From Chakrabartia sp. (GTDB taxonomy: Bacteria > Pseudomonadota > Alphaproteobacteria > Sphingomonadales > Sphingomonadaceae): a DNA stretch of 64,000 nucleotides. This document shows positions 1 to 64,000 of this stretch, in pieces. The position numbers and the translations under genes were made by a program. The stretch is from positions 7,854-71,853 of the forward strand of contig JBEBKH010000003.1 of assembly GCA_040079575.1 (NCBI GenBank), in the 5' to 3' direction. The notes below the pieces were generated by a model. It saw nothing but the letters and a program-made list of their open reading frames with translations. It ran no database searches and had not been told where the DNA came from. How positions within the stretch are numbered: the first letter of the stretch is position 1; the number at the start of each line of letters is the position of its first letter.

Positions 1-134
1 CGACAAACACGACGCACGCTACAAAGCGCCGCCGTGGTTACGGTGTTTCTGGATAGAGGCTGACTAACTCTGAGTCGGTTGACTGTCAAGCCGCGCGGAG
101 GCATGTCACAGCTTCAATATCAAAGGAACCTGCC

Positions 135-683
135 ATGCGCCCCATCATGATCGCGCTTTCAACTGCATGTCTGATCGCGGCAACACCCGCCGCAGCGGCG
201 CTTAAATCTGGGGAAAATGCGCCAGACTTTACAACGAAAGCCGCAATGGCGGGCAAAGCATTCCAGTTCAGCCTCGGCACTACATTAAAAAAAGGGCCGG
301 TGGTTTTGTATTTTTACCCCGCCGCTTTTACATCAGGCTGCACGATTGAGGCGAATCAGTTTGCCGATGCCACCGATGATTTCAAAAAAATGGGCGCGAC
401 GGTCATTGGCGTTTCAGCTGACAAGATTGAAACGCTTCAGAAATTTTCGACCACCGAGTGCCGGAGCAAATTTGCCGTCGCGGTGGCATCTCCGACTGTT
501 ATCAAGGCTTATGATGTCAAATTAAGCATCACGGGAAAGTCCAACCGCACATCCTATGTGATCGCACCAGATGGCAAGGTAATTTATGCTTATTCGTCGC
601 TTGATTACCGCGGCCATGTCACCAATGCGCTTGCCGCTGTACAACAATGGCATGATGCCAAGCATGCGAAAATGGGGCATTAA
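135..683 (+). CDS. Peroxiredoxin, Bcp/PrxQ family, with N-terminal signal peptide
   Basis: Peroxidatic motif [11 protein letters not shown] (PxxxTxxC); Ala-rich hydrophobic leader ending PAAAA; AAGGA ribosome-binding site upstream. Confidence 0.9.
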
Positions 684-1801
684 TCGCGCTGATAGTAGCG
701 CGTTCGGAACTGCTGTGCAAAATCAGTGAGTGTCCCTGCCGCAATCGCATCCCGCAATCCCGCCATCAGCTGCTGATAAAACCACAGATTATGTTCGGTC
801 ATCAACATTGCACCCAGCATTTCACCAGACCGGACCAGATGATGGAGATAGGCTTTGCTCCACGCCGCGGTTGGTGAATTTGGATCGAGCGGCGACAGAT
901 CATCGGCATATTTGGCATTGCGGATATTGAGCGGCCCATCCCACGTAAAGGCCTGCCCATTGCGGCCTGACCGCGTTGGCAGCACACAGTCAAACATGTC
1001 GATCCCGCGTTCAACGGCGCCAACAATGTCATCGGGCTTGCCCACCCCCATCAAATAACGAGGCTTGTCAGCGGGAAGCTGCCCAGGCGCATAATCAAGC
1101 ACGCCGAACATCGCTTCTTGGCCCTCCCCAACCGCAAGCCCACCAATCGCAAAGCCATCAAAACCAATGTCGATCAGCGCTTGGGCTGAACGCAGCCGCA
1201 AATCTTCGTCCAATGATCCCTGTTGTATCCCAAATAGGGCAGAGCGCGCGGCGTGTTCCGTACCCGTATCAAACCCGTCACGCGACCGTCTGGCCCAGCG
1301 CATCGATCGCTCCATCGATGCTGCGGCTTCATCCCGTGTCGCCCCGTTCTTGGTGCATTCGTCAAACGCCATGACGATATTGCTGTCGAGCAAACGCTGA
1401 ATTTCCATCGACCGTTCAGGCGTAATCAAATGCTTTGATCCATCAAGATGCGATGAAAACGCCACGCCCTCTTCGCTCAATTTGGTCAACGCGGACAAGC
1501 TCATTACCTGATAACCGCCACTGTCGGTCAGGATAGGACGGTCCCACTGCATGAAACTGTGCAACCCGCCAAGACGCGCCACCCGCTCTGCCGTGGGCCG
1601 CAGCATCAGGTGATATGTGTTGCCAAGGATGATGTCAGCCCCAATGCCGCGCACATCGGCTGGCTTCATCGCCTTGACAGTGGCCGCTGTCCCCACCGGC
1701 ATGAACGCAGGTGTGCGAATGGTGCCGCGCTGCATCTGAATGGTGCCCGTGCGGGCCTTGCCGTCTGTGGCAGCGATGGTGAAGGTAAAACGTGAAGGCA
1801 T
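680..1801 (-). CDS. tgt: Queuine tRNA-ribosyltransferase (tRNA-guanine transglycosylase)
   Basis: [45 protein letters not shown] motifs; start placed at MPSRF (1801) instead of the ORF-track 1864. Confidence 0.97.
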
Positions 1802-1844
1802 GGCGCGCCATAACCCGCAGACAGCGTCGCTGTCGAGAAGCTGC

Positions 1845-2624
1845 TTAGCCCTGCCGCCGGACACTTACCCGCTGTTCGAGCAGATCGGCAGTGCCAAAGA
1901 CCGTCATAAAGGCGATGTCGATCGCATCACGGCCAACCCCGATGCGGACAATTTCATCCGCCTGCGCCATTCCGGTGGCATCGATCAAATGCCACGCGCC
2001 CTCTAACCATACCTCAACCACCGCATGAAAATCAGGCGGGGTGACGCCGGGCGCATAGGCCGAGACCAGCCGCGCAGGAATGGTTGCCGCGCGCGACAAG
2101 CTCGCCAGCAAATGGGCATAATCGCGGCACACACCTTGGCGTTTTACAAATGTCTGCGCAGCGGTTGTCGTTCCGCTCGACGTGCCAGAGGCATAGACCA
2201 GATTTGCCTCCACCCAATCACGCATCGCCAAAATTTTCGCGCCGCCCTCAACGCCGGCAAATCTTTGGCTGACAAAGCCCTCAAATTGGTCGCTTTCACA
2301 GTAGCGGCTGGGCAGAAGATGCGGAATGACAGCGGCAGGCAAATCACGCGGATGGTCCGCGCGCAAAATCGAAAGATCAACATGCGGCCGTGTCACCTCA
2401 ACCACACAGTCATAATCAACACCAAAACTGCCCAGCCCAGACGCCCACGTCCGCTGCCCAATCAACTCTTCGCCGACCACCGCCACCAGTTCACACGCCG
2501 AACTGACCATCAAACGGCTGCTGATCAGACGCTGATCAGCCATCGCTGCGGCTTCAATCTGAAGCAGCACGTCATGACTTTGCGGCAAAAAATAATTAAG
2601 CCGAACGTTGATTTCGACGATCAT
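1845..2624 (-). CDS. Transglutaminase-like (Cys-His-Asp) protein
   Basis: [17 protein letters not shown] and HLIDATG catalytic triad motifs; start at MIVEIN. Confidence 0.9.
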
Positions 2625-2969
2625 AGGAGGCCTTGCTGAAAAATGAGAGGTGCAGTCACGAAACCACATTCCGCGCCTTACTGCGTGATGCTAATTTTCA
2701 CTAGGACTATACATCAAACTGAGATGACATTTGGTTGAACCGCGTTTTCCCCCTGCGCGTTCACGTAGGTAAGCTGCCAACACAAAGCCCATTTGCAATA
2801 TTGCGGCTGTTGAGCAATGCTGTGCGAAGAGAGACGGATACGGCCAAAATAATCTGGGGAGAGATCTGCACCGACCCCAGATGAAACTTCATTCCGAGCG
2901 CTTTACCGTGAGCTGATTGAAACCAACACGACGCTGTCCGTTGGCAGTTGCACCGTTGCAGCAGAGCGT

Positions 2970-4211
2970 ATGGCTGACCGGCTTAAAGCAGCAGGTATTC
3001 CTGCGAACGATCTCCACATGATCGTCGAACCCGCTCATCCCCGCGAAGGCAATCTGGTTGCGATCATGCCAGGGAGCGATCCCAAGGCAAAGCCATTGCT
3101 GCTGCTCGCCCATATTGATGTGGTAGAGGCCAACCGCGCCGATTGGGAACGCGATCCCTTCACCCTGATTGAAGAGGATGGCTATTTCTACGCGCGCGGC
3201 GCGCATGATGACAAGGCACAGGCAGCCGTTTGGGTCGACACACTGATCCGCTTTCGCCAAGCTGGGTTCAAGCCGCGCCGCACGATAAAGCTGGCGCTGA
3301 CCTGCGGTGAAGAAACCGCTGGCGCGTTTAACGGCGCTGAATATCTGGTGCGCGAACATCGCAAACTCATCGACGCTGGGTTTGCTCTTAATGAAGGTGC
3401 GTCCGCGCGGCTTGATGCTGATGGAAAGCCCATGGCGATCTACATTCAGGCGGGTGAAAAATTTCCGCAGAATTATCGTCTTGAGGTGACCAATCCTGGC
3501 GGACACAGTTCAGCCCCCGTCAAAGACAATGCCATCACACATTTGGCAGAAGGACTTGCCAAAATCGGTGCCTATGACTTTCCAGTGGAAAGCAACGCGG
3601 TGACGATAAATTATTTCAAATCAATGGCCCCGCTGACACCTGGTCCCGTGGGAAATGCTATGGCCGCATTTGCCGCTAATCCGGCCGATAAAGATGCTGC
3701 CGCGACGATTTCAGACGCGAACCCAGCATGGAACAGTTCACTGCGCACAACATGTGTTGCCACGATGATTGACGGCGGTCATGCTACCAATGCGCTGCCA
3801 CAGCGCGCGCGCGCCAACATCAATTGCCGTATCTTCCCTGGCACCAATGTTGAAACAATCCGCCAAGCGATCGCCAAAGTGGTCGACGATCCAAAAGTGA
3901 GCGTCACCACGCTAGAAACCCGCAGCGGCACCAGCCCGCCGCCACCGCTGAGCGAAGACATCATGCGTCCCGTTCGCGCCGCTGCTAAAGCCGTATTTCC
4001 GGGCGTGCCAGTCATTCCGATGATGGCAACAGGCGCAACAGACGGCGCATTCCTGACGCCAGCGGGCATCCCCACCTATGGGTTTCAGGGCTTTTTCGTA
4101 TCAGCGGAGGGCAGCCGGGCACATGGTCTAAACGAGCGTATCCGAGTCAAATCGCTTATGGACGGGCGTGAAATCCTGTACCGGTTGGTGAAAGATTTCG
4201 CATCGCGTTAG
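2970..4211 (+). CDS. M20/M25/M40 family metallopeptidase/amidohydrolase; N-terminus anomalous
   Basis: Metal ligands LAHIDVV, GAHDDK, GEE, AHGLNE; family-like frame extends upstream to ~2853 with no canonical start. Confidence 0.88.
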   Translation: MADRLKAAGIPANDLHMIVEPAHPREGNLVAIMPGSDPKAKPLLLLAHIDVVEANRADWERDPFTLIEEDGYFYARGAHDDKAQAAVWVDTLIRFRQAGFKPRRTIKLALTCGEETAGAFNGAEYLVREHRKLIDAGFALNEGASARLDADGKPMAIYIQAGEKFPQNYRLEVTNPGGHSSAPVKDNAITHLAEGLAKIGAYDFPVESNAVTINYFKSMAPLTPGPVGNAMAAFAANPADKDAAATISDANPAWNSSLRTTCVATMIDGGHATNALPQRARANINCRIFPGTNVETIRQAIAKVVDDPKVSVTTLETRSGTSPPPPLSEDIMRPVRAAAKAVFPGVPVIPMMATGATDGAFLTPAGIPTYGFQGFFVSAEGSRAHGLNERIRVKSLMDGREILYRLVKDFASR

Positions 4212-4250
4212 AATATCCGTGATGGTCAATCCATAGATTCATTCCTCATC

Positions 4251-4276
4251 CGGTTGGCTTTCAGCCAATCTCTTTT
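4251..4276 (+). terminator. Probable intrinsic terminator of the M20 gene
   Basis: Hairpin TTGGCT-TTC-AGCCAA followed by TCTCTTTT, about 40 nt after the stop. Confidence 0.55.
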
Positions 4277-4308
4277 CCATCCAAACGCCTCCCTTTGGGC
4301 AGTTAGCG

Positions 4309-4478
4309 AGTCTTGCAATGTAGGATTTGCTGTGGGAAATTTGGGGCGCTCTTTCTCATTTTGGATATATAGCGACACCCTGCTGGGTACCCCAGAGCAT
4401 AATGGCTGCTTAACTTCGCAGTGGAGCGCCCGTCCCTAAGAAGTTTGCGAAGCTAAGGGCAAAAAAGCGCAGTTTTAC
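4309..4478 (-). repeat. Dispersed structured intergenic repeat, copy 1
   Basis: Reverse complement aligns with 17864-18070; exact shared blocks TCCACTGCGAAGTTAAGC, CAAAATGAGAAAGAGC, AGCAAATCCTACATT. Confidence 0.9.
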
Positions 4479-4514
4479 GGCCCTTGCAATGATAGGCGGC
4501 CCTCAAGGCAGCAA

Positions 4515-4530
4515 CAAACGCGCGCGTTTG
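4515..4530. terminator. Perfect 16-bp palindrome just after the stop of the AceE-like gene; possible terminator hairpin
   Basis: CAAACGCGCGCGTTTG is self-complementary. Confidence 0.4.
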
Positions 4531-4545
4531 ACGTGTGTCGTGCCA

Positions 4546-6888
4546 TCAGTCGTGCAAATATAATTCCGCCATCGCATCGATAATCGCCGCTGCATCAAGC
4601 CGATATGTCCTGTAAAGATCTGGCAAATCCCCGGTCTGGCCAAAACGGTCAACCCCCAAGGGGCTGATCCGCATGCCCTTTACGCCGCCGATCCATGATA
4701 GTGCGCCGGGGGAACCGTCAATCACCGAAACGATCCCAGCATTTGGTGACAATAGCGACAATAAATTTTCGATATGGCAGGGCGCATCGCCTGCCCCGGC
4801 CCAGCGCCCCGCACGCCGCGCCGACCAATCGCGGTGAAGGACATCTGGCGAGGTAACATTGAGGAGACCAAGCCCTGGAATGTCGTCGAGAAGGGACTCA
4901 TAAGCCGACAGCGCTTCAGGGGCGATCGCGCCGGTAAAAGCGATGGCGGCTTCTGCGCCGCGTGCTGGTTGTCGCAGCCAATATCCCCCCTTAAGCGCAT
5001 CCCCTTCCCAATCATTGCTCTCCCGCTCGACTTGCGGGATGACGCGCGTGCTTAACCGCAAATAGACCGAACTCCCCTCCGGTTTTTGCAAATGTTCGAA
5101 CGCCCAACGCATGAAAAGCGCGACTTCATCGGCATAGGATGGTTCAAAATAGGCAAGGCTGGGTTGCCCCATACCAATAAGCGGCGTGTTGATGGATTGG
5201 TGCGCGCCCCCCTCAGGCCCCAAAGTGAGGCCAGACGGCGTTCCGACCAACAGAAAACGCGCGTCTGAATAACAGCCATAATTGAGGGCATCGAGTCCGC
5301 GCGCAATGAAGGGGTCGTAAACTGTCCCTACCGGGATCAGCCGTGTCCCAAAATGTTGGGCAGCAAGCCCTAAAGATGTGAGCAACAGGAAGAAGTTGTT
5401 TTCGGCAATGCCAAGTTCGATATGCTGGCCCGCCGCATGTGCCGCCCATTTTTGCGCAGAGGGTATATTGGCTTCACGAAAAACATCTGCGAGATCGGAC
5501 CGCCGAAACAAACCCCTCTGATTAACAAACCCGCCCAAATTCGTCGTCTGTGTCACATCGGGGGCCGTTGTAACAATGCGGTCAGCAAGCGGTTCTGAAG
5601 ATTTGGCAAGGTCAAGCAGAACATGCCCAAAGGCAGCCTGCGTTGATTGCGCTTCGCCTTGGGGTACAGGCAGCCGCACGGGTACGGGCACGGGTCCAGG
5701 CTGGGCTTCAGGCTTTTTCTGGGACAAGACACTGTTATCAACAAACGCCTTCAGTCGCGCCGCGATATTTCCGCCAAGCCCGCCAAAGGCTTCCCATTCA
5801 TTCCCCGCTTCAATCCCCATGCTGTTGCGGAACTGCTCCATTTGTGTCGGGTTCATCATCCCTGAATGATTGTCTTTATGCCCCGCCAATGGCAGGCCAT
5901 ATCCTTTCACCGTATACGCAATGAACAAGGTTGGCTGCGTGTCATTGGCGCTGTCAAACGCCTCCATCAGGGATGCAATACAGTGGCCGCCCAAGTTGGT
6001 CATCAATGCGGCCAGACCGTCATCGTCAAAACTATCAAGCAGCGTGGTCACGTCAGGGTGATCGCCAATGTCGGAGAGCAATCGCGCCCGCCATGCCGCG
6101 CCGCCCTGATAGGTTAATACGGCAAACTCTGCGTTGGGGCAGTTTTCGATCCATTCTTCCAAGGCTTTGCCACCGGGGCGGGCGAAAGCCGCACGCTGCA
6201 ATTTTCCGTGTTTGAGGGTGATAACACGCCAACCGCATGTTTCAAAAATATCATCAAAACGCCGAAACATCCGGTCTGCTGTAGTGTTATCAAGCGACTG
6301 GCGATTGTAATCGACCACCCACCAACAGTTCCGAATATCATGCTTATACCCTTCAATCAGGCATTCATAGATATTGCCTTCATCAAGCTCCGCATCGCCC
6401 ATCAACGAAATCATCCGGCCTGCATCGGCTTCTGCCATTGAACCATGGGCGATCACATAATCCTGAACCAGACTAGAAAAGGCCGTGATTGCGACTCCCA
6501 ACCCCACCGATCCCGTCGAAAAATCAACCGGGATTTTATCCTTCGTCCGCGAAGGATAACTTTGTGCTCCCCCCAAGGCGCGGAAGTGTTGCAATTGTTC
6601 GAGCGACTGGTTGCCCAGCAAATAATGGATTACCTGTAACACCGGCCCAGCATGGGGTTTGACCGCAACTTTGTCCTGCGGGCGCAAAGCATGAAAATAG
6701 AGCGCCGCCATAATCGCGGTCATCGATGCGCAGCTGGCTTGATGACCACCAACTTTTAATCCGTCGCGCTTTTGACGAATATGGTTGGCATTGTGAACAA
6801 TCCATGCCGAAAGCCAACGCAGCCGAGCATCCAATGCTTCAATAGTGGCAATTTTTTCGGCGCGTGCATCTGCGGTCATATTGGTCAT
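4546..6888 (-). CDS. Homodimeric-type 2-oxoacid dehydrogenase E1 (AceE/MdeB-like, transketolase fold, ThDP)
   Basis: GGHQASCAS, YPSRTKD, STGSVGLG, ThDP motif GDAELDEG...DYNRQSLD, HIELGIAE, EGGAHQS; start at MTNMTAD. Confidence 0.85.
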   Translation of the reverse strand: MTNMTADARAEKIATIEALDARLRWLSAWIVHNANHIRQKRDGLKVGGHQASCASMTAIMAALYFHALRPQDKVAVKPHAGPVLQVIHYLLGNQSLEQLQHFRALGGAQSYPSRTKDKIPVDFSTGSVGLGVAITAFSSLVQDYVIAHGSMAEADAGRMISLMGDAELDEGNIYECLIEGYKHDIRNCWWVVDYNRQSLDNTTADRMFRRFDDIFETCGWRVITLKHGKLQRAAFARPGGKALEEWIENCPNAEFAVLTYQGGAAWRARLLSDIGDHPDVTTLLDSFDDDGLAALMTNLGGHCIASLMEAFDSANDTQPTLFIAYTVKGYGLPLAGHKDNHSGMMNPTQMEQFRNSMGIEAGNEWEAFGGLGGNIAARLKAFVDNSVLSQKKPEAQPGPVPVPVRLPVPQGEAQSTQAAFGHVLLDLAKSSEPLADRIVTTAPDVTQTTNLGGFVNQRGLFRRSDLADVFREANIPSAQKWAAHAAGQHIELGIAENNFFLLLTSLGLAAQHFGTRLIPVGTVYDPFIARGLDALNYGCYSDARFLLVGTPSGLTLGPEGGAHQSINTPLIGMGQPSLAYFEPSYADEVALFMRWAFEHLQKPEGSSVYLRLSTRVIPQVERESNDWEGDALKGGYWLRQPARGAEAAIAFTGAIAPEALSAYESLLDDIPGLGLLNVTSPDVLHRDWSARRAGRWAGAGDAPCHIENLLSLLSPNAGIVSVIDGSPGALSWIGGVKGMRISPLGVDRFGQTGDLPDLYRTYRLDAAAIIDAMAELYLHD

Positions 6889-7014
6889 GCGGCTCTCTCT
6901 ATCCCTAATTGCAAGATAATAGGCCTCACTCAGCAGCATGTCCTTGCAAAATACCCTATGTTTCTGCAATAAATTGGCATATTTATCCAAAATATATTAA
7001 TAATAGGGTTTTAT

Positions 7015-7500
7015 ATGCCAATTCATAGTCCCGATGCGATAGACCTCAAAATTCTCGAACAACTGCAATCTGATGGACGGTTGACCAATCAGGATCTGGC
7101 CGACCGCATCGGTCTTTCACCAAGCCCATGTCTTAGACGGGTACGGCAGCTTGAGACGAGCGGCATGATCTCTCGCTATGTCGCATTGGTTGATCCTGCA
7201 GCAATCGGCCTTTGGGTCACGGCATTTGTGCGCGTGCGATTGGATCAACAAGATGACCGCCATCTGGCAGATTTCGAAACCGCAGTTTCTGAATTTCCAG
7301 AAGTCATGGAATGCTATCTCATGACCGGAGAATCCGACTATCAGTTGCGCGTTCTTGTCGGATCACTTGTCCAGTTTGAAGAATTTCTTCGCTACCGCCT
7401 TACACGCGTAAAGGGTGTTGCAAATGTCACCACGAGCTTTGCCTTGCGCCCCGTAATCTACAAAACTGCGCTACCGACGTCGGGTGCGAATGCCAAATAG
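7015..7500 (+). CDS. Lrp/AsnC family transcriptional regulator
   Basis: DLKILEQLQSDGRLTNQDLADRIGLSPSPCLRRV helix-turn-helix; ECYLMTGESDY effector domain; divergent from the E1 gene. Confidence 0.95.
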   Translation: MPIHSPDAIDLKILEQLQSDGRLTNQDLADRIGLSPSPCLRRVRQLETSGMISRYVALVDPAAIGLWVTAFVRVRLDQQDDRHLADFETAVSEFPEVMECYLMTGESDYQLRVLVGSLVQFEEFLRYRLTRVKGVANVTTSFALRPVIYKTALPTSGANAK

Positions 7501-7523
7501 ACTATTGGGGAACGGTCGCCTTT

Positions 7524-8174
7524 TTAGCGTTTTTGCAGACCTTTTTGCTGCATCCTCCATTTCAACTGGTCAAACCGGTCCTGACCAAAGAAAGGCTCGC
7601 CGTCGAAGACCATGAGGGGGACGCCGTAATGGCCGCCCTCACGCTGGGCGTCTTGAGACGCTTTGATTGCGCTGTCAAAATGGGTAGGGTCAGTTGCGAT
7701 TTCAGCGTCTAAATCAGCAAGGCTAAGACCTGCTCGTGCGGCCGCATTGGAAAGGTGATCGCCTTCGTTCCAGCCCTTCACCGCGCCGCCAAAGATGATT
7801 GCGCTAACTTCATCCAAAAAGGCGAGGCCCTTTCCCCTCTCCGCCGCTGCCTGTCCCAACTGCGTTAGGCGATAAATGTAAGGTTGTTCCTTTGGATAAG
7901 TGCGCGACGCCATGTCCATCACCACAGGGTCGGGGCTGGGCCAGGCAAAGGGGAGTTCAAGAAACTGGGCACAGCGAAAAATATCCCGCATGAAATATTG
8001 AACCCATAGCGGGTCATTATTATCGAAAAACGTCGGCTGACGAACCGCGATTGGATAAACCACGCGGACATTACACATCACATCATACTCACGTTCGAAC
8101 GCGACCAGCCGCTTGGTCACGAAATAACTATAGGGCGAACGGAATGACCAATAGAGATCATAGCTGAGTGTCAT
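7524..8174 (-). CDS. DsbA-like/HCCA isomerase (GST-kappa) family protein
   Basis: YWSFRSPYSY and YGVPLMVFDGEPFFGQDRF motifs. Confidence 0.88.
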   Translation of the reverse strand: MTLSYDLYWSFRSPYSYFVTKRLVAFEREYDVMCNVRVVYPIAVRQPTFFDNNDPLWVQYFMRDIFRCAQFLELPFAWPSPDPVVMDMASRTYPKEQPYIYRLTQLGQAAAERGKGLAFLDEVSAIIFGGAVKGWNEGDHLSNAAARAGLSLADLDAEIATDPTHFDSAIKASQDAQREGGHYGVPLMVFDGEPFFGQDRFDQLKWRMQQKGLQKR

Positions 8175-8183
8175 ATTTTACTC

Positions 8184-8597
8184 CTAAGCGCCAATCGGTT
8201 TCGTCCGGATATTAAGTTGCCCTGCAAGGCCCGCTTTGCGATGTTTTTCAATCGCTTGATATGCGGGTGATTGGACCATCTCCATCATCGCAGCGCGCGA
8301 TGGATATTCGGCAATGGCAACCATATCCCAAAGATCATCAACCTCCCCCAATAGCAATTCCGTCACCATACCTGAGAAACGCGCTTTGCCGCCAACGCTC
8401 GCAAGGCAGTCTTGCACCGCTGCGCCGTAGCGTAGATAAGCGTCTCGGCCTGAAAGATCTGGCTCAGACCCGTCTTCATATTCGGCCTTGTCCTTAAATT
8501 TTAGAAGGTTGACCATGCACATTGGGCCGTCCTCTTCTTCGCTGAAAAATGCGGCGACCTGATTTGCGGTGGGGAAAACGGCATTGGTAACGTTCAT
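8184..8597 (-). CDS. DUF1330 family protein
   Basis: MVNLLKF...SGRDAYLRYG...WDMVAIAEYPSRAAM pattern. Confidence 0.8.
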   Translation of the reverse strand: MNVTNAVFPTANQVAAFFSEEEDGPMCMVNLLKFKDKAEYEDGSEPDLSGRDAYLRYGAAVQDCLASVGGKARFSGMVTELLLGEVDDLWDMVAIAEYPSRAAMMEMVQSPAYQAIEKHRKAGLAGQLNIRTKPIGA

Positions 8598-8609
8598 ATT
8601 TTCATACTC

Positions 8610-8796
8610 TTATAAAATGCAGTCCACAAATCCGTTTGAATCATTTTTCAGGATGAAATGCCCGCCTTTAAGCGTGGTAGGGGGTTGTTCTGCCGTTCCG
8701 GGCACACGCCCGATAACTGAGCGTCGTCGCCACGCGTAATCGGATCACCGTCGCTAAAACAGCAAAGGCAGCATCTGGGGTGCGCAGAACTTTCAA
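8610..8796 (-). pseudogene. Internally deleted, frameshifted haloalkane dehalogenase-like (alpha/beta hydrolase) remnant
   Basis: GGAG then TTG start, MKVLRTPDAAFA, fused out of frame to CFSDGDPITRG and, after a second shift, RVPGTAEQPPTTLKGGHFIL...GFVDCIL-stop. Confidence 0.8.
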
Positions 8797-8918
8797 ATGA
8801 GGCTCCATACATGACAAACATATTGGCATGAATGATGTCATATCATGGGTGGATGGTCAACGCTGATGACGTCTGACATTGACTGCCAATTGGAATCTAA
8901 TACATAACATATGCATCA

Positions 8919-9539
8919 TCACGCATCCGGCAGCTGCGCCAAAGCATCGTCGAGCAGGCGGCGGACAACAGCCCGCGCCTCTTCGACAGGCAATTCCTGA
9001 TCATGGCGCAGCAGCCGCCATGTCTGGAAGCCAAGGATCACTTCAAGCCCACGAATGCCGAGCCTATCGTCGCACATGCTTGATGGCAGATTTGCCGCAA
9101 CCATCGCACACTCAAGTTTGAGCATACGCTTATAATCCTCCATCAAAAATGCGGACTGAAACCGTTTGATACTGGCCGAAATGCGATATGGGAGAATTGT
9201 TTCGAAAACCTTGGCGCGGCGGTCCGCTATGGTAAACATCCGCTCCTTCCAAGTGCATCCTTCGGGTGGCTCCATTATGATTGGCAACACGCGCGTTTCA
9301 ATCTCTTCGCCCATTTCGCGGTACAGCGCATCCATATCGTCAAAATGCCGAAACACGGAACGCAGCCCCACTCCGGCGAGTTCAGCCACGCGCGCTGCGC
9401 TGGGAGAGACATCGCCCTTGCCAACCAATTCAAGCATCGCCGCCACAATTTTAGCGCGGCTTGAACGGCTGCGCTCGCGACGGCCATCGACGAGGGGTTG
9501 AGGATTTGCAGGAGATAGAGCCAAAGGTGCAGCAGGCAT
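8919..9539 (-). CDS. TetR/AcrR family regulator
   Basis: RERSRSSRAKIVAAMLEL...AARVAELAGVGLRSVFRHF helix-turn-helix. Confidence 0.93.
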   Translation of the reverse strand: MPAAPLALSPANPQPLVDGRRERSRSSRAKIVAAMLELVGKGDVSPSAARVAELAGVGLRSVFRHFDDMDALYREMGEEIETRVLPIIMEPPEGCTWKERMFTIADRRAKVFETILPYRISASIKRFQSAFLMEDYKRMLKLECAMVAANLPSSMCDDRLGIRGLEVILGFQTWRLLRHDQELPVEEARAVVRRLLDDALAQLPDA

Positions 9540-9657
9540 ATTTAGAAACTTTGCTTGAGATGTGGTTCAAAGCAAGTTCCATTACGGCCCTGGCCCTAAC
9601 ATTCAAACATAGTAATACTCAATTTTCTGAATATATCTGGGATTGCTATCACGCAAC

Positions 9658-10731
9658 TTACGCAGACATTTCCAGTACAATCTTTCCTACATGCCGTTTG
9701 GTCGAAAATGCTTCCTGCGCTGCGACAATTTCGGACAGCGGGAATATGAGCGCGACCAGAGGTGTGATGTCTCCGCTTTCAATATAGCGGATGAGGTTGG
9801 GAAACACCTCTGGCTCAAGGATTGTACATCCGATAAGTTGCAAATCTTTAAGGTACAATGTCCTTAAATCAAGATCGACAACCGGACCCGAAATTGCGCC
9901 CGCAACCCCGTATCGTCCGCCACGTTTGAGGCCGTTCAGGATTGCGCCAAACTGTGCGCCGCCAACGACATCAACGACGGCGTCAAAATATTCTTTGCCA
10001 AAAAGCGCAACTATGTCGGCGTCCCTGGGGATTACCTTGGCCGCACCCAAAGCACGTACAGCCTCTGCTTTGTCTGCTCCCGCCATTGCAACAATTTCTG
10101 CGCCGCGCCTCCTGGCGAGTTGGACGGCAGCAGAACCAACCCCGCCCGACGCGCCTGTGATCAACACACGTTCGCCCGCTGCCAATCCAATGCGGGTAAG
10201 CATATTTTCTGCAGCGGAATAAGCGCAGGGAAAGCTTGCCAATTCGACATCGCTTAGACTGCTCTCAATCCGGTGCGCATGAACAGAAGGCACGCGGGCA
10301 TAGTCGGAAAACGCGCCGTCCACTTCGGAACCAAAGTAAATCGCGTCAAATCGACCTCGCCCCCTGAAAACCGGTTCAATCAGAACACGTTCGCCAATCC
10401 GCTTTGGATCAATCTGTGTCCCCACAGCAACAATCCTCCCGCACGCGTCCGCCCCCTGAATGCGGGGGAACTGGAACATCTTCCCCGACCAGCCGTCATT
10501 TTCTGCTCCCGCAATACCAGTGGCAGCGCCCACCTCCGTCGCCTCGGCCACCGCTTTCGAATACCAGCCGATCCGCGTGTTAATGTCTGTATTATTGACC
10601 CCTGCTGCACCGACACGGATCAGAACATCATCGGGACCAAGAGCGGGAACAGGCACATCATCGCGCACCTCCAGCTTTTCATAGCCGCCATTGCCCGTCA
10701 GCAACACTGCGCGCATCAGGGAAGGCGTCAT
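9658..10731 (-). CDS. MDR superfamily alcohol dehydrogenase/quinone oxidoreductase-like protein
   Basis: AAGVNNTD, QGADACGRI, ITGASGGVG Rossmann motif, HVGKIVL; start overlaps the Rieske stop (TGATG). Confidence 0.88.
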   Translation of the reverse strand: MTPSLMRAVLLTGNGGYEKLEVRDDVPVPALGPDDVLIRVGAAGVNNTDINTRIGWYSKAVAEATEVGAATGIAGAENDGWSGKMFQFPRIQGADACGRIVAVGTQIDPKRIGERVLIEPVFRGRGRFDAIYFGSEVDGAFSDYARVPSVHAHRIESSLSDVELASFPCAYSAAENMLTRIGLAAGERVLITGASGGVGSAAVQLARRRGAEIVAMAGADKAEAVRALGAAKVIPRDADIVALFGKEYFDAVVDVVGGAQFGAILNGLKRGGRYGVAGAISGPVVDLDLRTLYLKDLQLIGCTILEPEVFPNLIRYIESGDITPLVALIFPLSEIVAAQEAFSTKRHVGKIVLEMSA

Positions 10732-11984
10732 CAATTGGCGCGCTCCAACCCAAACTGGTTCAGATACCATTTTTGGAAACTAATCACACTGCCCTCCTGA
10801 TCAGAATAGCGTCCCGGACGATAGCGGCTGGACATGATCCCAGCCTGATTATTCTCGGTGATCACTTTGTCCTGTGTGGTCGTAGCATGATAACCCCAGA
10901 TCATTTTTTCGATATCTACCTCTGCCTCGCTGGCGCGGCCATCGACCAGCCAGATCATCTCGACGTCGGTAGCGAGCGCTGAGCGTGGAGTGAATTGGAA
11001 AAGAATGACAAAATGATCATCTGCAACAATCTGGCTGAACGGGCTGAAGCTCAAATGCATCCGCCCGCCGTCGGCATGTGTGCGTTTGCCCATGAGCGGA
11101 GCTGGCGCGGTGCCGTCTTGCGTTTCGGCGGCCCAGCCATCTTTATTCATACGTTGCATCATCAGCCGCAAGTGGCTGCTTTCTGGGGCGTCATCGATAT
11201 TGCCAATCGGACGCCCGACCGCAGCCGCACTTTCTTCCCATGCCTGCAGCTTAGGGGTGAAACTGGCAATGGCATCTGCCGGGCCCGAATTTGGTCCCGC
11301 CCCCACCGCAACAATCGATTCCGCCGCATGCATTGAACAGAATTCGGGGTGCGAAGGGACACAGTGATAGCATTCGAAGAAATTTTCAACGACCAGCTTC
11401 CAATTGGCATCCGTGGGATAGCTGCCAGCATGCGCAATCCGGGCGTCTGCAATCCCGTGATAATCAAGGATCGCTCCCATCTCGCCAAAAGTAGCATCGA
11501 AATCGACGGGCTCACCTTCAGTCATATTAATGAAGATCAGCCCGTGGAACACGCGGACATGGCAAGAAAACAGACTGTTTTCAGCCTTGTCAAAATCCTC
11601 CGGCATCAACCGCGCGGCGATCAACTTGCCATCAAGACCAAACGTCCAAGCGTGATAGGGGCAGACCAATCGCGGCGCATTTCCGCTTTCAGCAGAACAT
11701 AGCGTCGACCCGCGATGACGACAGACATTGAAAAAGGCACGGACGCTATCGGCATTTTCACGGATGATAATGATCTGTTCCTGGCCAATTTTGAACAGGA
11801 AATAGTCGCCCTTCTCTGGCACCCGCGAAACATGCCCGGCAAGGATCCATTTTTTACTGATCACTTGATCCATATCGGCCTTGAACACCTCGGCGCTGGT
11901 GTAAAATTCTTGGTCAAAGCTATACCCAACGCGCGTATTTGCGGCGAGGCGGTTCATCATTTCACTTTGGGTTTCGGTCATCAA
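10731..11984 (-). CDS. Rieske non-heme iron oxygenase alpha subunit (GbcA/Stc2-like), copy 1
   Basis: CRHRG...CPYHAW Rieske ligands; ENFFECYHC...SHPE and QD mononuclear iron ligands. Confidence 0.93.
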   Translation of the reverse strand: MMTETQSEMMNRLAANTRVGYSFDQEFYTSAEVFKADMDQVISKKWILAGHVSRVPEKGDYFLFKIGQEQIIIIRENADSVRAFFNVCRHRGSTLCSAESGNAPRLVCPYHAWTFGLDGKLIAARLMPEDFDKAENSLFSCHVRVFHGLIFINMTEGEPVDFDATFGEMGAILDYHGIADARIAHAGSYPTDANWKLVVENFFECYHCVPSHPEFCSMHAAESIVAVGAGPNSGPADAIASFTPKLQAWEESAAAVGRPIGNIDDAPESSHLRLMMQRMNKDGWAAETQDGTAPAPLMGKRTHADGGRMHLSFSPFSQIVADDHFVILFQFTPRSALATDVEMIWLVDGRASEAEVDIEKMIWGYHATTTQDKVITENNQAGIMSSRYRPGRYSDQEGSVISFQKWYLNQFGLERAN

Positions 11985-14425
11985 ATTTTAATCCGTGCGT
12001 TGGTGGGGTCATACATGGGTTTGAGCGATGCGGTGACGGGATAGCGCACACCCGCAATTTCGATTTCATAGTCATCCGCGCCTATCGGTCCGACCACCTC
12101 GTCATTTGCTGCTGTGACATAGCCAAGCCCGCAAGCTGCGCCGAGAGTATGGGCATACATGCCAGAACGAATGTAACCGGCGATGCGATCTCCCTGCCAG
12201 ATCGGTTCATTATGATAGAGCATCGGGTCGGGCGATTTTAGCAGAAACTGAACAAGACGCTGTTTGAGGCCATCCTGCTTTTGCTTGAGCAATGCATCAC
12301 GCCCGATAAAGCCACCCGCCTTGTCCATCCGTACTGCAAAGCCAAGTCCAGCCTCTAAAGGCGTGTCTTCATCGGTGATGTCGTGACCCCAGTGACGATA
12401 TCCCTTTTCCATACGCAACGCATTGAGCGCGTGATAACCACAATGTTTGAGGTCAAATGCCGCACCCGCCGCGACGATTTCATCGTACACACCGGTCATG
12501 AATTCAGATGCGATATAAAGCTCCCAGCCCAATTCACCGACATAGGTAATGCGTGAAGCGCGGACGATGGCATAGCCAAGTTCGATGTCCTGAGACGTGC
12601 CGAACGGGAAGGCTTCGTGCGATAGATCATTGGGGCAAATCGACTGAAGCAAGGCGCGCGCATTCGGCCCCATGATTGAAATCACACCCATAGCAGAGCT
12701 GACATTGGTCAGCACCGCATGCGCATCATCAGGCGTATGACGTTTCAACCAGTTGAAATCTTTAATTTCGGTCTCTGCCCCTGTGACGATCAAAAAGGCT
12801 GTGTCGGACAGGCGGGTGACGGTCAAATCCGCTTCGATCCCACCTTTTTCATTGAGCCACTGTGTATAGATCAGCTTGCCCGGCGCAACATCGACATCGT
12901 TCGCGCAGACACGGTTGAGCACGCTGCAAGCATCGCGTCCTTCCAACCGAAATTTTGCGAAGGATGACTGATCGAACAGGCCTACCCCCTCGCGCACCGC
13001 TTTGCACTCAGCCGCATTGGCTTCAAACCAATTCTGACGACCATAACTATATTCATATTTTGGCGCACTACCCGGGGCACCGTACCAATTAGGCCGCTCC
13101 CATCCGAACGCCTCACCGTGACACGCGCCCGCTGCTGCCACGCGGTCATGGATCGCAGAACGGCGAACGCCGCGCGCGGTTTCATATTGTTTGAACGGAT
13201 AATGGGTCGCGTAAAGCAGGCCGAGGCTTTCGGTTACCCGCTCACGCAGATATTTGCGATTGATCTGAAAAGGCATGTTGCGGCGAATATCGACAGTCCA
13301 CAAATCGGCTGGCGGGATACCGTCACGGATCCAGTCAGCCATCACCTTGCCAACACCGCCCGCCGATTGCAGGCCGATTGAGTTCAAACCCGCTGCAACA
13401 AAACAGCCTCTGAGTTCCGCACTTTCACCCAGATGATAGCGCACGTCGGGGGTAAAGCTTTCGGGCCCGCAGAAGAATTTCTGAATGCCCGCTTTCTCAA
13501 GTGCGGGCACCCGGCGCATCGCATCCATCAGCAACGGTTCGAAATGTTCGAAACTCCCCGCAATTTCATCAAAGCAGAAATCTTCGGATATGCCGTCCAT
13601 CCCCCAGGGCCGCGCATTGGGTTCAAACGCGCCAACGAGCAACTTGCCCGCGTCATATTTATAATATCCGCAATAATCATAGTCGCGCAGCACAGGGAGC
13701 GTTGAATCGATTCCCTCAACACCTTCGAACAGAACATAATAATGTTCACAGGCGTGCAACGGAGCGGCGACGCCGATACTCGCAGCCAAATCGCGCGTCC
13801 ACATGCCGCCGCAAATCACGACATAGTCAGCATCGATTGATCCTGTGTCGGTATCAACGCCAGTCACGCGGTCGCCGTTGTGGCGGATTTTGGTAACCTT
13901 GGTATTTTCAAATATCCGTGCGCCGCCAGTGCGCGCGCCCTTCGCCAACGCCTGTGTAATATCGACCGCATTGGCATATCCATCGCTCGGAATATGGATG
14001 CCGCCCACCACATCATCAACATTGACGATATGTGCGAGCGCCTTGATTTCTTCGGGCGTGACAACATGGACGGGCAGATCGAACACTTTGGCCATTGAGG
14101 CGCTTCGTTTGAGTTCCTCAAACCGTTCCATATTGGTCGCCATCGAAATTGAACCGCACTGGCGATATCCCGTCGCTTGACCGGTCTCAGCCTCAAGCCC
14201 GCGATAAAGTTCGCCGGTATATTTGGCCAGCTTGGTCATGTTGATGCTTGGGCGCAATTGCCCGACCAGCCCCGCCGCATGCCACGTCGTGCCACTGGTC
14301 AACTGCTTGCGTTCCAGCAAGACAACATCGTCCCAGCCGATCTTTGTCAGATGATAGGCAATCGAACAGCCGATCACGCCGCCGCCGACAATGACGACCT
14401 TTGCCTTTTTGGGGAGTTCAGCCAC
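11981..14425 (-). CDS. GcvT-family FAD-dependent N-methyl amine dehydrogenase (sarcosine/DMG dehydrogenase-like)
   Basis: GGGVIG, TTWHAAG (covalent FAD His), GPESFTPD, GWERPNW; C-terminal THF-binding GcvT domain. Confidence 0.93.
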   Translation of the reverse strand: MAELPKKAKVVIVGGGVIGCSIAYHLTKIGWDDVVLLERKQLTSGTTWHAAGLVGQLRPSINMTKLAKYTGELYRGLEAETGQATGYRQCGSISMATNMERFEELKRSASMAKVFDLPVHVVTPEEIKALAHIVNVDDVVGGIHIPSDGYANAVDITQALAKGARTGGARIFENTKVTKIRHNGDRVTGVDTDTGSIDADYVVICGGMWTRDLAASIGVAAPLHACEHYYVLFEGVEGIDSTLPVLRDYDYCGYYKYDAGKLLVGAFEPNARPWGMDGISEDFCFDEIAGSFEHFEPLLMDAMRRVPALEKAGIQKFFCGPESFTPDVRYHLGESAELRGCFVAAGLNSIGLQSAGGVGKVMADWIRDGIPPADLWTVDIRRNMPFQINRKYLRERVTESLGLLYATHYPFKQYETARGVRRSAIHDRVAAAGACHGEAFGWERPNWYGAPGSAPKYEYSYGRQNWFEANAAECKAVREGVGLFDQSSFAKFRLEGRDACSVLNRVCANDVDVAPGKLIYTQWLNEKGGIEADLTVTRLSDTAFLIVTGAETEIKDFNWLKRHTPDDAHAVLTNVSSAMGVISIMGPNARALLQSICPNDLSHEAFPFGTSQDIELGYAIVRASRITYVGELGWELYIASEFMTGVYDEIVAAGAAFDLKHCGYHALNALRMEKGYRHWGHDITDEDTPLEAGLGFAVRMDKAGGFIGRDALLKQKQDGLKQRLVQFLLKSPDPMLYHNEPIWQGDRIAGYIRSGMYAHTLGAACGLGYVTAANDEVVGPIGADDYEIEIAGVRYPVTASLKPMYDPTNARIKI

Positions 14426-14428
14426 CGG

Positions 14429-16846
14429 TCAAACCTTCATTTTCATATTGTCAGGATCATAAGCGGGATGCTCCAACACTGTGGCCACACACCGTTCACC
14501 TTGAAGATAGAGATCAAATGTTGATCCAGGGGCAGCATTTTCAATTGGTACACAGGCAAAGAACAAACTCTTCCCGACACGGTGGCCGTATCCGCCCGAT
14601 GTCGTCAAACCTATGCACGTGTCGCCGATCAGGCATGGCTCAGCACCGCGCACATCGACATTGGTCGCGCCCACTTCACCGTAAACAATCCGGAACCGGT
14701 CAGGCGCATCGAGCGTCGCTTGCTTGCCAACGAAATCGTCTTTCTTGAAATTGATAAAGCGTGGCATATCAGCCTCAATCATAGTCAATTCGTTGGTCAG
14801 TTCAGACCCCCACGCTTTATATCCCTTTTCCATCCGCATCGTATTGGCGGCATACAGGCCGTAATTGACGATGCCGAATTCCTGACCCGCTTCCCAAACA
14901 GCATCATACAATACCGCGAGATCTTCCATGGCTGGATGCAGTTCCCACCCCAACTCTCCAGCATAAGAAACACGAAGCGCCCGCATTTTGATGCCCGCGA
15001 TCACGATATCCTGACCACTCAACCAGCGAAAACCTTCATTGCCGAGGTCCGCATCGGTCAGCTTTGCCAGCACATCGCGCGAGTGCGGGCCGTTCATCAC
15101 CAGAACGCCCAAGTCCATCGTGAGGTTGCTGATGGTGACATCCTCGCCCGGCAATTTACTCTGTATCAACCAGTCCCAGTCGCGCTGTTCGGCAGCCGAG
15201 GCGGAGAGACAATAGAAATGGTCGTCGGCAAAACGCGTCACCGTCATCTCGCCGTAAATGCGTCCCTGCACCGACAAGGGATGGACAAGCCCAATTCCGC
15301 CAAGTTTCTTGGGCATGCGGTTTGCACAGATACGGTTGAGGAAGCCCTCTGCGTCCGGCCCCGTCACATCATATTTGGCAAAACCCGAAAGATCGAGCAC
15401 GCCGACGCGCTCTTCAACGGCCTTCACTTCCGCCGCAATCACCTCAAACGTGTTGGTGCGCTGATAGCCGCCTTCTTCCGGCGCGCCGTCAAGCGCGAAA
15501 TATTTGGGCCTTTCCCAACCATAAGTCTCACCAAAGACCGCACCGGCAGCCTTAAGTGGCGCATAAAGCGGGCTGGTTTTTTGCGGGCGGCCATCGGGTT
15601 CTTCTTCGCCGGGAAGCCGCGTGGTGAAGGTCATCCGGTAATCGAGGAACACCTTGTCGCGGCAATAATCTTCAGTGGCAAATGGTCCGTAACGGCGCGG
15701 ATCAAATTCGGTCATATTGATGTCTGCATCACCGAACACCATCCACTGCGCGAGATATTTGCCAGCGCCACCCCCCTGGGCGATGCCAAAGCTGGTGCCG
15801 CAACACTGCCAGAAATTCTTAAGGCCAACCGCAGGCCCCAGCAACGGCCCCCCATCGGGCGTGTGCGGAATCGCGCCATTGACGAAGCGCCGCAGGCCGA
15901 CTTCACCGAAAACCGGCATACGTTCGATTGCACGTTCAAGCCATGGCGCGATCCGTTCCAGATCCTCGGGGAACAGCTCGCTGGTTGAGTTCCATTCGGG
16001 ATGGCCACCGCGCGGAGCCCAGGCTTCGGCGAGGCCCGTGCTTTCGTAAACGCCGATCAGCCCGCTTTTCTGCTCCTGTCGAAAATAGCCGGAAACATGC
16101 GGGCAACGCATGACGGGGATTTCTTCCGATCGCTCCATAAAAGCCGGGATCGGGTCGGTCACAACATAATGATGCTCCATATTGGTCACCGGAATATCAA
16201 TGCCCGCCATCTGCGCCACCTGCCGCGCATAGCAGCCTGCCGCGTTCACAATGATTTCGGCGCGGACCGTGCCTTTTTCGGTCTCCACGTCCCATTCGCC
16301 TGATGGCAGCTGTGTGAGGCCGGTAACGCGGTTCTTACGCACAATCTTCGCGCCCATATTCTTGGCGCCAATGGCCAGTGCGTTGCAGATGCCCGACGGA
16401 TCAGCATGACCGTCTTCGGTCGTCCGCGCGCCTGCGATCACGCCTTCCAGCGTCATGAACGGATTATGGCGGAGGATTTCCGCGGGCGGAATGATCTCCA
16501 TCTCAAACCCGATGATCTTGGAAAAGCCCTGAATATAGCGCATCCACGCCAGCTCACGCTCATTGGTGGCAAGCCTTATACCGCCCGATTTGTGCCAGCT
16601 GACATATTGGCCCGTCAGGCCTTCCAGCTGCGGATAGAGCTCATTTGAATAAGCATGCATCTTGGCAAGATTGAAGCTGCCGGTGATATTGGGGCACTGG
16701 CCCGCCGCATGCCAGGTGGAGCCGGAGGTCAGTTCATCCTTTTCAATCAACAGGCAATCGGTCCAGCCGAGTTCGGCAAGGTGATAGAGCAAACTCGCCC
16801 CCATGATCCCGCCGCCGATAATCACAACCCGTGCCGATGTCTGCAT
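14429..16846 (-). CDS. GcvT-family dimethylglycine dehydrogenase-like protein
   Basis: GGGIMG, STWHAAG, NGAIPHTPDG, GWERPKYF, RMEKGYKAWG; AGGAG ribosome-binding site. Confidence 0.93.
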   Translation of the reverse strand: MQTSARVVIIGGGIMGASLLYHLAELGWTDCLLIEKDELTSGSTWHAAGQCPNITGSFNLAKMHAYSNELYPQLEGLTGQYVSWHKSGGIRLATNERELAWMRYIQGFSKIIGFEMEIIPPAEILRHNPFMTLEGVIAGARTTEDGHADPSGICNALAIGAKNMGAKIVRKNRVTGLTQLPSGEWDVETEKGTVRAEIIVNAAGCYARQVAQMAGIDIPVTNMEHHYVVTDPIPAFMERSEEIPVMRCPHVSGYFRQEQKSGLIGVYESTGLAEAWAPRGGHPEWNSTSELFPEDLERIAPWLERAIERMPVFGEVGLRRFVNGAIPHTPDGGPLLGPAVGLKNFWQCCGTSFGIAQGGGAGKYLAQWMVFGDADINMTEFDPRRYGPFATEDYCRDKVFLDYRMTFTTRLPGEEEPDGRPQKTSPLYAPLKAAGAVFGETYGWERPKYFALDGAPEEGGYQRTNTFEVIAAEVKAVEERVGVLDLSGFAKYDVTGPDAEGFLNRICANRMPKKLGGIGLVHPLSVQGRIYGEMTVTRFADDHFYCLSASAAEQRDWDWLIQSKLPGEDVTISNLTMDLGVLVMNGPHSRDVLAKLTDADLGNEGFRWLSGQDIVIAGIKMRALRVSYAGELGWELHPAMEDLAVLYDAVWEAGQEFGIVNYGLYAANTMRMEKGYKAWGSELTNELTMIEADMPRFINFKKDDFVGKQATLDAPDRFRIVYGEVGATNVDVRGAEPCLIGDTCIGLTTSGGYGHRVGKSLFFACVPIENAAPGSTFDLYLQGERCVATVLEHPAYDPDNMKMKV

Positions 16847-16853
16847 GAAAAGC

Positions 16854-16940
16854 CCGCTCCTGATGGGATATTTTGTCGCACAGCTTAAGGCGAGACAGGG
16901 GCAGGATACAAATGGGGATTATGGTTGGATTGGTTCAAAA
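16854..16940 (+). repeat. 87-bp direct repeat copy A; promoter/RBS region of module A
   Basis: Aligns with 18182-18268; the 32-nt block CAAATGGGGATTATGGTTGGATTGGTTCAAAA is identical at 16909 and 18237. Confidence 0.9.
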
Positions 16941-17053
16941 AATTTAAGGGTAAGGCAAAACAGGTTAGGGTCAGGACCGCGTCACGACAGCGTCACACAA
17001 GGCGTCTATTTTGGTATCTCTGATCAATAATGGTTGATATTGGGCGGATACAG

Positions 17054-17836
17054 ATGACGACACTTTCTCTTTCGATTCCCAAAGCAGAACCACAGGCGTA
17101 TCTGCTCTGCGCAATGCGTCTGCTGTGGATCGGTTTGCCGCTCATCATTATTTTGCCGCTTCACCTCCTCTGGCATGTGCTCAAATTGCCTTCGCCTTGG
17201 GCGATGATGTTCATGCGCATCACGTCCCGTGCATTGGGTGCGCGCGTAAAAGTGCACGGAAAACCGCTGCGTAAGGACGTCTTCTTTGTCGCCAACCATC
17301 TGTCATGGCATGATATTCCCATCCTCGGCGGGATCACGGGGACGGCGTTTGTCGCGCAGGACGGTGTCCGATCCTGGCCCATCATTGGCTGGCTTGCGAC
17401 CCTCAACCGCACCATTTTCATCAGCCGCAGCGACAAACAAAATGTCAGCGCCCAGGTTGCAGAGCTGCGTGACGCCATTTCAGAAAACTGGTCTGTCACC
17501 CTGTTCCCGGAAGGCACGACATCAGACGGACGGGGTTTGTTGCCCTTCAAACAATCATTGTTTGCAACGCTGGCCCCGCCGCCAAAACCGATGATGATCC
17601 AGCCGGTCTTGATTGATTTTGGAAAAGACGGGCCAGACATTGCGTGGCTGGGCGAAGAAACAGGTGGCGAGAGCGCGTGGCGCGCCTTCACCCGCAAAGG
17701 AAGTTACGCCGTCAACGTCCATTTTCTGGAACCATTTGACCCCGGCACCGTCGGCGACCGCAAACAAGTCTGCGCGCTCGCCCGCACACGTCTCAGCGCC
17801 GCACTGTCGCGCAGCCTTGGATATAGCGTTTCTTAA
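17054..17836 (+). CDS. Lysophospholipid acyltransferase (PlsC family)
   Basis: NHLSWHD (HX4D), FVAQ, FISR, LFPEGT motifs; N-terminal membrane segment. Confidence 0.9.
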   Translation: MTTLSLSIPKAEPQAYLLCAMRLLWIGLPLIIILPLHLLWHVLKLPSPWAMMFMRITSRALGARVKVHGKPLRKDVFFVANHLSWHDIPILGGITGTAFVAQDGVRSWPIIGWLATLNRTIFISRSDKQNVSAQVAELRDAISENWSVTLFPEGTTSDGRGLLPFKQSLFATLAPPPKPMMIQPVLIDFGKDGPDIAWLGEETGGESAWRAFTRKGSYAVNVHFLEPFDPGTVGDRKQVCALARTRLSAALSRSLGYSVS

Positions 17837-17863
17837 ACACGCTTTGGGCGATATTGGAACGAC

Positions 17864-18070
17864 GCAAAATAGCGCTTTTTGCCCCTTAGCTTCCCAAACT
17901 TCGCAGGGAGGGCCGTTCCACTGCGAAGTTAAGCGCTTGTGCCCATGGCAAAGCCCAATCAAGCACACCACTGCGGGAGACCCGAGAGGGGTCACCTTAT
18001 GCCATCAGGGATATTCAAAATGAGAAAGAGCAAGCCAAATTGCTCATAGCAAATCCTACATTACAAGGCT
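17864..18070 (+). repeat. Dispersed structured intergenic repeat, copy 2
   Basis: See copy 1; contains perfect stems AACTTCGCAG/CTGCGAAGTT, GCAAAA/TTTTGC, GACCC/GGGTC and GAGCAA/TTGCTC. Confidence 0.9.
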
Positions 18071-18181
18071 GAAGAGACAGCCAAAGATACTGCGCTTTCC
18101 GGTTCTGACGTCCGCTGTTGCTGCCATGCCGGGCGTCACACGGCGACACAGCGCGGATGCGTTGGCCAATGTGCAGTTTAA

Positions 18182-18268
18182 CCGCTCCTCCATGGGATAT
18201 TTATGGCATAGCTTAACGCGAGTCATGGGCAGGAGGCAAATGGGGATTATGGTTGGATTGGTTCAAAA
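18182..18268 (+). repeat. 87-bp direct repeat copy B, upstream of the SDR gene
   Basis: Offset 1328 nt from copy A; mostly substitutions plus small indels. Confidence 0.9.
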
Positions 18269-18337
18269 TATTCCTGGGGGAGGGCGTCATGTGCTACTCG
18301 TGGACCATATTTCTTCTCTTGTGAAAGACTGCGCGAA

Positions 18338-19102
18338 ATGAAAGTGGCCATAGTGACAGGCGCTGCACAAGGTGTTGGCTTCGCGACGACGCAATTGCTG
18401 ACCCAGAAGGGCTATCATGTCGTGATGACTGATGTGCAGCCGCTCGACGCGCAGCTCAGAAGCCTTACCAGAGATGGCGGCAGTGTTTCTGCATTGTGTG
18501 GTGACGTGGCATCCGAGGCATTTGCAAAAGAGCTTGCCGTCAAGATTGTCGCTGATCACGGTGCTGCAGATGTGCTTGTCAACAATGCGGGTATCAGCTT
18601 GATCTGCCCTGCAGAAGAGACAAGTCTTGAGCAATGGAATCGCATGATGGCGATCAATTTGGCTGGGCCGTTTCTGCTATGCAGGGAATTGGGGCGGGCG
18701 ATGCTGGACCGCGGCAGCGGCAGTATCGTCAATGTGGCCTCTATTGCAGGATTGCACGGGGTGATTCATCGCGCGGCCTATAACGCATCCAAACATGGTT
18801 TGATCGGATTGACCCGCACTTTAGCGGCGGAGTGGGGTGGCCGTGGAATTCGTGTGAACGCCGTATGTCCCGGCTGGATAAAAACCGAAATGGATGCTCG
18901 CGATATGGGTGCGGGAGCCTATAGCGACAAGGATATTGTTGATCGCGTTCCTTCGGCCCGTTTTGCCAAACCCGAAGAGGTCGCGCGCGCGATTCTGTTT
19001 CTTGCGCGCGATGATAATTTCATCAACGGTGCCAGTCTGCCCGTCGATGGTGGATGGACAGCAGATGCAAGTTGGGATGCTCTGCGTTTGCAAACGCGGT
19101 GA
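18338..19102 (+). CDS. Short-chain dehydrogenase/reductase
   Basis: TGAAQGVG, VNNAG, YNASK, PVDGGW. Confidence 0.95.
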   Translation: MKVAIVTGAAQGVGFATTQLLTQKGYHVVMTDVQPLDAQLRSLTRDGGSVSALCGDVASEAFAKELAVKIVADHGAADVLVNNAGISLICPAEETSLEQWNRMMAINLAGPFLLCRELGRAMLDRGSGSIVNVASIAGLHGVIHRAAYNASKHGLIGLTRTLAAEWGGRGIRVNAVCPGWIKTEMDARDMGAGAYSDKDIVDRVPSARFAKPEEVARAILFLARDDNFINGASLPVDGGWTADASWDALRLQTR

Positions 19103-19276
19103 AACAGCAAAAAAACGCAAAAAATTTGACCCCTTTCCCCAAATTTTTCAATTGTGGCCCGTGCCCCTCACAGGCTTAATCTTGACATTGAAAAAGGGGG
19201 AAGGCCGCCGCTTGCCTGCGTGGTGACGTTACGGCAAAGGCCCAAACCATAGACGGATGAATGGGTGCGCGCGCGT

Positions 19277-20230
19277 ATGAAAATTGGTTTTATTGGTCTT
19301 GGCAATGTCGGCGGCAAACTTGCGGGGAGTTTGATCCGCAACGGCCATGATGTGACGGTCCGTGATCTCGATGATGCATTGGTTGCAGACTTTGTCGCGC
19401 GCGGGGCAAAGGCGGCGGCATCTCCCAAAGAACTGGGTGAGAATGTCGACCTGATCGTAACGTGCCTGCCCTCCCCCGCTGCAAGCGCGGCGGTGGCAGA
19501 AGGCGAAGATGGTTTTCTGAACGTCATGCGTGCGGGCCAGGTCTGGCTCGAAATGAGCACCACGGATTATAGCGAAATCATCCGCCTTGGCGCACTGGTT
19601 GAGGCGCGCGGGGCACTGTTTATGGAATGCCCCGTTTCGGGCGGGTGTCACCGCGCTGATACGGGTAATATCGCTATCTTTGCCGGCGGGCCGCGCGCGG
19701 CATTTGAATTCGTCCTGCCAGTGCTGACCACGATGGGGCGGCGTATCCTCCACACGGGCGAATTGGGAACCGCATCACAATTGAAGGTGATGACCAATTA
19801 TCTGTGCACCACCCATCTGGTTGCCTTGGCTGAAGCTTTGACGGTGTGTAAAGCGGTTGGGCTGGATATGAACACGACCTATGAAGCGATCCGCATTTCT
19901 TCTGGCAACAGCTTTGTCCATGAAACCGAGAGTCAGGTGATCCTGAACGGCAGTCGCGACATCAATTTCACGATGGATCTGGTGAGCAAGGATGTTGGGC
20001 TGTTTGACAAGATCGCGCATGAAGCCGGGGTTCCGGTTGAACTCTCTCCGTTAATCGTGCGGCTGTTTAAGGAAGGGGAAGCGGCATATGGCCCGCGCGA
20101 ATTTTCCCCCAACATCATCCGCCGTTATGAAGAACCGTTGGGCATAAAGGTACTCGGCACTGGCTTTCCAGCGGACATGGTAGATGATGAACCCGAAGAA
20201 CCCGGTTATGAAGTTGTGCCCCGTCGTTAG
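19277..20230 (+). CDS. NAD(P)-dependent beta-hydroxyacid dehydrogenase (3-hydroxyisobutyrate/6PGDH family)
   Basis: MKIGFIGLGNVG, ECPVSGG, SQLKVMTN catalytic Lys, FTMDLVSKD. Confidence 0.9.
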   Translation: MKIGFIGLGNVGGKLAGSLIRNGHDVTVRDLDDALVADFVARGAKAAASPKELGENVDLIVTCLPSPAASAAVAEGEDGFLNVMRAGQVWLEMSTTDYSEIIRLGALVEARGALFMECPVSGGCHRADTGNIAIFAGGPRAAFEFVLPVLTTMGRRILHTGELGTASQLKVMTNYLCTTHLVALAEALTVCKAVGLDMNTTYEAIRISSGNSFVHETESQVILNGSRDINFTMDLVSKDVGLFDKIAHEAGVPVELSPLIVRLFKEGEAAYGPREFSPNIIRRYEEPLGIKVLGTGFPADMVDDEPEEPGYEVVPRR

Positions 20231-20234
20231 ACCC

Positions 20235-20260
20235 AGGACCTGACCCTAGGGTCCGGCCCT
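20235..20260. repeat. Imperfect 26-bp palindrome centred on TA between convergent stop codons
   Basis: AGGACCTGACCC-TA-GGGTCCGGCCCT, 11 of 13 pairs; related to TTAGGGYCAGGRCCG motifs elsewhere. Confidence 0.6.
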
Positions 20261-20261
20261 A

Positions 20262-21185
20262 CTAAGCTGGTCCCGCAACGTTCGCCACAATCCAATCCAT
20301 AAAGGTGCGGATGCGGAGATTTTCTTTCATATCCTTGCGGCAGATCAGCCCCCATGTGCCGGGGCAAACTGCCTTATGGTCGATGGGGCGGACAAGGCGT
20401 CCAGCGGCAATATCCTGATCCACAAACGGCCCGTTGACCAGTGCAATGCCTTCATCATTCAGCGCCATTTCAAGCGCAACTGCGAGCGTATCGACCATCA
20501 GATAAGGGACCGAACGATCAAAGCTAATCCCAGCGGACTCGAACCACGTATTCCAGTTTTGCACCTCAGTATAAATTGCAACCAACGGCTGGTGCATCAC
20601 GTTTTCAAACGTCACGTCATCGCCCATATTCTTCATAAAAGTTGGGCTGCACACAGGGTAAAGCGCATATTCGAACAGGGGCACCCAGTGATATTTGGAC
20701 GCGTCGGGTGTCGTTTCGCAATAGACCAAGCCGACATCAGCGTGGACATCATCAAATTCCCATTCGACCGCACAGGTGCTCAACGTGAGTTTGACTTGAG
20801 GATTGGCAGCCAAAAATTGCGGGACACGCCGCGCAAGCCAGCGGATAGAGGCCGTAACATAGGTTTGAACCCGCAGCGGTTTATCAAGCGCGTTCCGGTG
20901 GACGGCCTCCACACCTTCCAACAGCGATTCAAAGGCGGCACGCACATAAGGGTAAAGCACCCGGCCTTCCTCAGACGATACGATGTGACGCCCTTCTTGT
21001 TCAAACAAAGCCACGCCCAGCGCGTCTTCGATCAATTGAACCTGATGGCTGACCGCGGGATGGGTGAGGCAGAGTTCATCGGCCGCATCGCGGATACTTT
21101 GATGCCGTGTCGCCGCTTCAAAACCCTTGAGGGCTTTGAGCGGGGGAAGTGCCCGAAGGTCAATCTTTGCGTGCATCTGCGCCAA
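20262..21185 (-). CDS. LysR family regulator (GcvA-like)
   Basis: LPPLKALKGFEAATRHQSIRDAADELCLTHPAVSHQVQLIE helix-turn-helix. Confidence 0.95.
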   Translation of the reverse strand: MAQMHAKIDLRALPPLKALKGFEAATRHQSIRDAADELCLTHPAVSHQVQLIEDALGVALFEQEGRHIVSSEEGRVLYPYVRAAFESLLEGVEAVHRNALDKPLRVQTYVTASIRWLARRVPQFLAANPQVKLTLSTCAVEWEFDDVHADVGLVYCETTPDASKYHWVPLFEYALYPVCSPTFMKNMGDDVTFENVMHQPLVAIYTEVQNWNTWFESAGISFDRSVPYLMVDTLAVALEMALNDEGIALVNGPFVDQDIAAGRLVRPIDHKAVCPGTWGLICRKDMKENLRIRTFMDWIVANVAGPA

Positions 21186-21252
21186 TCCCTGCGTTTCTAT
21201 CGTGATATGTTGCTAGCAGAGATTGGCTGGATTGGTAAATAAATTTAACGGA

Positions 21253-22872
21253 TTAAACCTGCGCGTCCTCAAGGATCATGGCAGCGCCTTTTTCAGCCAC
21301 CATCACGGTCGGCGCGTTGGTGTTCCCTGACGTAATGGTCGGGAATACTGACGCATCAACGACGCGCAAACCCGTGACGCCGTGCACACGCAAGCGCGCA
21401 TCGACGACCGAAGTCATAGGGTCTGGCCCCATCATGCAGGTGCTTGTGGGGTGATAGACAGTGTCAGCGCGCGCGCGAAAGTCCGCGAGTAAGGCGTCAT
21501 CACCGTCAACCTGCGTCCCAGGCATGATTTCTTCAGTAATGATATCGGCCAACGGTCGGGTCCGCGCGATCTGACGGAGCAAGCGGTTGCCCGCAAGGAC
21601 ATCATTTATGTCCGATTGTGTTGCAAGATAATTGGGATGGATGATCGGGTAAACCGACGCATCGGCTGATGCGAGTTCGATATGCCCCCGGCTCGTCGGG
21701 CGGCAGGGATTGTGTGAGAGCAGGAAGGCTGAAAAGGGATCAGGATTCAAGAGTTTCCGTTCAGAAAGCGGTGTCTTCGTATAGCTGACTGGACTGAAAT
21801 AGAGCTGCAAATTCGCATGCTGCTGGGACGGATCACTGCGCACGAAGCCCCCGCTTTGATTGACGCTCAAGGACAAAGGCCCAGCGCGGTCTGCCGCATA
21901 ACGAAGCCCTGCTCGAATCTTACCAAGAAACGGATACAAAACATCATTCAAAGTCGCCGTGCGCACCTTATAGAAATATGAAACAGCAATATGATCCTGC
22001 ATATTTCGGCCAACAGCCTTGGCATCAACAAGTGGTTCGATTCCGACGCGTTTCAAATGATCAGCATCACCAATGCCGGACAGCATCAACAATTGCGGCG
22101 AATTGATCGCGCCGCCAGATAAGATCACCTCACGCCGCGCCTTAACCTGACAAATTTTCCCGCGACGCCTATATTCAATCCCCACCGCGCGCCGCCCCTC
22201 AAAAAGGATACGTGTAGCGAGCGCATGGGTTCGCAGCGCAAGCGTCTTGCGCTTGCGCACTGGGCGCAAAAAAGCATTCGCCGTTGATGCACGCCACCCG
22301 CCGCGCGTGTTGATCTGATAAAAGCCAACGCCTTCAGGATGTCCGCCGTTGAAATCGCTGCTGCCCGGAAAGCCCAGCGCCTGTGCGGTCTCTATAAAAC
22401 TATGGCAGACGGGATGAACATGAGGAGAAATGTCAGTGACATGCTGCAACCCGCCGCGCCCGTGATACGCACTATGCCAGTCAAAATCCTCTGACTTTTT
22501 GAAATATGGCAACACATCACTCCACCCCCACCCGGGGTTGCCTAATGCCTTCCAATCCTCAAAATCACGCGGCTGACCGCGCACATAGACCATCGCATTG
22601 ATAGAACCCGATCCGCCAACAACCTTTCCGCGCGGCCAATAGCTGCGCCGCCCGCCAAGCGATGCCACCGGCTCTGTATCGTACATCCAGTTGATGCGCT
22701 TATCGAAGAAGGTGCGGCCATAGCCAATCGGCATCTGAATCCAAATCGACAGATCACTGCCACCGGCTTCGAGCAAAAGGACCGTGCTTTTGCCATCCGC
22801 CGTCAGGCGATTGGCCAGCACACAGCCCGCCGTGCCTGCGCCAACGACAATATAATCAAATTCCTCAATCAC
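21253..22872 (-). CDS. GMC oxidoreductase (choline dehydrogenase-like)
   Basis: [35 protein letters not shown] (His/Asn catalytic pair). Confidence 0.93.
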
Positions 22873-24056
22873 CGAACGGGATATTGCGTCATATCAAGAT
22901 GCAACATCGTGCCCGTATACGGGTTGGCACGCGCCACATCTTCATTCAGTTCAATGCCGAGGCCCGGCGCTGTCGGCGGGATGACATGCCCGTCTTCGAA
23001 CTGGATGGGTTTTTTCAAAATCTCGCTGTGAAAGCCGCCCCATGTCTCAATACTTTCGAGGATCAGAAAATTGGGTGAGCACGTAGCGATTTGGATATTC
23101 GCCGCCCCGACAATCGGGCCGCAATAGAGGTGCGGTGCGATCTGAGCATGATAGACCTCGGCCATTCCCGCAATCTTTTTGGCTTCAAGAATACCGCCAA
23201 CGCGCCCAAGGTTCATTTGCAGGATGGCGGCGGCCCCAGCCTTCAGCAATCGTGCAAAATCATATTTGGTGGTCAGTCGCTCTCCCGTCGCAATCGGAAT
23301 GCTGGTCGCGCGCGCAACCTTTGCCATTTCATCAGGCGCATCGGGCGGCACAGGTTCTTCGAGCCACAAAGGGTCATAGGGTTCCAAGCGCTTGGCAAGA
23401 CGGATCGCGCTCGTCGCGGTCATTTGACCGTGCGTCCCAAAGAGGAGGTCCGCCTTGTTGCCTACCGCCTCTCGCAAAGATTTGGCAAAGCGTTCCGACA
23501 GATCGAGGGCATCGAGTGATAATTGCCGCCCGTCAAATGCCGAATAGGGACCCGCTGGATCAAATTTGAGCGCCGTAAACCCCTGGGCCAAATATTCAGC
23601 CGCGCGTTCCGCTGCTAGATCGGGATCATGATAAACATCGCTTTGGTCACCCGCGCGCGGATAAATATAAGTGTAAGCCCGCAAGCGTTCGTGCACTTGC
23701 CCACCAAGCAGTTTGTAAACCGGCTTATTGGCCTCCTTGCCGATAATATCCCAGCACGCCATTTCAAGCGCGGAGAGCACTCCCATCAATGTCAAATCAG
23801 GATGCTGTGTAAAGCCGCTTGAATAAACCCGCCGCCACAGTGTTTCTATGTCATGCGGGTCATTGCCGACACCATAACGCGCGAACACATCCTCAATCAT
23901 CTTGGCAACCAGATGCGGTTCGAACGGCACGCAATAGGCCTCACCGATACCAGACACGCCACAGTCCGTCGTTAACTTCACAAAAACGAAATAGCGGCCA
24001 CCAAAATGCGGCGGCGGATTGCCGACCACAAAGGTTTCGATGTCAGTCAGTTTCAT
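22869..24056 (-). CDS. Mandelate racemase/muconate lactonizing (enolase superfamily) enzyme
   Basis: GIGEA, EMACWDIIGK, ALKFD, WLEEP, TGER, APH motifs. Confidence 0.9.
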   Translation of the reverse strand: MKLTDIETFVVGNPPPHFGGRYFVFVKLTTDCGVSGIGEAYCVPFEPHLVAKMIEDVFARYGVGNDPHDIETLWRRVYSSGFTQHPDLTLMGVLSALEMACWDIIGKEANKPVYKLLGGQVHERLRAYTYIYPRAGDQSDVYHDPDLAAERAAEYLAQGFTALKFDPAGPYSAFDGRQLSLDALDLSERFAKSLREAVGNKADLLFGTHGQMTATSAIRLAKRLEPYDPLWLEEPVPPDAPDEMAKVARATSIPIATGERLTTKYDFARLLKAGAAAILQMNLGRVGGILEAKKIAGMAEVYHAQIAPHLYCGPIVGAANIQIATCSPNFLILESIETWGGFHSEILKKPIQFEDGHVIPPTAPGLGIELNEDVARANPYTGTMLHLDMTQYPVR

Positions 24057-25492
24057 CCTTCGAATCCGTTGATGACCTTGATCTCAAGGAAATCATGCAA
24101 GCCCCATTCACCCCATTCGCGGCCATTGCCCGACTGTTTGTAGCCCCCGAACGGAGATCCATAATCCTGTCCAGCGCCGTTGATGCTAACGCCGCCCGCG
24201 CGCAGTCGGCGTGAAACGCGGCGTGCACGCTCTAGATCACCACTTTGGACATAAGCAGCCAAGCCATAAGGCGAATCATTGGCGATTTCGATGGCATCCG
24301 CTTCATCTTTGAAGGGGATCATGACGAGGACTGGCCCGAAAACCTCTTCTTGCGCAATCGCCATATTGTTGTTGACGCCTGCAAAGATCGTCGGTTTCAC
24401 ATAATAGCCGCGATCAAAACCGTCCGCCCGTCCAGTCCCGCCCGCAATCACCTGTGCCCCTTCATCAATGCCAATTTGGATCAGGCGTTGGATCTTATCA
24501 AATTGTAATTTGCTGACGACGGGTCCAAAATGCGCGCCCTTTTCCATCGGATCACCCAACTTTGCGTCCGTCGCCGCGACCCGCGCGGCAATGGCAACCG
24601 CTTCGTCATAAACCGACGCTTCAACAAGCATACGGGTTGGCGCGTTGCAGGATTGCCCTGCATTTTCAAAGCAGTGCAGGACACCGCGTTTAACCGCAGC
24701 CTCCAAATCTGAATCAGCAAATACAATGTTGGCAGATTTGCCGCCCAATTCCTGCGACACACGTTTAACCGTGTCCGCTGCTGACTTTGCGACTTGAATG
24801 CCGGCGCGGGTTGATCCGGTGAAGGAGATCATATCGACTTCTGGATGGCTGGTCAGCGCGTCGCCAATTGCCGGCCCTGTGCCGTGGACCATGTTAAATA
24901 CGCCGGGCGGAAAACCTGCCTCATCAATGAATGCAGCAAAAAGCTGGGCTGAAAGAGGCGCGACTTCACTGGGTTTCAAAACCATCGTGCAACCAGCAAT
25001 AAGGGCGGGACCAACCTTTGCCGCCAGCTGGTTAATCGGCCAGTTCCACGGGGTGATCAGGACGCAGACACCAATGGGTTCACGGACAAGACGGGCATGG
25101 GCACCCATCTTGCGTTCCCACTCCATCTCACGCGCAGCCTTGATCGTTTCTTTGAGATGACCGGGGCCGCATTCGGCCTGCGCATTGAACGATAGATCAT
25201 AAGGTGCGCCCATTTCAGTTGAAATAGCAGTCACCATTTCAGCGTAGCGCCGTTCAAATATGGCGATCAGCTTTTCCGTCAGCGCGATACGGTCTTCAAG
25301 CGATGTCGCGGCATAGCCCTCAAACGCAGCCCGCGCTGCTTGGACAGCACGGTCGACGTCATCATGCCCACATACGGCAATTGTCGCACAGACCTCCTCC
25401 GTTGCAGGATTGATCGCAGTGACAGTTTCGGTCGAAGTGGCGGGAAGAACCCACGCACCGTTGATATAGGATTTGAATAGACCTTCAGACAT
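24053..25492 (-). CDS. Aldehyde dehydrogenase
   Basis: ITPWNWP, KPSE, FTGS, QELGGKS, GQSC catalytic Cys, EEVFGPV; start at MSEGLF overlapping the MFS stop. Confidence 0.95.
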   Translation of the reverse strand: MSEGLFKSYINGAWVLPATSTETVTAINPATEEVCATIAVCGHDDVDRAVQAARAAFEGYAATSLEDRIALTEKLIAIFERRYAEMVTAISTEMGAPYDLSFNAQAECGPGHLKETIKAAREMEWERKMGAHARLVREPIGVCVLITPWNWPINQLAAKVGPALIAGCTMVLKPSEVAPLSAQLFAAFIDEAGFPPGVFNMVHGTGPAIGDALTSHPEVDMISFTGSTRAGIQVAKSAADTVKRVSQELGGKSANIVFADSDLEAAVKRGVLHCFENAGQSCNAPTRMLVEASVYDEAVAIAARVAATDAKLGDPMEKGAHFGPVVSKLQFDKIQRLIQIGIDEGAQVIAGGTGRADGFDRGYYVKPTIFAGVNNNMAIAQEEVFGPVLVMIPFKDEADAIEIANDSPYGLAAYVQSGDLERARRVSRRLRAGGVSINGAGQDYGSPFGGYKQSGNGREWGEWGLHDFLEIKVINGFEG

Positions 25493-26801
25493 ACCCAACG
25501 GCTCTTTTCTGATCTTCAATCACATATTTTTCAGCGCGCCAATAATGCCACGCCGCCCAAAAACCAGTGGGGGCGAGAACGAGCAATGCCATGCGTAATG
25601 ATGCAGCATCCGCCCCAGCAGGCCCTGCGAAATAGTCGCTGAGAAAGCCAACGCCTTGCGGCGCAATGATCAGGTTGAAAACATTGGCTATCAACAGCGA
25701 AATTGCAATGAACATAGCCCGCATCTTTGGCGGCGCGAGATTTTGCGCCAACGAAAAGGCCGGGCCAATGTAGAAATAAATTGCAGGAATGAACAGCCAC
25801 CACATCGCTGTGGCCAGCGTCAAAGACTGCGTATAATAAGCGATAATCGATGGGATCGTCGCAAGCGCTGTCACAACACCCAGCAACCGTAATATCTTTC
25901 TCGGGTCTGTATAGGCAGGGCGGGCGACGAGCCAAGCCGTCAAAAGCGACGCCCCAATACCCATCACCAGATGGATTGGCCCAACGACAGCCCCCGCCTC
26001 TCCGACATCAAGATTATAAGTCCGCTGAATAAATGTTGGAGTAAACCACATCAGCCCCCAACCCCATAGCGCGGAAACACCGCTCCCCATCATAGCGTGA
26101 ACAGCCGCTTTTTGCGACCAAAGAAATTTAATCGTTTCCATTACCGGAGGCGCCGGTTCATCGGATACGGCGTCAAGCCGCCCGCGCGCAGGCTCTTTGA
26201 TCGTCAAGAAAATGAACAGTGCCAAAATAACTCCTGGTACGCCGAGCACATAGAAGGCCGCGCGCCAGCCATAGTCTGCCGCAACCGCGCCCGCCATATC
26301 AGCGCCTAGCCAAGCACCAATCGGCGCACCAAGTGCAAAAACGGTCATCGCCATAGCGCGGCGGCTGGCGGGGAAATAATCCGCAACAATCGCATTGCAT
26401 GATGGGGTTCCGCCAGCTTCGCCAATGCCGACACCAATCCGGGCGAGCAGCAGTTGCATATAACCCTGCGACATGCCGCACAGAGCGGTCATCGCCGACC
26501 AGATTGTCATTGAAATGGCGAGCAAATTCTTGCGGTTGTAGCGATCTGCAATCCAGGACAGGGGGATCCCCATTGTCACATAGAACAGCGCCAATGAAAC
26601 ACCGGTAAGAAACGCAACCCCGCCGTCAGTCAGTTTCAGTTCAAGCCGGATGGGTTCCAAAACCGTCGACATGACATAGCGATCCGCAATGTTGATCGTA
26701 TAGGCGAGCATCATGATGATAAGAACGTACCAGCGCTGCCCTAGCGTCGAGACTTGATCGGCATTGACTGTTCCGGTCGGCGCACTGCTCGCCATACTCA
26801 T
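25485..26801 (-). CDS. MFS transporter (Spinster-like)
   Basis: INIADR, WIADRYNRK, ARIGVGIGEAG motifs; about 12 hydrophobic segments. Confidence 0.92.
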   Translation of the reverse strand: MSMASSAPTGTVNADQVSTLGQRWYVLIIMMLAYTINIADRYVMSTVLEPIRLELKLTDGGVAFLTGVSLALFYVTMGIPLSWIADRYNRKNLLAISMTIWSAMTALCGMSQGYMQLLLARIGVGIGEAGGTPSCNAIVADYFPASRRAMAMTVFALGAPIGAWLGADMAGAVAADYGWRAAFYVLGVPGVILALFIFLTIKEPARGRLDAVSDEPAPPVMETIKFLWSQKAAVHAMMGSGVSALWGWGLMWFTPTFIQRTYNLDVGEAGAVVGPIHLVMGIGASLLTAWLVARPAYTDPRKILRLLGVVTALATIPSIIAYYTQSLTLATAMWWLFIPAIYFYIGPAFSLAQNLAPPKMRAMFIAISLLIANVFNLIIAPQGVGFLSDYFAGPAGADAASLRMALLVLAPTGFWAAWHYWRAEKYVIEDQKRAVGYV

Positions 26802-26806
26802 TCCCC

Positions 26807-28813
26807 TCAGGTTGCGGCCAATTCTGGCCCTAATATGTCGCGCAGTGGATCAAGATAGAGGGAGAAATTCTCCCATTGATCAACGCCGCTTTTGAATATT
26901 GGTTGTCGTACTTGTTCTGAACTGGCGGTGCGCACCGCGCGTTCGGTTTTGTGAAAATTGATACAGGCCTCTTCAAAAGGGAGGCCGCAGAAATCAAGCA
27001 GACGGCGCACTTGTGATTCAATGTCTGCAACGACATCTTCATAGTGCACACGCAGAACTTTTCCGGGCAGGAGTGTGTCCCAATGGTCCATCAGCGCAAC
27101 ATAGTCTTTGTAATAACGCCCAACTTCCTCCAGCCCATAAGTGAATTCTTGGCCCTCCGCGAACAATTGCTTGAAACCACTAAAACAGCATCCCATCGCC
27201 CCACGCCGCGCATCGATGATCTTGGCATTGGGTAATATCATGTGAATAAGGCCAATGTGCCGGAAGTTATTGGGCATCTTGTCGATGAAAAATGGTGTGC
27301 CCTGTTTACGCTGGATTTGGGTATCGCGAATGAAAGCTTCGCCAAAGGCCGTCAGTTCCTCATGGCGCAATTCACCCAAATTGGCAGGGTAACGCGCTTC
27401 TTCATCTATTCGCCTGCGGCCATCAAGTTTGTGCGCAAGCGCAAGGATGTTGGGCAACTCCATTGTCCCTTCCACCTGACTATGCGATGACAGTATCTGT
27501 TCAAGCAGCGTCGATCCTGCACGGGGAAGGCCAAGGATGAAGATCGGATCGGCGGCCTTGCAACCGGCTCCCGATGTTTTTGCAAATAATTCTGGTGTGC
27601 AATGTTCAATCTGGAGCGCGATTTCGTTTGAAATTCTGCGCCAATCATAACCGACCTCTTCGCGTTTCAAACGATTGCCGCGTTCATAATAGACGAAGGA
27701 TGCGCCATAATCTCCGCGATCCTCCAGCGCCTTACCAAGCGCAAAACACAGGTGATAACGGTCCGCAAGCTGGGTCGATTTGCTATCTTCATGTACACGC
27801 ATCGCCGCGATCTGAACGTCATCAAATTTATAGGTTTTGAGGTTGGCCAAGCTCCAATAGGCGTCACCATAATCAGGCTTTATGCTATACGCCTTCGTAT
27901 AGGCCGCTATTGCTTCTTTTTGTTGTCCCGTGGTTTTGAGGGCATGGCCAAGCGTGAGGTGAATGTTAGGGTTGTTGGGCACCTGCTCAGCCCGCGCGCG
28001 GTAAACGGCAAGCGCCTCATCAAAATTACCGACCGCCAAATTCTGATTGGCGTAGAGCATATCAAGCTGAGGATTTTCCGGCTCTTTCGCGCGCAGCAGC
28101 CGGGCCTGTTCCAAGGCCTCAGCAAACTTCTGCCGTTTCTGAAGCGTTTCGACATAGTCGAAATGCGCGCCGACATTATCCGGGTCAAGCTCTACCGCCG
28201 ATTCGAGCAGGAACTCTGCTTCGTCATGCACGTTGAAGCTCATGCCAATCTGCGCGAGGAAGCGCATCCCTTCGACATGGTGGCCCTGCGTCTGGAGGAA
28301 GTGTCGGCACAATTGTTCCGCCTTATACAACTTGCCTTCCTGGATCAGGCTGGCAACTGAGAGCAATTGCGGCGGAAGGGATGAAAGATAGTCAACCTGC
28401 GCTGCAGCAAAATCAACTGCCGTTTCACGACCAGCATCTGCGTGATAAGTTTCCAGCATCTGCCAGCTGCCGAGCAACGCATTATTGCGCGCAACTGCTT
28501 CCTGATAGGCAGCAAAAGCAGCCTCTGTATCGCCTTGATCGCGCAGGCAATGGGCAGATTCCTGATGGGCACGGCCATTGGCTGGATCGAGTGCGATCAG
28601 TCTTTGCGTTTGAACGAGCGCATCCGTGAAATTTTGTTGAAGGCGACGTGCGACCGCAAGCGTGTAGAGTGCCTCCGTCTGGTCTGGCGTCTCATCAAGC
28701 AGCGCTTGACAGGCAGAAGCCGCATCCGCGATCCGTCCAGACTGCAACAGCTGCCGCGCGCGGCGTAGCACTTCTTCGGGGTTTTCCACCTCAGTGGCCA
28801 GTTGCATTGTCAT
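26807..28813 (-). CDS. TPR-repeat protein fused to a C-terminal PAPS-dependent sulfotransferase domain
   Basis: Multiple TPR-like helical repeats, then PIFILGLPRAGSTLLEQIL (5'-PSB loop), FIDKMPNNF, IIDARR..MGCCFS; AGGGA RBS before MTMQL; the ORF-track extension to 29155 overlaps the TBDR. Confidence 0.9.
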   Translation of the reverse strand: MTMQLATEVENPEEVLRRARQLLQSGRIADAASACQALLDETPDQTEALYTLAVARRLQQNFTDALVQTQRLIALDPANGRAHQESAHCLRDQGDTEAAFAAYQEAVARNNALLGSWQMLETYHADAGRETAVDFAAAQVDYLSSLPPQLLSVASLIQEGKLYKAEQLCRHFLQTQGHHVEGMRFLAQIGMSFNVHDEAEFLLESAVELDPDNVGAHFDYVETLQKRQKFAEALEQARLLRAKEPENPQLDMLYANQNLAVGNFDEALAVYRARAEQVPNNPNIHLTLGHALKTTGQQKEAIAAYTKAYSIKPDYGDAYWSLANLKTYKFDDVQIAAMRVHEDSKSTQLADRYHLCFALGKALEDRGDYGASFVYYERGNRLKREEVGYDWRRISNEIALQIEHCTPELFAKTSGAGCKAADPIFILGLPRAGSTLLEQILSSHSQVEGTMELPNILALAHKLDGRRRIDEEARYPANLGELRHEELTAFGEAFIRDTQIQRKQGTPFFIDKMPNNFRHIGLIHMILPNAKIIDARRGAMGCCFSGFKQLFAEGQEFTYGLEEVGRYYKDYVALMDHWDTLLPGKVLRVHYEDVVADIESQVRRLLDFCGLPFEEACINFHKTERAVRTASSEQVRQPIFKSGVDQWENFSLYLDPLRDILGPELAAT

Positions 28814-28891
28814 GTTTTCATCCCTGGACCCTTGGTCTTTCGACATATCTGATCCAGAACGGGCACTGCGTGCAATGAAATTCGAGAAAGC

Positions 28892-28918
28892 GGGCGCCCT
28901 GGCCAAGCCAGAGCGCCC
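28892..28918 (-). terminator. GC-rich hairpin between the TBDR and sulfotransferase genes (possible terminator/mRNA stabiliser)
   Basis: GGGCGC-C-CTGGC / GCCAG-A-GCGCCC stem. Confidence 0.45.
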
Positions 28919-28928
28919 TTCCCAACTG

Positions 28929-31580
28929 TCAGATCTTGTACGAGAAGCGCAGGCCAATCGTACGCGGACGCGTCGTGGTAGTGCGGAGTTCCCCATCGTT
29001 ACCGCTCTTATAAAGCTCGGAACGCTTATCAGTGAGGTTGTCACCGAAGACTTCCATCCGCCAATCATCCTTGGCGACGCCAAAGGCCGCGCCGAACAAC
29101 TGGTAGGAATCGAGCTGCTGCGCGGCAGGGAGCGGCACAATGACGTCTCCTGCACGAACTGTTACACCATTATAGACTGCTGTCGCTCCCGAATAACGGA
29201 TGTCGACATTGTCGATCACGTCCGAAATGCTCTTGCCGACATGCTGGAAACGTACATTGGCAAACGGTCTCAAGCCATTGCTCAGCTCCTTTTCCCAAGC
29301 CAGCCGAACGTTGAATTGGAACTTTGGACTAAGCGCAAGCGGCCCACCAAGTGGACGCAGCACTCTGGTATTTTGACGGTAGCGCTTCATTTCAGAATCA
29401 TTAAACGAGAAAGCGCTGTTGATCGTGAACTCTTGCGATGCCCGGAAAGTCACATCGCCTTCCAGTCCCTTGATGCGTGCATCGAGCAGGTTGGACGTGA
29501 AGGTCTGGTTCGAAATGTTCTGGTCAAACACCGTGATCTGGATATTCTTCCAGTCGATCAAATAGGCAGCAAGGTTGATCTGCAAACGCCGATCTAGCAG
29601 CGAGAATTTGCCGCCCACTTCATAATTGGCCACCTTGTCAGGGACATAAGTGCCAAGCCGCACGAAATCGGCATTGGTTGGACAAATGGCGCTGGGCACC
29701 CGGCACGGACGACGGTTGAAACCGCCAGGCCGAAAACCGTCCGAATAAGTCGCATAGACCAGCGAGCCTTCATTGAATTTGTACGTCAGGTTGCCCTTGA
29801 ACAGCACACCGGTATATTTTGCCGGCGAGGCATCAGCATAGAGCTGGTTCAGGTTTGCGCTGACACCATAGAATAGTGGTGGCGTGGCAGACGGTGAATA
29901 GGTACCCGTCGCCGGATTATAGACACCACGAGAAACGCCGTCAAAGCTTGTATTCGACGACCCATTGATTGAAGCCTTTTCGTTGTAGTAGCGCAGGCCA
30001 CCCGTCAGGGTCAGCTTTTCAGGCACGATGTCGAACGAGGCTTCGCCGTAAGCCGCAAACTGCTTGTCTTTGCGCTGAACGTCATTGAAAAAGCCGACTT
30101 TGACTGGGCGAACGCCGGTGTCGTTAGCGTTCACGGACGGGTTTGGCGCGCGACGATAGATGAAGCCAGCCGCCTCGCTCAGATACGACCAATCGGTATT
30201 GTCAAACAATTTGTTGTCATCATAGAACAAACCGAACGTGCCGCGGATGCGCTTGTCGACAGGGGTCGTTACCCGGAATTCGTGCGTCATACGCTTGGTG
30301 CGGTTACGAACCTGATAGCTCTTGTTGGGCGCATAGCAGGTGCGGCCGAGCGCCGGATTGTTGTAATAAACGCCAGCATCACACTCATAATAGGGCAGAT
30401 AGAGGCCAATATTCGAATAACCAGCATAATCTGCGACTTGCGTCGCACGATGCTTGAGGAACGATCCCGTATAGATCATCTCCAGCGCGCCGAGGCGTCC
30501 GTTGATGCCCAAAGAGGTTAGAGCCACTTTGTCGCGCAGACTATTGTCATTGAACTTGGTAACCTGCAAATCACCCACACCGGGCTCAAAATCGAACACA
30601 CCATCCGTATCCAGCTCTTGGCGCAGATGCATCACATCGATCGACCAGTCGTCATTGATTTGATAATTAAGCGCAATACGACCGCCGCGATAGGTTGCGT
30701 CGTTGTAATTCTTCTCAACGAACGCGTCATTGTTGATCGTCTGGCGGATAGGAGGCGTGTAGCCGCTGCCAGTGCAGTTAGCGACGCCGGCACAGGACTG
30801 GATCGCCTGCCTCACTAAAAGCGGATTGCCCGTTGGCAGCCTTCCGGCCAGGCCAACATTACCGTTAAATGGCATCTGAAAGGTGCCCGCAACATTGTCG
30901 ATATAGCCGCCCTGGCTATCAGCATAGACGACAACCCGCAGCGCCAGCTTGTCCTTGATGATCGGAACGTTAATGAAGGCATCACCCGCGACGCTCTCGT
31001 CACCGCTCTTGGTGAAGGCGTAGCTCGCGTTCACGCCTGCATGGAAATCGGACGGATCAGCCTTGTTCGTGATGTAGCGAACGGCGCCGCCCATTGCGCT
31101 TGCGCCAAACAACGTCCCCTGCGGCCCCGCCAAAACTTCAACGCGTTGAAGATCGACTGTGTAGAGATCAAGGTTACGGCCAACCAAGGAAGCGGGTGAG
31201 TCGTTGACATAGAGTGCGACTGTGGGCTGCGCACCTGCAGTACCTGCAATCTGGAGACCAGGCGAGTCAGTGGAAAGTCCGCGAATGAAGATCGATGAAG
31301 CGCCGGGTCCGCGCGACGCCGCGCGAACGTTTGGCAGAACTTCCAGCAGCTTGTCGAACTTCGTGATCCCTAGGTCAGACAAGGTGTCTCCGCTCAAAGC
31401 CTGAATGGCGAGCGGGATTTTGTTCAGCGATTCTTCACGCCGCGTGGCCGTGACAACGATATCGGCAATAGCACGATCATCTTCAGCGGCAGTGGCATCT
31501 TGTGCAAAGGCCGGGGCCCCTCCTGCGCCAAGCGCCGTCAGAACGCATATAGCTGTCGATATCTTCCAGTTGGTTTTCAA
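28929..31580 (-). CDS. TonB-dependent outer membrane receptor
   Basis: Signal peptide (APAFA), TonB-box-like DIVVTATRRE, plug IFIRG, RVEVLAGPQGTLFGASAMGG, beta-barrel with NYEVGGK. Confidence 0.95.
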   Translation of the reverse strand: MKTNWKISTAICVLTALGAGGAPAFAQDATAAEDDRAIADIVVTATRREESLNKIPLAIQALSGDTLSDLGITKFDKLLEVLPNVRAASRGPGASSIFIRGLSTDSPGLQIAGTAGAQPTVALYVNDSPASLVGRNLDLYTVDLQRVEVLAGPQGTLFGASAMGGAVRYITNKADPSDFHAGVNASYAFTKSGDESVAGDAFINVPIIKDKLALRVVVYADSQGGYIDNVAGTFQMPFNGNVGLAGRLPTGNPLLVRQAIQSCAGVANCTGSGYTPPIRQTINNDAFVEKNYNDATYRGGRIALNYQINDDWSIDVMHLRQELDTDGVFDFEPGVGDLQVTKFNDNSLRDKVALTSLGINGRLGALEMIYTGSFLKHRATQVADYAGYSNIGLYLPYYECDAGVYYNNPALGRTCYAPNKSYQVRNRTKRMTHEFRVTTPVDKRIRGTFGLFYDDNKLFDNTDWSYLSEAAGFIYRRAPNPSVNANDTGVRPVKVGFFNDVQRKDKQFAAYGEASFDIVPEKLTLTGGLRYYNEKASINGSSNTSFDGVSRGVYNPATGTYSPSATPPLFYGVSANLNQLYADASPAKYTGVLFKGNLTYKFNEGSLVYATYSDGFRPGGFNRRPCRVPSAICPTNADFVRLGTYVPDKVANYEVGGKFSLLDRRLQINLAAYLIDWKNIQITVFDQNISNQTFTSNLLDARIKGLEGDVTFRASQEFTINSAFSFNDSEMKRYRQNTRVLRPLGGPLALSPKFQFNVRLAWEKELSNGLRPFANVRFQHVGKSISDVIDNVDIRYSGATAVYNGVTVRAGDVIVPLPAAQQLDSYQLFGAAFGVAKDDWRMEVFGDNLTDKRSELYKSGNDGELRTTTTRPRTIGLRFSYKI

Positions 31581-31680
31581 TGTCTTTCTCCCCTTGTGAT
31601 CCCCCGTTTTTCCGAGGAATAGTCGTAATTATCAATAATTATGATTGGAGACTGTATTTCGATCCCCCATCAGGCAACTG

Positions 31681-31710
31681 ACCAATTTTTCTGCATTGGT
31701 AAATTAAATT
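31681..31710. promoter_or_regulatory. Candidate regulator operator ACCAAT-N8-ATTGGT in the TBDR/purU divergent promoter
   Basis: Dyad seen directly; ATTGGTAAAT(T)AAATT also occurs at 21231 upstream of the LysR gene. Confidence 0.5.
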
Positions 31711-31832
31711 ACATACTCGATCATGACATCTAACTGTTTCAATAAGAAGACCTAATGTAGGCGCGATTTTATAGATCGGCCTGAACGACGAGACTAGGCA
31801 AATGCGCCATAACGATAGGGGAAGAGCCGCAC

Positions 31833-32690
31833 ATGCTGAAAGCTGCAGATTTTGTTTTGTTGATCGCGAGTGAAGACCGCAAGGGCATTGTCGCTGCGGT
31901 TGCCAATTCGATTGCCAGCCAAGATTGTAACATCGTTGAAAATGCGCAATTTGGCGATGCTAACACAGGGCGCTTCTTCATGCGGGTTGCTGTTTCGGGA
32001 CCGGACGGCATGACGAAGCAAAGCTTCACTGATGCATTCATGCCGGTGGCAACAGCATTTCGCCTGGAATGGAAAATTCATGATCTCAGGGAAAAACTGC
32101 GGGCAATGATCATGGTCAGTCAGGGCGGGCATTGCCTCAATGATTTGCTATACCGGACATCTGCCAAGCGGTTGCCGATGGAGGTGACGAGCATCGTTTC
32201 CAATCACACCACATGGCAACGCCGCGCTGAACATGAAGGTATCCCATTTTTTCACCTGCCGATCACGGCTGAAACCAAGCTTGACCAAGAGGCGAAATTG
32301 ATGGCGCTGGTTGAGGAACAGCAAGTCGATTTGATCATCCTCGCGCGCTATATGCAGGTCTTGTCAGATCAACTGTGCCGCAAGCTCGATGGCCGCGTGA
32401 TCAATATCCACCATAGCTTTTTGCCCGGCTTTAAGGGCGCTAAACCCTATCACCGCGCTTATGAGCGTGGGGTAAAGATGGTCGGGGCAACCGCCCATTA
32501 TGTGACACCCGACCTTGATGAAGGGCCAATTATCACACAGGATGTTTCAATCGTTGACCATGCCGACACGGTGGATGACCTGATCGCGCAAGGGCAAGAT
32601 ACCGAAAGCCGGGTTCTAGCAAGGGCGGTCAAACTTCATCTTGAACACCGAGTGCTGCTCAGTGGCAGCCGTACTGTCATTTTTAAGTGA
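31833..32690 (+). CDS. purU: Formyltetrahydrofolate deformylase
   Basis: N-terminal ACT domain, HCLNDL, LARYMQVLS, INIHHSFLPGFKGAKPY, GATAHYVT, LDEGPII. Confidence 0.97.
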   Translation: MLKAADFVLLIASEDRKGIVAAVANSIASQDCNIVENAQFGDANTGRFFMRVAVSGPDGMTKQSFTDAFMPVATAFRLEWKIHDLREKLRAMIMVSQGGHCLNDLLYRTSAKRLPMEVTSIVSNHTTWQRRAEHEGIPFFHLPITAETKLDQEAKLMALVEEQQVDLIILARYMQVLSDQLCRKLDGRVINIHHSFLPGFKGAKPYHRAYERGVKMVGATAHYVTPDLDEGPIITQDVSIVDHADTVDDLIAQGQDTESRVLARAVKLHLEHRVLLSGSRTVIFK

Positions 32691-32728
32691 AAATTGGCGC
32701 GGTGGCATTGTGATTGATTCCAGCCTTG

Positions 32729-32776
32729 CTGAATGTGCCTGTGTGAATGTAAATCCACTAACATTGTCACATTCAG
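32729..32776. promoter_or_regulatory. Nested inverted repeat upstream of frmA (operator or hairpin)
   Basis: CTGAATGTG...CACATTCAG with an inner AATGT/ACATT pair. Confidence 0.35.
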
Positions 32777-32898
32777 ACGAACTGGAACTGCGCTGATTTC
32801 AGCATCGATCTTATGGAATCATAAGTTTTGATCATTTCACTACCGACACCAGAATAAACACCTGATTTGCGTTTGAAAAAATTATTTGGAGAAAGAAT

Positions 32899-34008
32899 AT
32901 GAAGACGCGTGCGGCGGTCGCTTTTGAAGCAAAACGTCCTTTGGAAATTGTTGAACTCGATCTTGAAGGCCCGCGCGCGGGAGAGGTTCTTGTAGAGATT
33001 ATGGCGACGGGTATCTGCCATACCGACGCCTATACGCTGGACGGTTTTGACAGTGAGGGCTTATTTCCCAGCGTTCTGGGCCATGAAGGCGCAGGTATTG
33101 TTCGCGAGGTTGGCGCTGGCGTGACGAGTGTGAAACCGGGGGATCATGTGATCCCACTTTACACGCCGGAATGTCGCCAGTGTAAAAGCTGCCTGTCCGG
33201 CAAGACCAACCTCTGCACCGCAATCCGCGCGACGCAAGGCAAGGGTTTGATGCCGGACGGAACATCGCGCTTTAGCTATAAGGGCCAGACCATCTTTCAT
33301 TATATGGGCTGTTCCACCTTTTCGAATTTCACGGTTCTGCCCGAAATTGCTGTCGCTAAAATCCGTGAGGATGCCCCTTTTAACAGCGCATGTTATGTCG
33401 GGTGCGGCGTGACCACAGGCGTCGGCGCTGTGGTCAACACCGCCAAAGTCCAACCTGGCGATAATGTCATCATTTTCGGACTGGGCGGGATTGGCCTCAA
33501 CGTGCTTCAAGGCGCAAGGATGGCAGGTGCCAATATGATTGTGGGTGTCGACATCAACCCCGACCGCGAAGCATGGGGCAAGAAATTCGGCATGACCCAC
33601 TTCGTTAATCCCAAAGATGTTGAAGGAGATATCGTCGCGCATCTCGTCGCGCTGACCGATGGCGGCGCTGAATATACGTTCGATTGCACCGGCAATACGA
33701 CGGTGATGCGGCAGGCGCTTGAGGCCTGCCACCGCGGCTGGGGCACATCCATCATTATCGGCGTGGCAGAGGCGGGCAAAGAAATCAGCACGCGCCCCTT
33801 TCAGCTGGTCACCGGCCGCAACTGGCGCGGCACCGCGTTCGGCGGGGCAAAGGGCCGCACCGATGTGCCAAAGATTGTCGACCTGTATATGGACGGTACG
33901 ATCCAGATCGATCCGATGATCACCCATGTCCTGAGCCTTGAAGAGATCAACAAAGGCTTTGACCTGATGCACGCCGGTGAAAGCATCCGCAGTGTCGTGG
34001 TCTTCTAA
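32899..34008 (+). CDS. frmA: S-(hydroxymethyl)glutathione dehydrogenase/class III alcohol dehydrogenase
   Basis: [47 protein letters not shown]. Confidence 0.97.
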
Positions 34009-34419
34009 ATGACGACAATCGCTGACATATTGGCCGAACATGATGGACGGGAGGGGCCCCTCCTCCCCATCCTGCACGATGTGCAAAAGGCGTTTGGCCA
34101 TGTCAGCGAAGACGCGGTGCGCACCATTGCAAATGCGCTCAATTTGACCCGTGCCGAGGTTCACGGCGTGGTCAGTTTCTACCATGATTTCCGCAAAGAA
34201 CCCGAACATCGCCCCGTGATCAAACTGTGCCGCGCCGAAGCCTGCAAGGCACGCGGGGTCGAAGCATTGATTCCCCTGACCGCGGCGCAAAGCCGTGTGA
34301 AGGTGGAGGCAATCTATTGCCTTGGGCTGTGTTCGGTTGGTCCCGCTGCGATGATCGGGGATCAGGTTCATGCCCATATTGATACCGAACGCCTGACCGC
34401 ATTGTTGGCAAGCGCATGA
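34009..34419 (+). CDS. fdsG: NAD-dependent formate dehydrogenase gamma subunit (NuoE-like)
   Basis: LLPILH, AEVHGVVSFYHDF, CRAEAC and CLGLC 2Fe-2S ligands. Confidence 0.92.
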   Translation: MTTIADILAEHDGREGPLLPILHDVQKAFGHVSEDAVRTIANALNLTRAEVHGVVSFYHDFRKEPEHRPVIKLCRAEACKARGVEALIPLTAAQSRVKVEAIYCLGLCSVGPAAMIGDQVHAHIDTERLTALLASA

Positions 34420-35858
34420 AGGTGCGGATTTCAGATGACGCCGTCGCACTTGCGTGCGGCGCTGATGCTGTCGCTGCTGCATTTGAACAGGCCGGGGCTG
34501 AGGTTGAACGCGTTTCCAGCTGGGGGATGCATTGGCTCGAACCCTTGGTTGAAATTGACACTATTGGCTATGGGGCCGTGACTGCTGACCAGGTTCCGGC
34601 AATTATGGCCGGGAATGCTCAATCTATTGGTCGGATTGAAGACCATCCCTTCATTGCCAAACAAACCCGCCTCACCTTTGCCCGCGCGGGCAAAACGCGT
34701 CCGACGTCACTTGATGATTATTATGCGACCGGTGGCTGGATCAGCCTTGCAAAAGCGCGAGAATTGGGGGCGGAGGCCACAGTCGCTGCGGTGTCGGCTT
34801 CTGGATTGCGCGGGCGCGGGGGCGCTGGTTTTCCCGCTGGGATCAAATGGAAAACCGTTGCCAGCGCAGCGGCAGATCAAAAATATATCGTCTGCAATGC
34901 CGACGAAGGCGACAGCGCCACCTTTGCGGACCGGATGGTGATGGAGGGTGATCCCTTCATGCTGATTGAGGGCATGGCGATTGCCGGATTGGCGGTCGGC
35001 GCGAGCAGGGGTTATATCTATATACGTTCAGAATATCCCCATGCCATTGCCAAGACCCAGGCTGCGATTGTGGCATGCGCCCATCTGATCTCACCGTTCG
35101 TGGTTGAAGTGCGTGTCGGTGCAGGCGCTTATGTGTGCGGCGAAGAAACATCATTGCTGAACAGTATTGAAGGCAAGCGCGGCGAAGTGCGGGCCAAACC
35201 GCCGCTGCCTGCACTCGAGGGCCTGTTCGGCAAACCGACCGTGGTCAACAATGTCCTGACGCTTTCCGCTGTACCGTGGATTTTGGCCCACGGTGGCGAC
35301 GCTTATGCCGCATTTGGCATGGGGCGTTCGAAGGGCACGATGCCAATCCAGCTTGCAGGGAATGTCAAACATGGCGGCTTGTTCGAGGTCGCCTTTGGCA
35401 TCACGCTTGGCGAACTCATCGATGATATTGGCGGGGGTACTGCGTCGGGCCGTCCAGTCCGCTGCGTTCAGGTTGGCGGGCCGTTGGGGGCCTATATCCC
35501 GCCATCCCAATTTGACCTTCCTTTTGATTATGAGGCCTTTGCTGAGGCCGACGCGTTGATCGGGCATGCCGGGATCACTGTTTTTGATGACACGGTCGAT
35601 ATGGCGCAGATAGCGCGTTTTGCGATGGAATTTTGTGCGGTTGAAAGCTGCGGCAAATGTACGCCGTGCCGATTGGGCAGCACACGCGGCGTTGAAACAC
35701 TTGACCAGATCATCGCGGGCAAAAATGTTGAAGCCAATCTGGCGTTGATCGCCGACCTTTCCGAAACCATGAAATATGGCTCTCTTTGTGCCTTAGGAGG
35801 GTTCACGCCTTACCCCGTGATGAGTGCAATCAAGCATTTCCCAGAAGATTTCCGGTGA
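34416..35858 (+). CDS. fdsB: Formate dehydrogenase beta subunit (NuoF-like)
   Basis: GLRGRGGAGFP, CNADEGD, YVCGEETSL, ESCGKCTPCR, LCALG. Confidence 0.95.
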   Translation: MKVRISDDAVALACGADAVAAAFEQAGAEVERVSSWGMHWLEPLVEIDTIGYGAVTADQVPAIMAGNAQSIGRIEDHPFIAKQTRLTFARAGKTRPTSLDDYYATGGWISLAKARELGAEATVAAVSASGLRGRGGAGFPAGIKWKTVASAAADQKYIVCNADEGDSATFADRMVMEGDPFMLIEGMAIAGLAVGASRGYIYIRSEYPHAIAKTQAAIVACAHLISPFVVEVRVGAGAYVCGEETSLLNSIEGKRGEVRAKPPLPALEGLFGKPTVVNNVLTLSAVPWILAHGGDAYAAFGMGRSKGTMPIQLAGNVKHGGLFEVAFGITLGELIDDIGGGTASGRPVRCVQVGGPLGAYIPPSQFDLPFDYEAFAEADALIGHAGITVFDDTVDMAQIARFAMEFCAVESCGKCTPCRLGSTRGVETLDQIIAGKNVEANLALIADLSETMKYGSLCALGGFTPYPVMSAIKHFPEDFR

Positions 35859-36394
35859 AACGGCTTGGCGCGATCATTGCCGGTGGCAAAGCATCGCGCT
35901 TTGGCGGCGATAAGGGTTCTGCACTGTTGCAAGGGCGTCCGCTGATTGAACATGTTGCGCAGGGCTTGGAAAGTCAGGTCGACAAAATCATCATTTGCGG
36001 CGCGCAGTGGCCAGATATGGACTCAGTTGAAGACCGGCCACACGCACATTTGGGGCCGCTCGGAGGAATAAATGCTGCACTTTATTTTGCGCAGCAAAAT
36101 GGTTTTGATCTGGTGATGACAGCGGGATGTGATGTCCTGCCGGTCGCTCAATTTCCACAGGTTTTGCGCGACGAAAAGGCCGCCTATGTGGCCGATCACT
36201 ATTTGTTTGGCATGTGGCCCGCATCGCTTTGGCAAAGCCTAGATCATCATCTTGCGCAGCAAAGCGATCATTCAATGCGACACTGGATCGCTACAATCGG
36301 CGCGCGCGCATTGCCGCCTGTGACGGTCCACTACAATCTCAATACGCAGGTAGATTTGGAGCATTATGCTGCACAATTTGGGATTGCAGCATGA
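35855..36394 (+). CDS. mobA: Molybdenum cofactor guanylyltransferase
   Basis: GTG start overlapping the fdsB stop; IIAGGKASRFGGDK, GPLGGI, NLNT motifs. Confidence 0.88.
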   Translation: MKRLGAIIAGGKASRFGGDKGSALLQGRPLIEHVAQGLESQVDKIIICGAQWPDMDSVEDRPHAHLGPLGGINAALYFAQQNGFDLVMTAGCDVLPVAQFPQVLRDEKAAYVADHYLFGMWPASLWQSLDHHLAQQSDHSMRHWIATIGARALPPVTVHYNLNTQVDLEHYAAQFGIAA

Positions 36395-36438
36395 TGTTTT
36401 GCGCGCAGCATTTTTCATTTTTGGTGTAAGGTAGGGAT

Positions 36439-39297
36439 ATGACATATCAGCCACAAAGTGATTTTGGAACACCCGCCAGTCGCGCAGAAGAAACTGTAAC
36501 CTGCACCATTGATGGTCGCGCTGTGACTGTCCCAGCCGGCACGAGCGTCATGCGTGCCGCCGCCGAACAAGGCACTTCGATCCCAAAGCTATGCGCAACC
36601 GATAGTGTGAAAAGCTTTGGCTCATGCCGCTTGTGCCTTGTCGAAATCGACGGACGACGGGGCACGCCTGCCAGCTGCACGACCCCCGTTGAGCCTGGTA
36701 TGGTCGTCCGCACACAAACGCCCCATCTTGCCAAATTGCGCAAGGGCGTGATGGAACTCTATATCTCAGACCATCCTCTCGATTGTTTGACGTGCGCCGC
36801 CAACGGCGACTGCGAATTGCAGGATCAGGCAGGGGCCGTTGGGTTGCGCGACGTACGTTATAACGTGCAGGCGACACATTTGGGCCAGGGAAAAGACCAT
36901 TCCAACCCCTATTTTGATTTTGATCCTTCGAAATGCATCGCTTGTTCGCGCTGTATCCGTGCGTGCGATGAAGTGCAGGGCACACTCGCGCTAACGATGG
37001 AAGGACGCGGCTGGGAGTCCAAAATTTCGGCGGGCCTCGCCAGTGACAATTTTTTAGGCAGCGAGTGCGTTTCCTGCGGCGCCTGCGTGCAGGCCTGTCC
37101 CACAGCGACGCTGGTCGAGAAAAAGGTCGTCGAGATTGGAACACCAGAGCGCAGCGTCGTAACAACATGTGCCTATTGCGGCGTTGGTTGCACCTTCCGC
37201 GCCGAAATGCGCGGCGAGCAGCTTGTCCGTATGGTGCCTTACAAAGAAGGCAAAGCCAATCGCGGTCACAGCTGCGTGAAGGGCCGTTTTGCTTGGGGCT
37301 ATGCGCAGCATCAAGAGCGCATCTTGAAACCCATGATCCGCACATCAATCAATGATCCGTGGCGCGAGGTCGAATGGGATGAAGCCTTTGCTTATACCGC
37401 GTCAGAGTTAAAACGGATCAGCGACACTTACGGCAAACATGCTCTTGGCGGGATCACGTCGAGCCGCTGCACCAATGAAGAAACCTTCCTTGTTCAAAAA
37501 TTGGTGCGCGCAGGCTTTGGTAACAACAATGTCGACACCTGCGCCCGTGTTTGCCACTCCCCCACCGGATACGGCCTCAAAACAACATTTGGGACAAGTG
37601 CTGGAACGCAGGATTTTGACTCGGTTGAGGATAGCGATGTCATCCTGATCATCGGGGCGAACCCGACCGACGGCCATCCAGTCTTTGCAAGCCGGATGAA
37701 ACGACGTTTGCGCGGCCAAGATGATAAACCTGGCGCAAAACTGATCGTGATCGATCCGCGCCGAACCGATATTGTCCGCTCCCCCCATATCGAAGCGCAG
37801 CATCATCTACCGCTGCGCCCCGGCACTAATGTTGCGGTCCTGACTGCAATGGCGCATGTCATCGTGACCGAAGGCCTTGCGGATGAAACGTTCGTAAAAG
37901 AACGCTGCGACTGGGACGAATATCTGCACTGGGCCGAATTTGTTTCGCTGCCCCGCAACAGCCCCGAAAACTTGCAACCTGTTACTTTGGTCGACGCTGA
38001 AGAGCTACGTGCCGCAGCACGGCTTTATGCAACGGGTGGCAATGGCGCAATCTATTACGGCCTTGGTGTGACGGAACACAGCCAAGGCAGTTCAACCGTT
38101 ATGGCGATTGCCAATCTTGCCATGGCGACAGGCAATATCGGGCGGCGCGGTGTCGGCGTGAACCCGCTGCGCGGCCAAAATAACGTTCAGGGCGCATGCG
38201 ATATGGGCAGCTTCCCCCATGAACTTTCCGGTTACCGCCACATCAGCGATGGCGATACGCGGCGCTTATTTGAAAATGATTGGGGCGTGCCACTCGACCC
38301 TGAGCCAGGCCTGCGCATCCCCAATATGCTGGATGCCGCTGTCGACGGGGTGTTCAAGGCGCTTTATTGTCAAGGCGAGGATATTCTCCAATCCGATCCC
38401 AACACCGCGCATGTCTCGGCGGGTCTCGCGGCGATGGAATGCGTGATCGTGCATGACCTCTTCCTCAATGAAACCGCAAATTATGCGCATATCTTCTTGC
38501 CGGGATCGACCTTCTTGGAAAAGAACGGCACTTTCACCAATGCAGAGCGCCGTATCCAGCCGGTGCGCAAGGTGATGACACCGTTGAACGGGCTGGAAGA
38601 TTGGGAAGTGACCCAGCGCCTTGCCCAAGCGATGGGGCTCAACTGGAATTACAGCCACCCCAGCGAAATCATGGACGAAATCGCCCGGCTGACGCCGACT
38701 TTTGCGGGCGTCTCATTTGACCGCCTTGATGAAATGGGCTCTCTCCAATGGCCTGTGAATGATGCGGCTCCGGATGGATCACCGATCATGCATAGTGACG
38801 GGTTTGTGCGCGGCAAGGGCAAGTTCGTCGTGACCGATTACATCCCAACCGATGAAAAAACCGGCCCACGCTTTCCGCTGCTTCTCACCACCGGTCGCAT
38901 ATTGTCGCATTACAATGTCGGCGCGCAAACACGGCGGACTGAAAATATCGCGTGGCATCCTGAAGATTTGCTCGAAATCCATCCCGTCGATGCCGAAGAT
39001 CGCGGGGTCAAAACGGGGGACTGGATTAAGCTCGCCAGCCGTGCGGGCGAAACGACCTTGCGCGCGACCGTCACCGACCGGGTTGCGCCGGGTGTCGTTT
39101 ACACAACATTCCACCATGCTGTGACGCAAGCCAATGTTGTGACGACAGACTATAGCGACTGGGCGACAAATTGCCCCGAATATAAGGTAACGGCGGTGCA
39201 AATCAGCCCGTCCAATGGTCCAACGGATTGGCAAGAAGATTATGAAGCCCTCTCCGAACGGTCGCGGCGGATTGTGGCAAGGGTTCCTGCCGCATGA
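36439..39297 (+). CDS. fdsA: Mo-containing formate dehydrogenase alpha subunit
   Basis: GSCRLC, HPLDC, CIACSRC, CVSCGACVQAC, CAYCGVGC Fe-S motifs; DTCARVCH Mo-ligand Cys-His; LRGQNNVQG. Confidence 0.97.
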   Translation: MTYQPQSDFGTPASRAEETVTCTIDGRAVTVPAGTSVMRAAAEQGTSIPKLCATDSVKSFGSCRLCLVEIDGRRGTPASCTTPVEPGMVVRTQTPHLAKLRKGVMELYISDHPLDCLTCAANGDCELQDQAGAVGLRDVRYNVQATHLGQGKDHSNPYFDFDPSKCIACSRCIRACDEVQGTLALTMEGRGWESKISAGLASDNFLGSECVSCGACVQACPTATLVEKKVVEIGTPERSVVTTCAYCGVGCTFRAEMRGEQLVRMVPYKEGKANRGHSCVKGRFAWGYAQHQERILKPMIRTSINDPWREVEWDEAFAYTASELKRISDTYGKHALGGITSSRCTNEETFLVQKLVRAGFGNNNVDTCARVCHSPTGYGLKTTFGTSAGTQDFDSVEDSDVILIIGANPTDGHPVFASRMKRRLRGQDDKPGAKLIVIDPRRTDIVRSPHIEAQHHLPLRPGTNVAVLTAMAHVIVTEGLADETFVKERCDWDEYLHWAEFVSLPRNSPENLQPVTLVDAEELRAAARLYATGGNGAIYYGLGVTEHSQGSSTVMAIANLAMATGNIGRRGVGVNPLRGQNNVQGACDMGSFPHELSGYRHISDGDTRRLFENDWGVPLDPEPGLRIPNMLDAAVDGVFKALYCQGEDILQSDPNTAHVSAGLAAMECVIVHDLFLNETANYAHIFLPGSTFLEKNGTFTNAERRIQPVRKVMTPLNGLEDWEVTQRLAQAMGLNWNYSHPSEIMDEIARLTPTFAGVSFDRLDEMGSLQWPVNDAAPDGSPIMHSDGFVRGKGKFVVTDYIPTDEKTGPRFPLLLTTGRILSHYNVGAQTRRTENIAWHPEDLLEIHPVDAEDRGVKTGDWIKLASRAGETTLRATVTDRVAPGVVYTTFHHAVTQANVVTTDYSDWATNCPEYKVTAVQISPSNGPTDWQEDYEALSERSRRIVARVPAA

Positions 39298-39506
39298 ACA
39301 CGGTCGAACGCCTTGTTTACATGGCCAATCAGATTGCCACCAACCTTGCAACTGACGAAAATCCCGTTGGTGCAATCGCAGAACATATCCAGCTGTTTTG
39401 GGATCCGCGGATGAAACGGCTCATTTTTGAAAACGGGATTGCAGGCCTGTCGCCAACGGCTGCTGCTGCCATTACCCAGCTTGTCGAAACCAATGGGTCA
39501 CGCTGA
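39294..39506 (+). CDS. fdsD: Formate dehydrogenase delta subunit
   Basis: LVYMANQIA...IAEHIQLFWDPRM. Confidence 0.92.
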   Translation: MNTVERLVYMANQIATNLATDENPVGAIAEHIQLFWDPRMKRLIFENGIAGLSPTAAAAITQLVETNGSR

Positions 39507-40296
39507 AACAGGGACAAAGCGGTTTCGCTTTTCGGTGCTCAAACCTGAAGGCGGCGTCAACGAAGACATCGAACGGGCGATCATCATCGAAACGCCGATC
39601 GCCATCGAATTTAACGGCATCGGCTATGCCGTGATGATGGCAACGCCCATTGATCTGGATGATTTTGCCATAGGGTTTTGCCTGTCCGAAAAATTGATCG
39701 ACCATGCAGATCAGATATGCGCCATTGATGCACATGAAGCCGCAACAGGATGGATTTTGCGGATCCAGTTGCCGCCCGAAAAGGCCGAAAAAATTATCGC
39801 CCGCGCGCGTCAGCGTGTCTCCGAAAGCAGCTGTGGCCTCTGCGGCATGGACAATCTCGACGAAGTGATGCGCCCTCTCCCTGCGATTACGGCACGGATT
39901 GATGTTGCCGACGCCGCAATTTTTTCAGCATTGAAGGCGTTACGTGCGCATCAGACTTTGAACGCGCTCACCGGCGCATCGCACGCCGCAGCATTTTGTG
40001 CACCGGACGGATCAATCCTGATGACCCGCGAAGATGTCGGTCGCCACAATGCCCTCGACAAAGTGATCGGTGCGCTTGCCACCGCTGGGATAGAGGCTTC
40101 AACCGGGTTTTTGCTGCTCACTGCGCGGTGCAGCTTTGAACTGGCACAGAAAGCGATTTTGGCCAATTGCCCGTTGCTCGTCACAATATCAGCAGCAACC
40201 GATTTGGCGATTACCACAGCGGCAAAATATGACCTGCGTTTGGTCAGTCTTGCTCGCCACGACGGCGTTCTGGTCGCAAAACCGCAAAACGGTTGA
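39493..40296 (+). CDS. fdhD: Formate dehydrogenase sulfurtransferase FdhD/FdsC
   Basis: MMATP, SSCGLCG, HAAA, EDVGRHNALDK. Confidence 0.93.
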   Translation: MGHAETGTKRFRFSVLKPEGGVNEDIERAIIIETPIAIEFNGIGYAVMMATPIDLDDFAIGFCLSEKLIDHADQICAIDAHEAATGWILRIQLPPEKAEKIIARARQRVSESSCGLCGMDNLDEVMRPLPAITARIDVADAAIFSALKALRAHQTLNALTGASHAAAFCAPDGSILMTREDVGRHNALDKVIGALATAGIEASTGFLLLTARCSFELAQKAILANCPLLVTISAATDLAITTAAKYDLRLVSLARHDGVLVAKPQNG

Positions 40297-41173
40297 TCAA
40301 CCAGCTGCGAAACATCGCAATTGCCGGATCGGCCAAATCATCGGCATGCAGTTTCAAATAATAACCATAGCCATCGTCAATCACCGCATCATAGGGCATC
40401 ACCAACCGACCATCGGCTATTTCCTGAGCAAACATGTCGACATCACCCAGAAATACGCCGCTGGCCGTCATTGCATATTGTGCCGCAGCAATGGCAGTAT
40501 CAAACGCCAGCCCCTCATGCGTCGGGACACTGAATCCGCTTTGTCGCAGGTAGGCGGTCCACAGCAAATCACGCGGTTCGCCCTCAAGTTTGAGATGCAA
40601 CAATTCCTGGCTTTTCAGAAAAGATTCCAACGATTGACCTGCGCATGCGGCGGCGGTTTGGGGTGCACATAAAGGGGCAACGCGCACCAGCCACAGCAAG
40701 TCTGTTACGCGGTCATCAACATTGGGCCGGTCATACGCGATGGCCATGTCAAAATCGGTCGCTGGCAATCCCGTGACATGCGCACTGGAAACGTCGATCC
40801 GAATTTCAGGATGCTCGACGCGAAAATCACGCAGCATCGGTAAAAACAATTGCTGCAACAAAGACGGTGGCACATGCAACCGCAGCGACCGGCTTATAAC
40901 ATCGTCATCACGAATTGCATTCATCGTCTGCTCAAGCCGATCAAGGCATTTGCTGACCACAGGTAGAAGTTCTTCGCCGGCTGCTGTCAGTGCCAATCGC
41001 GGCGCATCCCGGTCAAACAATTGCTTGCCAAGCAATTCTTCTAACCCGCCAACATGTCGGCTCATCGCACTTTGAGACACCGATAATGCTGATGCACCGC
41101 CGGTAAAACTCAGATGTTGGCCAACCGCTTCAAACGCCCGCAACGCATTCAGTGGCAGCCAACGGCGATTGAT
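40244..41173 (-). CDS. LysR family regulator (GcvA-like); start codon non-canonical or uncertain
   Basis: NRRWLPLNALRAFEAVGQHLSFTGGASALSVSQSAMSRHV; no ATG or GTG between the upstream in-frame stop (41210) and the HTH. Confidence 0.9.
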   Translation of the reverse strand: MNRRWLPLNALRAFEAVGQHLSFTGGASALSVSQSAMSRHVGGLEELLGKQLFDRDAPRLALTAAGEELLPVVSKCLDRLEQTMNAIRDDDVISRSLRLHVPPSLLQQLFLPMLRDFRVEHPEIRIDVSSAHVTGLPATDFDMAIAYDRPNVDDRVTDLLWLVRVAPLCAPQTAAACAGQSLESFLKSQELLHLKLEGEPRDLLWTAYLRQSGFSVPTHEGLAFDTAIAAAQYAMTASGVFLGDVDMFAQEIADGRLVMPYDAVIDDGYGYYLKLHADDLADPAIAMFRSWLINRFAVLRPERRRGEQD

Positions 41174-41334
41174 CGTGCTTCGGTTTTGGATGGCCCGGAC
41201 CTTTCGATGTTATGCGCAATATCCTGATCCCCTAACTGCCCGACATTTTGACATAGGGCTATGCGAAAATGCGATTTTGAACTGTAACCGGGATGGTCCA
41301 ATCAACTGTCGAGAAAAAGCAGAGGGGCAATGAT

Positions 41335-42543
41335 ATGGATATGAAGCGAATGGATGCGCTTTTTAAGGAGCGGCGTGCCAATCACACACTTCCGCAACCA
41401 CTCTATATCAGTCAGGACGCCTTTGATTTCGACATGACCGCAATCTACGGTCAAAGTTGGTTGATGGCGGGTATGGCATGTGAACTGCCCAAAGCAGGCA
41501 GCTATGTCGCCATGATGGTTGGCAAATGGCCGGTTATCATCACCCGCGACCGACACGGCGAAATCCGCGCCTTTCACAACAGTTGCCGACACCGTGGATC
41601 CATGATCTGCGCACCCGGCAGTGGCACGGCACCAAAACTTGTTTGCCCCTATCACCGCTGGACCTATGATCTCGATGGGGCACTGTTTGCCGCAGGGCGG
41701 ATGCCCGATGATTTTGAAAAGAGCGAACATGGGTTGAAACCAGTGGCGATTGAATGCCGCGCCGGTGCGATCTTCATCTGCCTTTCAGAAAACCCACCCC
41801 CCTTCGATGACTTCGGTGACACACTGGCCGCTTTTTCTGCACCCCACCATTTCGAGGACGCGAAATTGGCGCACCAAAGTGTGCTCGTTGAACATGCCAA
41901 TTGGAAATTGGTGATGGAAAATGCCCGTGAATGCTATCACTGCGCAACGGGACATCCAGAGCTTTCAAAAACATTCCCCGTTGGTATGTCGAAGCATTTT
42001 GATGCCCATGAGGACGCCCGCGCCAGTGCCTTTGCCGCGACAATGGATGGCCTGGAATTTCCCCATACCCCCATCGAGGGTGATTGGTGGCAGGTGGCCC
42101 GTTTTGCCCTCAATGAAGGCTGCGTGTCCATTTCAGCCGATGGCCAGCCACTGGTTAAAAAGTTGATGTGCTCCGCAAATGGCGGAGACATTGGTTCGAT
42201 GCGCTGGGCAATTGACCCACATCTTTTTGCCCATGCCACTGCTGACCATGTTTTCATGTTTAGCGCAATGCCGGTGGGTCCAACCGAAACCCATGTTTAC
42301 AGCAAATGGTTTGTGCACAAAGATGCGGTTGAGGGCGTGGATTATGATGTCTCAGCATTGACCGATTTGTGGACGAAGACCAACGCGCAGGACAAAGAAC
42401 TGGCCGAAAACAACCATGCCGGTGTCAACAGCCCCGGCTATACCCCAGGGCCATATTCTCAAGATGCAGAAATGCTCGCCCAACGTTTTACCGACTGGTA
42501 TTGCGACAAGGCGCGCGCCTATATTGATGCCCATGTCGACTGA
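41335..42543 (+). CDS. Rieske non-heme iron oxygenase alpha subunit (GbcA/Stc2-like), copy 2
   Basis: CRHRG...CPYHRW; ENARECYHC...GHPE; QD ligand; AGAGGGG RBS before MDMKR. Confidence 0.93.
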   Translation: MDMKRMDALFKERRANHTLPQPLYISQDAFDFDMTAIYGQSWLMAGMACELPKAGSYVAMMVGKWPVIITRDRHGEIRAFHNSCRHRGSMICAPGSGTAPKLVCPYHRWTYDLDGALFAAGRMPDDFEKSEHGLKPVAIECRAGAIFICLSENPPPFDDFGDTLAAFSAPHHFEDAKLAHQSVLVEHANWKLVMENARECYHCATGHPELSKTFPVGMSKHFDAHEDARASAFAATMDGLEFPHTPIEGDWWQVARFALNEGCVSISADGQPLVKKLMCSANGGDIGSMRWAIDPHLFAHATADHVFMFSAMPVGPTETHVYSKWFVHKDAVEGVDYDVSALTDLWTKTNAQDKELAENNHAGVNSPGYTPGPYSQDAEMLAQRFTDWYCDKARAYIDAHVD

Positions 42544-43792
42544 TTATACAAAGGGCATGCGCCCAGAAACTCTGGCCGTTTCTTATGGCTATGAACCCGA
42601 AATGGGCATGGGATCGGTTAAACCTCCCATCTTCATGACCTCAACCTTCGTCTATCCTTCAGCGCAGCACGCCAAGGATGTGCACGAAGCCTATTTTGAT
42701 GGCAGCGGGCCGTTGGTTGGCCAAACCAATCATATCTATGCGCGGTTGGGCCATCCCGGTTTGGATTTTCTAGAAAAACGCCTTGCGGCGATTGACGGCG
42801 CAGAAGATGCCGTGGCCTTTTGCAGCGGCATGGCCGCGCATTCCAGCATAGCATTGGCCTATGTGCGCAGCGGCGACAGCGTCATCCACGGACGGCCGAT
42901 TTATGGCGGTGTCGATATGTTGTATAACAGCATCATGCCCCAATTCGGGTCACATGCTGCAGCCTATCTTGACGGTACAAACGAAAATGATGTGCGCGCT
43001 GCGGCCAAGGCGGCGATGGCAAAAGGGCCGTTAAAACTTATTATTGCTGAAACCCCTGCCAATCCGACAGCTGCCATCGTCGATCTTGCTCTGATGGTGC
43101 GGATTGCGAATGAGGTTGGCGCAGAGCAAGGGCATCGCCCCCTCGTTGTTGTTGACAACACCTTGCTTGGCCCCTTTGCCCAGCGCCCAATCGAACACGG
43201 CGTCGATTTGTGCATGACATCGCTCACCAAATATTGCGGCGGGCACAGCGACCTGTTGGCAGGCGGGATCAGCGGACAAAAAGATCTGATCGAACATTTG
43301 CGCATGTTACGGACAAGTTGGGGCAATCATCTTGATCCCTACACGGCCTGGTTGGTCCTGCGGTCTTTAGAATCGGTTGCGGTTCGGACCGAACGAGCAA
43401 TGAGCAATGCGCGCGGTGTTGCAGAATTTCTGCGCGATCATCCTAAAGTGGCAGGTGTAACCTATCTTGGTTTTCTTGAACCCGGCTCACCACAACGCAC
43501 TGTCTATGATCGCCAATGTAAAGCTGCGGGTTCAACCTTCTCTTTCCATCTTCACGGCGGAGAGGCCGAAGCGTTCCGCATGCTCGACGCGTTGCAATGG
43601 ATGAAATTGGCGGTCAGCCTTGGCGGCTCCGAAACGCTAATCTGCCATTCGGCGAGCACGACACATTATGCCGTGGCCCCCGAACAAAGGCTGGCAGGCG
43701 GCATTACCGATGGCACGGTCCGGCTGTCGGTTGGGCTAGAACATGTCGATGATCTGATCGCGGACCTCAATCAAGCATTGGAAGCGGTATAA
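42533..43792 (+). CDS. Cys/Met metabolism PLP enzyme (methionine gamma-lyase/cystathionine gamma-synthase family)
   Basis: KPPIFMTSTF, YARLGHP, SGMAA, IYGG, ETPANP, VDNT, SLTKYCGGHSD (PLP Lys), AVSLGGSETL, RLSVGLE. Confidence 0.92.
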   Translation: MSTDYTKGMRPETLAVSYGYEPEMGMGSVKPPIFMTSTFVYPSAQHAKDVHEAYFDGSGPLVGQTNHIYARLGHPGLDFLEKRLAAIDGAEDAVAFCSGMAAHSSIALAYVRSGDSVIHGRPIYGGVDMLYNSIMPQFGSHAAAYLDGTNENDVRAAAKAAMAKGPLKLIIAETPANPTAAIVDLALMVRIANEVGAEQGHRPLVVVDNTLLGPFAQRPIEHGVDLCMTSLTKYCGGHSDLLAGGISGQKDLIEHLRMLRTSWGNHLDPYTAWLVLRSLESVAVRTERAMSNARGVAEFLRDHPKVAGVTYLGFLEPGSPQRTVYDRQCKAAGSTFSFHLHGGEAEAFRMLDALQWMKLAVSLGGSETLICHSASTTHYAVAPEQRLAGGITDGTVRLSVGLEHVDDLIADLNQALEAV

Positions 43793-45255
43793 TGGAGTTG
43801 AATTTTTCTGGTACGGATGTGTGCGCGATCAATGGTACGCGTAGCCCCGCGGACTCACACTATGATGTCGTTGTGATTGGCGCTGGTACCAGCGGTACGG
43901 CCGCCGCAATCGAGGCTGCCAAAACCGGCAGCGTGGTTCTGTTGATCGATGAAAATCCGGTTTCGGGCGCGCTGATGGGCAATGATGTGCCGCTCTATTT
44001 CGGGGGACGGATGACCGCCGCGACACAGAATAGTGAACGCATGCTGGAAGCCATTTTCATGAACATGCCACATTTGGAACCGGCAATGGAGGCCGGGGTT
44101 GAGGTGCTGCTCGGAACGACAGCCTGGGGCGTTTATCGCAATGGTCCCGGCGTCGCGAGTTTGCCAGAACAGGTCGTGGGTCTCGCCAATGCAGAACGTT
44201 CCTGGCTGGTCGGTTTTAGCCAACTGGTGCTGGCCACAGGCGCGCGCGATTTGGCGATGGCTTTCCCTGGGTGGAACCAGCCGGGCGTGATGGGTGCTGC
44301 TGCCCTCCAAATGCTTCTTAGCCGCTATGACGCCTTCGCTGGGCGGCGCGTGCTTATGCTCGGCTCGCATGATCTGGCGCTTGAAACCGCACTTATCGCG
44401 CATGATCGTGGGATCGACGTGACAGGCTTGGTCGAAGTGCGCAGTAGCCCGCAAGGAAGCCCTGCGTTGATTGCCAAGGTTGAAGCCGCTGGGATCAGCA
44501 TTCGTTGCGGTCAGGCGATTGTGTCTGCCAAAGGCGGCATCGACGGCGTGGAAAGTGCAACACTTTCAACCGGTGAAGAGATTGCTTGCGATACGATTTG
44601 TGTCGCAATTGGCCTTATTCCCTCGATTGAACTGGTCGACGCGATGCACGGAGCCCGTTCCTTAAGTGCCGCGCGTGGTGGCTATATCCCCACAGGTGAA
44701 GCAAGTGTTTCTGCCGTTGGCGACTGTGCAGGCCTGCCCGATACCGGTTTTGACCATATCGCATACCGTATGGAATGGATGCGTGCCCTGTCCGCCGCTT
44801 GCGCCGATGACACGATCATCTGTCAGTGCGAAGAGGTGACGCGCGCAGACCTGATCGGGGTTCAGCCGCCACATTATCTCGCGCGGCCTGCACCAATGTG
44901 TGCGCGTTCCCTTAAGACGTTGCTTGATGATGGCCCCGCCAATCCGGACCAGATTAAACGCCTTACCCGTGCGGGCATGGGGGTGTGTCAGGGACGGCGC
45001 TGCCGCGATCAAGTGGCAATGTTACTTGCCATTGAAGCAGATCAGCCATTCGGCACCATTCCCCTTGCCACGCACAGGGCGCCTGTCCGGCCATTGCCGC
45101 TCAAAATTATGGCCGACTGGCAGGAAAGCGAAGCGATGACAGCCGCATGGGATGTCTGGTTCGGTATTCCAACACAGTGGGTGCCCGTGCAAGATATTGG
45201 CACAGTCCATGAGGATGAACACCGCGAGATGCTCTATACGGGGATGTACACATGA
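43792..45255 (+). CDS. FAD/NAD-dependent oxidoreductase with C-terminal BFD-like 2Fe-2S domain (OoxA/HcnB/proline dehydrogenase alpha-like)
   Basis: IGAGTSG, LATGA, PGWNQPGVM, ICQCEEVT, IKRLTRAGMGVCQGRRC. Confidence 0.85.
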   Translation: MELNFSGTDVCAINGTRSPADSHYDVVVIGAGTSGTAAAIEAAKTGSVVLLIDENPVSGALMGNDVPLYFGGRMTAATQNSERMLEAIFMNMPHLEPAMEAGVEVLLGTTAWGVYRNGPGVASLPEQVVGLANAERSWLVGFSQLVLATGARDLAMAFPGWNQPGVMGAAALQMLLSRYDAFAGRRVLMLGSHDLALETALIAHDRGIDVTGLVEVRSSPQGSPALIAKVEAAGISIRCGQAIVSAKGGIDGVESATLSTGEEIACDTICVAIGLIPSIELVDAMHGARSLSAARGGYIPTGEASVSAVGDCAGLPDTGFDHIAYRMEWMRALSAACADDTIICQCEEVTRADLIGVQPPHYLARPAPMCARSLKTLLDDGPANPDQIKRLTRAGMGVCQGRRCRDQVAMLLAIEADQPFGTIPLATHRAPVRPLPLKIMADWQESEAMTAAWDVWFGIPTQWVPVQDIGTVHEDEHREMLYTGMYT

Positions 45256-46388
45256 GTGGCTCAGATGTTGTCATCGTCGGCGGTGGTGTCACGGGACTTA
45301 GCGCCGCATGGTGGCTGGCGCGTTCTGGGGTCAAGGTCACTGTGATCGACAAGGGCATTGTCGGTTGGGAAGCATCGGGCCGCAACGGCGGCGGCGCATC
45401 GCATTATCAAAGCCCCTTGTTCGATGAAGAACACCGGCTTTGGCCGCAAATGGATGAACTGCTCGGCTACCCGACCGAGCACCAGAAAGATCGCATTCTG
45501 ATTGCGATGACCGAACGTCAGTGGGAACAATATCGCTTTGTTGCGCAGCGCCACAACCGGTTGGGCCACCCGGTCGATATTCTCGACGTGAAACAGGTAC
45601 AGGAGGCCGTGCCGCTGGCGGGTGACACATGTTTTGGCGGCGTTCACTACCGTTTTGGGGGGCATGCCAATCCGCAACGCAGTGTGCAGGCCTATGCTTG
45701 GGCATTCCAAGACCTTGGCGGCACGATCATTCAGCATTGTCCCGTGACCGGTTTTGAAATGACTGGCAGCAAGGTTACTGGTGTTAAAACCACCACGGCA
45801 ACCCACGGCTGTGACGCGGTGGTGGTCGCGGCCGGGCCACAAACATCGCGGCTGATGGCACAACTGGGCGTTGATGTTCCACTGGCCGCTGCGCGCGCTG
45901 AAATGATCATTACCGAACCAGCGCCGATGATGCCCATTGGCGGCGTCGACGGCCACAAGCTTTATGGCCGTCAGACGATGCGTGGAAACCTGGCCTACGG
46001 CGGCGGTCCGCACGAATGGATCGACATTGACGAGACTGGCCCCGTCGCGCGCCCGTCAACGCCGTTGATGCGCAACCTGGCCAGCCGCCTTGCAGAATTG
46101 CTACCCAAAGCGGCGCATTTGAACATTATTCGCAGCTGGGCTGGGGTGATTGAAAACTCCCCTGATGGCCGCCCAATTATCGACCGGCTGACCAGTCCGG
46201 ACAATGTTGTGGTCGCGTCAATGTCTGGCGTGGGTTTTGGATTATCCCCCGCATCTGGGCATGCAATCCGCGATCTGGTGATGGACGGCAGATGCTCCTT
46301 CGCAGACATCAGCATATTGGGCCTCTCACGCTTTGCAGGACTTGAAAGCGACTGGCGTGAAAAACGCGGGTGGATGCCGATTTCATGA
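45252..46388 (+). CDS. DAO-family FAD oxidoreductase (OoxB/HcnC/proline dehydrogenase beta-like)
   Basis: GGGVTG, EASGRNGG, RSWAG, PDGRPII, GFGLSPA. Confidence 0.88.
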   Translation: MSGSDVVIVGGGVTGLSAAWWLARSGVKVTVIDKGIVGWEASGRNGGGASHYQSPLFDEEHRLWPQMDELLGYPTEHQKDRILIAMTERQWEQYRFVAQRHNRLGHPVDILDVKQVQEAVPLAGDTCFGGVHYRFGGHANPQRSVQAYAWAFQDLGGTIIQHCPVTGFEMTGSKVTGVKTTTATHGCDAVVVAAGPQTSRLMAQLGVDVPLAAARAEMIITEPAPMMPIGGVDGHKLYGRQTMRGNLAYGGGPHEWIDIDETGPVARPSTPLMRNLASRLAELLPKAAHLNIIRSWAGVIENSPDGRPIIDRLTSPDNVVVASMSGVGFGLSPASGHAIRDLVMDGRCSFADISILGLSRFAGLESDWREKRGWMPIS

Positions 46389-47641
46389 GCCGCTATTCGG
46401 CGCTTTCTCTGCTGCGCGGTGCGTTGAACGGGCAAAAGCATTGGCAACCCGCGTGGCGTGACCCTGAACCAAAGGCCAATTACGATATCATCATCATTGG
46501 CGGTGGCGGACACGGTTTGGCAACGGCCTATTACCTCGCCAAGGTGCACGGCCTGCGCAATATTGCTGTGCTTGAAAAGGGCTGGATTGGCGGCGGAAAC
46601 ACTGGACGCAATACGACAATTGTGCGTTCCAACTACCGGTTGAAGCCGCTGCATGACCTGTTCGAATTCGGACTGAAAATGTGGGAGAATTTGAGCAACG
46701 AACTCAATTACAACGTCATGTTTTCCCCCCGCGGCGCGATGTTCCTCGGTCATAGTGATGCGGACATGACCATGCTTGCACAGCGCGGCGATGCCATGCG
46801 CTGTGACGGAATCGATGCTGATCTGATGACGCGCGATCAGGTCGCAAAACTTGAACCCCTGATCGACATGTCCCGCGACGCGCGCTTCCCGATTGAAGGC
46901 GGCCTGATCCAACGGCGCGGCGGCACTGCGCGTCATGATGCTGTTGCCTGGGGCTATGCGCGCGGGGCTGACAGTCTGGGTGTCGATATCATTCAGAAAT
47001 GTGAAGTCACAGGCTTTGTGCGTGACGGTGACGCTGTGATCGGCGTTGAAACGACGCGCGGGCGGATCGGTGCTGGGCGCATTGGCATTTGCGTTGCGGG
47101 CAATAGTGGCCATGTCGCGGGCCTTGCGGGCCTGAAACTGCCCATCGAATCGCAGACATTACAAGCGATGGTGACAGAGGGCGTAAAACCGATGATCAAC
47201 AGCGTGATCATGTCGCAATCTTTGCACTGTTACATCAGTCAATCGGACAAGGGCGGCATCGTATTTGGTGGCGATCCCGATAATTGGCCAAGTTATGCGC
47301 AGCGCGGGAACCCGATGGTGATGGAAGGTGCTGTGGCTCAGGGGCTGGCGCTCGTCCCCGCGCTTTCACGATTGCGGATGGTAAGGACGTGGAGCGGAGT
47401 GACCGATATGAGCTGTGACGGTGCGCCGATCATTGGCGAAACGCCCGTCAAAAATCTCTATCTCAATGGCGGCTGGTGCTACGGCGGGTTCAAAGCGACG
47501 CCAGCTTCTGGCTGGACCTATGCACATACGCTGGCAACTGGAAAACCACACCTCCTCAACGCGCCCTTCGCGCTAGACCGATTCAGCAGCGGCGCGACGA
47601 TTGATGAAACCGGCACCGGCCCGATGCCGAACAGCCGGTGA
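46385..47641 (+). CDS. soxB: Heterotetrameric sarcosine oxidase-type beta subunit, copy 1
   Basis: GGGGHGLATAYYL, GNTGRNTTIVRSNY, ARHDAVAW, GGFKATP. Confidence 0.92.
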   Translation: MSRYSALSLLRGALNGQKHWQPAWRDPEPKANYDIIIIGGGGHGLATAYYLAKVHGLRNIAVLEKGWIGGGNTGRNTTIVRSNYRLKPLHDLFEFGLKMWENLSNELNYNVMFSPRGAMFLGHSDADMTMLAQRGDAMRCDGIDADLMTRDQVAKLEPLIDMSRDARFPIEGGLIQRRGGTARHDAVAWGYARGADSLGVDIIQKCEVTGFVRDGDAVIGVETTRGRIGAGRIGICVAGNSGHVAGLAGLKLPIESQTLQAMVTEGVKPMINSVIMSQSLHCYISQSDKGGIVFGGDPDNWPSYAQRGNPMVMEGAVAQGLALVPALSRLRMVRTWSGVTDMSCDGAPIIGETPVKNLYLNGGWCYGGFKATPASGWTYAHTLATGKPHLLNAPFALDRFSSGATIDETGTGPMPNSR

Positions 47642-47657
47642 AGGGTTTTACACTGAC

Positions 47658-47921
47658 ATGATGCAGATCACATGCCCTCATTGCGGTCCACGCGCACAAA
47701 GCGAATTCGTTTTTGAACGTACCCTCGATTCAGTCGTGACGATTGAGGCTTTGCCCAAAGATGCGATGACGACACTTTTTACCCGCAACAACCCTCGTGG
47801 GATGGATGAGGAAATCTGGCGGCATACATTTGGGTGCCGCGCCTGGATGGTGATAACACGCCATAGGGTATCGCATGAAATCAGCAACGTCCGCGCGGTT
47901 GGACCGGAGGTCCTGCCATGA
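47658..47921 (+). CDS. soxD: Sarcosine oxidase delta subunit, copy 1
   Basis: ITCPHCG...RNNPRG...WRHTFGC zinc ligands. Confidence 0.9.
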   Translation: MMQITCPHCGPRAQSEFVFERTLDSVVTIEALPKDAMTTLFTRNNPRGMDEEIWRHTFGCRAWMVITRHRVSHEISNVRAVGPEVLP

Positions 47922-50686
47922 ACGGCCCTTCGCGCGACAACCACGGCGCAACCATCTCCTTCACCTTCGACGGAAAAAAACTCACAGCGCGGCAGGGCGA
48001 TACATTGGCCGCAGCACTGCTTGCCAACGGCATCGGCCTCGTCGGACGCAGTTTCAAATATCACCGGCCACGCGGGATCATGACAGCGGGTGTCGAAGAA
48101 CCCAACGCCCTTGTTACCGTTGGTGAAGGCGGACGCAGCGAACCCAATAGCCGCGCAACCGACGTGTTCGTTTATGAAGGCTTGGTCGCCAAAAGCCAGA
48201 ACCGCTGGCCAAATCTGCGCTTCGACGCTGGCGCGGTTTTTGGTTTTGCTGCACCCATTTTATCCGCCGGATTTTATTACAAAACCTTTTTCGGTTCGGC
48301 CAAGCGCTGGATATTTTACGAATATTTCATCCGCAAAGCGGCCGGGTTGGGCAACGCGCCGACGCAGGCCGACCCCGACCGTTTCAGCCAACGTGCGGCA
48401 TTTTGCGATCTGCTGGTGGTTGGCGCGGGACCAGCCGGACTGTCGGCAGCGCGCGACGCAGCTGAAGCAGGGCAAAGTGTTATTTTGGTTGAACAGGACC
48501 AAATCTTGGGGGCTTCCCTGATCCGCGATCCGCAGAATTTGGACGCAGCCTGGATCAACGATACCGGACAAAGCATCCGCAAAGCTGGTGGTCGTATCCT
48601 GACGCGGACAACGGCATCCGGATATTGGGAACATGACCTCGTCACATTGACGCAGCGCATTGCAGAACCCGGCCAAGCGCCTGCAAATGGTGTCGCACAG
48701 CGGCTTTGGCATGTGCGTGCGGGCCGCGTCATCCTTGCGACTGGTTCTATCGAACGTCCCATTGCATTTGCCCATAATGACCGCCCGGGGGTGATGCTGT
48801 CTCAAGCTGCGCGCACCTATGTGCAGCGTTTTGGTGTGTTACCAGGAAAGCGTGTGGTGATCGCAACAAACAATGATGATGCCTATAAAACGGCACAAGC
48901 ATTGAATGATGCCGGAGCAGACATCGTTGCAATCCTTGACGCGCGGCCTGCCCCAGCGGGTCAGGAGTGCGGCTTTCCTGTGTACAATGATGCCGTCCCG
49001 CACTCAACCAAAGGCGCTCGTCATTGCTTGAAAAGCGTCAGCGCGTTGGTCGATGGTTCAACCAAAAGCTGGAAAGCAGATTTGCTTGCCGTGTCGGGTG
49101 GCTTCACACCTGTCGTGCACCTCCACATGCAGGCGGGCGGTACACTTGACTGGAAAGAGGCGGCACAAGCCTTTGTTCCCGCCATGTCGCGCCAAAATGT
49201 GATAACCATCGGCGGCGCAAACAATCCCGAACCCGTTTTCACCCTGACACCTGTTTCGTCCCCAAAGAAGAGCTTCATCGATTTCCAGAATGATGTGACG
49301 CTGGCTGATGTCGATCTCGCTTGGGCAGAAGGTTATCGTTCGGTCGAACATTTGAAGCGTTACACCACGCTTGGGATGGCGACCGATCAGGGTAAACTCA
49401 GCAATATGGCAGCCCTTGGTCGTTTGGCTGAAAAGCAGGGCTTGGCCATTCCCGAGGCGGGTCTCACGACGTTCCGTCCGCCCTACACACCTGTCACAAT
49501 GGGGTTACTTGCGGGAGCGGGAGCGAAGGATGGCGGCGCACATGTCCGGCGTTTGGCACTTTATGATGTACATCAGGCAAAGAACCCGATCTGGCAACCA
49601 CTCGGTTATTGGTTTCGCCCACGTGCTTACCCGTTAACCGGTGAAACATTGGCGCAGGCAGCACTGCGTGAAGCGAGGGCCGTGCGGACCAGCGTCGGGA
49701 TGACTGACGTATCAACGCTTGCCAAGTTTGAAGTTAGCGGGCCAGATGCTGCAGCTTTTCTAGAAATCATCTGCGCGACCAGCGTCAGCAAGCTCGCGGT
49801 TGGGCGTGGACGTTACACCTTCATGCTCCGCGAAGATGGATTTGTGTTTGATGATGGCACGGTTTGGCGGTTGGATGAAAACCGCTATTTACTGACCAGT
49901 TCCACCGGCGGCGCAGACCGGATGGCGACACATATTTCCTATGTCCGACAATATTTATGCCCGCATTTGCGCGTTTCGGCGGTCAATGTGCAGGAACATT
50001 ATGCGGGAATTGCGATTGCGGGGCCAAACGCAAAAGCAGTGCTCACTACGCTGATCGGTGAAGCGCCGCCGCGCCATATGTCGACTGTCCCGGCTTCCAT
50101 CGCAGACATACCAGTGATCATCCTCGCCGCCAGCTACAGCGGTGAACGCGCGTTTGAAATCTATGTCGATGCGCAACACGCCGCTAAGGTATGGGCTGCC
50201 TCCGAAACCCAAGTCTCTGCGCAAGGCGGCTGCCTTTACGGAATGGAGGCGATGGAATTTCTCCGTATCGAAAAGGGCCATTTGGTTGTCGGGGGTGAAG
50301 TGGATGGGCGGATGACGCCGCATGATCTGGCGCTTGATAAAATGCTCAACAAATCCGGCGGCTATATTGGCGCGTCTGGGCTTTCACGACCGGCATTGTC
50401 GACGTCGGGGCGTCGTCAATTGATCGGGATGGAGGCGATTGAGGGCATGATCCCCGAAGGCGCAATGCTCATTACACGCGGCGGTGAATCCCCAGAAGGC
50501 CACGTCAGCGCCGCCGCGTTTCGCATTATAGAAGGCGGGGCGATTGCACTGGGGCAATTGGTCGACGGGTTCAGCCGCCACGGCGAAGAATTGATCGCGT
50601 CATCACCCACACGCGGACAAAGCGCGCGCGTCCGCATTGTCGCTCCGCATTTTTATGACACAGCAGGGGAACGCTACCGTGACTGA
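47918..50686 (+). CDS. soxA: Sarcosine oxidase alpha subunit, copy 1
   Basis: RSFKYHRPRG, GAGPAG, DFQNDV, KRYTTLGMATDQGK, TFRPPY; GcvT-like C-terminal half. Confidence 0.93.
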   Translation: MNGPSRDNHGATISFTFDGKKLTARQGDTLAAALLANGIGLVGRSFKYHRPRGIMTAGVEEPNALVTVGEGGRSEPNSRATDVFVYEGLVAKSQNRWPNLRFDAGAVFGFAAPILSAGFYYKTFFGSAKRWIFYEYFIRKAAGLGNAPTQADPDRFSQRAAFCDLLVVGAGPAGLSAARDAAEAGQSVILVEQDQILGASLIRDPQNLDAAWINDTGQSIRKAGGRILTRTTASGYWEHDLVTLTQRIAEPGQAPANGVAQRLWHVRAGRVILATGSIERPIAFAHNDRPGVMLSQAARTYVQRFGVLPGKRVVIATNNDDAYKTAQALNDAGADIVAILDARPAPAGQECGFPVYNDAVPHSTKGARHCLKSVSALVDGSTKSWKADLLAVSGGFTPVVHLHMQAGGTLDWKEAAQAFVPAMSRQNVITIGGANNPEPVFTLTPVSSPKKSFIDFQNDVTLADVDLAWAEGYRSVEHLKRYTTLGMATDQGKLSNMAALGRLAEKQGLAIPEAGLTTFRPPYTPVTMGLLAGAGAKDGGAHVRRLALYDVHQAKNPIWQPLGYWFRPRAYPLTGETLAQAALREARAVRTSVGMTDVSTLAKFEVSGPDAAAFLEIICATSVSKLAVGRGRYTFMLREDGFVFDDGTVWRLDENRYLLTSSTGGADRMATHISYVRQYLCPHLRVSAVNVQEHYAGIAIAGPNAKAVLTTLIGEAPPRHMSTVPASIADIPVIILAASYSGERAFEIYVDAQHAAKVWAASETQVSAQGGCLYGMEAMEFLRIEKGHLVVGGEVDGRMTPHDLALDKMLNKSGGYIGASGLSRPALSTSGRRQLIGMEAIEGMIPEGAMLITRGGESPEGHVSAAAFRIIEGGAIALGQLVDGFSRHGEELIASSPTRGQSARVRIVAPHFYDTAGERYRD

Positions 50687-51170
50687 CGTGACGATTACGA
50701 TCCTCCCCGCTGCGCTGCTCCATGCCTTTGAAATTTGGAGTCATCCAGCCGTCGCCGCCAAACGCTTCAAGGCCGCCACCGGTTTTGCGCTTCCGCCAAT
50801 GGGCCGTTCAGCAGGTAGCGATGCATTGCGCCTGATCCGGTTTGAACCCACCGTCTGGCTGGTCGAAGGTGATGCGTCGCCCTTACCGGCGATTTTGGAA
50901 GAAGACGGTGCACTCACCGCGATCGGCGGCGGCGTGGTGCGCGTGCGATTATCGGGTGACGGCTGGCGCACGCTGTTGATGGAGGGCGGCGTGTTTGATG
51001 CCGAAAGTCCGGATTTCGCTCCGGGATGCAGCGCTGCAACCATCATTGATCACGTTGCTGTGCGGCTGCACGTGGTCAGTGATGACATGTGTGACGCCTA
51101 TGTTCCGCGCAGCTTTAGCACAGGGTTGGTGCATTTTTGGGAACAGGCGACACGGAATCTGGCCGCTTAA
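50679..51170 (+). CDS. soxG: Sarcosine oxidase gamma subunit, copy 1 (divergent)
   Basis: Position after soxA (GTG overlap); GcvT-N-like fold features, VPRSFSTGLVHFW. Confidence 0.75.
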   Translation: MTDVTITILPAALLHAFEIWSHPAVAAKRFKAATGFALPPMGRSAGSDALRLIRFEPTVWLVEGDASPLPAILEEDGALTAIGGGVVRVRLSGDGWRTLLMEGGVFDAESPDFAPGCSAATIIDHVAVRLHVVSDDMCDAYVPRSFSTGLVHFWEQATRNLAA

Positions 51171-51172
51171 GG

Positions 51173-51346
51173 TCAGGGCCGCACCACACGCTTGCCCTTC
51201 GTGCGGCCGGTCAGATGATACTGCTGGCAACGATCACAGCGATATGGCCTGAGCGGATAGTCTGCACGCCGCGCGACCGAAAGCGCATCCTGTTCGGACA
51301 TAAAGCGTACTTTCTTGATGCAAATGCTCAGTTTTGTGCGCACCAT
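51173..51346 (-). CDS. 57-aa basic small protein with C-x27-CxxC-x3-H pattern (putative zinc finger); absent from the ORF track
   Basis: GAGGA RBS then ATG; MVRTKLSICIKKVRFMSEQDALSVARRADYPLRPYRCDRCQQYHLTGRTKGKRVVRP-stop. Confidence 0.75.
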   Translation of the reverse strand: MVRTKLSICIKKVRFMSEQDALSVARRADYPLRPYRCDRCQQYHLTGRTKGKRVVRP

Positions 51347-51387
51347 TATTCCTCGTCGCCAGATTAATGCTTTTCATATATTCCCTC

Positions 51388-51433
51388 TTGTAGCGATTGC
51401 TACAATCAGCTATTGATGTAGCAATCGCTACAA
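51388..51433. promoter_or_regulatory. Perfect 17-bp inverted repeat made of two TGTAGC-N4-GCTACA dyads; probable tandem repressor operator
   Basis: TTGTAGCGATTGCTACA-N12-TGTAGCAATCGCTACAA between divergent genes. Confidence 0.8.
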
Positions 51434-51449
51434 AATAAGGATAGCTGCC

Positions 51450-51851
51450 ATGACTCTTGTTCAAATATTACCCATTGTTGCCGCCGTCGGACTTGCTTTG
51501 ACAACCACTGTTATCGCGGCGCGGCCCTTCAGCGCACCCAGTAAGAACATATGGCTCTTCCCTGCATTTCTGTCCTTTTTGTTCTTGATTTGGTCGCTCT
51601 ATGCGGCCTTAACCGAGGGCGTGACTGGCTTTTGGCCGGAACATACGCGTAACCTTTGGGGCAACCAAATCTGGTTTGACCTGCTCTTTGCCGCAGGCAT
51701 CGGCTGGACACTCATCGTGCCGCGCGCCAAGGCGCAAGCAATGTCGCTATTTCCGTGGTTGACACTGATCCTTCTCACGGGCTGCATCGGGTTTCTGGCG
51801 ATGCTCTCGCGACTCTTCTATCTGGAAGAAAAATCCACAGCGGTTGCTTGA
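51450..51851 (+). CDS. Small integral membrane protein (DUF2834-like)
   Basis: Four hydrophobic segments, WGNQIWFDL motif; AAGGA RBS. Confidence 0.7.
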   Translation: MTLVQILPIVAAVGLALTTTVIAARPFSAPSKNIWLFPAFLSFLFLIWSLYAALTEGVTGFWPEHTRNLWGNQIWFDLLFAAGIGWTLIVPRAKAQAMSLFPWLTLILLTGCIGFLAMLSRLFYLEEKSTAVA

Positions 51852-51884
51852 CCATGAACACAGCTTTGCCATAGGCTTCATACC

Positions 51885-52313
51885 ATGTTTGGTTTGCTTG
51901 CTCTTGTTCTGGCTGCGATTTTTTTTGGCGCTGCAATATATATCAATATCGCTGAACATCCCGCGCGCCTTAAGCTCAGTGTTGGGGCCACACTTGAACA
52001 ATGGGGTCCTTCATATAAGCGCGGTTTTGCGATGCAGGCATCGCTCGCCATTGCATCAGGAGCATGCGGTTTTGTGGCATGGTGGGCCAGTGGCGACCTG
52101 ATCTGGGCCGTTGGATCAATACTGATCTTGTCCAATTGGCCATACACTTTGCTGGTGATTATGCCGGTCAATCATAAACTCGAAGCAACAAAGGTCGCCG
52201 ATGCATCCTCTGAGACTATGTCACTATTGATTCGTTGGGGTAACCTTCACGCGGTGCGCAGTGGATTAAGCCTGATCGCAACCTTGATCTTTCTGGTTGC
52301 AGCTTTACCCTAA
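51885..52313 (+). CDS. DUF1772/anthrone oxygenase-like membrane protein
   Basis: GAAIYINIAEHPAR...W..SYKRG..MQA...PYT..VIMPVN..L...W..LHAVR pattern. Confidence 0.8.
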   Translation: MFGLLALVLAAIFFGAAIYINIAEHPARLKLSVGATLEQWGPSYKRGFAMQASLAIASGACGFVAWWASGDLIWAVGSILILSNWPYTLLVIMPVNHKLEATKVADASSETMSLLIRWGNLHAVRSGLSLIATLIFLVAALP

Positions 52314-52321
52314 AAGCTCCT

Positions 52322-53629
52322 TCACTCTTTGGCCTGCGAATGATTGAGTATCATGCCCTGCGCATGGCGTCGCTGGAAACCTTTCCATAAGGTTACGCCC
52401 TCTCCGCTAGGGCTATATGCGCCCCAGCCGGTGCCTGCGGGGGCGTTCCAAATGCCATCGTCCGAATGCTCTACCTGCACATTGAGATAAGCCCTTTGGT
52501 CCAACTGCCCGCGCATGTTCAGCCCCAAAAACGCGGTGATAAAATGTAAGTTGATCGCATTGATACGGTCTTGTCGCCAGATCGGGTCTTCAAACCAATC
52601 AATATCCCAAACGGACCCGCGCATTTCGGGCGGCGCGGGATTGAGTGCCACAGAATGGCCAGCTTGCTGATATGTGAGCAAATAACGGTCAGCATGAACG
52701 GCCCCCTTAAACACAGCGAGTGCACCGCTTTTATAATCAACCACCGGATCCTTATCCCCCTGAATAAGGAGCAATGGGGCGGTGACCGCGGCGAGCCCTT
52801 CATCGCCCCAGGCGCTTTTGGGAAAACCGCCGCCCGGGGCAAGTGCAACGATTGCCCTGACGCCGGGAACAATGATTTCGCTCGCACCCGCCATCCCACG
52901 CGCATATTTTTTAAGCTGCCCACCCGCGACCAGCGCCATATTTGGTCCGGCGGGATCAAGGCTTGCGCCGCCAGAGGTTAGGACGCCGTATCCCCCTTGC
53001 GAATAACCGATCAGCGCAACATTATCAGGATCAATCTGCTTGCCTAGGCTCTTGCGAAGCTGCGCCGTGACAAAAGCAATGTCACGGGGGCGATTGAAAT
53101 TTGGGGCAGCGCGCTGCGCAGCTGTCACCACATAGGGGTTGGGGTCATTATGGTGAATGGCCGCCACGACATAGCCTTTTGACGCAAGGTTTTCAGTAAG
53201 CCATGTCATTGATGCCGGTGCGTTACTGTAACCGTGGGAGACGACGACCAATGGATGCCCGCGGCCAGCCGCTTGCGCATTCATAACCGCCAACCCCGGC
53301 ACAGTGAATGCAACGGGTAGTCGCGGCGGCTCCCCCCAAAAAGCCGCGCGATAGGTGACACGCTTGGCACTTTTTTTGACGATAGCCGGATACCAGATAT
53401 CAACCACAACTTCTCTGTCATGAACTAGAAGATGTCCTGTTGCCGGATCACCGTTTTGCACATCAACTTGTGCGCGGTGCAGCAAAGTCATCGTCTTAAA
53501 ACCAACGCCAGCCGGACCAAGGCTTGCCAATTCAGGCGCGTCTACACCCGGGACGCTTGGCAAGCCATTATGGGCTTGCAAAGGACCTGTCGCGATCAGG
53601 GTCATGCAGAGCGCGGTCATATATTTCAT
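52322..53629 (-). CDS. Secreted alpha/beta hydrolase (dienelactone hydrolase/PAF-AH-like)
   Basis: Signal peptide; VSHGY oxyanion hole, GYSQG nucleophile elbow, GDKD, AGH. Confidence 0.85.
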   Translation of the reverse strand: MKYMTALCMTLIATGPLQAHNGLPSVPGVDAPELASLGPAGVGFKTMTLLHRAQVDVQNGDPATGHLLVHDREVVVDIWYPAIVKKSAKRVTYRAAFWGEPPRLPVAFTVPGLAVMNAQAAGRGHPLVVVSHGYSNAPASMTWLTENLASKGYVVAAIHHNDPNPYVVTAAQRAAPNFNRPRDIAFVTAQLRKSLGKQIDPDNVALIGYSQGGYGVLTSGGASLDPAGPNMALVAGGQLKKYARGMAGASEIIVPGVRAIVALAPGGGFPKSAWGDEGLAAVTAPLLLIQGDKDPVVDYKSGALAVFKGAVHADRYLLTYQQAGHSVALNPAPPEMRGSVWDIDWFEDPIWRQDRINAINLHFITAFLGLNMRGQLDQRAYLNVQVEHSDDGIWNAPAGTGWGAYSPSGEGVTLWKGFQRRHAQGMILNHSQAKE

Positions 53630-54618
53630 ACACTATACTCTCGCCCTTCGCTGCTGGTCGCAGCGGGCCAAGCCAATTGCTGTTCCATCCAAGGATAGAC
53701 GGCAATAAGCGACGGAAACGTCACATCCCGCAAGAATGCACGACTCAAATCCGCCGTTTGTTTTGGAATATCGCTCAATTCCCCCATGCGCGAAACGACC
53801 TGAACTTGCCGCGCAAAACGACCTCGCGTCATCGGCTCAGCGCGCAATTGGGGTAAGAGTTCCTGTACTGCAGCAAGACAGACCGGCGTGGTGATCGTCC
53901 AGCCCAAACCCGCAGCGACAAGCGCCAATTGCTGGTGCGACGATTCAACCTCGATACACTGCGGCAGTTTCAACTTCATACGAACAATCTGCCGCTCAAT
54001 CTGTTGCCCCGTTCCAGTCAGATGCGAAAAGCGAATGAACGGGAGCGTTGTGGGTATGCCAGCGCGGTCCAACGGTTCGGAAAAATCTTTTGGGAAAACG
54101 TAGATGAAGCTTTCTTCAAACACGTGATGCAGTTCAACAGTATCTCGGTGTTCAAGGTTAAAGCTACCCGTCACCATCATATCGATATCGCGCGCCAGAA
54201 ATTCGCCCTGATGCTCCATCGAAATGCCCGACCGGATATTCCATCTGTCTGCTCGTCCGCCCAGCGCCGACAATATTGGCACTGTTAACTGATTGGCCAG
54301 GCTAAAAGACATCGCCACTGTCACGCTTGAAATCGGCAGATGCGCGCCGTCACGCACATCATCATAGGTGGAACGCGCCAATGCGATAAGCGTCTGGCCG
54401 CGCGCGAACAGCGATTTTCCACTGGCGGTCAATCCCAAAGGTCGCATCGTCCGGTCAAACAAGGGTGCGCCGATACCGGCCTCCAATTTGGCGATCGTTT
54501 GCGACACAGCAGACTGTGTGACCTGCAAATGGCCAGCGCATTGTGACATGCCACCAAGTTCAACCGTCATCACAAACACTTCAAGCGCGTGAAGATCAAA
54601 TTCTTGCGGCAGCTTCAC
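53626..54618 (-). CDS. LysR family regulator
   Basis: DLHALEVF...MSQCAGHLQVTQSAVSQTIAKLE...LFDR helix-turn-helix; GTG start. Confidence 0.93.
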   Translation of the reverse strand: MKLPQEFDLHALEVFVMTVELGGMSQCAGHLQVTQSAVSQTIAKLEAGIGAPLFDRTMRPLGLTASGKSLFARGQTLIALARSTYDDVRDGAHLPISSVTVAMSFSLANQLTVPILSALGGRADRWNIRSGISMEHQGEFLARDIDMMVTGSFNLEHRDTVELHHVFEESFIYVFPKDFSEPLDRAGIPTTLPFIRFSHLTGTGQQIERQIVRMKLKLPQCIEVESSHQQLALVAAGLGWTITTPVCLAAVQELLPQLRAEPMTRGRFARQVQVVSRMGELSDIPKQTADLSRAFLRDVTFPSLIAVYPWMEQQLAWPAATSSEGREYSV

Positions 54619-54728
54619 GGCGAGCGATCCCCTGTTCCAATCCGAAATGGCCAGTATTACTTACACTAATGGCTAACCCAGATGGATTGTAATGGCCGCA
54701 TGCATTTTCGGCATGGCCAAACTTCATC

Positions 54729-56324
54729 TCAACGCGCTTCATCCTTTACGGGGCTGTCTGCCCTATTCCGGTGCAATGCCAGCAAGCCTTTCAGCGTTCC
54801 GGCACACATCAACAGGAGAATCCCAGCCAGCGGCAGCCCCGTTGCAATCGCCCCAGCCTGCAATGATGTCAGGCCGCCGCTCAGCAACAGAACAACGCCA
54901 ATGCCACCAACAGCGAACAGCCAGATTGTCTTTTGTCGAAGCGGCGTATCTGTGCGCCCCCCGGCAGTCATTGTATCGATCACAAGCGTCCCCGAATCCC
55001 AACCCGTCACAAAGAAAATCAGGATGAGGCAGATGGCAACGAACGATGTCATCTGCGCCAAAGGCAGTGCACCGAGCAACACAAACAGCTGTGTATCAAG
55101 CGGTGCCTTTGCCAATTCTGCCCCGTTGCCCGCAACAATCTGTGCGATGCTGGCATCGCCAAAAATAGTGAGCCAGATAATACCGAGAAGACTGGGCGCG
55201 ATCATGGCCCCCGCGATGAATTCGCGCACTGTTCGTCCCAGTGAAATGCGGGCCATGAACATGCCGACAAAGGGTGCCCAGCTGATCCACCACGCCCAGT
55301 AATAAACCGACCAATCATTGTAAAAACCCGTGTCAGCGCGGCCGATAGGATTGGAGAGTGCGGGCAACAGCCGGACATAGTTGACGGTGTTAACGGCAAC
55401 GTCTCCCAACAATTGCAGTGCCGATCCTGTGGTCAAGACGAAGACCAGCAAGGCAAAGGCAACCCACAGATTGACCTCGCTCAAAATGCGAATGCCGCGA
55501 TCAATGCCGCCGCGCACCGACAGGAAAGTAACACCCGCCATGATTGCAATCAGCGCCATCAAGGCCAACGGCGTATTGGCAATACCATAAAGATAAGTAA
55601 TTCCGGCCATCGCCTGCTGCGCGCCCAGACCCAGCGATGTCGCCAAACCGAATATGGTTGCCAGTACCGCCAACACTTCAATCACATCGCCAGCCCCTCC
55701 CCAAACCGCTTTGCCGAACAACGGATAAAATGCCGACCGCATCGAAAGCGGCATGTTGAAATCATATGCAAACACAGCAAGAGCCAATCCCGTCACAGCA
55801 AAAATTGCCCAGGGGTGAAGAGACCAGTCAAAGATTGTTGCGGCCATCGCCAAGCTGCGCGCGCCATCGGCATCGCCTGCTGCCCCGCCCAAGGGCGCTG
55901 CAACGCTCCCTGCCATGGAGGATGTGAAATGCGTGACGGGTTCGCCGACCCCGTAGAAAACAAGCCCGATCCCCATACCTGCACCAAAGAGCATGGCGAA
56001 CCAAGACAGCCGCGAATAATCTGGCGTCGCGCCCTTGCCACCAAGCCTGATTTTTCCGAGCGGGGAAAGCGCAACACCAATACAGAATAGCAAAATCACA
56101 TTGCCAACCGACATGAAGAACCAGTCAAACTGTGACACAGCCCCGGCGCGAAGGGCCGAAAATATCTCTGCCGATACCTTTGGCGCAAATACGCTCAAAA
56201 GGATGATTGCCAGTGATATCAAAATAGTCGGGAAAAACACCGCTGGGTTGATCATCATCCCGCCCCAATCCCGGTTGGATTTTCCGTATGCGCCGAGATC
56301 AATCTTTTTCGTCCAGTCCACCAT
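54729..56324 (-). CDS. BCCT family betaine/carnitine/choline transporter
   Basis: WFAMLFGAGMGIG, WSLHPW, YYWAWWISWAPFVGMF aromatic box; start at MVDWT after GGGGGGAAG. Confidence 0.95.
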   Translation of the reverse strand: MVDWTKKIDLGAYGKSNRDWGGMMINPAVFFPTILISLAIILLSVFAPKVSAEIFSALRAGAVSQFDWFFMSVGNVILLFCIGVALSPLGKIRLGGKGATPDYSRLSWFAMLFGAGMGIGLVFYGVGEPVTHFTSSMAGSVAAPLGGAAGDADGARSLAMAATIFDWSLHPWAIFAVTGLALAVFAYDFNMPLSMRSAFYPLFGKAVWGGAGDVIEVLAVLATIFGLATSLGLGAQQAMAGITYLYGIANTPLALMALIAIMAGVTFLSVRGGIDRGIRILSEVNLWVAFALLVFVLTTGSALQLLGDVAVNTVNYVRLLPALSNPIGRADTGFYNDWSVYYWAWWISWAPFVGMFMARISLGRTVREFIAGAMIAPSLLGIIWLTIFGDASIAQIVAGNGAELAKAPLDTQLFVLLGALPLAQMTSFVAICLILIFFVTGWDSGTLVIDTMTAGGRTDTPLRQKTIWLFAVGGIGVVLLLSGGLTSLQAGAIATGLPLAGILLLMCAGTLKGLLALHRNRADSPVKDEAR

Positions 56325-56356
56325 ATCGCTTCCCCCCAATGGCCATTGTCGATAGT

Positions 56357-56863
56357 TCAATGGCTGGCAGCCACTGTGATCGCGTTCCAAAGCCAAGGTG
56401 CGAAACTGCGCCATACTTCAACATGAAAACAGTCATCACTTTCTCGGATCAGGATGATTTCAACTGTTTCATAAAGGGTGCGGCTGGCCCGCCCGGTCGC
56501 AAAAAAATCGAGATCGAGCGGACAGCCCGACATCAAAACCTCCGCCGCGCGCGGGCCCTCCACGTTGAAGCAGACGGCACGCTCGCTCACATCCGTAACC
56601 GCTATCGCCAAACCTTCTCCGGTGGGAATGACGTTATCCACCGGCCCTCGCTTAAGCCATTCATCGGGACCAAGGCAGGCAATGCCACCCATCGTCGCGC
56701 CAATCTTATCTGGCACTTTCGTTTTGAGCAGCGTTTCCAGCACCTGCGCTTCCCGTGCGCGCAAGGAATAGCGCGCCATTGCGGGAGCAAGACTGATCGT
56801 CACGCCGTTTGCCACAAAGGGCGCTGTCGGAACGGGTTCAGTGCGGATCAGCGGATCAGACAT
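56357..56863 (-). CDS. soxG: Sarcosine oxidase gamma subunit, copy 2
   Basis: LGPDEWL, DVSE, GCPLDL, EVWRSFAPWLW. Confidence 0.9.
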   Translation of the reverse strand: MSDPLIRTEPVPTAPFVANGVTISLAPAMARYSLRAREAQVLETLLKTKVPDKIGATMGGIACLGPDEWLKRGPVDNVIPTGEGLAIAVTDVSERAVCFNVEGPRAAEVLMSGCPLDLDFFATGRASRTLYETVEIILIRESDDCFHVEVWRSFAPWLWNAITVAASH

Positions 56864-59717
56864 TGAGGCGCGCTCCCGTGGGATCGTAAAATACCATGCC
56901 GCTAACCTTAGCGGCATGTGTTTTGCCGGGCATCGGAATATGTAACGTTTCGCCCATACGTCCCTGCCCGCCCGCGACTAGCGCCAGCGCAATCGACCGA
57001 CCGAGCGCCGCGCTCCAATAAGAGGAGGTAACGTGGCCGATCATTTTCATCGGTATAGATTGGTTCGGATCGCCGACAATTTGTGCGCCTCCTTCAAGCA
57101 CGATGTTTGGATCATCGGTCAGCAAGCCCACCAACTGCTTACGACCCGACGCTACAATATCTGGCCGCGCGAGTGACCGCCGCCCAACAAAATCGGGCTT
57201 CTTTTTGCCAACCGCCCAATCGAGTCCGGCATCATAGGGCGTTACCGTCCCGTCTGTATCCTGCCCGACAATGATAAAGCCTTTTTCCGCGCGCAGCACA
57301 TGCATCGCTTCGGTTCCGTACGGCGTGATGTTATAGGGCGCACCCTCAGCCATAATCCTTTCCCAGACTGCGCGACCAAAAGCTGCTGGGACGTTGATTT
57401 CGAAACCAAGTTCACCGGTAAAACTCACCCGGAACAGGCGCATGGGCACTCCGCAAATGGTGCCTTCTCGGATTGCCATATGCGGGAAAGCCACAGCAGA
57501 CAGATCAATGCCTGCGACCAGTGGCGCAAGAACATTGCGCGCATTGGGGCCTTGAAGCGCGATCACTCCGTACTGCTCAGTCGTGCTGGTCAGCCAAACG
57601 TTGAGGTCTGGCCATTCGGTCTGGAGATAATCCTCCATCATATTGAGCACCCGCGCTGCGCCGCCGGTCGTTGTGGTCAAATGAAAACGGTCAGGGGCCA
57701 GACGCGCAGAGACACCGTCATCGGTGATGAAGCCATCTTCCTTGAGCAGCAGACCGTAGCGGCAACGGCCAGGTTCGAGCGCCTTCCAGGGATTGGTGTA
57801 CATGCGGTTGAGGAATTCAGCAGCATCTGGGCCAACGACTTCAATCTTGCCAAGGGTTGATGCATCGAAAATACCCACGGAGGATCGCACTGCAACACAT
57901 TCGCGGTTCACTGCTGCGTGCATATCCTCGCCATCATGCGGAAAATAACGCGCGCGCCGCCACTGCGCGACAAGTTCAAACACGGCGCCGTTTTCTTCAG
58001 CCCAGCCATCAATCGGCGATTTGCGCAGCGGCTGAAACAATGCGCCCTTCGCATGCCCCGCGAGCGCCCCGAATGTCTGGGGCGTAAAGGGTGGGCGAAA
58101 GGTTGTCAGGCCAATATCAGTCACGGGCTTGGACAAGGCCGTTGACGCGATTTGCAGGCCATTAAGGTTGGACGTCTTGCCTTGATCGGTCGCCATGCCA
58201 TTGGTGGTGTAACGCTTGATATGTTCAATCGACCGAAAGCCCTCACGCACCGCAAGCTTGATGTCCTTCGCGGTCACATCATTTTGAAAATCAACAAAGG
58301 CTTTTATCTGGCTTTGGTCCTTGGGTGTTGGCAACATATCAATGACCGCGCCATTCCCGAAATTCCACGTCCCGGCACAAGCCCCGACACAGCGGACATT
58401 TTCATTGGGCTGATCGGGCACATAGGCCCCCAGATCATCGCGCCAGACGAGGCTGCCTTTGCTGTGCGACCAGAGGTGGACCGTTGGAGTCCAGCCGCCC
58501 GCCATGAGCAGCGCGTCACATATAATGGTCGTTTTCCCGCTGCCTTTGTTGGCCGCAACGTCAATGGATTTCACCCCGTGTCGTCCACTAACCCCGATGA
58601 CACTATGGCCCAGCTTGACCTTCAACCCAAGTTCCGCCGCTTGTTTGTGGAGGGCTTCATCAACCACATCGCGGACATCGATGATCGCAGCAATACCGAC
58701 GCCTGCCTTCAGCAACGCAAAGACATCATGCCAGCCGCTGTCATGCGACGCCATAAGCGCAACCGATGTGCCAACCGCGACGCCGTAGCGATTGGCATAG
58801 ATTTTGGCGGCGGAAGAAAGCATAACACCGGGCGTGTCATTGCCTTCAAATACCAGTGGCCGCTCAATAGCGCCTTGAGCGAGGATGACCTCTCCCGCCC
58901 TGATCCGCCACAGCCTTTCGCGCGGTCCATCGCCGCCATCTGCGCGGTGATCCGTAAGCCGCTGCACCGCGCCGATGAAGTTATCGTGATAATATCCAAA
59001 CGCTGTTGTGCGCGTTAAAATTTCGATGTTGGCTGCCGCTTTCAACGCCTTCGCACTGCGCGCGAGCCAAGGCCAAAGTGTGGGGTCAGCCAGCGCGCCA
59101 CCGCCCAGTTCATCTTGCTCATCGATCAGGATCACGCGCTTGTTCGTGGCGCTGGCTGCCAAGGCGGCATCAATTCCTGCCGGCCCTGCGCCAACAATCA
59201 ACAGATCGCAGTGCGCATAGGTTGATGCGTAAACGTCGGGATCTTCCTCGGTCGGCGTGTCCCCCAACCCCGCCATTTTGCGGATCGCGGGCTCATAAAG
59301 CTTATCCCAGAAGGAGCGCGGCCACATAAAGGTCTTGTTGTAAAAACCCGCTGGGAAAAACATACCGAGCCGGTCATTGATCGCACCAAAATCCGTCTTC
59401 AAAGAGGGCCAACGGTTCTGACTGCCCGCGTTCAAGCCTGCATAGACTTCAACGCTGGTCGCGCGGAGGTTGGGGGTAAAACGACCCGGACCGCGTGTCA
59501 CCGAAACAAGTGCGTTGGGTTCCTCACTTCCTGCGCCAAGCAGTCCGCGTGGCCGGTGATATTTGAATGAGCGCCCAAAAAGCATGACTCCGCTGGCGAG
59601 CAAGGCAGACGCCAATGTGTCGCCTGCATACCCCGTATAGCTTTGCCCATCAAAGCTGAAATGCACCGGTTCACTGCGATCAACACGGCCACCATTTGGC
59701 AAACGAAAACCACTCAT
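56856..59717 (-). CDS. soxA: Sarcosine oxidase alpha subunit, copy 2
   Basis: RLPNGGRVDR, RSFKYHRPRG, DFQNDV, KRYTTNGMATDQGK, DASTLGKI, RAEKG. Confidence 0.95.
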   Translation of the reverse strand: MSGFRLPNGGRVDRSEPVHFSFDGQSYTGYAGDTLASALLASGVMLFGRSFKYHRPRGLLGAGSEEPNALVSVTRGPGRFTPNLRATSVEVYAGLNAGSQNRWPSLKTDFGAINDRLGMFFPAGFYNKTFMWPRSFWDKLYEPAIRKMAGLGDTPTEEDPDVYASTYAHCDLLIVGAGPAGIDAALAASATNKRVILIDEQDELGGGALADPTLWPWLARSAKALKAAANIEILTRTTAFGYYHDNFIGAVQRLTDHRADGGDGPRERLWRIRAGEVILAQGAIERPLVFEGNDTPGVMLSSAAKIYANRYGVAVGTSVALMASHDSGWHDVFALLKAGVGIAAIIDVRDVVDEALHKQAAELGLKVKLGHSVIGVSGRHGVKSIDVAANKGSGKTTIICDALLMAGGWTPTVHLWSHSKGSLVWRDDLGAYVPDQPNENVRCVGACAGTWNFGNGAVIDMLPTPKDQSQIKAFVDFQNDVTAKDIKLAVREGFRSIEHIKRYTTNGMATDQGKTSNLNGLQIASTALSKPVTDIGLTTFRPPFTPQTFGALAGHAKGALFQPLRKSPIDGWAEENGAVFELVAQWRRARYFPHDGEDMHAAVNRECVAVRSSVGIFDASTLGKIEVVGPDAAEFLNRMYTNPWKALEPGRCRYGLLLKEDGFITDDGVSARLAPDRFHLTTTTGGAARVLNMMEDYLQTEWPDLNVWLTSTTEQYGVIALQGPNARNVLAPLVAGIDLSAVAFPHMAIREGTICGVPMRLFRVSFTGELGFEINVPAAFGRAVWERIMAEGAPYNITPYGTEAMHVLRAEKGFIIVGQDTDGTVTPYDAGLDWAVGKKKPDFVGRRSLARPDIVASGRKQLVGLLTDDPNIVLEGGAQIVGDPNQSIPMKMIGHVTSSYWSAALGRSIALALVAGGQGRMGETLHIPMPGKTHAAKVSGMVFYDPTGARLNV

Positions 59718-59986
59718 CGGCGGGGCTCCCCGGCTTTATAGGTGGTTTCGAATTTATCAGTTGCCGTGTCACGCACCGCGTTGAAGAACCGCCCACAGCC
59801 GTGGGTATGGCGCCACCGTTCATGATGCCGCCCGCGCGGATTGGCACGAATGAACAGATAGGCTTCCCATTCCTCATCGCTTTGTGTGGAAGGGTCGGCG
59901 GGACGCGCGATATGCGCTTGTCCGGCATAAGAAAATTCAATCTCCGCGCGCATTTCTTCGCAATAGGGACAGGGAATCAACATCAT
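59714..59986 (-). CDS. soxD: Sarcosine oxidase delta subunit, copy 2
   Basis: LIPCPYC...EFSYAGQAH...NPRG...WRHTHGC. Confidence 0.93.
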   Translation of the reverse strand: MMLIPCPYCEEMRAEIEFSYAGQAHIARPADPSTQSDEEWEAYLFIRANPRGRHHERWRHTHGCGRFFNAVRDTATDKFETTYKAGEPRR

Positions 59987-59987
59987 A

Positions 59988-61241
59988 TCAGTGTGCCACT
60001 GCCGCTGCTGCGGCCTCATCGATCAGTCGTCCACCGCGAAAGCGGTCAAGGTTATAGGGCGCATTGATCGGATGCGGCTCATCTTTCGCCATCGTATAGG
60101 CAAGCAAGTCCCCAGCGCCCGGTGTCGCCTTAAACCCACCAGTCCCCCAACCGCAATTGACATAGAGACCCTGCACAGGTGTTTTGCCAAGGATCGGCGA
60201 CCGATCCGGCGTCACATCGACGATACCCCCCCAGCTGCGCAGCATCCGCATCCGACGGTAAATTGGGAAAATTTCACAAATCGCTGCCAGAGTATGTTCA
60301 ATGATGTGGAGCGCGCCGCGCTGCGCATAGCTTACATATTGGTCGGTCCCCGCACCAATCACCAGCTCCCCCTTATCCGATTGGCTCATATAAGCATGGA
60401 CTGTGTTCGACATGACCACACAGGGAAATGTTGGCTTGATCGGTTCAGAAACGAGCGCCTGTAAGGGATAGCTCTCAAGCGGAAAATCAAGACCTGCCAT
60501 CTGCATGATCACCGACGTATTGCCCGCCGCTGAAACACCGACACGTTTGGAAGCAATGTAGCCGCGCGTGGTGTCCACACCTGCAATCGCACCGTCCGGC
60601 CCGCGCCGGATACCGGTCACCCCGCAGTTCTGGATGATATCAACACCCAAAGCGGCCGCCGCGCGCGCGTAACCCCACGCCACAGTATCATGCCGCGCGG
60701 TCCCGCCGCGCCGCTGTAACGCCGCACCGAGCACCGGATGGCGCGCATCAGGCGAAATGCTCAACGGCGGGCAATAGGCTTTTGCTTCTTGCGGAGTCAG
60801 CCATTCATTGTCGACGCCGTTCAGCCGGTTGGCGTTGATATGGCGTTGCAAGCTTTGCACATCATGAACATTATGTGCGAGCATCATCACCCCGCGCTTT
60901 GAATACATGGTGTTATAATTCAGCTCTTGGCTCAACCCGTCCCAAAGTTTGAGTGCATGATCGTAAAGATGTGCGCTTTCATCATAAAGATAGTTGGAAC
61001 GGATGATCGTGGTGTTGCGGCCCGTGTTGCCGCCGCCAATCCAGCCCTTTTCAAGCACGGCAACATTGGTGATCCCGTATTTTTTGGCGAGATAATAAGC
61101 AGCGCCAAGACCGTGTCCGCCGCCGCCAACGATAATCGCGTCATAAGCTGGTTTTGGCGCAGCATCGGGCCATTGTTCTGGCCAGCTTTGGTGGCCGCCC
61201 AATGCTTTGGCGAAGAGGTTATATCCGCTGAAACGCGTCAT
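59988..61241 (-). CDS. soxB: Sarcosine oxidase beta subunit, copy 2
   Basis: GGGGHG, GNTGRNTTIIRSNY, ARHDTVAW, QALVSEP, WGTGGFKATP. Confidence 0.95.
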   Translation of the reverse strand: MTRFSGYNLFAKALGGHQSWPEQWPDAAPKPAYDAIIVGGGGHGLGAAYYLAKKYGITNVAVLEKGWIGGGNTGRNTTIIRSNYLYDESAHLYDHALKLWDGLSQELNYNTMYSKRGVMMLAHNVHDVQSLQRHINANRLNGVDNEWLTPQEAKAYCPPLSISPDARHPVLGAALQRRGGTARHDTVAWGYARAAAALGVDIIQNCGVTGIRRGPDGAIAGVDTTRGYIASKRVGVSAAGNTSVIMQMAGLDFPLESYPLQALVSEPIKPTFPCVVMSNTVHAYMSQSDKGELVIGAGTDQYVSYAQRGALHIIEHTLAAICEIFPIYRRMRMLRSWGGIVDVTPDRSPILGKTPVQGLYVNCGWGTGGFKATPGAGDLLAYTMAKDEPHPINAPYNLDRFRGGRLIDEAAAAAVAH

Positions 61242-62440
61242 GCCAGTGCTGCTTTCGACGCTGCAACATAAAAATCCTTAAAGTCCTCAACGAACTTTTC
61301 TTCCAATGCATAGGGGCCTTGTCGATATCCGTCGCTGCTGATGCCCTGATGGTTGATCGTCGAAAAATGGCCGTCCTGCGTGTTGGTTGCGCGCCACAAT
61401 GCTGCGATATGATCGGGATCATAATCAACCCCCTCGACCGCATCGGCGTGCACCAACCAGCTTGTCCGCAGCAACGTTTTGTCAGCCGCAATCGGGGTGA
61501 GTGAAAAAGTCACGACATGATCACAGCAGAAATGGTGCCAGCTGTTGGGCTGCGTCCAGATTGACAGGCTGGATGTTTCGGGTTCCTTGAATGGCCCGAT
61601 CAGTTTCTGGCAGGCCAGTTTGCCATCAATTGATTGCGTGACGGCTCCATTTGCTAAAGCGAGGCGCGCAATGCGGTGCCACCAGCCCTCCGGAAATTCG
61701 ATCAGATCGCGGTCAATGCCCAGTGCGCGCCATTCTGCGCGTTTGGCGGCCGCGTGGTCATCTTTAGGCGCGTCTTTGCCAAAACCAGTGGTGCCCAGAA
61801 CGCGGATCAATTCAGGATGACCAACGTCACAGTGATAGCATTCGCGATTATTTTCCATCACGATCTTCCAATTGGCGTCTTCGATATAATTATCCTGCAC
61901 GACAACCTTGAGACGGTCGAGGTCATAGACCGCAATCTGGTCGGAAATATCCGCCTTCACTTGAGTGATCGGCGGTGGAGTATCGCTCATACAGATGAAA
62001 ATCAGCCCAGCGACATTTTCAAGCGCAACGGGCGACAGTCCGTGATCCGCTTTATCAAAATCCTCTGCCATGCTGCGTGCGGCGAGCAATTTTCCGTCCA
62101 GACCGTAGGTCCATTGATGATAGGGGCACATCAATCGCGGCGCGTGGCCGCTTTGTTCATGACAGATTTTCGCGCCCCGGTGGCGACAACTGTTCCAGAA
62201 AGCCCTGATTTCATTGTCACGCCCCCGCACAATGATGATCGAATTGCTCGCCAGTTCGAACAGGAAATAGTCACCAGGGTTTTTAACATGCGCAACCGTA
62301 CAGGCATAGAGCCAGACGGATTTTAGCATCACCTGCGTATCAAACTGAAACGCCTCTTCGCTCACATACAGCTCACGTGGCAGTGTATGTCCCTTTCGGT
62401 CCATATCCAGCCACGTCGAAATAGGGTCATCGTGCGGCAC
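61238..62440 (-). CDS. Rieske non-heme iron oxygenase alpha subunit (GbcA/Stc2-like), copy 3
   Basis: CRHRG...CPYHQW; ENNRECYHC...GHPE; QD ligand. Confidence 0.93.
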   Translation of the reverse strand: MPHDDPISTWLDMDRKGHTLPRELYVSEEAFQFDTQVMLKSVWLYACTVAHVKNPGDYFLFELASNSIIIVRGRDNEIRAFWNSCRHRGAKICHEQSGHAPRLMCPYHQWTYGLDGKLLAARSMAEDFDKADHGLSPVALENVAGLIFICMSDTPPPITQVKADISDQIAVYDLDRLKVVVQDNYIEDANWKIVMENNRECYHCDVGHPELIRVLGTTGFGKDAPKDDHAAAKRAEWRALGIDRDLIEFPEGWWHRIARLALANGAVTQSIDGKLACQKLIGPFKEPETSSLSIWTQPNSWHHFCCDHVVTFSLTPIAADKTLLRTSWLVHADAVEGVDYDPDHIAALWRATNTQDGHFSTINHQGISSDGYRQGPYALEEKFVEDFKDFYVAASKAALA

Positions 62441-62444
62441 TGTC

Positions 62445-64000
62445 TTACCCTCTCAACGCATTGTTTTCCGGATCGAAGGGCGAATCTTCTATGATCGTCG
62501 CCTTGTAACGCACGCCCAATATCGCGATTTCAAATGCGGCCCCGACGATCGCTACATCGGGTCGGATCATGGCCAGTGCGAGACTTTTTTTGACGCGCCA
62601 GCCGTAACCGCCCGACGTTGTTCGTCCGACAAGCTGATCACCCTGATAGATTGCCTCTGATCCGCGCGCATCAGCATCGCTAACCCCGTGCACTTCCAAG
62701 GTCACAAGCGTGTTGGAAAGCCCCTTTTCTTTCCATGAGAGCAAGGCATCACGCCCAAAAAAGGCCTGCTTCTTGAGGCTGATGAACCGGTCGAGGCCGC
62801 TTTCAAATGCGCTATATTCAATCGACAATTCACGTGGGATCAGTTTGTAACTTTTTTCGAGCGCCATCGACGTCATTGCGCGAATGCCGAACGGTTTAAT
62901 GTCAAACTCTGCGCCCGCCTCGAACAGTACGTCGAAGATATAATTCTGCATCTCAATTGGATGATGGATTTCCCAACCTAGCTCACCAATGAAATTGACC
63001 CGCAGCGCATCGACTTGTGCAAGGCCGATGCTCATTTTCTTGCCCGTCAGCCAAGGGAAGGACGCGCTCGATAGATCAGTGTCAGTCAGTTTCGCCAGCA
63101 CATCACGCGAACGTGGCCCTGCGAGCACAAGCACGCCCATTGATGTTGTCAGCCGTTCAAAACTGACGGATCCATCTGTTGGCATCGCTTTCTTGAGATA
63201 GTCATGATCGTGCCGTTCATAAGCGCCAGCCGATACCAGATAGTAACGTTGCGACGCCATTTTATAGACTGTGAATTCGCTGCGCACGCCGCCTTTGCTG
63301 GTCAACAGATAAGAAAGCGACACGCGGCCAACTTTTTTGGGGACGGCGTTGGTGAGCAATTGGTCAAGCCAAGCTTCGGCCCCTAGTCCCGAAATTTCGC
63401 ATTTGGCAAAGGCGCTCATATCCTGAAGGCCAACTTTCTCGCTCACATGGCGGCATTCATTGCCGACATGTTCAAAATAGTTGGAGCGGCGGAACGACCA
63501 TTTTTCCTGGATCAGTGCGTCATCGGCCGTCACGGGATGATTGTGATTGAGCAGGACATCGGGCTTATCGAGGTCCGCTTCGGTGAGGTGATAGCCCTCA
63601 GGCGCAAACCAATTGGGGCGTTCCCAGCCAAACACGCTGCCAAATACCGCGCCCTTTGCCTTCATCCGATCATAGCAAGGCGTGCGGCGCAGCGCGCGCG
63701 CGGCTTCACGTTCCTCATCTGGATAATGCACGGTGAAAACCTTGGCATAGGCTTCCTCATTCTTCGCGATCAAGAATCCTCGACCGGCATAGTCACCAAA
63801 GCGGCGCGGATCGACACCCATCATATCGATGGTGGGTTCACCGTCGACGATCCAATGGGCAAGCTGCCAACCCGCGCCCCCGGCCGCGGTGACCCCAAAA
63901 CTATGGCCTTCATTGAGCCAGAAGTTTTTGAGACCCCACGCTGGTCCGACGATTGGCGACCCGTCGGGCGTGTAAGCGATAGCGCCGTTATAGACTTTCT
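62445..64000 (-). CDS. GcvT-family dimethylglycine dehydrogenase-like protein, 5'-truncated by the window edge
   Basis: Frame stays open to 64000: YNGAIAYTPDG...NEGHSFGVTAAGGAG...GWERPNWF...LEKSY. Confidence 0.92.
   Translation of the reverse strand, partial: KVYNGAIAYTPDGSPIVGPAWGLKNFWLNEGHSFGVTAAGGAGWQLAHWIVDGEPTIDMMGVDPRRFGDYAGRGFLIAKNEEAYAKVFTVHYPDEEREAARALRRTPCYDRMKAKGAVFGSVFGWERPNWFAPEGYHLTEADLDKPDVLLNHNHPVTADDALIQEKWSFRRSNYFEHVGNECRHVSEKVGLQDMSAFAKCEISGLGAEAWLDQLLTNAVPKKVGRVSLSYLLTSKGGVRSEFTVYKMASQRYYLVSAGAYERHDHDYLKKAMPTDGSVSFERLTTSMGVLVLAGPRSRDVLAKLTDTDLSSASFPWLTGKKMSIGLAQVDALRVNFIGELGWEIHHPIEMQNYIFDVLFEAGAEFDIKPFGIRAMTSMALEKSYKLIPRELSIEYSAFESGLDRFISLKKQAFFGRDALLSWKEKGLSNTLVTLEVHGVSDADARGSEAIYQGDQLVGRTTSGGYGWRVKKSLALAMIRPDVAIVGAAFEIAILGVRYKATIIEDSPFDPENNALRG

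Follow-up and report, generated by a model that had tools for sequence, protein, structure and literature searches.

An unnamed multicopy intergenic family, a candidate for small RNA genes, in a freshwater sphingomonad and its sister species

Multicopy families of trans-acting small RNAs (sRNAs) include the alpha-r14 'cuckoo' RNAs (CcsR) and AbcR1/2 of Alphaproteobacteria and Qrr1-5 of Vibrio; four V. cholerae Qrr sRNAs are reportedly treated in a single paper. Dispersed intergenic mosaic repeats are represented by REP/BIME and ERIC in enterobacteria, BOX in pneumococci and RIME in rhizobia. RNA genes, in turn, can act as insertion points for foreign DNA: this holds for tRNA and tmRNA genes and for the Salmonella ryeA/ryeB sRNA locus, which has been described as an insertion hot spot. 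Integron attC sites are imperfect palindromes of 57-141 nt whose R''/R' ends pair and which form same-orientation arrays. To our knowledge, almost no sRNAs have been described from freshwater sphingomonads, and literature searches found nothing on an element of the kind analyzed here.

The window is a stretch of 64,000 nucleotides from a Chakrabartia sp. assembly (GCA_040079575.1, contig JBEBKH010000003.1, positions 7,854 to 71,853 of the forward strand), in which a sequence-only reading had proposed a structured non-coding element with conserved arms and a variable core. Both non-coding copies are present at the positions it gave and on opposite strands, copy 1 at ~4312-4479 (plus) and copy 2 at ~17863-18067 (minus). 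Long exact blocks common to both (AATGTAGGATTTGCT, GCTCTTTCTCATTTTG and GCTTAACTTCGCAGTGGA) were recovered as well, within a 5' arm and a 3' arm that enclose an indel-rich middle. The two copies align with 78% column identity, the indels lying in the middle, and their similarity is far above chance (nhmmer E 1e-42 to 1e-47). Their parts, in window positions, are as follows.

4312-4329, plus strand: 5' box of copy 1, CTTGCAATGTAGGATTTG, with the -35-like TTGCAA at 4313-4318; the box is found in 13/14 family copies.
4336-4341, plus strand: -10-like hexamer of copy 1, GAAATT, 17 nt past TTGCAA, from the spacer statistics of 31 members.
4332-4359, plus strand: inverted repeat P2 of copy 1, GTGGGAAA ... 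TTTCTCAT; its 5' half overlaps the -10-like hexamer.
4349-4359, plus strand: invariant pyrimidine-rich block of copy 1, CTCTTTCTCAT, the predicted transcript 5' end and candidate seed.
4370-4407, plus strand: variable core (spacer) of copy 1, judged by its length and its drift between orthologues.
4408-4457, plus strand: 3' module of copy 1, with X AACTTCGCAG at 4412-4421, X' CTAAGAAGTT at 4436-4445 and X'' TGCGAAGCT at 4446-4454.
4458-4479, plus strand: tail of copy 1, GGCAAAAAAGCGCAGTTTTACG, made of an A-run, a short GC hairpin and a T-run; the sequence drifts, the hairpin and TTTT recur.
18050-18067, minus strand: 5' box of copy 2, CTTGTAATGTAGGATTTG, with the -35-like TTGTAA at 18061-18066 and the -10-like GCAATT at 18038-18043.
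18020-18030, minus strand: block CTCTTTCTCAT of copy 2, the predicted transcript 5' end.
17935-18010, minus strand: variable core (spacer) of copy 2, 73% identical to the orthologous core of the sister species.
17885-17934, minus strand: 3' module of copy 2, with X at 17921-17930, X' at 17897-17906 and X'' at 17888-17896.
17863-17884, minus strand: tail of copy 2, GGGCAAAAAGCGCTATTTTGCG; GCAAAA:UUUUGC is paired in the fold.
18068-18078, minus strand: C/T-rich lead-in directly 5' of copy 2, where a 1.28 kb low-GC insert is found in the sister species.

Copy 1 lies ~100 nt behind an M20-peptidase gene with which it is co-oriented, and that gene has a terminator-like hairpin of its own (4252-4270). 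The proposal that each copy follows a co-oriented gene is thus borne out for copy 1; it fails for copy 2, which sits on the minus strand between an acyltransferase gene and an SDR gene, both on the plus strand. The stems named in the sequence-only reading exist, with the correction that AACTTCGCAG/CTAAGAAGTT in copy 1 contains two mismatches (C.A and G.A) rather than a G-U pair and one mismatch. The complementarity of the P2 loop, GGGCGCTC/GAGCGCCC, was likewise found in copy 1; it shows no covariation and is a property of the family consensus. Around copy 2, a 92-nt intergenic direct repeat (87% identical, window 16854-16944 and 18182-18271) flanks the acyltransferase gene and the copy, and is also present in the sister species. 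The SDR gene (window 18338-19102) has no counterpart there, ~210 nt occupying the place of ~840 nt here.

The description as a two-copy element proved too narrow. BLAST and iterated nhmmer searches retrieved ~14 copies from the own genome (2.54 Mb, 202 contigs), which, like that of the sister species, is a draft assembly. Ten copies are full, three combine the 5' box and the 3' module with other middles (contigs C63, C89 and C97), and one consists of the 3' module alone (C18). Counted by part, the 3' module is present in 14/14 copies and the 5' box in 13/14, as well as in two copies of a second repeat type. The element measures 170-260 nt. Paralogues are 70-79% identical, and no near-identical copies were seen among the ~14 members. 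There is no neighbour gene common to the 14 loci, orientation with respect to neighbours is mixed, and the downstream gene is convergent in 9/13 copies, copy 1 included. Being dispersed, intergenic and free of a common neighbour or a fixed orientation, the copies look like independent units. They are also non-coding, since indels in a hairpin loop break the sole recurrent mini-ORF: MRNLARSFSF is shifted out of frame by 1-nt indels in two copies, and its stop is lost in six.

The second repeat type, ~95 nt long, is headed by the same 18-nt 5' box and occurs on the minus strand at C14:5986, C120:2691 and C63:5390-5543, the last being the 5' part of C63, and in the sister species at L036:591-665 and 1325-1478. 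It consists of the box, CCTTGCAATGTAGGATTTG, followed by ACCTGCCAGC...AACCGCCCTATCGCTGTC...GCAATCAGCG. A co-oriented gene ~190 nt downstream at C14 and at L036a suggests that the box may also drive mRNAs. The 5' box was compared with tRNA fragments too, and this reading was dropped, the likeness being imperfect and confined to the second repeat type. At C89:8832-8957, two tandem terminator-like units of ~40 nt, GATTTTTGAAATTCATCATGCCCCCAGCATGCTGTTTTC, separate the C89 element from the 3' end of a tRNA gene on the opposite strand; beside them lie a BanI-type restriction gene and a 454-aa ORF, neither of which was found in the sister species.

BLAST with copy 1 gave no match in 40 relatives. A pattern scan over one genome per species located the family in one other MAG, JAYUPB01 ('Sphingomonadales bacterium'), and in one 5.4 kb contig of a 'Limoniibacter' MAG. 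JAYUPB01 represents a sister species (~90% nucleotide identity) with 11 copies, 9-10 of which occupy loci orthologous to own-genome copies within flanking coding DNA that is 88-93% identical. The Limoniibacter contig (L018, JANOPZ010000075.1, 'Limoniibacter sp.' MAG) is 96-99% identical to the region of contigs C70 and C8, and is the only contig of this 3.0 Mb MAG with the family; it is probably misbinned and derives from a near-identical sphingomonad strain. The own-genome contigs C70 and C8 share a 98-nt overlap and belong together. Across them runs a same-orientation tandem pair of elements (C70:11438-11613 and C8:862-1044; in the sister species C42:11597-11773 and 12998-13177), 1.2-1.4 kb apart; between the two elements lie a DUF3335 (peptidase C39-like) gene and a MarR gene.

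Comparison of the orthologues separates the parts of the element clearly. Identity is 92% in the 5' module and 93% in the first 53 nt of the 3' module, against 71% in the variable core, 71% in the tail and 65-86% in neighbouring intergenic DNA where this is homologous. The contrast indicates that purifying selection acts on the arms in both species and at many loci. Among paralogues the core ranges from 35 to 105 nt, and its hairpins, noted in the sequence-only reading, show no compensating changes in orthologues. The core drifts like intergenic DNA, which argues against a programmable or guide function, and by this sequence behaviour it is an unconstrained spacer and not a guide. The family as a whole is old, has expanded to 11-14 copies in the species pair and is kept by selection.

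Beyond the pair, the other sampled species of the genus are distant (M20 peptidase at most 58% identical in amino acids), and, given the blank BLAST result for copy 1 in the 40 relatives, covariance models were required to reach them. Model R1, built on the 3' module, detected 2-5 diverged copies in three further species of the genus, and model R2 gave weak matches in six genomes from five other genera of the family; metagenome scans with one pattern per arm returned 0 matches. In the diverged homologues of the genus the order of parts is unchanged: a 5' box (CCCCTTGTAAAATAGGAAAT or TTGACAAATAGGA), the block GCTCTTTCTCA(T/C), a small hairpin, GAATA, a variable stretch, the 3' module and a T-run. 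The stem of the small hairpin differs between diverged copies (CCTCTG/CAGAGG, CTCCGG/CCGGAG). In every one of the weak homologues from other genera (L107-L116), a near-palindromic motif, CTGTCCTACAG, precedes the 3' module by 130-240 nt; within this motif lies the TGTAGGA of the own-genome 5' box as its reverse complement, and the motif therefore stands in the opposite orientation in those genera.

The 5' box has a promoter-like layout. TTGNNA is present in 31/31 box-carrying members (as TTGACA, TTGAAA, TTGTAA, TTGCAA or TTGCCA), and the hexamer at a 17-nt spacer has A2 in 30/31, T6 in 27/31 and both in 26/31 of them, a sample in which 21/31 members are close paralogues or orthologues and ~10 are independent. 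With spacers other than 17 nt, A2 and T6 occur together in 0 to 17 members. Restricted to 10 non-redundant diverged members, the count is 10/10 for A2 and 7/10 for T6. Over the family, the promoter-like spacing is constant. The box reads as a predicted promoter of the sigma-70 type (TTGNNA, 17 nt, nAnnnT), but a simple sigma-70 consensus scan did not call it, which marks the -10-like hexamer as weak. RpoH-, RpoN- and EcfG-type promoter consensuses and IHF, dif/Xer and FNR boxes were compared by eye, and none fitted.

Downstream of the hexamer, the block CTCTTTCTCAT is invariant in the alignment and reads GCTCTTTCTCA(T/C) in other species of the genus. In most members it begins 36-42 nt after TTG, that is, 7-13 nt past the -10-like hexamer. 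The inverted repeat P2, of which it is the 3' half, is paired in 96.9% of cells over 20 close sequences; its variation is one-sided, with 19 G.U cells compared with 5 unpaired ones. Under the promoter reading, the 5' half of P2 would be promoter DNA. The upstream P2 half, ATGAGAAA, is missing in diverged relatives, so the block is conserved for its sequence and not for P2 pairing.

The 3' module is built from three related 9-mers, X (AACTTCGCA), X' (TGCGAAGTT) and X'' (TGCGAAGCT), which allow two alternative pairings, X:X' (87% of cells) and X:X'' (83.5% of cells). No covariation above shuffles was detected in the 20 close sequences. When other species were included, three X:X' pairs had changed on both sides (16 cells, compared with 7.6 +/- 1.9 after shuffling; 0/500 shuffles reach this value) in an alignment of 35 sequences that was itself fitted to the model. 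X'' has changed in step with these pairs, so that between species all three 9-mers go from CTTCGC/GCGAAG to CTTCCC/GGGAAG, and many mismatches are tolerated at two helix positions. For the relatives, energy minimization yields a 17-19 bp X:X'' hairpin with UUUU directly behind it (dG ~-30 kcal/mol, z -3.8 to -4.1); as modelled, this is a classical intrinsic terminator on the given strand. The same picture of hairpin and U-run is clear in the C18/C89 subtype, and at C18 the 3' module and its T-run stand behind a co-oriented gene. The main subtype of the own genome differs: behind its long hairpin come an A-run, a short GC hairpin and TTTT. There is no consistent fold of the whole element between copies. 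The nine loop-loop positions are paired in 73% of cells, which exceeds slid controls and is equalled by 123/500 shuffles; a loop-loop pseudoknot was rejected, because cognate partners pair no better than shuffled ones, leaving a consensus feature rather than a co-varying contact.

The 5' edge of the element is associated with strain-specific DNA. Within ~10 nt of this edge, the two species cease to be homologous at four loci (C63, C105, C4 and copy 2), whereas the 3' flank is conserved at all compared loci. The 1.28 kb low-GC insert at the copy-2 orthologue lies exactly at the edge. Divergent genes start 130-320 nt upstream of eight own-genome copies, and at 6/8 of these (C4, C89, C63, C105, C40 and C70) the upstream gene has no counterpart at the sister locus; they encode an AbiU/AIPR protein (C4), a BanI-type restriction enzyme (C89), a nucleoside-deoxyribosyltransferase-like protein (C63) and three products with no family match. 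In a third strain, represented by the misbinned contig, a HEPN protein gene and a PDC-M34A homologue lie upstream of a 5'-truncated C70-type copy, so that this copy has three different upstream gene sets in three genomes. The sister species lacks the copies at C10 and C89 along with the genes upstream of them. Furthermore, 10/14 copies lie at most 1.3 kb from a contig end (binomial P = 6e-5), and this crowding fits population-level variation beside the elements. Exceptions are a breakpoint 124 nt upstream of the element (C70) and one that cuts into it (the G042 contig), and five copies have two conserved flanks with housekeeping neighbours. Neither recombinase genes in the variable segments nor a second copy of the box at the far ends of inserts was found. 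At C10, a SoxR-type gene (MerR family, CIGCGCLSLKKC motif; C10:12591-13028) ends 13 nt before the 5' edge; the sister species has neither this gene nor the copy, and an unrelated 176-aa gene occupies the position.

The association is real; its cause could be a docking site, or no more than the border where a selected element meets replaceable DNA. We see a small chance that the promoter-side edge is a docking point for integrase-less, often anti-phage cassettes, or else that the RNAs control divergent upstream defence genes. If either were true, the copies would form a dispersed, RNA-gene-anchored defence hot-spot system in a streamlined freshwater bacterium.

Searches for known families and mobile-element genes were negative within their scope. 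Rfam 15 gave no match at gathering score over the whole window, at E up to 10 for copy 1, or at E up to 0.1 for nine diverged homologues. Genes for Y1/RAYT (PF01797), IS110 (PF01548) and TnpB (PF07282) proteins are absent from both draft genomes, with positive controls; a REP/REPIN or IS200/IS605-derived element was rejected on the Y1 result in these drafts. The element has no inverted repeat at its ends, CCTTGCAATGTAGG... and ...GCAGTTTTGCG, and no target duplication in its flanks. A MITE with recent mobility was rejected, as paralogues are 70-79% identical and 9-10 copies sit at orthologous sites; at the one locus where the sister species lacks the element it also lacks the neighbouring genes, so this is not a clean empty site. 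An integron attC site was dismissed because the element has non-complementary ends and measures 170-260 nt, and because its copies are dispersed except for the single C70-C8 tandem pair.

Taken together, these data are best explained by an unnamed multicopy family of paralogous sRNA genes, a candidate reading that we hold with about even confidence. An unnamed ncRNA family had been among the candidates of the sequence-only reading, and it is the one now favoured by selection on the arms, the promoter-like 5' box with its fixed spacing, the terminator-like 3' module with its compensatory pairs and the negative Rfam result. The copies would be transcribed on the plus strand (copy 1) and the minus strand (copy 2), each into an RNA of ~130-200 nt. 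The promoter would be the 5' box, with the -35-like TTGNNA and the weak -10-like nAnnnT 17 nt apart, and a conserved TAGGA motif in the spacer is possibly a regulator site. Transcripts would start ~7 nt past the -10-like hexamer at the block (G)CUCUUUCUCAU, near 4348 in copy 1 and near 18031 in copy 2. Their accessible, pyrimidine-rich 5' end is a likely seed that may pair with purine-rich ribosome-binding and start-codon regions of target mRNAs. The drift-prone spacer would come next, then the hairpin of the 3' module (X, X', X''), and the long hairpin with its U-run, as seen in relatives, would end the transcript. We infer transcription, start site and seed function from such sequence features. 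Several findings count against the sRNA reading. The -10-like hexamer is weak and escapes the sigma-70 scan, the spacing statistic comprises ~10 independent members, covariation in the close set of 20 does not exceed shuffles, and whole-element folds vary between copies. The upstream motif CTGTCCTACAG has the opposite orientation in distant genera, an A-run follows the long hairpin in the main subtype, and X'' shares the G-C to C-G change, a pattern that three co-evolving protein sites in DNA would also produce.

The last point leads to the most serious competitor, namely that the family is an old dispersed mosaic repeat acting at the DNA level (of the REP/BIME/ERIC/RIME kind), with incidental transcription and with blocks that are protein-binding sites; we consider it clearly less probable than sRNA genes, though worth keeping in view. 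The 9-mers AACTTCGCA, TGCGAAGTT and TGCGAAGCT and the GCAAT-N6-ATTGC-like 5' box would then bind a recombinase, a nucleoid protein or a regulator. Such a repeat would account for the modularity (other middles behind the 5' box at C14, C120 and C63; a lone 3' module at C18 and its orthologue), the joint change of the three 9-mers, the lack of covariation above shuffles in the close set of 20 sequences, the common mismatches at two helix positions and the coincidence of strain-specific breakpoints with the 5' edge. It fits poorly with the lack of terminal inverted repeats, target duplications, near-identical copies and Y1/RAYT, IS110 or TnpB genes, and neither the constant promoter-like spacing nor the hairpin and U-run of the relatives is expected of a pure DNA site; moreover, the A-to-G changes in the 5' repeat are one-sided and preserve G.U on a single strand (19 G.U vs 2 A.C), which points to a strand-specific structure. 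Much the same absences (terminal inverted repeats, near-identical copies, Y1, IS110 or TnpB transposase) speak against the earlier suggestion of a non-autonomous mobile element, which is possible as an origin for copies that are now old and fixed at orthologous loci. Strain-specific breakpoints can also be read as a sign that the 5' edge is an att-like target of site-specific recombination, a landing pad for mobile gene cassettes, or that exchangeable islands, many with anti-phage genes, have the element as their fixed end. We think this unlikely. Homology that ends within ~10 nt of the 5' edge at four loci beside an ever-conserved 3' flank, the exactly placed 1.28 kb insert, the three gene sets upstream of the C70-type copy, the AbiU/AIPR, BanI-type, HEPN and PDC-M34A neighbours, the nearness of 10/14 copies to contig ends and the joint absence of the C10 and C89 copies and their upstream genes from the sister species are all in its favour, but edge breakpoints are expected for any selected element once unselected neighbouring DNA is replaced. 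In addition, the variable segments show no recombinase gene, the box is not repeated at the far end of the insert, two breakpoints miss the edge (124 nt upstream at C70, inside the element on the G042 contig), and both flanks are conserved at the five copies with housekeeping neighbours.

The two remaining explanations fare worse. A cis-acting leader or attenuator, in which X pairs with X' for read-through or with X'' for termination and so controls the downstream gene, draws on the mutually exclusive pairings (X:X' 87%, X:X'' 83.5%), on the U-run behind the X:X'' form in relatives and on a copy 60-90 nt upstream of a co-oriented trpG/pabA-like gene in two relatives. The convergent downstream genes at 9/13 own-genome copies, copy 1 among them, largely refute it, and for this reason a riboswitch or attenuator leader was rejected; the genes downstream in relatives are unrelated and of mixed orientation. 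It is therefore very improbable. We give hardly any credence to a guide-RNA scaffold with a programmable segment, as in the IS110 bridge RNA or the TnpB/IscB omega RNA, which the sequence-only reading had listed and which the data do not support. The general look (conserved arms, a variable middle, complementary loops in copy 1) is all that recalls one. The core drifts like neutral DNA, the loops do not covary, Rfam is blank, and the DEDD/IS110 recombinase, TnpB and Y1 transposase are absent from both genomes; a bridge RNA is thus rejected on PF01548, loops and core, and an omega RNA on PF07282 and on the flanking genes, which are housekeeping.

If the transcripts of the favoured sRNA reading exist, they would make up a new clade-restricted sRNA family with unusually many copies (11-14 in 2.5 Mb) and a clear candidate seed, and the shared promoter box suggests one common regulator and, with it, a ready-made regulon for freshwater sphingomonads. 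The coincidence of 5' edges and defence genes supplies concrete loci for studying how small defence islands may be exchanged without visible integrases. For annotation, the gain is two covariance models (R1 and R2) and the recognition of the 'variable core' as a spacer instead of a guide.

Set beside known systems, the family resembles multicopy sRNA families in that several paralogous candidate genes, 100-200 nt long, are spread over unrelated intergenic regions, each with a predicted promoter of its own and a predicted 3' hairpin terminator, and in that a short conserved pyrimidine-rich stretch is the likely pairing region while the rest diverges between paralogues. It differs from them in that it has no similarity to Rfam sequences or covariance models, its conserved stretch, CUCUUUCUCAU, lies at the predicted 5' end instead of being a CCUCCUCCC loop, its copy number is high (11-14 per 2.5 Mb) with transcripts that are predicted only, and its 3' module contains three repeats that form two alternative hairpins. 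With REP/BIME, ERIC, BOX and RIME it shares a species- or clade-restricted, intergenic distribution, separable modules, hairpins and either orientation; unlike these, it has a small number of old copies (71-79% identical), which two species carry as fixed elements at orthologous sites, its arms are under selection, a RAYT/Y1 gene is absent, and the promoter-like spacing has no counterpart there. As at tRNA and tmRNA genes and ryeA/ryeB, strain-specific and partly anti-phage genes adjoin the element, with the breakpoint at one defined edge. In contrast to those insertion points, neither an integrase nor a flanking direct repeat of the site was found here, and the variable DNA lies on the predicted promoter side and not at the 3' end.

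Follow-up and report, generated by a model that had tools for sequence, protein, structure and literature searches.

A four-gene operon of a Rieske oxygenase, two folate-linked dehydrogenases and an MDR enzyme in Chakrabartia sp. as a candidate route for complete N-demethylation

Introduction

Which methylated amine would be the target of an operon that joins one Rieske oxygenase to two folate-linked flavin dehydrogenases, in a genome that appears to handle glycine betaine elsewhere? Quaternary amines, among them carnitine, gamma-butyrobetaine and the betaines of algae, are major sources of nitrogen and carbon, as well as precursors of trimethylamine in animals. For gamma-butyrobetaine, our literature search turned up oxygenolytic cleavage that yields trimethylamine (CntA/YeaW) and a cobalamin methyltransferase that works anaerobically, but no aerobic three-step route of the kind considered here. 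The operon, termed module A, lies in a 64,000-nucleotide stretch of a Chakrabartia sp. contig (the window). A first-pass annotation read it as a three-step demethylase for a trimethylammonium compound distinct from glycine betaine, an interpretation that is partly supported here. Judged from sequence and genomic context, we consider it about an even call that module A is a catabolic operon which strips all three N-methyls from such a compound.

Operon organization

The four genes of module A, DH1, DH2, Rieske A and MDR, are co-directional and translationally coupled (Table 1). DH1 and DH2 are separated by a 3-nt gap (TGA-CCG-GTG), while the DH2/Rieske A and Rieske A/MDR junctions each consist of a 1-nt TGATG overlap, confirming the tight coupling described in the first-pass annotation. 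With the alternative start at 10770 (a listed 370-aa open reading frame), the less likely option, MDR would share 40 nt with the Rieske A gene. Domains and motifs also agree with the earlier view that the operon encodes one Rieske oxygenase for quaternary amines and a pair of divergent flavin demethylases of the THF type, a set whose size matches three methyl groups. Promoter and terminator scans returned chance-level results only, and no transporter gene lies inside the operon.

Table 1. Module A and neighbouring features, in window coordinates
Feature	Position	Strand	Description
DH1	14429..16846	minus	805 aa; DAO + FAO_M + GCV_T + GCV_T_C (Pfam)
DH2	11981..14425	minus	814 aa; DAO + FAO_M + GCV_T + GCV_T_C (Pfam)
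Rieske A	10731..11981	minus	416 aa from ATG, or 417 aa from TTG at 11984; Rieske + Ring_hydroxyl_A (Pfam)
MDR	9658..10731	minus	357 aa, ATG at 10731; ADH_N + ADH_zinc_N (Pfam)
TetR-like regulator (weak)	8919..9539	minus	Pfam TetR_N 20 bits, below cutoff; downstream of MDR
HIBADH-family beta-hydroxyacid dehydrogenase	19265..20230	plus	Pfam, NCBIfam
Enolase-superfamily enzyme	22869-24056

The Rieske oxygenase

Group V Rieske oxygenases have been divided into Vb demethylases such as GbcA and Stc2, with Asn at the position of CntA residue 203, and Va enzymes, with a Tyr or Phe that makes a pi-cation contact (PMC7948474). By its motifs Rieske A classifies as a group V oxygenase alpha subunit that is not of the GbcA/Stc2 type. 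The Rieske cluster motif CxH...CxxH is present as CRHRGSTLC...CPYH at residue 87 (in short CRHRG...CPYH), and the second motif reads ENFFECYHCVPSHPEF. Residues 208-216 (E-C-Y-H-C-V-P-S-H) match CntA E205/C206/H208/C209/H213 and an Asp aligns with Stc2 D360, so that the His-His-Asp ligands of the mononuclear iron, the bridging Glu and the Cys-x-x-Cys are all in place. The motif ENFFECYHC sets a Phe at the CntA-Tyr203 position, as in clade Va, and the motif is invariant in 120/120 close homologs. Rieske A thus lacks the Asn that marks clade Vb, and has Phe-Phe before the bridging Glu where all members of the GbcA/Stc2 clade have Asn-Arg. It also shares the iron-site motif xP[AS]HPxF with CntA, and with this group Va signature Rieske A is not simply GbcA-like.

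Whole-protein comparisons likewise place Rieske A outside the GbcA/Stc2 clade. It scores 284 bits against the GbcA NCBIfam model (cutoff 670), compared with 400 and 436 for the other two Rieske proteins of the window, and in a tree that took in no named CntA, CMO or OxyBAC sequence it joins a clade dominated by F203 proteins (support 0.97), separate from the P. denitrificans GbcA protein Pden_4897, 3n0q and these two other window proteins, Rieske B and Rieske C. We found no full-length relatives at 45-80% identity. Since Rieske A stands outside the GbcA/Stc2 clade and carries a different substrate-orienting residue, a substrate other than glycine betaine is favoured on sequence grounds, in line with the earlier proposal. 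No GbcB-, CntB- or PDR-type reductase was detected in the genome by Pfam NAD_binding_1 and Fer2 scans or by tblastn with three real partners, and no electron donor for Rieske A is encoded nearby.

CntAB (group Va; PDB 6y8j) shares with Rieske A the aromatic residue 203, the Cys-x-x-Cys, the bridging Glu and the xPAHPxF motif, and CntA binds gamma-butyrobetaine and carnitine by pi-cation contact. However, CntA cleaves off trimethylamine and has no DMGDH-type partners, whereas the gene content of module A implies demethylation. All known aromatic-203 enzymes (CntA, choline monooxygenase, OxyBAC) attack non-methyl carbons and perform no N-demethylation (PMC7948474). It could be, then, that Rieske A hydroxylates a non-methyl carbon beside the nitrogen, as CntA and OxyBAC do, that one arm leaves as an aldehyde for the MDR or an ALDH, and that DH1 and DH2 demethylate the remaining dimethyl tertiary amine. 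The Phe at 203, the motif shared with CntA and the translational coupling of a reductase-type MDR to the Rieske A gene would all suit such chemistry, but we see no obvious natural compound that would fit it. Moreover, Stc2 and 3n0q match Rieske A better overall (229-254 bits along the full length) than CntA does (156 bits, confined to the N-terminal half, residues 11-216), and related aromatic-203 Rieske genes adjoin StcD-like N-methyl demethylases, which fits sequential demethylation. We therefore regard attack on a non-methyl carbon as unlikely.

The two flavoprotein dehydrogenases

DH1 and DH2 are 32% identical to one another, and each has the architecture, flavinylated His and His/Tyr catalytic dyad of the DMGDH/SARDH/DMGO family. 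The flavinylation histidine of TWHAAG is kept in both (TWHAAGQCP in DH1), as is the dyad of dimethylglycine oxidase (His225/Tyr259), DH2 being aligned to 1pj5. DH1 scores 604 bits against rat/human DMGDH and is 42% identical to DH3, the DMGDH-like protein of module C, and 51-59% identical to its orthologs in other Alphaproteobacteria. DH2 represents a second subfamily of FAD + GcvT dehydrogenases. No curated equivalog model matched either protein. Outside the module, orthologs of both are widespread and mostly solitary, and because of this DH1 and DH2 could be ordinary dimethylglycine and sarcosine dehydrogenases. The predicted DMGDH of P. denitrificans is Pden_1940; its DH2 ortholog is a different, plasmid-borne gene. 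The automatic names found near these proteins in the ESM Atlas, which serve as leads only, are 'dimethylglycine dehydrogenase' for DH1 and 'sarcosine dehydrogenase' and '4-methylaminobutanoate oxidase' for DH2.

The MDR enzyme and the HIBADH gene

The proposal that the MDR enzyme could act on the freed carbon skeleton found no support. The protein scores 275 bits against PDB 4j6f and has Asn and Ala/Asp at the zinc-ligand positions; where zinc-dependent MDRs carry the Cys and His-Glu motifs it reads GVNNTD and IQGADACG, and the whole protein contains only 3 Cys and 3 His. Its nucleotide motif is GASGGVGS. It is a zinc-less quinone-oxidoreductase-like NAD(P)H enzyme and probably an ortholog of HpbM, being 57-60% identical to a dehydrogenase that adjoins HpbD-like racemases in Paracoccus and Leisingera. 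In P. pantotrophus the gene compared, 57% identical, is flanked by a LysR regulator and, on its other side, by an HpbD-like MR/MLE gene.

In Paracoccus, proline and hydroxyproline betaine are degraded by HpbD, HpbB1C1, HpbA and HpbM, the last of these being a betaine-induced GroES-domain dehydrogenase whose gene, Pden_1186, adjoins hpbD (PMC3950512). In that pathway a Rieske enzyme, there of the Stc2 type, performs the first demethylation, as proposed for module A, and HpbM is the probable counterpart of the MDR. However, its second demethylase is the OYE/FAD-type HpbA and not a DMGDH-type enzyme, its substrate carries only two methyls, and module A has no racemase. The MR/MLE gene of the window was considered as an HpbD-type betaine racemase and rejected, as it is 24-26% identical to HpbD-like genes and scores as galactonate-dehydratase-like. 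The HIBADH gene is 87-97% conserved and is directly divergent from DH1 in loci without OlsA/SDR; it is possibly linked to module A as a semialdehyde reductase.

Conservation and genomic context

Among 80 related sphingomonad loci, every one that is long enough to show it has the gene order DH1-DH2-Rieske, although the 80 form one clade and their synteny is not independent evidence. The MDR gene is kept in most of the 80 and missing from some. Conceivably, each of the four enzymes serves a substrate of its own and history alone explains their co-transcription, given the absence of the MDR from some loci and the varied contexts in which homologs of DH1, DH2 and the MDR each occur elsewhere. Nevertheless, the genes are joined by 1-nt overlaps and a 3-nt gap, their order is invariant across genera with module proteins 80-94% identical, and their chemistries complement one another across quaternary, tertiary and secondary amines. 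Neighbours without a common pathway thus seem very unlikely.

What surrounds the operon in relatives points, at the level of gene content, to a primary omega-amine as product, for an AptA-type transaminase. The aminotransferase gene (NF052567, 717 bits) directly follows the MDR in 49/55 related sphingomonad loci, where it is convergent with the operon and not part of it, and 27 of these loci have a GabP-like permease as well. In the window this site is held by the TetR-like gene, which is lineage-specific with a homolog in only 1/80 loci. In this genome neither aminotransferase nor permease is next to the module, the aminotransferase lying on another contig (C38) by polyamine-type genes. DH2-type genes are also operonic with class-III omega-aminotransferases in three other lineages, namely R. 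leguminosarum, alphaproteobacterium G110 (DH2 orthologs at 56-64% identity in both) and Yoonia (a relative at 43%). The Rhizobium operon additionally encodes an ABC binding protein from the Atu4243/GABA-sensor family, which includes a GABA binder but also opine binders. At the thresholds used, two complete genomes of the same family without the module had no match to the aminotransferase, HIBADH or an E1-like gene. Of about 112 genera sampled in the family only 2-3 have module A, so that positives are too scarce for a co-occurrence test. Isolates that carry the module include Sphingorhabdus rigui DSM 29050, Chakrabartia godavariana PRB40, Sphingorhabdus profundilacus IMCC26285 and S. contaminans KCTC 32445.

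This context also bears on whether module A is a redundant glycine betaine route, with Rieske A acting on glycine betaine, DH1 as DMGDH, DH2 as sarcosine dehydrogenase and glycine as end product. Glycine betaine catabolism (GbcAB/BmoAB, then dimethylglycine dehydrogenase, then sarcosine dehydrogenase or SoxBDAG) likewise pairs a Rieske monooxygenase with two FAD/THF-linked N-demethylations and draws on the same protein families, with covalent-FAD histidine and folate domain. The count and types of enzymes in module A therefore fit it, as do the score of DH1 against mammalian DMGDH and the widespread, usually solitary orthologs of DH1 and DH2. In P. denitrificans the main glycine betaine demethylase is HpbC2B2, an enzyme of the Stc2 type, so Rieske specificity can be loose. 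On the other hand, module A has no GbcB partner, has a coupled MDR, and its Rieske protein carries Phe-Phe and not the Asn-Arg pair. The omega-aminotransferases with which DH2-type genes recur would have no role after glycine; the comparative context leads to an omega-amine instead. Module C already has a Rieske gene of the GbcA clade, beside which lie SoxBDAG, a BCCT transporter gene and the third DMGDH-like gene; its Rieske protein clusters with the GbcA protein Pden_4897. Module C is thus the GbcA-type route, in agreement with the earlier assignment of a glycine-betaine-like route to it. Redundancy is also unlikely in a genome of 2.5 Mb, which nonetheless keeps three distinct Rieske-plus-demethylase sets. 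We consider a redundant glycine betaine route improbable.

Taurine betaine was also considered as a substrate, since a single operon of G110 holds DH1-like, DH2-like, Xsc and AptA-type transaminase genes. It was rejected for module A, as no Xsc was found in this genome or in five module-bearing sphingomonads.

Proposed pathway and significance

A quaternary nitrogen has no lone pair, and the first step is thus beyond a flavin amine dehydrogenase. In the demethylation route that we propose, Rieske A would hydroxylate one N-methyl of the quaternary amine with release of formaldehyde, the substrate being held by pi-cation contact with the Phe at the CntA-Tyr203 position and not by carboxylate-to-iron ligation. 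The resulting tertiary amine would be oxidised by DH1, the closer of the two to DMGDH, and the secondary amine by DH2; in both cases the C1 unit would pass to tetrahydrofolate in the GcvT domain and the electrons to ETF. The product suggested by the comparative context, a primary omega-amine, would then be transaminated by the AptA-type enzyme. Our best guess from sequence and context ranks gamma-butyrobetaine first as substrate, ahead of beta-alanine betaine in second place and carnitine in third, and the favoured route would run from gamma-butyrobetaine through 4-dimethylaminobutyrate and 4-methylaminobutyrate to GABA.

Parts of this route have known counterparts. MtyB of Eubacterium limosum removes one methyl from gamma-butyrobetaine to give 4-dimethylaminobutyrate, as proposed for Rieske A, however, it is an anaerobic, corrinoid (cobalamin)-dependent enzyme of the MttB family and unrelated in sequence (PMC8604678). 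The 4-methylaminobutyrate demethylating oxidase Mabo yields GABA, which passes to a transaminase and succinate-semialdehyde dehydrogenase (PMC6122326). By description, the basis of this comparison, Mabo belongs with DH1 and DH2 to the DAO + folate-domain family with covalent FAD, but it is a single-step oxidase of a nicotine pathway and has no Rieske partner.

If the proposal is true, a Rieske oxygenase and two dehydrogenases would consume such amines aerobically without trimethylamine and feed C1 units into folate metabolism. The aromatic-203 group V Rieske proteins, a large uncharacterised radiation, would then include N-demethylases, blurring the published functional split between Va and Vb. 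Module A may mark a niche, given its restriction to a few genera of freshwater sphingomonads; lake metagenomes are rich in it, with one 90%-identity cluster comprising 1362 member sequences.

A wider reading, which we hold to be a long shot, takes the whole ~27-kb island as an aerobic pathway from carnitine or gamma-butyrobetaine to succinate that releases no trimethylamine. The enolase-superfamily enzyme would dehydrate carnitine to crotonobetaine, the zinc-less MDR would reduce this to gamma-butyrobetaine, Rieske A would be the first known N-demethylase with the aromatic-203 signature, DH1 and DH2 would lead to GABA, and the AptA-type transaminase with ALDH or HIBADH would finish the pathway. 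In Leisingera and two further alphaproteobacteria, aromatic-203 Rieske clusters are recurrently paired with GMC and MR/MLE genes, a pairing that would be functional if this wider reading were true. In relatives, the aminotransferase and permease genes are part of the island as well.

Operon Conservation and Host Context

Module A comprises genes for two DAO+GcvT flavoproteins (DH1 and DH2), a Rieske oxygenase (Rieske A) and a reductase-like protein (MDR). The tight coupling of these genes proposed in the first-pass annotation was borne out, with one 3-nt gap and two TGATG overlaps on a single strand, as were its two divergent GcvT-family dehydrogenases, which share the DMGDH architecture and are only 32% identical. 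It had also called for a neighbourhood comparison. Across 80 related Sphingomonadales loci (80-94% protein identity), the DH1-DH2-Rieske order was invariant wherever the locus was long enough to show it, and MDR was present in most. We found no literature on this DH1-DH2-Rieske-MDR operon. Close homologs of Rieske A abound in freshwater metagenomes, a single 90%-identity cluster holding 1362 member sequences, and the gene is carried by only 2-3 genera in samples of the order and family. Full-length relatives between about 45% and 80% identity were not found. The host assembly (G000; 2.5 Mb) is 98% complete. Its 2.2-kb contig C176 (1-2211) carries the C-terminal 665 residues of a second DH2 (93% identical) and, behind them, the N-terminal 71 residues of a Rieske gene (75% identical); this copy belongs either to a co-binned strain variant (contamination 2.9%) or to a genuine second module.

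Features of the window and comparison loci in other lineages
Feature	Location	Strand	Description
DH1	16846->14429	minus	805 aa; DAO + FAO_M + GCV_T + GCV_T_C
DH2	14425->11981	minus	814 aa; DAO + FAO_M + GCV_T + GCV_T_C
Rieske A	11981->10731	minus	oxygenase alpha subunit; 416 aa
MDR	10731->9658	minus	357 aa; start ATG overlaps Rieske A stop codon
Three group V Rieske oxygenases	10731-11981; 41293-42543; 61238-62440
GMC oxidoreductase and MR/MLE enzyme	21253-24056
L176, alphaproteobacterium G110	C1:4275900-4295800		XRE/cupin regulator, DH1-like, DH2-like, Xsc, AptA-type transaminase
L227, R. leguminosarum plasmid pRL31b4	192219-214663		ABC transporter, EtfB, EtfA, two DMGDH-type genes, class-III transaminase, DUF3422
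L229, Yoonia sp. SS1-5 plasmid			Rieske + agmatinase-family gene facing transaminase, DH2-type, Tm-1-like ATP-binding, StcD-like operon

The Rieske Oxygenase

Rieske A has the complete group V hallmarks (Rieske motif, iron ligands, bridging Glu and Cys-x-x-Cys pair). Quareshy et al. (PMC7948474) divide group V according to which residue occupies CntA position 203. Clade Va (CntA, choline monooxygenase, OxyBAC) has Tyr/Phe there, which contacts the ammonium group through a pi-cation interaction, whereas the Vb demethylases (GbcA/BmoA, Stc2) have Asn and their iron is ligated by the substrate carboxylate (PMC7948474). The Rieske A motif, ENFFECYHCVPSHPEF, has Phe at 203 followed by Phe in place of Arg, and this FF pair is kept in 120/120 close homologs; the motifs of Rieske B and Rieske C, the other two Rieske genes of the window, are ENARECYHC and ENNRECYHC. 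On the NCBI GbcA model (cutoff 670) Rieske A scores 284 bits and the other two 400 and 436. FastTree placed Rieske B and Rieske C in one Arg-204 clade with Pden_4897 (P. denitrificans GbcA) and the TM1040 protein of PDB 3n0q, and grouped Rieske A with Mesorhizobium and Yoonia plasmid proteins in another clade, dominated by F203 (support 0.97). Judged by its sequence, Rieske A is not of the GbcA/Stc2 type. The Phe-203 motif and the placement outside the Arg-204 clade together form the strongest sequence argument that Module A would act on a substrate other than glycine betaine or any alpha-betaine. The earlier suggestion of a different trimethylammonium compound is thus favoured by motif and tree, but the characterised aromatic-203 enzymes include no N-demethylase, a caveat for the role proposed for Rieske A (PMC7948474). 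Among the nearest 150 cluster representatives (P0121-P0270), aromatic-203 forms outnumber the canonical Asn-Arg GbcA/Stc2 type. They form a large, diverse and apparently uncharacterised group V radiation with Phe/Tyr at 203 (motifs FL, FF, FR, YL and others).

The genome encodes three group V oxygenases, yet a search for a GbcB-/CntB-/PDR-type reductase found none, either in the genome (Pfam NAD_binding_1 and Fer2 scans; tblastn queries with three real partner proteins) or up to 10 kb from the module in the 80 related loci (tblastn, Pfam scans). Candidate electron donors are small [2Fe-2S] ferredoxins on contigs C34 and C41 and a Pyr_redox_2 + BFD flavoprotein at 43792-45255.

The Putative Flavin Demethylases and MDR

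DH1 and DH2 retain the histidine that is flavinylated, as well as the dyad that corresponds to His225/Tyr259 in Arthrobacter dimethylglycine oxidase. DH1 matches mammalian DMGDH better than DH2 does (604 against 511 bits) and is 42% identical to the DMGDH-like gene of Module C, the GbcA-type glycine-betaine-like route in the window. DH2 falls in a second, widely spread orthogroup (55-63% identity). Orthologs of both are mostly solitary genes elsewhere; recurrent operon partners of DH2-type genes are class-III aminotransferases (G110, R. leguminosarum, Yoonia). Within the family, Mabo has been characterised and converts 4-methylaminobutyrate to GABA by demethylation (PMC6122326).

MDR lacks zinc ligands, has the nucleotide motif GASGGVGS and is structurally nearest to an uncharacterised S. 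meliloti protein (4j6f). Homologs 57-60% identical adjoin HpbD-like racemases in Paracoccus and Leisingera, the position held by Paracoccus hpbM, a dehydrogenase gene without assigned role that is induced by proline betaine (PMC3950512). More distant homologs (38-46%) follow the transaminase in ectoine clusters. MDR is possibly an ene- or semialdehyde-reductase.

Proposed Route and Substrate

We propose that Rieske A would remove the first methyl group as formaldehyde, that DH1 and then DH2 would remove the remaining two as methylene-THF, and that the primary omega-amine product would be transaminated. The window also contains C1-handling genes (PurU, zinc ADH, formate dehydrogenase). Of the 55 related loci with sufficient flank, 49 have a convergent gene for an AptA-type omega-aminotransferase (NF052567, 717 bits) directly after MDR, or directly after the Rieske gene where MDR is absent. 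A GabP-like permease comes next in 27 loci, followed by genes for an Lrp regulator and for an E1-like thiamine enzyme. In the window's lineage the same site holds a weak TetR-like gene, DUF1330 and a DsbA-like gene; its own AptA-type aminotransferase (80% identical) has polyamine-type genes as neighbours on contig C38, and C23 carries the permease. Two complete, module-free genomes of the same family gave no match to the aminotransferase, HIBADH or E1-like gene at the thresholds used. Our guess at the substrate is gamma-butyrobetaine first, beta-alanine betaine second and carnitine third. The first choice is based on the CntA-like pi-cation residue, on Mabo as a precedent and on a permease and a binding protein of GABA type. 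For gamma-butyrobetaine demethylation, only the anaerobic MtyB system was found in the literature searched.

The AptA-type transaminase gene on C38 (2048-10476) has a polyamine-style operon as its divergent neighbour, made up of two glutamine-synthetase-like genes and genes for a DAO oxidase, a class-III transaminase and an amino-acid permease. The window itself encodes an 814-aa AceE/transketolase-like thiamine enzyme (4546-7500; only 147 bits on the aceE model) with a divergent Lrp regulator, a pair conserved beside AptA/GabP genes in related sphingomonads.

Related Operons in Other Lineages

The G110 operon (L176) is a candidate for the demethylation of N,N-dimethyltaurine / N-methyltaurine leading to sulfoacetaldehyde, its Xsc (sulfoacetaldehyde acetyltransferase) scoring 867 bits, above cutoff. 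It is flanked by a divergent acetate kinase and an adjacent formate dehydrogenase. A taurine skeleton is disfavoured for Module A, since no Xsc was found in its own genome or in five module-bearing relatives. The R. leguminosarum operon (L227) is a candidate for dimethyl-GABA catabolism; its transaminase is 61% identical to the sphingomonad one and its ABC binding protein belongs to the Atu4243/GABA-sensor family (E about 1e-54). PurU and a cupin regulator lie upstream, and Agrobacterium plasmids carry similar tandem DMGDH-type pairs. The Yoonia locus (L229), whose Rieske protein is 41% identical to Rieske A and has the FF motif, is an independent set of three demethylases plus a transaminase.

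In three other lineages (Leisingera thetidis plasmid, L230; G093, L135; G340, L131), aromatic-203 Rieske genes have as neighbours homologs of two enzymes of the window, the GMC oxidoreductase (47-52% identity) and the MR/MLE enzyme (62-68%); in Leisingera and G093 a StcD-like demethylase forms a pair with the Rieske gene. The nearby "receptor-sulfotransferase oxidation operon" may therefore be tied to the catabolism of quaternary amines and not stand apart from it.

Follow-up and report, generated by a model that had tools for sequence, protein, structure and literature searches.

Three Rieske-type operons and C1-oxidation genes gathered in a probable betaine N-demethylation region of freshwater Sphingorhabdus

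Introduction

According to Wargo and colleagues, the glycine-betaine region of Pseudomonas aeruginosa reportedly comprises gbcAB, dgcAB, soxBDAG, glyA1, sdaB, purU2 and fdhA. It is a single line for one substrate with a dedicated reductase (GbcB); genes for a Rieske betaine monooxygenase, a heterotetrameric sarcosine oxidase and a formaldehyde dehydrogenase lie together with purU, and serial demethylation is followed by C1 disposal.

The alphaproteobacterium Paracoccus denitrificans has three GbcAB-family Rieske paralogues (GbcAB, HpbC1B1 and HpbC2B2) with known substrates, glycine betaine and proline betaine; each has its own reductase, and their locus-tag numbers lie apart (Pden_4896-97, Pden_1188-89 and Pden_2831-32; bioRxiv 10.1101/2023.12.12.567942). 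The formaldehyde from demethylation is taken to CO2 by a glutathione-dependent formaldehyde dehydrogenase and formate dehydrogenase (FDH) (bioRxiv 10.1101/2023.12.12.567942). In Colwellia psychrerythraea 34H a sarcosine oxidase operon adjoins glycine-betaine demethylation genes within a 37-kb compatible-solute island, which has abnormal GC, is duplicated, was transferred between orders, serves one substrate family and has been read as a niche adaptation (PMC3691474).

Here we describe a Sphingorhabdus MAG from freshwater/drinking water, in which the N-demethylation and C1-oxidation genes of the genome are concentrated in one stretch of about 55 kb. The region shares the Pseudomonas logic, but has three lines without a reductase, uses DMGDH-type enzymes instead of DgcAB and a glutathione-dependent instead of a glutathione-independent formaldehyde dehydrogenase, and includes an FDH operon, a PLP enzyme and an OoxAB-like pair, none of which is known from the Pseudomonas region. 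Unlike in Paracoccus, a single region holds all three Rieske genes, no reductase genes accompany them, and the enzymes encoded downstream differ. Compared with the Colwellia island, its GC is native, it has no tRNA gene, transposase or integrase, and it carries three lines. The principle is already known, whereas two of the three operon layouts (A and B) have no described substrate. We think it probable, with some room for doubt, that this is a lineage-specific chromosomal region of freshwater Sphingorhabdus for betaine-type N-demethylation and C1 oxidation.

Results and Discussion

Gene content and genomic exclusivity

The window (the whole 64,000-nucleotide stretch analysed) contains, from 9.7 to 64 kb and about 1 kb beyond its end, three intact operons (modules A, B and C), each encoding one group-V Rieske N-demethylase and two flavoprotein amine dehydrogenase systems (Pfam, NCBIfam). 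In this genome they adjoin purU and a frmA-fdsGBA-fdhD operon. Every item of the inventory in the preliminary description was recovered by Pfam and NCBIfam, including three Rieske alpha subunits, three FAD-GcvT dehydrogenases, two soxBDAG sets, one OoxA/OoxB-like pair, three LysR regulators, and BCCT, MFS and TonB-dependent transport genes. That description had named pseudogenisation as a possible refutation; all ORFs proved full length against the profiles, and none is therefore a pseudogene. Genes inside each operon overlap by 1-11 nt or abut stop to start. The true left edge of the cluster is position 9658, since the MDR gene there overlaps the first Rieske gene, and the right end lies about 1 kb past the window.

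When the proteins of the region were compared with the whole MAG (2.54 Mb) by tblastn, all betaine-type Rieske and FAD-GcvT genes, both Sox sets, the sole BCCT and the sole FDH alpha subunit were found inside the region, which also holds the sole close copies of class-III ADH and purU (next-best matches elsewhere 32% and 30% identical). Other matches were confined to two short contigs, C176 and C186, with strain-variant fragments 87-93% identical. The region packs about 10 transcription units into 2.2% of the genome, and because these enzyme types occur nowhere else, the clustering is not due to chance but lies far beyond it.

Such duplicate fragments, together with the 202 contigs and 2.9% contamination of the MAG, might suggest that the super-cluster is a chimeric contig produced by assembly or binning. 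This is highly improbable and effectively refuted by independent assemblies: the junctions from module A through the middle block, purU, ADH and FDH to module B recur in G004 and G021, the closed GE-11 chromosome has the order ADH-FDH-LysR-module B, and B-hydrolase-LysR-BCCT-C is found in G001, G002, G046 and other assemblies. In addition, another MAG holds a near-identical contig (97% protein identity), and GC content is even across the window and native to the genome. No tRNA gene was seen in the region, no transposase or integrase among its approximately 50 annotated ORFs, and no riboswitch or other regulatory RNA was found for it.

The preliminary description had proposed co-conservation of the modules as a check, and this was borne out in the genus, where 21 of 30 Sphingorhabdus species have all three, 5 have none and 4 have some. 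In genomes with long enough contigs the modules are at most about 100 kb apart, G004 being the sole exception, and their order is shuffled between species.

Module C resembles the glycine-betaine route

52322-54618, minus strand: LysR regulator (53626-54618), whose gene shares 4 nt with that of the secreted alpha/beta hydrolase following it; downstream end of module C
54729-56414, minus strand: BCCT transporter (Pfam BCCT, 507 bits), single copy in the genome
56357-61241, minus strand: soxBDAG of the canonical heterotetrameric sarcosine-oxidase family
61238-62440, minus strand: Rieske alpha subunit, group V
62445-64000, minus strand: DMGDH-type FAD/THF amine dehydrogenase, opening the operon and truncated where the window ends

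The dehydrogenase is complete on the contig (C3:70298-72892, 864-aa longest open frame) and is 40% identical to dehydrogenase 2 of module A. SoxA (1411 bits, cut-off 1164), SoxB (698, cut-off 529) and SoxD (130.5, cut-off 116.5) exceeded their thresholds, and SoxG (83) stayed under 144. The transporter scored 444 bits against the glycine-betaine BCCT equivalog (cut-off 650). In its gene content (BCCT, Rieske, DMGDH-type enzyme and SoxBDAG), module C matches the alphaproteobacterial glycine-betaine route.

Module A

9658-10770, minus strand: MDR-superfamily oxidoreductase (Pfam ADH_zinc_N, ADH_N), last gene of the module
10731-11984, minus strand: Rieske alpha subunit, group V (Pfam Rieske, Ring_hydroxyl_A)
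11981-14425, minus strand: DMGDH-type FAD/THF amine dehydrogenase 1 (Pfam DAO, FAO_M, GCV_T, GCV_T_C)
14429-16846, minus strand: DMGDH-type FAD/THF amine dehydrogenase 2 (same four Pfam domains)

The two dehydrogenases are 32% identical; the nearest structures to the first are the rat and human dimethylglycine dehydrogenases (511 bits), and the second matches the DMGDH structure at 605 bits. Orthologues of the module A Rieske protein, the most divergent of the three, were found in only 5 of 201 Sphingomonadales genomes. The layout of this module has no described counterpart and no described substrate. The MDR gene overlaps the Rieske stop codon, and is kept in G010 and G014, where the remaining module A genes are absent. 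Its product was rejected as a classical Zn-ADH; it is of the quinone-oxidoreductase/enoyl-reductase type, and among NCBIfam models the PIG3 quinone oxidoreductase subfamily fits it best (141 bits, under cut-off).

Module B and its PLP enzyme

40244-41143, minus strand: GcvA-like LysR regulator, divergent from module B
41293-42543, plus strand: Rieske alpha subunit, group V
42533-43792, plus strand: PLP enzyme of the cystathionine-gamma-synthase/gamma-lyase fold, PRK07049 clade (514.9 bits, cut-off 504)
43792-46388, plus strand: OoxA-like (Pyr_redox_2, BFD-type 2Fe-2S, SO_alpha_A3) and OoxB-like (DAO) subunits
46370-51170, plus strand: soxBDAG-like set

The PLP gene, 419 aa according to the gene caller, starts 11 nt before the Rieske stop. 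Its nearest structures, 5IJG and 7SWH, are uncharacterised and are followed by methionine gamma-lyases (275 bits); the PLP-lysine motif is present, and Y-G-G stands where methionine gamma-lyases carry Y-G-C. Pfam detected no THF-binding domain in the OoxAB-like alpha/beta amine dehydrogenase pair; among known structures the pair comes closest to the alpha and beta subunits of Pyrococcus PDH1 (1Y56) and heterotetrameric sarcosine oxidase. In the soxBDAG-like set SoxB is over its cut-off (658 bits, cut-off 529), while SoxA (1007 vs 1164), SoxD (70.7 vs 116.5) and SoxG (44 vs 144) are below; the set is divergent from canonical sarcosine oxidase, and its SoxB and SoxA are 51% and 40% identical to those of module C. 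No transporter dedicated to module B was found.

In GE-11, N. aquiterrae and N. capsulatum the LysR gene sits in the same place. On a plasmid of Novosphingobium capsulatum HAMBI_0103 (NZ_CP140001.1, 7-13.5 kb) the module B core recurs in the same order and coupling, with an orthologous LysR, identities of 59% (Rieske), 71% (PLP enzyme) and 54% (OoxA), and, where OoxB would stand, an FAD-binding oxidoreductase of the same size. That locus carries no function annotation and is plasmid-borne, whereas the Sphingorhabdus region is chromosomal; soxBDAG is missing, and downstream of the core come a CocE/NonD-family hydrolase, another LysR and a TonB-dependent receptor. The proposal that every operon combines one Rieske oxygenase with two flavoprotein systems thus holds for all three modules here but is not a strict rule. 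The module B layout likewise has neither a described counterpart nor a described substrate.

OoxAB-type enzymes are known from opine cleavage. Module B, and possibly A, might accordingly belong to no betaine pathway: the Rieske/PLP/OoxAB core would degrade a secondary or tertiary amine, opine-like or containing an aminocarboxypropyl group, SoxBDAG would be a separate N-methyl-amino-acid oxidase, and their co-location would reflect a recombination-prone catabolic zone. The missing THF domain and PDH1-like relatives of the OoxAB-like pair, the core without Sox in N. capsulatum, the shuffled module order, and the occurrence of 50%-identical homologues of the PLP enzyme in unrelated gene contexts are consistent with this. 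We nevertheless regard it as unlikely: the Rieske protein of module B bears every element of the group-V signature, the Cys pair among them, and the characterised enzymes closest to it all attack quaternary N-methyl groups. Translational coupling ties SoxBDAG to the core throughout Sphingorhabdus and in N. aquiterrae, and the presence of A, B and C is near all-or-none in the genus.

Rieske paralogues and electron supply

All three Rieske proteins have an intact Rieske motif (CRHRG..CPYH in module A) and an intact E-C-Y-H-C-x3-H motif, as set out for group V in PMC10952381. The structures closest to them are Stc2 (3VCA), 3N0Q and CntA (6Y8J). Stc2 and CntA, both group V (PMC10952381), are the best structural-database matches for all three, with which they have in common the Rieske motif, a 2-His iron site bridged by Glu and a neighbouring Cys-x-x-Cys pair. 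The phmmer scores against Stc2 range from 229 to 360 bits (323 for module C; about 360 for module B, as against 3N0Q), so that none of the three looks orthologous. CntA does not demethylate but breaks a C-N bond, releasing trimethylamine. In the Stc2 crystal the active site was occupied by the doubly demethylated end product (PMC10952381), which argues against a strict rule of three enzymes for three methyl groups. All three proteins missed the GbcA equivalog cut-off of 670 bits (A 284, B 436, C 399.5), which makes even the module C substrate uncertain.

A fused FNR-Fer2 Rieske reductase was absent from this MAG and from four complete relatives, and the MAG encodes one ferredoxin reductase and two small 2Fe-2S ferredoxins, unlinked to the region. 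Since there is no dedicated reductase, we infer that the Rieske electrons must come from the unlinked ferredoxin(s) and the single ferredoxin reductase, a supply that is usual for sphingomonad oxygenases.

Pairwise identities are 34-42% among the Rieske proteins, 32-40% among the DMGDH-type enzymes and 32-51% for the paralogues taken together, so the paralogues are old. This divergence fits different substrates. As the earlier view had it, the modules draw their flavoprotein systems from different families: two DMGDH-type enzymes in A, an OoxAB-like pair with SoxBDAG in B, and a DMGDH-type enzyme with SoxBDAG in C. The generalist platform suggested there could partly mean redundancy, because the GbcAB-family paralogues of Paracoccus overlap in specificity: HpbC2B2 oxidises proline betaine and shares glycine betaine as a substrate with GbcAB (bioRxiv 10.1101/2023.12.12.567942). 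Modules A, B and C would then be isoenzymes of overlapping specificity under different regulators, and the region would be no multi-substrate platform but a high-capacity glycine-betaine pathway for a small shared set of compounds (glycine betaine, dimethylglycine, sarcosine and proline betaine). The three Rieske proteins do match the same models and structures, and the BCCT is the sole betaine-type transporter. Against these points stand the low identities, the tightly coupled PLP gene of module B, which has no role in glycine-betaine breakdown, the module B core standing alone beside a different accessory hydrolase in N. capsulatum, the rarity of module A orthologues (in 5 of 201 genomes of the order), far beyond that of a housekeeping betaine route, and the three separate LysR regulators, which suggest three inducers. 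We therefore give the isoenzyme explanation little credence.

C1 genes and a proposed route

31833-32690, plus strand: purU, formyl-THF deformylase (TIGR00655, 327 bits, cut-off 286)
32899-40296, plus strand: frmA-fdsG-fdsB-mobA-like-fdsA-fdhD operon (TIGR02818, TIGR01591 and TIGR00129 above cut-offs), consisting of:
32899-34008: class-III ADH/FrmA, glutathione-dependent formaldehyde dehydrogenase (TIGR02818, 607.7 bits, cut-off 543.95)
34009-39297: FdsG/FdsB/MobA-like/FdsA, NAD-linked Mo formate dehydrogenase (FDH alpha: TIGR01591, 908.8 bits, cut-off 666)
39427-40296: FdhD (TIGR00129, 169.8 bits)

The frmA stop at 34008 abuts the fdsG start at 34009, and FghA is encoded outside the region on contig C56 (426 bits, cut-off 282). 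The notion that the modules surround one C1 sink holds in this genome and in G004, G021 and GE-11, and fails in G002, G046, G009 and G044, where the FDH operon lies elsewhere. In several congeners the modules stand apart from the C1 genes, so they need not be physically coupled to the sink.

In the N-demethylation reading that we favour, the three operons would be regulated independently, with the genes of each presumably co-regulated, and a group-V Rieske monooxygenase would open each attack by hydroxylating an N-methyl group, whereupon free formaldehyde would leave. The remaining methyl groups would be taken off by flavoprotein amine dehydrogenases; the DMGDH-type enzymes and SoxBDAG, with their GcvT-type folate-binding domain, would pass the carbon to tetrahydrofolate, unlike the OoxAB-like pair, which has no such domain. 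Formaldehyde would combine with glutathione and be oxidised by FrmA, and FghA would hydrolyse the thioester. Methylene-THF would be converted to formyl-THF (by FolD, assumed to be encoded outside the region), from which PurU would free formate, and FdsGBA would oxidise formate to CO2 with gain of NADH. Module C would most likely convert glycine betaine via dimethylglycine and sarcosine to glycine, and modules A and B may serve other N-methylated compounds. Algal or plant osmolytes and lipid headgroups, the substrates suggested in the preliminary description, are hypothetical candidates here; the organism is a freshwater/drinking-water Sphingorhabdus, and the sequencing runs found were of DNA only. 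Module B probably yields a gamma-substituted 2-aminobutyrate, to be cleaved by the PLP enzyme.

Genes between and beside the modules

17030-20230, plus strand: OlsA-like acyltransferase, SDR and HIBADH-like dehydrogenase (profile searches)
20262-31580, minus strand: GcvA-like LysR (20262-21185), GMC oxidoreductase, enolase-superfamily dehydratase, ALDH, MFS transporter (25485-26801), TPR-sulfotransferase and TonB-dependent receptor (28929-31580)
51450-52313, plus strand: two small membrane-protein ORFs

For the centre of about 14.5 kb (17-31.6 kb), profiles, structures and synteny gave no link to N-methyl metabolism. G010 and G014 keep the block at 20262-31580 while lacking the Rieske and GcvT genes of module A, and the proposed role of its TonB and MFS genes in N-methyl uptake was not upheld. 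Identities as betA or BADH were rejected, all equivalog scores being under cut-offs; for the enolase-superfamily enzyme the closest structures are 4E5T and 4E4U, both uncharacterised. In relatives and in the sister genus, conserved synteny links the genes at 17030-20230 to module A and the middle block.

The LysR-hydrolase pair stays with module C in G004, where C lies apart from B; the hydrolase carries a signal peptide, and its nucleophile elbow reads GYSQG. The two small ORFs nearby encode a 133-aa protein of unknown type and a member of the anthrone-oxygenase family (PF08592).

Gene content and layout of the three modules

Open reading frames of at least 100 amino acids were listed over the window, and about 50 candidate genes were scanned against Pfam and NCBIfam. 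The scans bore out the gene inventory of the preliminary description, and no pseudogenes were found, every gene being full length relative to its profile. The genes fall into three operons (modules A, B and C), each with a Rieske N-demethylase and two flavoprotein amine-oxidising systems, and a middle block between module A and purU.

Features of the three modules and the middle block (window positions)
9658-10770, minus strand: module A, MDR oxidoreductase
10731-11984, minus strand: module A, Rieske oxygenase alpha subunit
11981-14425, minus strand: module A, second dehydrogenase of the dimethylglycine dehydrogenase (DMGDH) type
14429-16846, minus strand: module A, DMGDH-type FAD/folate dehydrogenase
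17030-31580: middle block, with OlsA-like acyltransferase, SDR, HIBADH-like, LysR, GMC oxidoreductase, enolase-superfamily dehydratase, ALDH, MFS, TPR-sulfotransferase and TonB receptor genes
40244-41143: module B, GcvA-like LysR, divergent from the operon
41293-42543, plus strand: module B, Rieske alpha subunit
start at 42533, plus strand: module B, PLP enzyme of cystathionine-gamma-synthase fold, overlapping the Rieske stop by 11 nt
43792-46388, plus strand: module B, OoxA-like and OoxB-like pair
46370-51170, plus strand: module B, soxB, soxD, soxA and soxG
54618-52322, minus strand: module C, LysR and secreted alpha/beta hydrolase
54729-56414, minus strand: module C, BCCT transporter
61241-56357, minus strand: module C, soxBDAG
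61238-62440, minus strand: module C, Rieske alpha subunit
start past the window end, minus strand: module C, DMGDH-type dehydrogenase, complete on the contig

Neighbouring genes of module A are separated by a 3-nt gap or overlap slightly. The window contains no tRNA genes and no regulatory RNAs. The hydrolase in the minus-strand stretch 52322-54618 has a signal peptide, a GYSQG motif and PETase/PAF-acetylhydrolase-like matches, and overlaps the preceding LysR gene by 4 nt. It was considered as a lipase dedicated to module B (52322-53629), a role that was rejected because the hydrolase travels with this LysR gene (LysR3) and module C in another genome of the genus, G004. In the same genome (G004:C15:523082-533429) the BCCT gene between the LysR/hydrolase pair and soxG appears to have been deleted.

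The Rieske oxygenases

All three Rieske proteins carry the [2Fe-2S] motif CRHRG...CPYH, which follows the pattern C-x-H-x(15-20)-C-x-x-H, and a second motif, E-C-Y-H-C-x3-H, at residues 204-212 (A), 213-221 (B) and 200-208 (C). The second motif holds the bridging Glu, both iron-ligand His residues and the Cys-x-x-Cys pair, all described as characteristic of group-V Rieske oxygenases with quaternary ammonium substrates (PMC10952381). The nearest structures of all three proteins are the stachydrine demethylase Stc2, the uncharacterised 3N0Q and the carnitine monooxygenase CntA. Scores against the GbcA equivalog model NF058607 were 284 (A), 436 (B) and 399.5 bits (C), all below the cut-off of 670, and the three paralogues are 34-42% identical to one another. 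As judged from motifs and profiles, the three proteins belong to group V and resemble enzymes of the GbcA family, and none can be filed as the glycine-betaine monooxygenase GbcA itself.

Outside the genus, orthologues of the module A Rieske protein were found in only five of 201 Sphingomonadales genomes. Plasmid-borne homologues in Mesorhizobium and Yoonia (at most 41% identity) lie in different contexts, one of them with a PDR/VanB reductase; tracing module A through these plasmids was dropped, since their differing contexts were uninformative.

The flavoprotein dehydrogenases and oxidases

Both module A dehydrogenases consist of DAO, FAO_M, GCV_T and GCV_T_C domains and match DMGDH structures over their full length (511-605 bits). 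The module C dehydrogenase, of which the part inside the window was scanned, gave GcvT-domain and soxA-type matches, and its full-length protein is 35-40% identical over about 830 amino acids to both module A enzymes. All three are predicted members of the dimethylglycine/sarcosine dehydrogenase family.

Both sox sets have the subunit order B-D-A-G. When scored against TIGR01372-01375, the A, B and D subunits of module C exceeded the family cut-offs and G fell below, and in module B only SoxB exceeded its cut-off, with A, D and G below. The module C enzyme thus appears to be a canonical member of the heterotetrameric sarcosine oxidase family, and the module B enzyme a divergent relative. Nearest to the OoxAB-like pair of module B are the alpha/beta L-proline dehydrogenase PDH1 and SoxB together with the N-terminal half of SoxA; the pair has no folate-binding domain. 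Identities are 51% between the two SoxB copies, 40% between the SoxA copies and 32-40% among the DMGDH-type enzymes; the paralogues in the region are old.

Genes for the oxidation of one-carbon units

Between modules A and B lie purU, which scores above its equivalog cut-off, and a contiguous frmA-fdsG-fdsB-mobA-like-fdsA-fdhD operon in which the frmA stop directly abuts the fdsG start. FrmA, encoded inside the window, scored 607.7 bits (cut-off 544), and the S-formylglutathione hydrolase FghA, encoded on the unlinked contig C56 of the same metagenome-assembled genome (MAG), 426 bits (cut-off 282), so that both members of the pair for glutathione-dependent formaldehyde oxidation are predicted to be encoded. 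The formate dehydrogenase alpha subunit (TIGR01591, 908.8 bits; cut-off 666) and FdhD (TIGR00129, 169.8 bits; cut-off 141) also passed their thresholds. FdsG had 'FDH gamma' as its top match at 169.8 bits, below the cut-off of 198, and the beta subunit contains Complex1_51K and NADH_4Fe-4S domains. The operon is predicted to encode an NAD-dependent molybdenum formate dehydrogenase, FdsGBA, together with FdhD.

The gene between fdsB and fdsA (35786-36394, plus strand) encodes a MobA-like molybdenum-cofactor guanylyltransferase that scored 78.8 bits, below its equivalog cut-off. In strain GE-11, which has a closed chromosome, a gap of matching size is found at this position.

Proposed route

In the proposed route, the Rieske monooxygenase would hydroxylate an N-methyl group of a trimethylammonium compound, whereupon formaldehyde would be released, and the DMGDH-type and SoxBDAG enzymes would move further methyl groups onto tetrahydrofolate (THF). 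The OoxAB-like pair would oxidise a secondary amine without folate. Formaldehyde would be converted to formate via glutathione, FrmA and FghA, methylene-THF would reach formate via formyl-THF and PurU, and FdsGBA would finally oxidise formate to CO2 with formation of NADH. Paracoccus denitrificans offers a physiological precedent for the Rieske demethylation step and the C1 steps to CO2, and is also an example of GbcAB-family paralogues with overlapping specificity (bioRxiv 10.1101/2023.12.12.567942).

Module C is the best candidate for glycine betaine itself, because its genes are those of the alphaproteobacterial glycine-betaine route and the only BCCT transporter belongs to it. Module A may take a different betaine through three steps.

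Clustering within the genome

The whole MAG (2.54 Mb, 202 contigs) was searched by tblastn with the window proteins. All betaine-type Rieske and DMGDH-type genes, both Sox sets, the only BCCT and the only formate dehydrogenase alpha subunit were found in one 55 kb region of about ten transcription units, corresponding to 2.2% of the genome. The only close copies of class-III alcohol dehydrogenase (ADH) and purU are also located there, the next-best matches elsewhere being 32% and 30% identical. Outside matches to these genes were limited to two short contigs with 87-93% protein identity to genes of the region (C176, 93% to module A dehydrogenase 1; C186, 87% to the module C Rieske protein), and a third contig, C185, showed 70% DNA identity to the TonB/purU stretch. 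As C176, C185 and C186 duplicate parts of the region, the bin therefore holds fragments of a second Sphingorhabdus strain.

Two other origins of such a cluster were considered. A foreign island was rejected: GC content is even over the window, no tRNA gene and no integrase or transposase was seen among the annotated open reading frames of the region, and the flanks are occupied by housekeeping genes, with ribosomal-protein genes on one side and map and glnA on the other. An assembly artefact was rejected on the grounds that the same arrangement occurs in independent assemblies.

Conservation across Sphingorhabdus and beyond

Related loci occur in Sphingorhabdus (S. rigui, S. contaminans and S. 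profundilacus) and in many MAGs from lakes, glacier streams and rivers, some of them labelled Novosphingobium. The best-matching sequencing run was a drinking-water metagenome, and all matching runs were DNA metagenomes (drinking water, sediments).

Thirty species of the genus were searched with the window DNA in three pieces. Among the matches listed, modules A, B and C were present in at least 22, 24 and 24 of the 30 genomes, respectively, at 70-81% nucleotide identity; at least 21 genomes had all three, and five had none (G006, G007, G012, G041 and G045). The remaining four were partial among the matches listed: G010 and G014 without the module A demethylase genes, G019 without module C, and G015 with module C only, the latter two being incomplete assemblies. 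The co-conservation expected in the preliminary description is thereby supported. In the sister genus, module A and the middle block are syntenic.

Where contigs were long enough, the modules lay within about 100 kb of each other in variable order. The order A-middle block-purU-ADH-FDH-B is found in the present genome, G004 and G021; module C follows B in the present genome and lies on another contig in G004 and G021. G001 has the order B-C-A-middle block-purU-ADH-FDH. G002 and G046 share the order B-C-A-middle block-purU with the formate dehydrogenase elsewhere, which is also the case in G044, where module B and the middle block lie at opposite ends of one contig. On the closed GE-11 chromosome, ADH-FDH-FdhD-LysR-module B are arranged as in the window. 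The modules are inherited together and remain close neighbours, yet they are independent, shuffled units. The earlier picture of three lines around one C1 sink hence holds for some genomes, where the C1 genes are central, but not for G002, G046 and G044.

Electron supply

Enzymes of the GbcA/BmoA/CntA type have a cognate NAD(P)H-dependent FNR-Fer2 reductase (GbcB, BmoB, CntB), usually encoded in an adjacent gene. The Pfam and NCBIfam scans revealed no reductase gene within the window, and a Fer2 search of the MAG and four complete congeners found no fused FNR-ferredoxin reductase of the GbcB/CntB/VanB type, all matches being small ferredoxins, oxidoreductase small subunits, NuoG or FdsA. Unlinked to the region, the MAG encodes two small [2Fe-2S] ferredoxins, on contigs C34 and C41, and a single ferredoxin-NAD(P) reductase, on contig C14. 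In sphingomonad oxygenase systems, electron-transfer components are typically shared and unlinked, and we infer that these ferredoxins and the reductase serve all three Rieske enzymes. Sphingorhabdus would then differ from the textbook two-component GbcAB/CntAB systems in having three N-demethylating Rieske enzymes with common, unlinked donors.

No reductase was found between modules C and A in the congener G002 either. The gap encodes a thiamine-diphosphate E1-like enzyme and AsnC and, in the stretch G002:C8:125001-135000, an amino-acid permease, a class-III aminotransferase, a BHMT-like homocysteine S-methyltransferase and a fatty-acid hydroxylase. None of the last four is encoded in the window, where DsbA-like, DUF1330 and TetR genes take their place, and they hint that some species may use a different betaine route that conserves methyl groups.

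The middle block

Equivalog scores and the genus comparison showed no tie of the middle block to N-methyl compounds. All betA and BADH equivalog scores were below cut-off, the enolase-superfamily dehydratase is closest to the uncharacterised structure 4E5T, and the block is kept in G010 and G014 despite the missing module A demethylase genes. The head of the block (26807-31580, minus strand) pairs a TPR-repeat sulfotransferase with a TonB-dependent receptor, an unusual combination in a catabolic operon; contig C15 of the MAG encodes a paralogue of this sulfotransferase with 46% identity.

The module B core and its possible substrate

The PLP enzyme of module B belongs to the uncharacterised PRK07049 clade (514.9 bits; cut-off 504), and neither of its nearest structures, 5IJG and 7SWH, has an assigned function. 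The enzyme contains the PLP lysine, and has Y-G-G in place of the active-site Tyr-Gly-Cys (Y-G-C; Cys116 in P. putida numbering) of methionine gamma-lyases. This replacement and a score of 340 bits against the methionine gamma-lyase model TIGR01328 (cut-off 550) speak against the enzyme being a methionine gamma-lyase. Homologues were mostly Sphingorhabdus sequences of about 89% identity with generic names only. Those of about 50% identity, from other Sphingomonadales families and Rhizobium plasmids, have unrelated gene contexts that are silent on function, and reading the role of module B from them was dropped.

The complete module B operon of eight genes recurs in Novosphingobium aquiterrae. 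On a 611 kb plasmid of N. capsulatum HAMBI_0103 (NZ_CP140001.1, 3.7-13.5 kb of the record), LysR, Rieske, PLP and two FAD oxidoreductase genes occur in the same order, the PLP gene being annotated as 'cystathionine gamma-synthase family protein'. Identities to the window are 59% (Rieske), 71% (PLP) and 54% (OoxA). The sox genes are missing from this locus, and genes for a CocE/NonD-family hydrolase, another LysR and a TonB-dependent receptor come next. The Rieske-PLP-OoxAB quartet is therefore the unit of evolution, and SoxBDAG an add-on.

The preliminary description had assigned to each module one oxygenase and two flavoproteins. That composition is present in A, B and C, but a strict reading with three methyl groups removed is weakened by the sox-less N. 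capsulatum core and by the crystal structure of Stc2, in which the doubly demethylated end product occupies the active site (PMC10952381).

The product of module B would have to be a primary amino acid open to attack by an enzyme of gamma-lyase fold. Homoserine betaine, either free or from the betaine lipid DGTS, fits module B as one candidate among several. A doubtful proposal is that the core, LysR included, is a hitherto undescribed pathway for an N-methylated, gamma-substituted 2-aminobutyrate, with homoserine betaine or the deacylated headgroup of DGTS (glyceryl-trimethylhomoserine), a betaine lipid of algae, as best candidate. N-methyl removal would come first and expose the free alpha-amine needed by PLP chemistry, after which the gamma-lyase would eliminate the gamma-substituent (hydroxyl or glyceryl ether) to give 2-oxobutyrate and ammonia. 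No description of a catabolic route for homoserine betaine was found in the literature searched, and if module B does degrade homoserine betaine or the DGTS headgroup, a real gap in betaine-lipid turnover would be filled. The reduced module B in the cultured N. capsulatum is a handy system for finding the substrate.

Comparison with known systems

Between phototrophs and heterotrophs, much carbon, nitrogen and energy is exchanged as betaines and related methylated amines. To our knowledge, almost all that is known of betaine pathways comes from Pseudomonas, rhizobia, Paracoccus, marine roseobacters or SAR11. Clustering of betaine demethylases with purU and formaldehyde/formate oxidation has precedents in Pseudomonas, Paracoccus and a Colwellia island (PMC3691474). 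Sphingorhabdus differs from all three in having three deeply diverged lines in one co-inherited, internally shuffled region, in the lack of dedicated reductases in that region, and in two operon architectures (A and B) that have no assigned substrate. An abundant freshwater and drinking-water genus thus has three distinct demethylation lines in one compact tool-kit that is inherited together. Since cultured species carry the region and a Novosphingobium strain carries the module B core, the substrates are directly testable; the analysis is of value mainly because it opens modules A and B to tests in cultured strains.

Also noted was a family of dispersed intergenic repeats, about 180 nt long, which has 12 or more copies over the MAG and no match in Rfam. 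Two copies lie in the window (4290-4500, plus strand; 17850-18090, minus strand) and share 78% identity overall with long exact blocks, and others were seen on contigs C10, C4, C105, C34, C8, C40, C28, C70, C97, C18 and C89. The family may be a MITE/REP-like element or a small RNA family.

Follow-up and report, generated by a model that had tools for sequence, protein, structure and literature searches.

Why should a PAPS-type sulfotransferase with a long TPR arm be encoded between an outer-membrane receptor and an inner-membrane transporter, in what otherwise looks like a degradative operon? The question is raised by positions 18338–31580 of a 64,000-nucleotide stretch of DNA from a freshwater sphingomonad, Chakrabartia sp. 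(GCA_040079575.1 JBEBKH010000003.1:7854-71853), referred to here as the window. All nine genes of this region were confirmed by Pfam and NCBIfam and belong to the families named in the original prediction, whose view of an uncharacterised operon for uptake and degradation is supported; that the locus is an uptake and catabolic operon is considered highly probable. The features of the locus and of its neighbourhood are as follows.

9658..16846, minus strand: neighbouring demethylation module, outside the operon (MDR dehydrogenase, GbcA-like Rieske oxygenase, two DMGDH-like flavoenzymes)
18338..19102, plus strand: short-chain dehydrogenase/reductase (SDR), convergent with the operon, present in nine related loci (Pfam/NCBIfam)
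19265..20230, plus strand: HIBADH-type beta-hydroxyacid dehydrogenase (HIBADH), convergent with the operon (Pfam/NCBIfam)
20262..21185, minus strand: LysR-family regulator, GcvA-like, on the operon strand and at its end (Pfam/NCBIfam)
21253..22872, minus strand: GMC flavoprotein alcohol oxidoreductase, choline-dehydrogenase-like (Pfam/NCBIfam)
22869..24056, minus strand: enolase-superfamily enzyme, galactonate-dehydratase-like, with MR_MLE N and C domains (Pfam)
24053..25519, minus strand: NAD(P)-dependent aldehyde dehydrogenase, ALDH (Pfam Aldedh, E 2.6e-156)
25485..26801, minus strand: MFS inner-membrane transporter, starting 5 nt past the stop codon of the sulfotransferase gene (Pfam/NCBIfam)
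26807..28846, minus strand: cytoplasmic TPR-sulfotransferase (ST), TPR plus Sulfotransfer_3 (Pfam, E 1.9e-51)
28882..28925, minus strand: GC-rich hairpin just past the receptor stop codon, core stem 28892–28918 (sequence and predicted ΔG)
28929..31580, minus strand: TonB-dependent receptor (TBDR) of 883 aa, with plug and barrel domains (Pfam)
31833..32690, plus strand: purU, formyl-THF deformylase, divergent from the receptor gene and a marker of folate-dependent demethylation (Pfam)

The genes for ST, MFS, ALDH, the enolase-family enzyme and GMC are tightly packed, being joined by a 5-nt gap or by overlaps, and the nine-gene order is repeated in >15 sphingomonad genomes, so that the arrangement is not due to chance. 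The conserved unit is nevertheless the receptor–ST core and not the entire operon. Only loci of the freshwater clade carry the ALDH, enolase-family and GMC genes, and in most of these loci LysR keeps its place at the operon end; HIBADH, whose nearest solved structure is 2-(hydroxymethyl)glutarate dehydrogenase, is 85–93% identical across the clade. The MFS gene lies 3′ of ST in 23 of the 25 freshwater-clade loci, including two (L025 and L026) without the enzyme genes. The inner-membrane carrier beside the pair varies, namely MFS in freshwater sphingomonads and a BCCT carrier of betaine/choline type in the marine sister clade.

The receptor–ST pairing is widespread, and no paper describing it was found in the literature. 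When ST genes of at least 45% identity with enough upstream DNA were considered (n = 71), the receptor gene was found to end ≤400 nt upstream of ST, on the same strand, in 70 loci. The sole genome with a split pair still encodes both proteins; in L079, ST adjoins a BCCT carrier rather than the receptor. Among 201 alphaproteobacterial family representatives, ST adjoins a receptor homologue in all seven receptor-holding genomes other than the window's own, with the gene order reversed in two of them. In addition, the whole pair occurs in tandem copies in some loci (e.g. L051), and the distance matrices of receptor and ST are correlated (r 0.93, Mantel p 0.001), although much of this correlation could stem from common descent alone. 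Cultured carriers include Erythrobacter sp. NAP1 and Sphingobium xenophagum NBRC 107872. The adjacency in 70 of 71 loci strongly supports the idea of a TPR protein tied to the receptor, which is the part that survives of an earlier proposal making it a scaffold or sensor; a physical role of that sort fits poorly with a protein that has no signal peptide, and is therefore cytoplasmic, and that the intervening hairpin suggests to be less abundant than the receptor.

This hairpin lies between the two genes (predicted ΔG −31 kcal/mol), and a hairpin 3′ of the receptor stop codon is present in nearly all loci, though sequences vary; in related loci the hairpins at this position have a median ΔG of −28.6, versus −16.2 in control windows (p 4e-17). 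The element is likely an intercistronic attenuator or an mRNA-stabilising structure, and ST would probably be produced by read-through, at a lower level than the receptor. No Rfam element was found in or beside the operon. As to the ST start, GTG 29155 (the longest ORF) was rejected and translation begins at ATG 28846 or ATG 28813, the gene being called at 668 aa in the database.

ST is built of about ten TPR repeats with capping helices (residues 23–423) followed by the Sulfotransfer_3 domain (residues 430–679). Its AF2 model (pLDDT 91) displays ten 34-residue repeats, and the top fold matches retrieved by Foldseek are the TPR arms of OGT, SPINDLY and Naa15. The TPR groove is under selection, its positions having an entropy of 1.42 versus 1.7–2.1 elsewhere (p 3e-4 against other non-core positions). 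OGT and SPINDLY likewise consist of a long N-terminal TPR superhelix with a conserved groove and a C-terminal transferase domain; they are, however, glycosyltransferases, and the OGT-type asparagine ladder is not evident in ST, where the conserved groove residues are mixed.

For the catalytic domain, the nearest solved structures are the protein-tyrosine sulfotransferases TPST1/2 (PDB 5wrj, 3ap1, 8w5z; E about 1e-9, roughly 20–25% identity), which together with RaxST are members of the same Pfam family as ST (PF13469). The features shared with TPST1/2 are the 5′-PSB loop, the Lys, the 3′-PB Arg/Ser and a C-terminal S..QV..P motif. The 5′-PSB loop of ST (GLPRAGST) aligns with TPST GVPRSGTT, and its residues P441, R442, G444 and T446 do not vary among 47 sequences; K523 and R548, also invariant, and S556, conserved in at least 90%, align with the TPST NKDP Lys and the RDGR...S motif of the 3′-PB. 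These motifs identify ST as a PAPS-type enzyme whose PAPS site is complete, and its first description as a PAPS-type sulfotransferase with a long TPR arm is upheld. The catalytic base of TPST2, which we take to be E99, aligns with a Gly of ST (‘VEGTMELP’), with an invariant E463 two residues downstream and an invariant H455 upstream. TPSTs also differ in lacking a TPR arm and in working in the Golgi, whereas ST is cytoplasmic. Of 47 genomes that have an ST homologue, 45 encode an APS kinase, compared with 76 of the 154 that do not (p 1.2e-9). That no gene for PAPS synthesis or sulfatase lies nearby is correct, since the APS kinase domain of the window genome is found in a 633-aa ORF on contig C138 and its single sulfatase-family gene on contig C11.

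Which nutrient the operon handles can be approached through the neighbours of the pair. The BCCT carrier occurs in 27 loci and directly adjoins the pair in 21; in the sister clade (52–55% ST identity) it is the immediate neighbour in 21 of 28 tree rows, a link that is not a feature of the MFS clade. In marine Erythrobacteraceae, the operon is reduced to BCCT, receptor and ST. At least one betaine-type marker gene is present in 44 of 58 well-covered loci, the recurrent neighbours being betaine-demethylation genes (GbcA-like Rieske, DMGDH-like, purU and a BetI-type regulator). The same divergent purU neighbour is seen in 15 related loci, homologues of the GbcA-like/DMGDH-like module flank the receptor–ST operon in several other genomes, and formate dehydrogenase genes accompany the GbcA-like, DMGDH-like and purU genes within the window. 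The quaternary-amine link, first proposed from the enzyme families of the operon, thus gains independent support from BCCT carriers beside sister-clade pairs and from betaine-demethylation genes in several lineages and in the window itself.

The oxidative enzymes point in the same direction. GMC scores 550 bits against a choline dehydrogenase subfamily model (cut-off 605) and 453 against betA (cut-off 732), and among solved structures it comes nearest to a chloramphenicol primary-alcohol oxidase (8b7s) and to an oxygen-dependent choline dehydrogenase. The best NCBIfam model of ALDH is betaine-aldehyde dehydrogenase (418 bits, cut-off 669), the nearest solved structures having no assigned function. 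The proposed resemblance of GMC and ALDH to BetA/BetB is therefore borne out as regards the best models but not the cut-offs, and, since all choline/betaine matches fall below the equivalog cut-off, these enzymes would be paralogues for a related compound. The locus has GMC oxidase and ALDH in common with choline/glycine-betaine systems (BetT/BCCT, BetA-BetB, GbcAB, DMGDH, PurU), and the likeness extends to its neighbours (sister-clade BCCT; GbcA-like, DMGDH-like, purU and BetI-type genes); in contrast, known choline/betaine pathways lack the enolase-family enzyme, the TonB-dependent receptor and the sulfotransferase, all three of which are present here. A substrate of the N-methylated amine type, a class deduced from this context, is reasonably probable, the most likely nutrient being a hydroxylated, N-methylated choline- or betaine-type compound. 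It would cross the outer membrane via the receptor and the inner membrane via MFS, GMC and ALDH would convert its primary alcohol into a carboxylate, the resulting hydroxy-acid would be processed by the enolase-family enzyme and the two NAD(P) dehydrogenases, and neighbouring genes would remove the N-methyl groups and oxidize the C1 units.

An alternative that concerns the substrate class only, and to which we give a low probability, is that the cassette (MFS, ALDH, enolase-family enzyme, GMC, HIBADH and SDR) degrades an acid sugar, a polyol or another hydroxy-acid and is merely joined to a general receptor–ST module. The cassette could serve a non-amine substrate because MFS and the enolase-family enzyme score best in acid-sugar families: the best NCBIfam model of MFS is the anion:cation symporter/D-galactonate-transporter subfamily, and the enolase-family enzyme reaches 261 bits with the galactonate dehydratase model (cut-off 311) and 268 with a second model of gluconate/galactonate type (cut-off 750), its match at 610 bits being PDB 4e5t, a structural-genomics entry without assigned function. 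Moreover, orthologues of this enzyme, found in 24 of the 201 alphaproteobacterial genomes, are often next to a HIBADH-like gene, and the two occur together in many Alphaproteobacteria without receptor–ST and in varied contexts. Every such score, however, is below its family cut-off, the best models of GMC and ALDH are those for choline and betaine aldehyde, in several genomes the operon lies between purU plus formate dehydrogenase genes on one side and the GbcA-like/DMGDH-like module on the other, and in others it adjoins a Rieske oxygenase and a PLP enzyme.

The best explanation, advanced tentatively, is that of an uptake-and-oxidation operon organized around a module of receptor and PAPS-dependent TPR-ST, in which the nutrient is probably an N-methylated hydroxy compound and ST acts on a polypeptide. 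The last point, taken separately, has close to an even chance of being right: ST would sulfate a polypeptide more likely than the nutrient, the best candidate being the unfolded receptor precursor before export, although action on the receptor itself is somewhat unlikely. RaxST, too, is a bacterial enzyme of the cytoplasm whose peptide substrate is exported later, and HMW1C, a cytoplasmic glycosyltransferase, modifies an adhesin before export. The RaxST–RaxX system nevertheless includes a peptide gene and an exporter, and neither was found near ST: no recurring small ORF that could be a RaxX-like peptide gene appears among the ORFs listed, and no RaxABC-like peptide exporter among the conserved neighbours of the pair.

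The receptor carries a signal peptide and a TonB box (DIVVTA) in addition to its plug and 22-strand barrel; its AF2 model (pLDDT 83) matches TonB-dependent transporters in general by Foldseek (12–16% identity). Its loop 384–418 is Tyr-rich and Cys-bracketed, with Y385, Y388, Y398, C400 and C415 invariant in 43 paired receptors. It is conceivable, but quite unlikely, that ST sulfates tyrosines of this surface loop in the unfolded precursor of its own receptor, yielding an anionic, aromatic trap for cationic quaternary amines. The loop is not specific to paired receptors: an unpaired homologue on contig C43 keeps the DY..Y motif and is equally Tyr-rich, and two further receptors of the window genome approach the same Tyr-richness. 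To our knowledge, no Sec-exported outer-membrane protein has been reported to be sulfated ahead of export. If ST does modify the loop in this way, the result would be, as far as we know, the first sulfotyrosine on a bacterial outer-membrane protein and a new means of tuning receptor specificity; more broadly, the receptor–ST pairing may be a sign of bacteria placing chemical tags on their own receptors.

Alternatively, ST could sulfate an imported small molecule in the cytoplasm, either converting a choline-type alcohol into a sulfate ester (as compatible solute or for trapping) or activating a hydroxyl for elimination as in CurM; this is judged unlikely. In that case, co-evolution of receptor and ST would follow from recognition of one compound by both, and such shared specificity fits the tandem pairs and the co-divergence. 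The BCCT, receptor and ST of marine Erythrobacteraceae would suffice to import choline and make choline-O-sulfate, the ST of L079 stays by the BCCT carrier, away from the receptor, the ST domain is also matched by the CurM and OLS sulfotransferases (E 2e-6 to 3e-5), and ST lacks the TPST catalytic Glu at the corresponding position. In Pontixanthobacter, clusters of TBDR, BCCT and sulfotransferase track halotolerance equally, although the neighbourhood of the three is not shown there (PMC10040529). Against this, a small-molecule enzyme would not be expected to have a TPR arm of 400 residues with a conserved groove, and the downstream enzymes are wholly different between clades while ST is still 50% identical. 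No sulfatase or other sulfate-releasing enzyme was found in any version of the locus examined. On general grounds, spending one PAPS per molecule of growth substrate would be costly and an osmolyte is little needed in freshwater.

Polypeptide sulfation, our preferred reading, has a partial parallel in CciT–CciO (also Fiu–YbiX and PiuA–PiuC), where a TonB-dependent transporter likewise lies beside a cytoplasmic enzyme, co-conserved across Proteobacteria; the CciT receptor of Caulobacter strictly needs the adjacent CciO, by a molecular link that is not known (PMC12004947). The partner there is a 2OG/Fe(II) dioxygenase, in a Fur-regulated system that serves iron uptake, whereas here it is a TPR-sulfotransferase in a context of amine/betaine catabolism, and no iron genes were seen among the neighbours of the pair examined, which are amine and C1 genes. 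A model proposed for CciT–CciO (model 1) and the siderophore-like products predicted by Iyer et al. 2010 (PMC2938197) for TonB-linked neighbourhoods of tailoring enzymes suggest that ST could instead make a sulfated capture molecule, secreted or cell-bound, which the receptor then takes up, the strict pairing being similar. This is very improbable, because the pair is not accompanied by further conserved genes for biosynthesis or export; its recurrent neighbours are importers and catabolic genes.

Import of a choline-O-sulfate-like ester and its desulfation by reverse sulfotransfer to PAP, as first proposed, is scarcely tenable: the quaternary-amine context is real and LysR weakly matches the choline-sulfate regulator model, but at 160 bits (cut-off 325), genes for a BetC-type sulfatase and a choline-sulfate binding protein are absent from the vicinity, unlike in the choline-O-sulfate system with its adjacent BetC and cognate LysR, and neither LysR nor the sole sulfatase-family gene, on another contig, fits such a system. 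Alkyl sulfate esters are poor donors for making PAPS, a strongly uphill reaction, and both the TPR arm and the ST–receptor pairing would be left unexplained.

TonB-type receptors beside enzymes of peptide-modifying type, including dioxygenases, halogenases and sulfotransferases, have been described by Iyer et al. 2010 (PMC2938197), with siderophore-like metabolites as predicted products; the accessible part of that paper describes neither a simple receptor plus TPR-ST pair nor a link to BCCT/MFS and betaine genes. The window genome has a second receptor/TPR-ST locus, on contig C12 (receptor, TPR-ST, Asp/Asn hydroxylase and 2OG oxygenase), which is of the kind found in those neighbourhoods.

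The operon claimed in the original prediction is upheld, and its nine gene families are all supported by both Pfam and NCBIfam. The window lies in the genome bin of a freshwater sphingomonad (2.54 Mb, 98% complete). The genes are arranged as follows.

28929-31580, minus strand: TonB-dependent receptor (TBDR), first in minus-strand order
26807-28846, minus strand: TPR-sulfotransferase (ST), second in minus-strand order
Minus strand, in this order after the ST: MFS transporter, ALDH, enolase-superfamily enzyme, GMC oxidoreductase, LysR regulator
Plus strand: SDR and β-hydroxyacid dehydrogenase (HIBADH)-type dehydrogenase

From the ST through the GMC gene, neighbouring genes overlap or are separated by 5 nt. 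A start of the ST at GTG 29155 (longest ORF) was rejected; the start is ATG 28846 or 28813, and the database gene call has 668 aa. On one side, the operon is flanked by purU, Zn-dependent alcohol dehydrogenase and formate dehydrogenase genes, and on the other by a GbcA-like gene and two DMGDH-like genes, a layout retained in several genomes. Promoter and terminator consensus sites were no commoner than in shuffled sequence, and an Rfam scan of 17.5-33 kb of the window returned zero matches, as it did for the interval 17864-18070 between the acyltransferase and SDR genes just outside the operon. In the purU-receptor and receptor-ST gaps, no plausible ORF for a small precursor peptide was found. 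A second purU/receptor junction, 78-81% identical at the amino-acid level, is present on a 2-kb contig of the same genome (C185) and is probably a co-binned strain variant.

When the window proteins were mapped onto 80 loci encoding ST relatives, taken from species-representative genomes, the complete gene order recurred in freshwater Sphingomonadales (Sphingorhabdus, Novosphingobium and relatives), and the sole invariant part was the receptor gene followed by the ST gene. A homologous receptor gene ends at most 400 nt upstream, on the same strand, in 70 of the 71 loci with an ST gene of at least 45% identity and enough upstream DNA; in the genome with the single exception (locus L079), an ST and, on a different contig, an orthologue of the receptor are retained, one of each. 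Among 201 alphaproteobacterial family representatives, the ST adjoins a receptor homologue (E < 1e-40) in 7/7 genomes besides the window's own, so that paired and unpaired receptor homologues are not comparable across this sample. The pairing survives inversion of the gene order, since in two of these seven genomes, both distant relatives with an ST 43% identical to that of the window, the ST precedes the receptor (G004:C51:59112-63673 and G198:C1:4018861-4023302). Receptor and ST distances are correlated (r 0.93, Mantel p 0.001), much of which could be attributable to common descent alone. Some genomes carry two or three pairs, partly in tandem, as in the gammaproteobacterial loci L051:281-21899 and L067:3-11947; those of L051 adjoin an enolase-family (68%) and HIBADH-like (45%) gene pair.

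What accompanies the pair is variable. The ST tree has two main clades. In the window clade, a homologue of the window's MFS gene follows the ST in 23 of 25 loci, including two (L025 and L026) that are devoid of the enzyme genes. In the sister clade (Erythrobacteraceae, Hellea, Parvularcula, Woeseia and Porticoccaceae; 52-55% ST identity), a carrier of the BCCT betaine/choline/carnitine family adjoins the pair in 20 of 28 tree rows (Pfam E 6e-141; top NCBIfam model, glycine-betaine BCCT transporter). The pair also repeatedly neighbours genes for GbcA-like Rieske oxygenases, for DMGDH-like and DAO flavoenzymes, for a BetI-type regulator, for PurU and for a cystathionine-γ-synthase-family PLP enzyme, with at least one such marker gene in 44 of the 58 well-covered loci. 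The varying carriers (MFS or BCCT), the betaine-type neighbours and the conserved flanking layout suggest that the receptor-ST pair would be a module by which small methylated amines or related compounds enter through the outer membrane, to which an exchangeable inner-membrane carrier would be joined and which, in the window, oxidising enzymes would extend. The link to quaternary amines made in the original prediction is thus plausible, given the BCCT carriers beside sister-clade pairs and the demethylase-type neighbours. In some Hellea and Porticoccaceae loci (L034:12011-17955, also L040, L045, L049 and L077), the genes after the pair encode an Ldh_2-family dehydrogenase, an ALDH and a peptidase-M19-like protein, together with two further conserved proteins of 568 and 259 aa that match no Pfam family.

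The enzymes of the window's cassette point to a type of chemistry. The GMC enzyme reaches 550 bits with the subfamily model for choline dehydrogenase, whose cut-off is 605, and among known structures it comes closest to a chloramphenicol primary-alcohol oxidase and a choline dehydrogenase; the top model of the ALDH is betaine-aldehyde dehydrogenase, with a score under the cut-off. Among solved structures, 2-(hydroxymethyl)glutarate dehydrogenase comes closest to the HIBADH-like enzyme. The enolase-family protein scores under the galactonate dehydratase cut-off and matches PDB entry 4e5t with about 610 bits, as well as four similar structural-genomics entries; none of the five carries a functional name, and no papers were found on 4e5t, 4e4u, 3t4w, 3rcy or 4j3z. 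Of the 201 alphaproteobacterial genomes, 24 encode orthologues of this protein (60-73% identity), often beside a HIBADH-like gene; apart from this frequent neighbour, the contexts of the orthologues differ per family and gave no shared signal as to substrate. A fitting pathway would oxidise a primary alcohol to the acid and then abstract a proton beside the carboxylate, with elimination or epimerisation. As substrate, hydroxylated betaines such as algal betaine-lipid head groups are an appealing guess and no more, and an acid sugar or polyol is a real alternative. In one alphaproteobacterium (L103:10623-11552), the enolase-family orthologue adjoins a TauE/SafE sulfite-exporter-family gene, a single case that hints weakly at a sulfonated substrate.

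The ST is devoid of a signal peptide and retains the 5′-PSB loop GLPRAGST, the Lys of DKMPN, the 3′-PB Arg/Ser and the C-terminal S..QV..P motif, all invariant or nearly so among 47 sequences. The closest solved relatives of its catalytic domain are the protein-tyrosine sulfotransferases TPST1/2 (E about 1e-9), followed by the CurM and OLS sulfotransferases; a Gly aligns with the catalytic Glu of TPST2, and an invariant Glu lies two residues further on, so that the ST is no more than a candidate member of the TPST type. In the AlphaFold2 model (pLDDT 91, pTM 0.83), ten regular TPRs and capping helices precede the catalytic domain, and in structure the model best matches the TPR arms of OGT, SPINDLY and Naa15, each of which serves to present polypeptides to a transferase. 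Groove-facing TPR positions, assigned by canonical repeat register, show clearly stronger conservation than the remaining non-core positions (entropy 1.42 versus 1.7-2.1, p 3e-4); the conserved residues include Y61, R68, R92, Q95, E96, R195, D230, H301, K304, T305 and N335, which argues for a conserved macromolecular ligand. As to the sulfate donor, the gene content of the window's genome allows PAPS synthesis, and APS kinase is encoded in 45 of 47 genomes with an ST homologue versus 76 of 154 without (201 genomes, p 1.2e-9). In three genomes (G176:C64, G191:C4 and G006:C1), a distant paralogue of the TPR-ST is encoded at 4-6 kb from an APS kinase gene.

This architecture favours a polypeptide as the target of the ST, and, given the strict pairing, the receptor precursor is the candidate to consider first. 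The main rival is that the ST sulfates the imported compound, which would explain both the co-divergence of receptor and ST and the minimal operons consisting of BCCT, receptor and ST. It does not account for the TPR arm, for the lack of an enzyme that releases sulfate or for the occurrence of such different downstream enzymes after the same ST. The mechanism initially proposed, import of a choline-O-sulfate-like compound and its desulfation by reverse sulfotransfer to PAP, is unsupported, since the LysR and sulfatase tests for a choline-sulfate system both fail, and making PAPS from such an ester is an uphill reaction.

A loop of the receptor at residues 384-418 is bracketed by Cys and rich in Tyr (9 per 40 residues, with Y385, Y388, Y398, C400 and C415 invariant), and strand counting in the model predicts it to be the fourth extracellular loop. 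This loop is weak evidence for modification because similar ones occur in other receptors: two in the window's genome have 8 Tyr per 40 residues, and as a mark of ST-paired receptors it was rejected, the genome's only unpaired homologue (C43:244-5569, 30% identity) being equally Tyr-rich and keeping DY..Y. The C43 receptor gene is followed by apparent amino-acid-type permease and FAD oxidase genes, judged by their N-terminal sequences; if these identities hold, the receptor family may serve amines more generally. A Foldseek search with the receptor model returned generic transporter matches only.

In the window, the gap from the receptor stop codon to the start of the ST contains a strong hairpin (ΔG about −31 kcal/mol). 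Nearly all loci have a GC-rich hairpin, of locus-specific sequence, after the stop codon of the receptor gene (median ΔG −28.6 versus −16.2 in control windows, p 4e-17), which suggests that more of the receptor is produced than of the ST and the proteins encoded downstream. Such an excess fits a catalytic rather than stoichiometric role of the ST.

Oligotrophic Alpha- and Gammaproteobacteria take up nutrients with high affinity mainly through TonB-dependent receptors, and methylated amines (for example choline and betaines, including those of algal betaine-lipid head groups) are major aquatic currencies of carbon and nitrogen. A receptor family almost never found without a sulfotransferase, and located beside betaine carriers and demethylases, indicates a missing step in the capture of such compounds at nanomolar levels. 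Receptors with a dedicated cytoplasmic enzyme are already known, and the pairing described here is a variant of such systems. Of the analogues studied by experiment, the closest is the Caulobacter pair CciT-CciO, with Fiu-YbiX and PiuA-PiuC as homologues, where the TonB-dependent transporter strictly requires the adjacent cytoplasmic dioxygenase for an unexplained reason (PMC12004947). TonB-receptor neighbourhoods with peptide-modifying-type enzymes, including sulfotransferases, have been described, and metabolite synthesis was proposed for them (Iyer et al. 2010, PMC2938197). Searches for literature combining sulfotransferase, TonB and TPR, and for the receptor and TPR-ST pair or its association with BCCT/MFS carriers, found none. 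The possible payoff of settling the ST function is high: if the ST modifies the receptor, protein tyrosine sulfation would join bacterial envelope biology, with a possible hint to the workings of CciT-CciO and other receptor-enzyme pairs, and if it sulfates the nutrient, a bacterial route to sulfated amines would be identified. Cultured strains with the pair include Erythrobacter sp. NAP1, Qipengyuania nanhaisediminis, Aurantiacibacter gilvus and Sphingobium xenophagum NBRC 107872 (loci L066, L070, L058 and L068).

Besides the window's ST, the same genome encodes two further TPR-STs. On contig C12 (L083:5062-13022, minus strand), the gene for a second receptor (1053 aa) precedes those for a TPR-sulfotransferase (680 aa), an Asp/Asn β-hydroxylase (386 aa) and a 2OG-Fe(II) oxygenase (502 aa), with no transporter or catabolic gene between them. 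On contig C15 (L082:8902-12440), which ends inside the gene, a shorter TPR-sulfotransferase begins at the stop codon of a SpoT/RelA gene (spoT) and is 46% identical to the window ST from residue 159.
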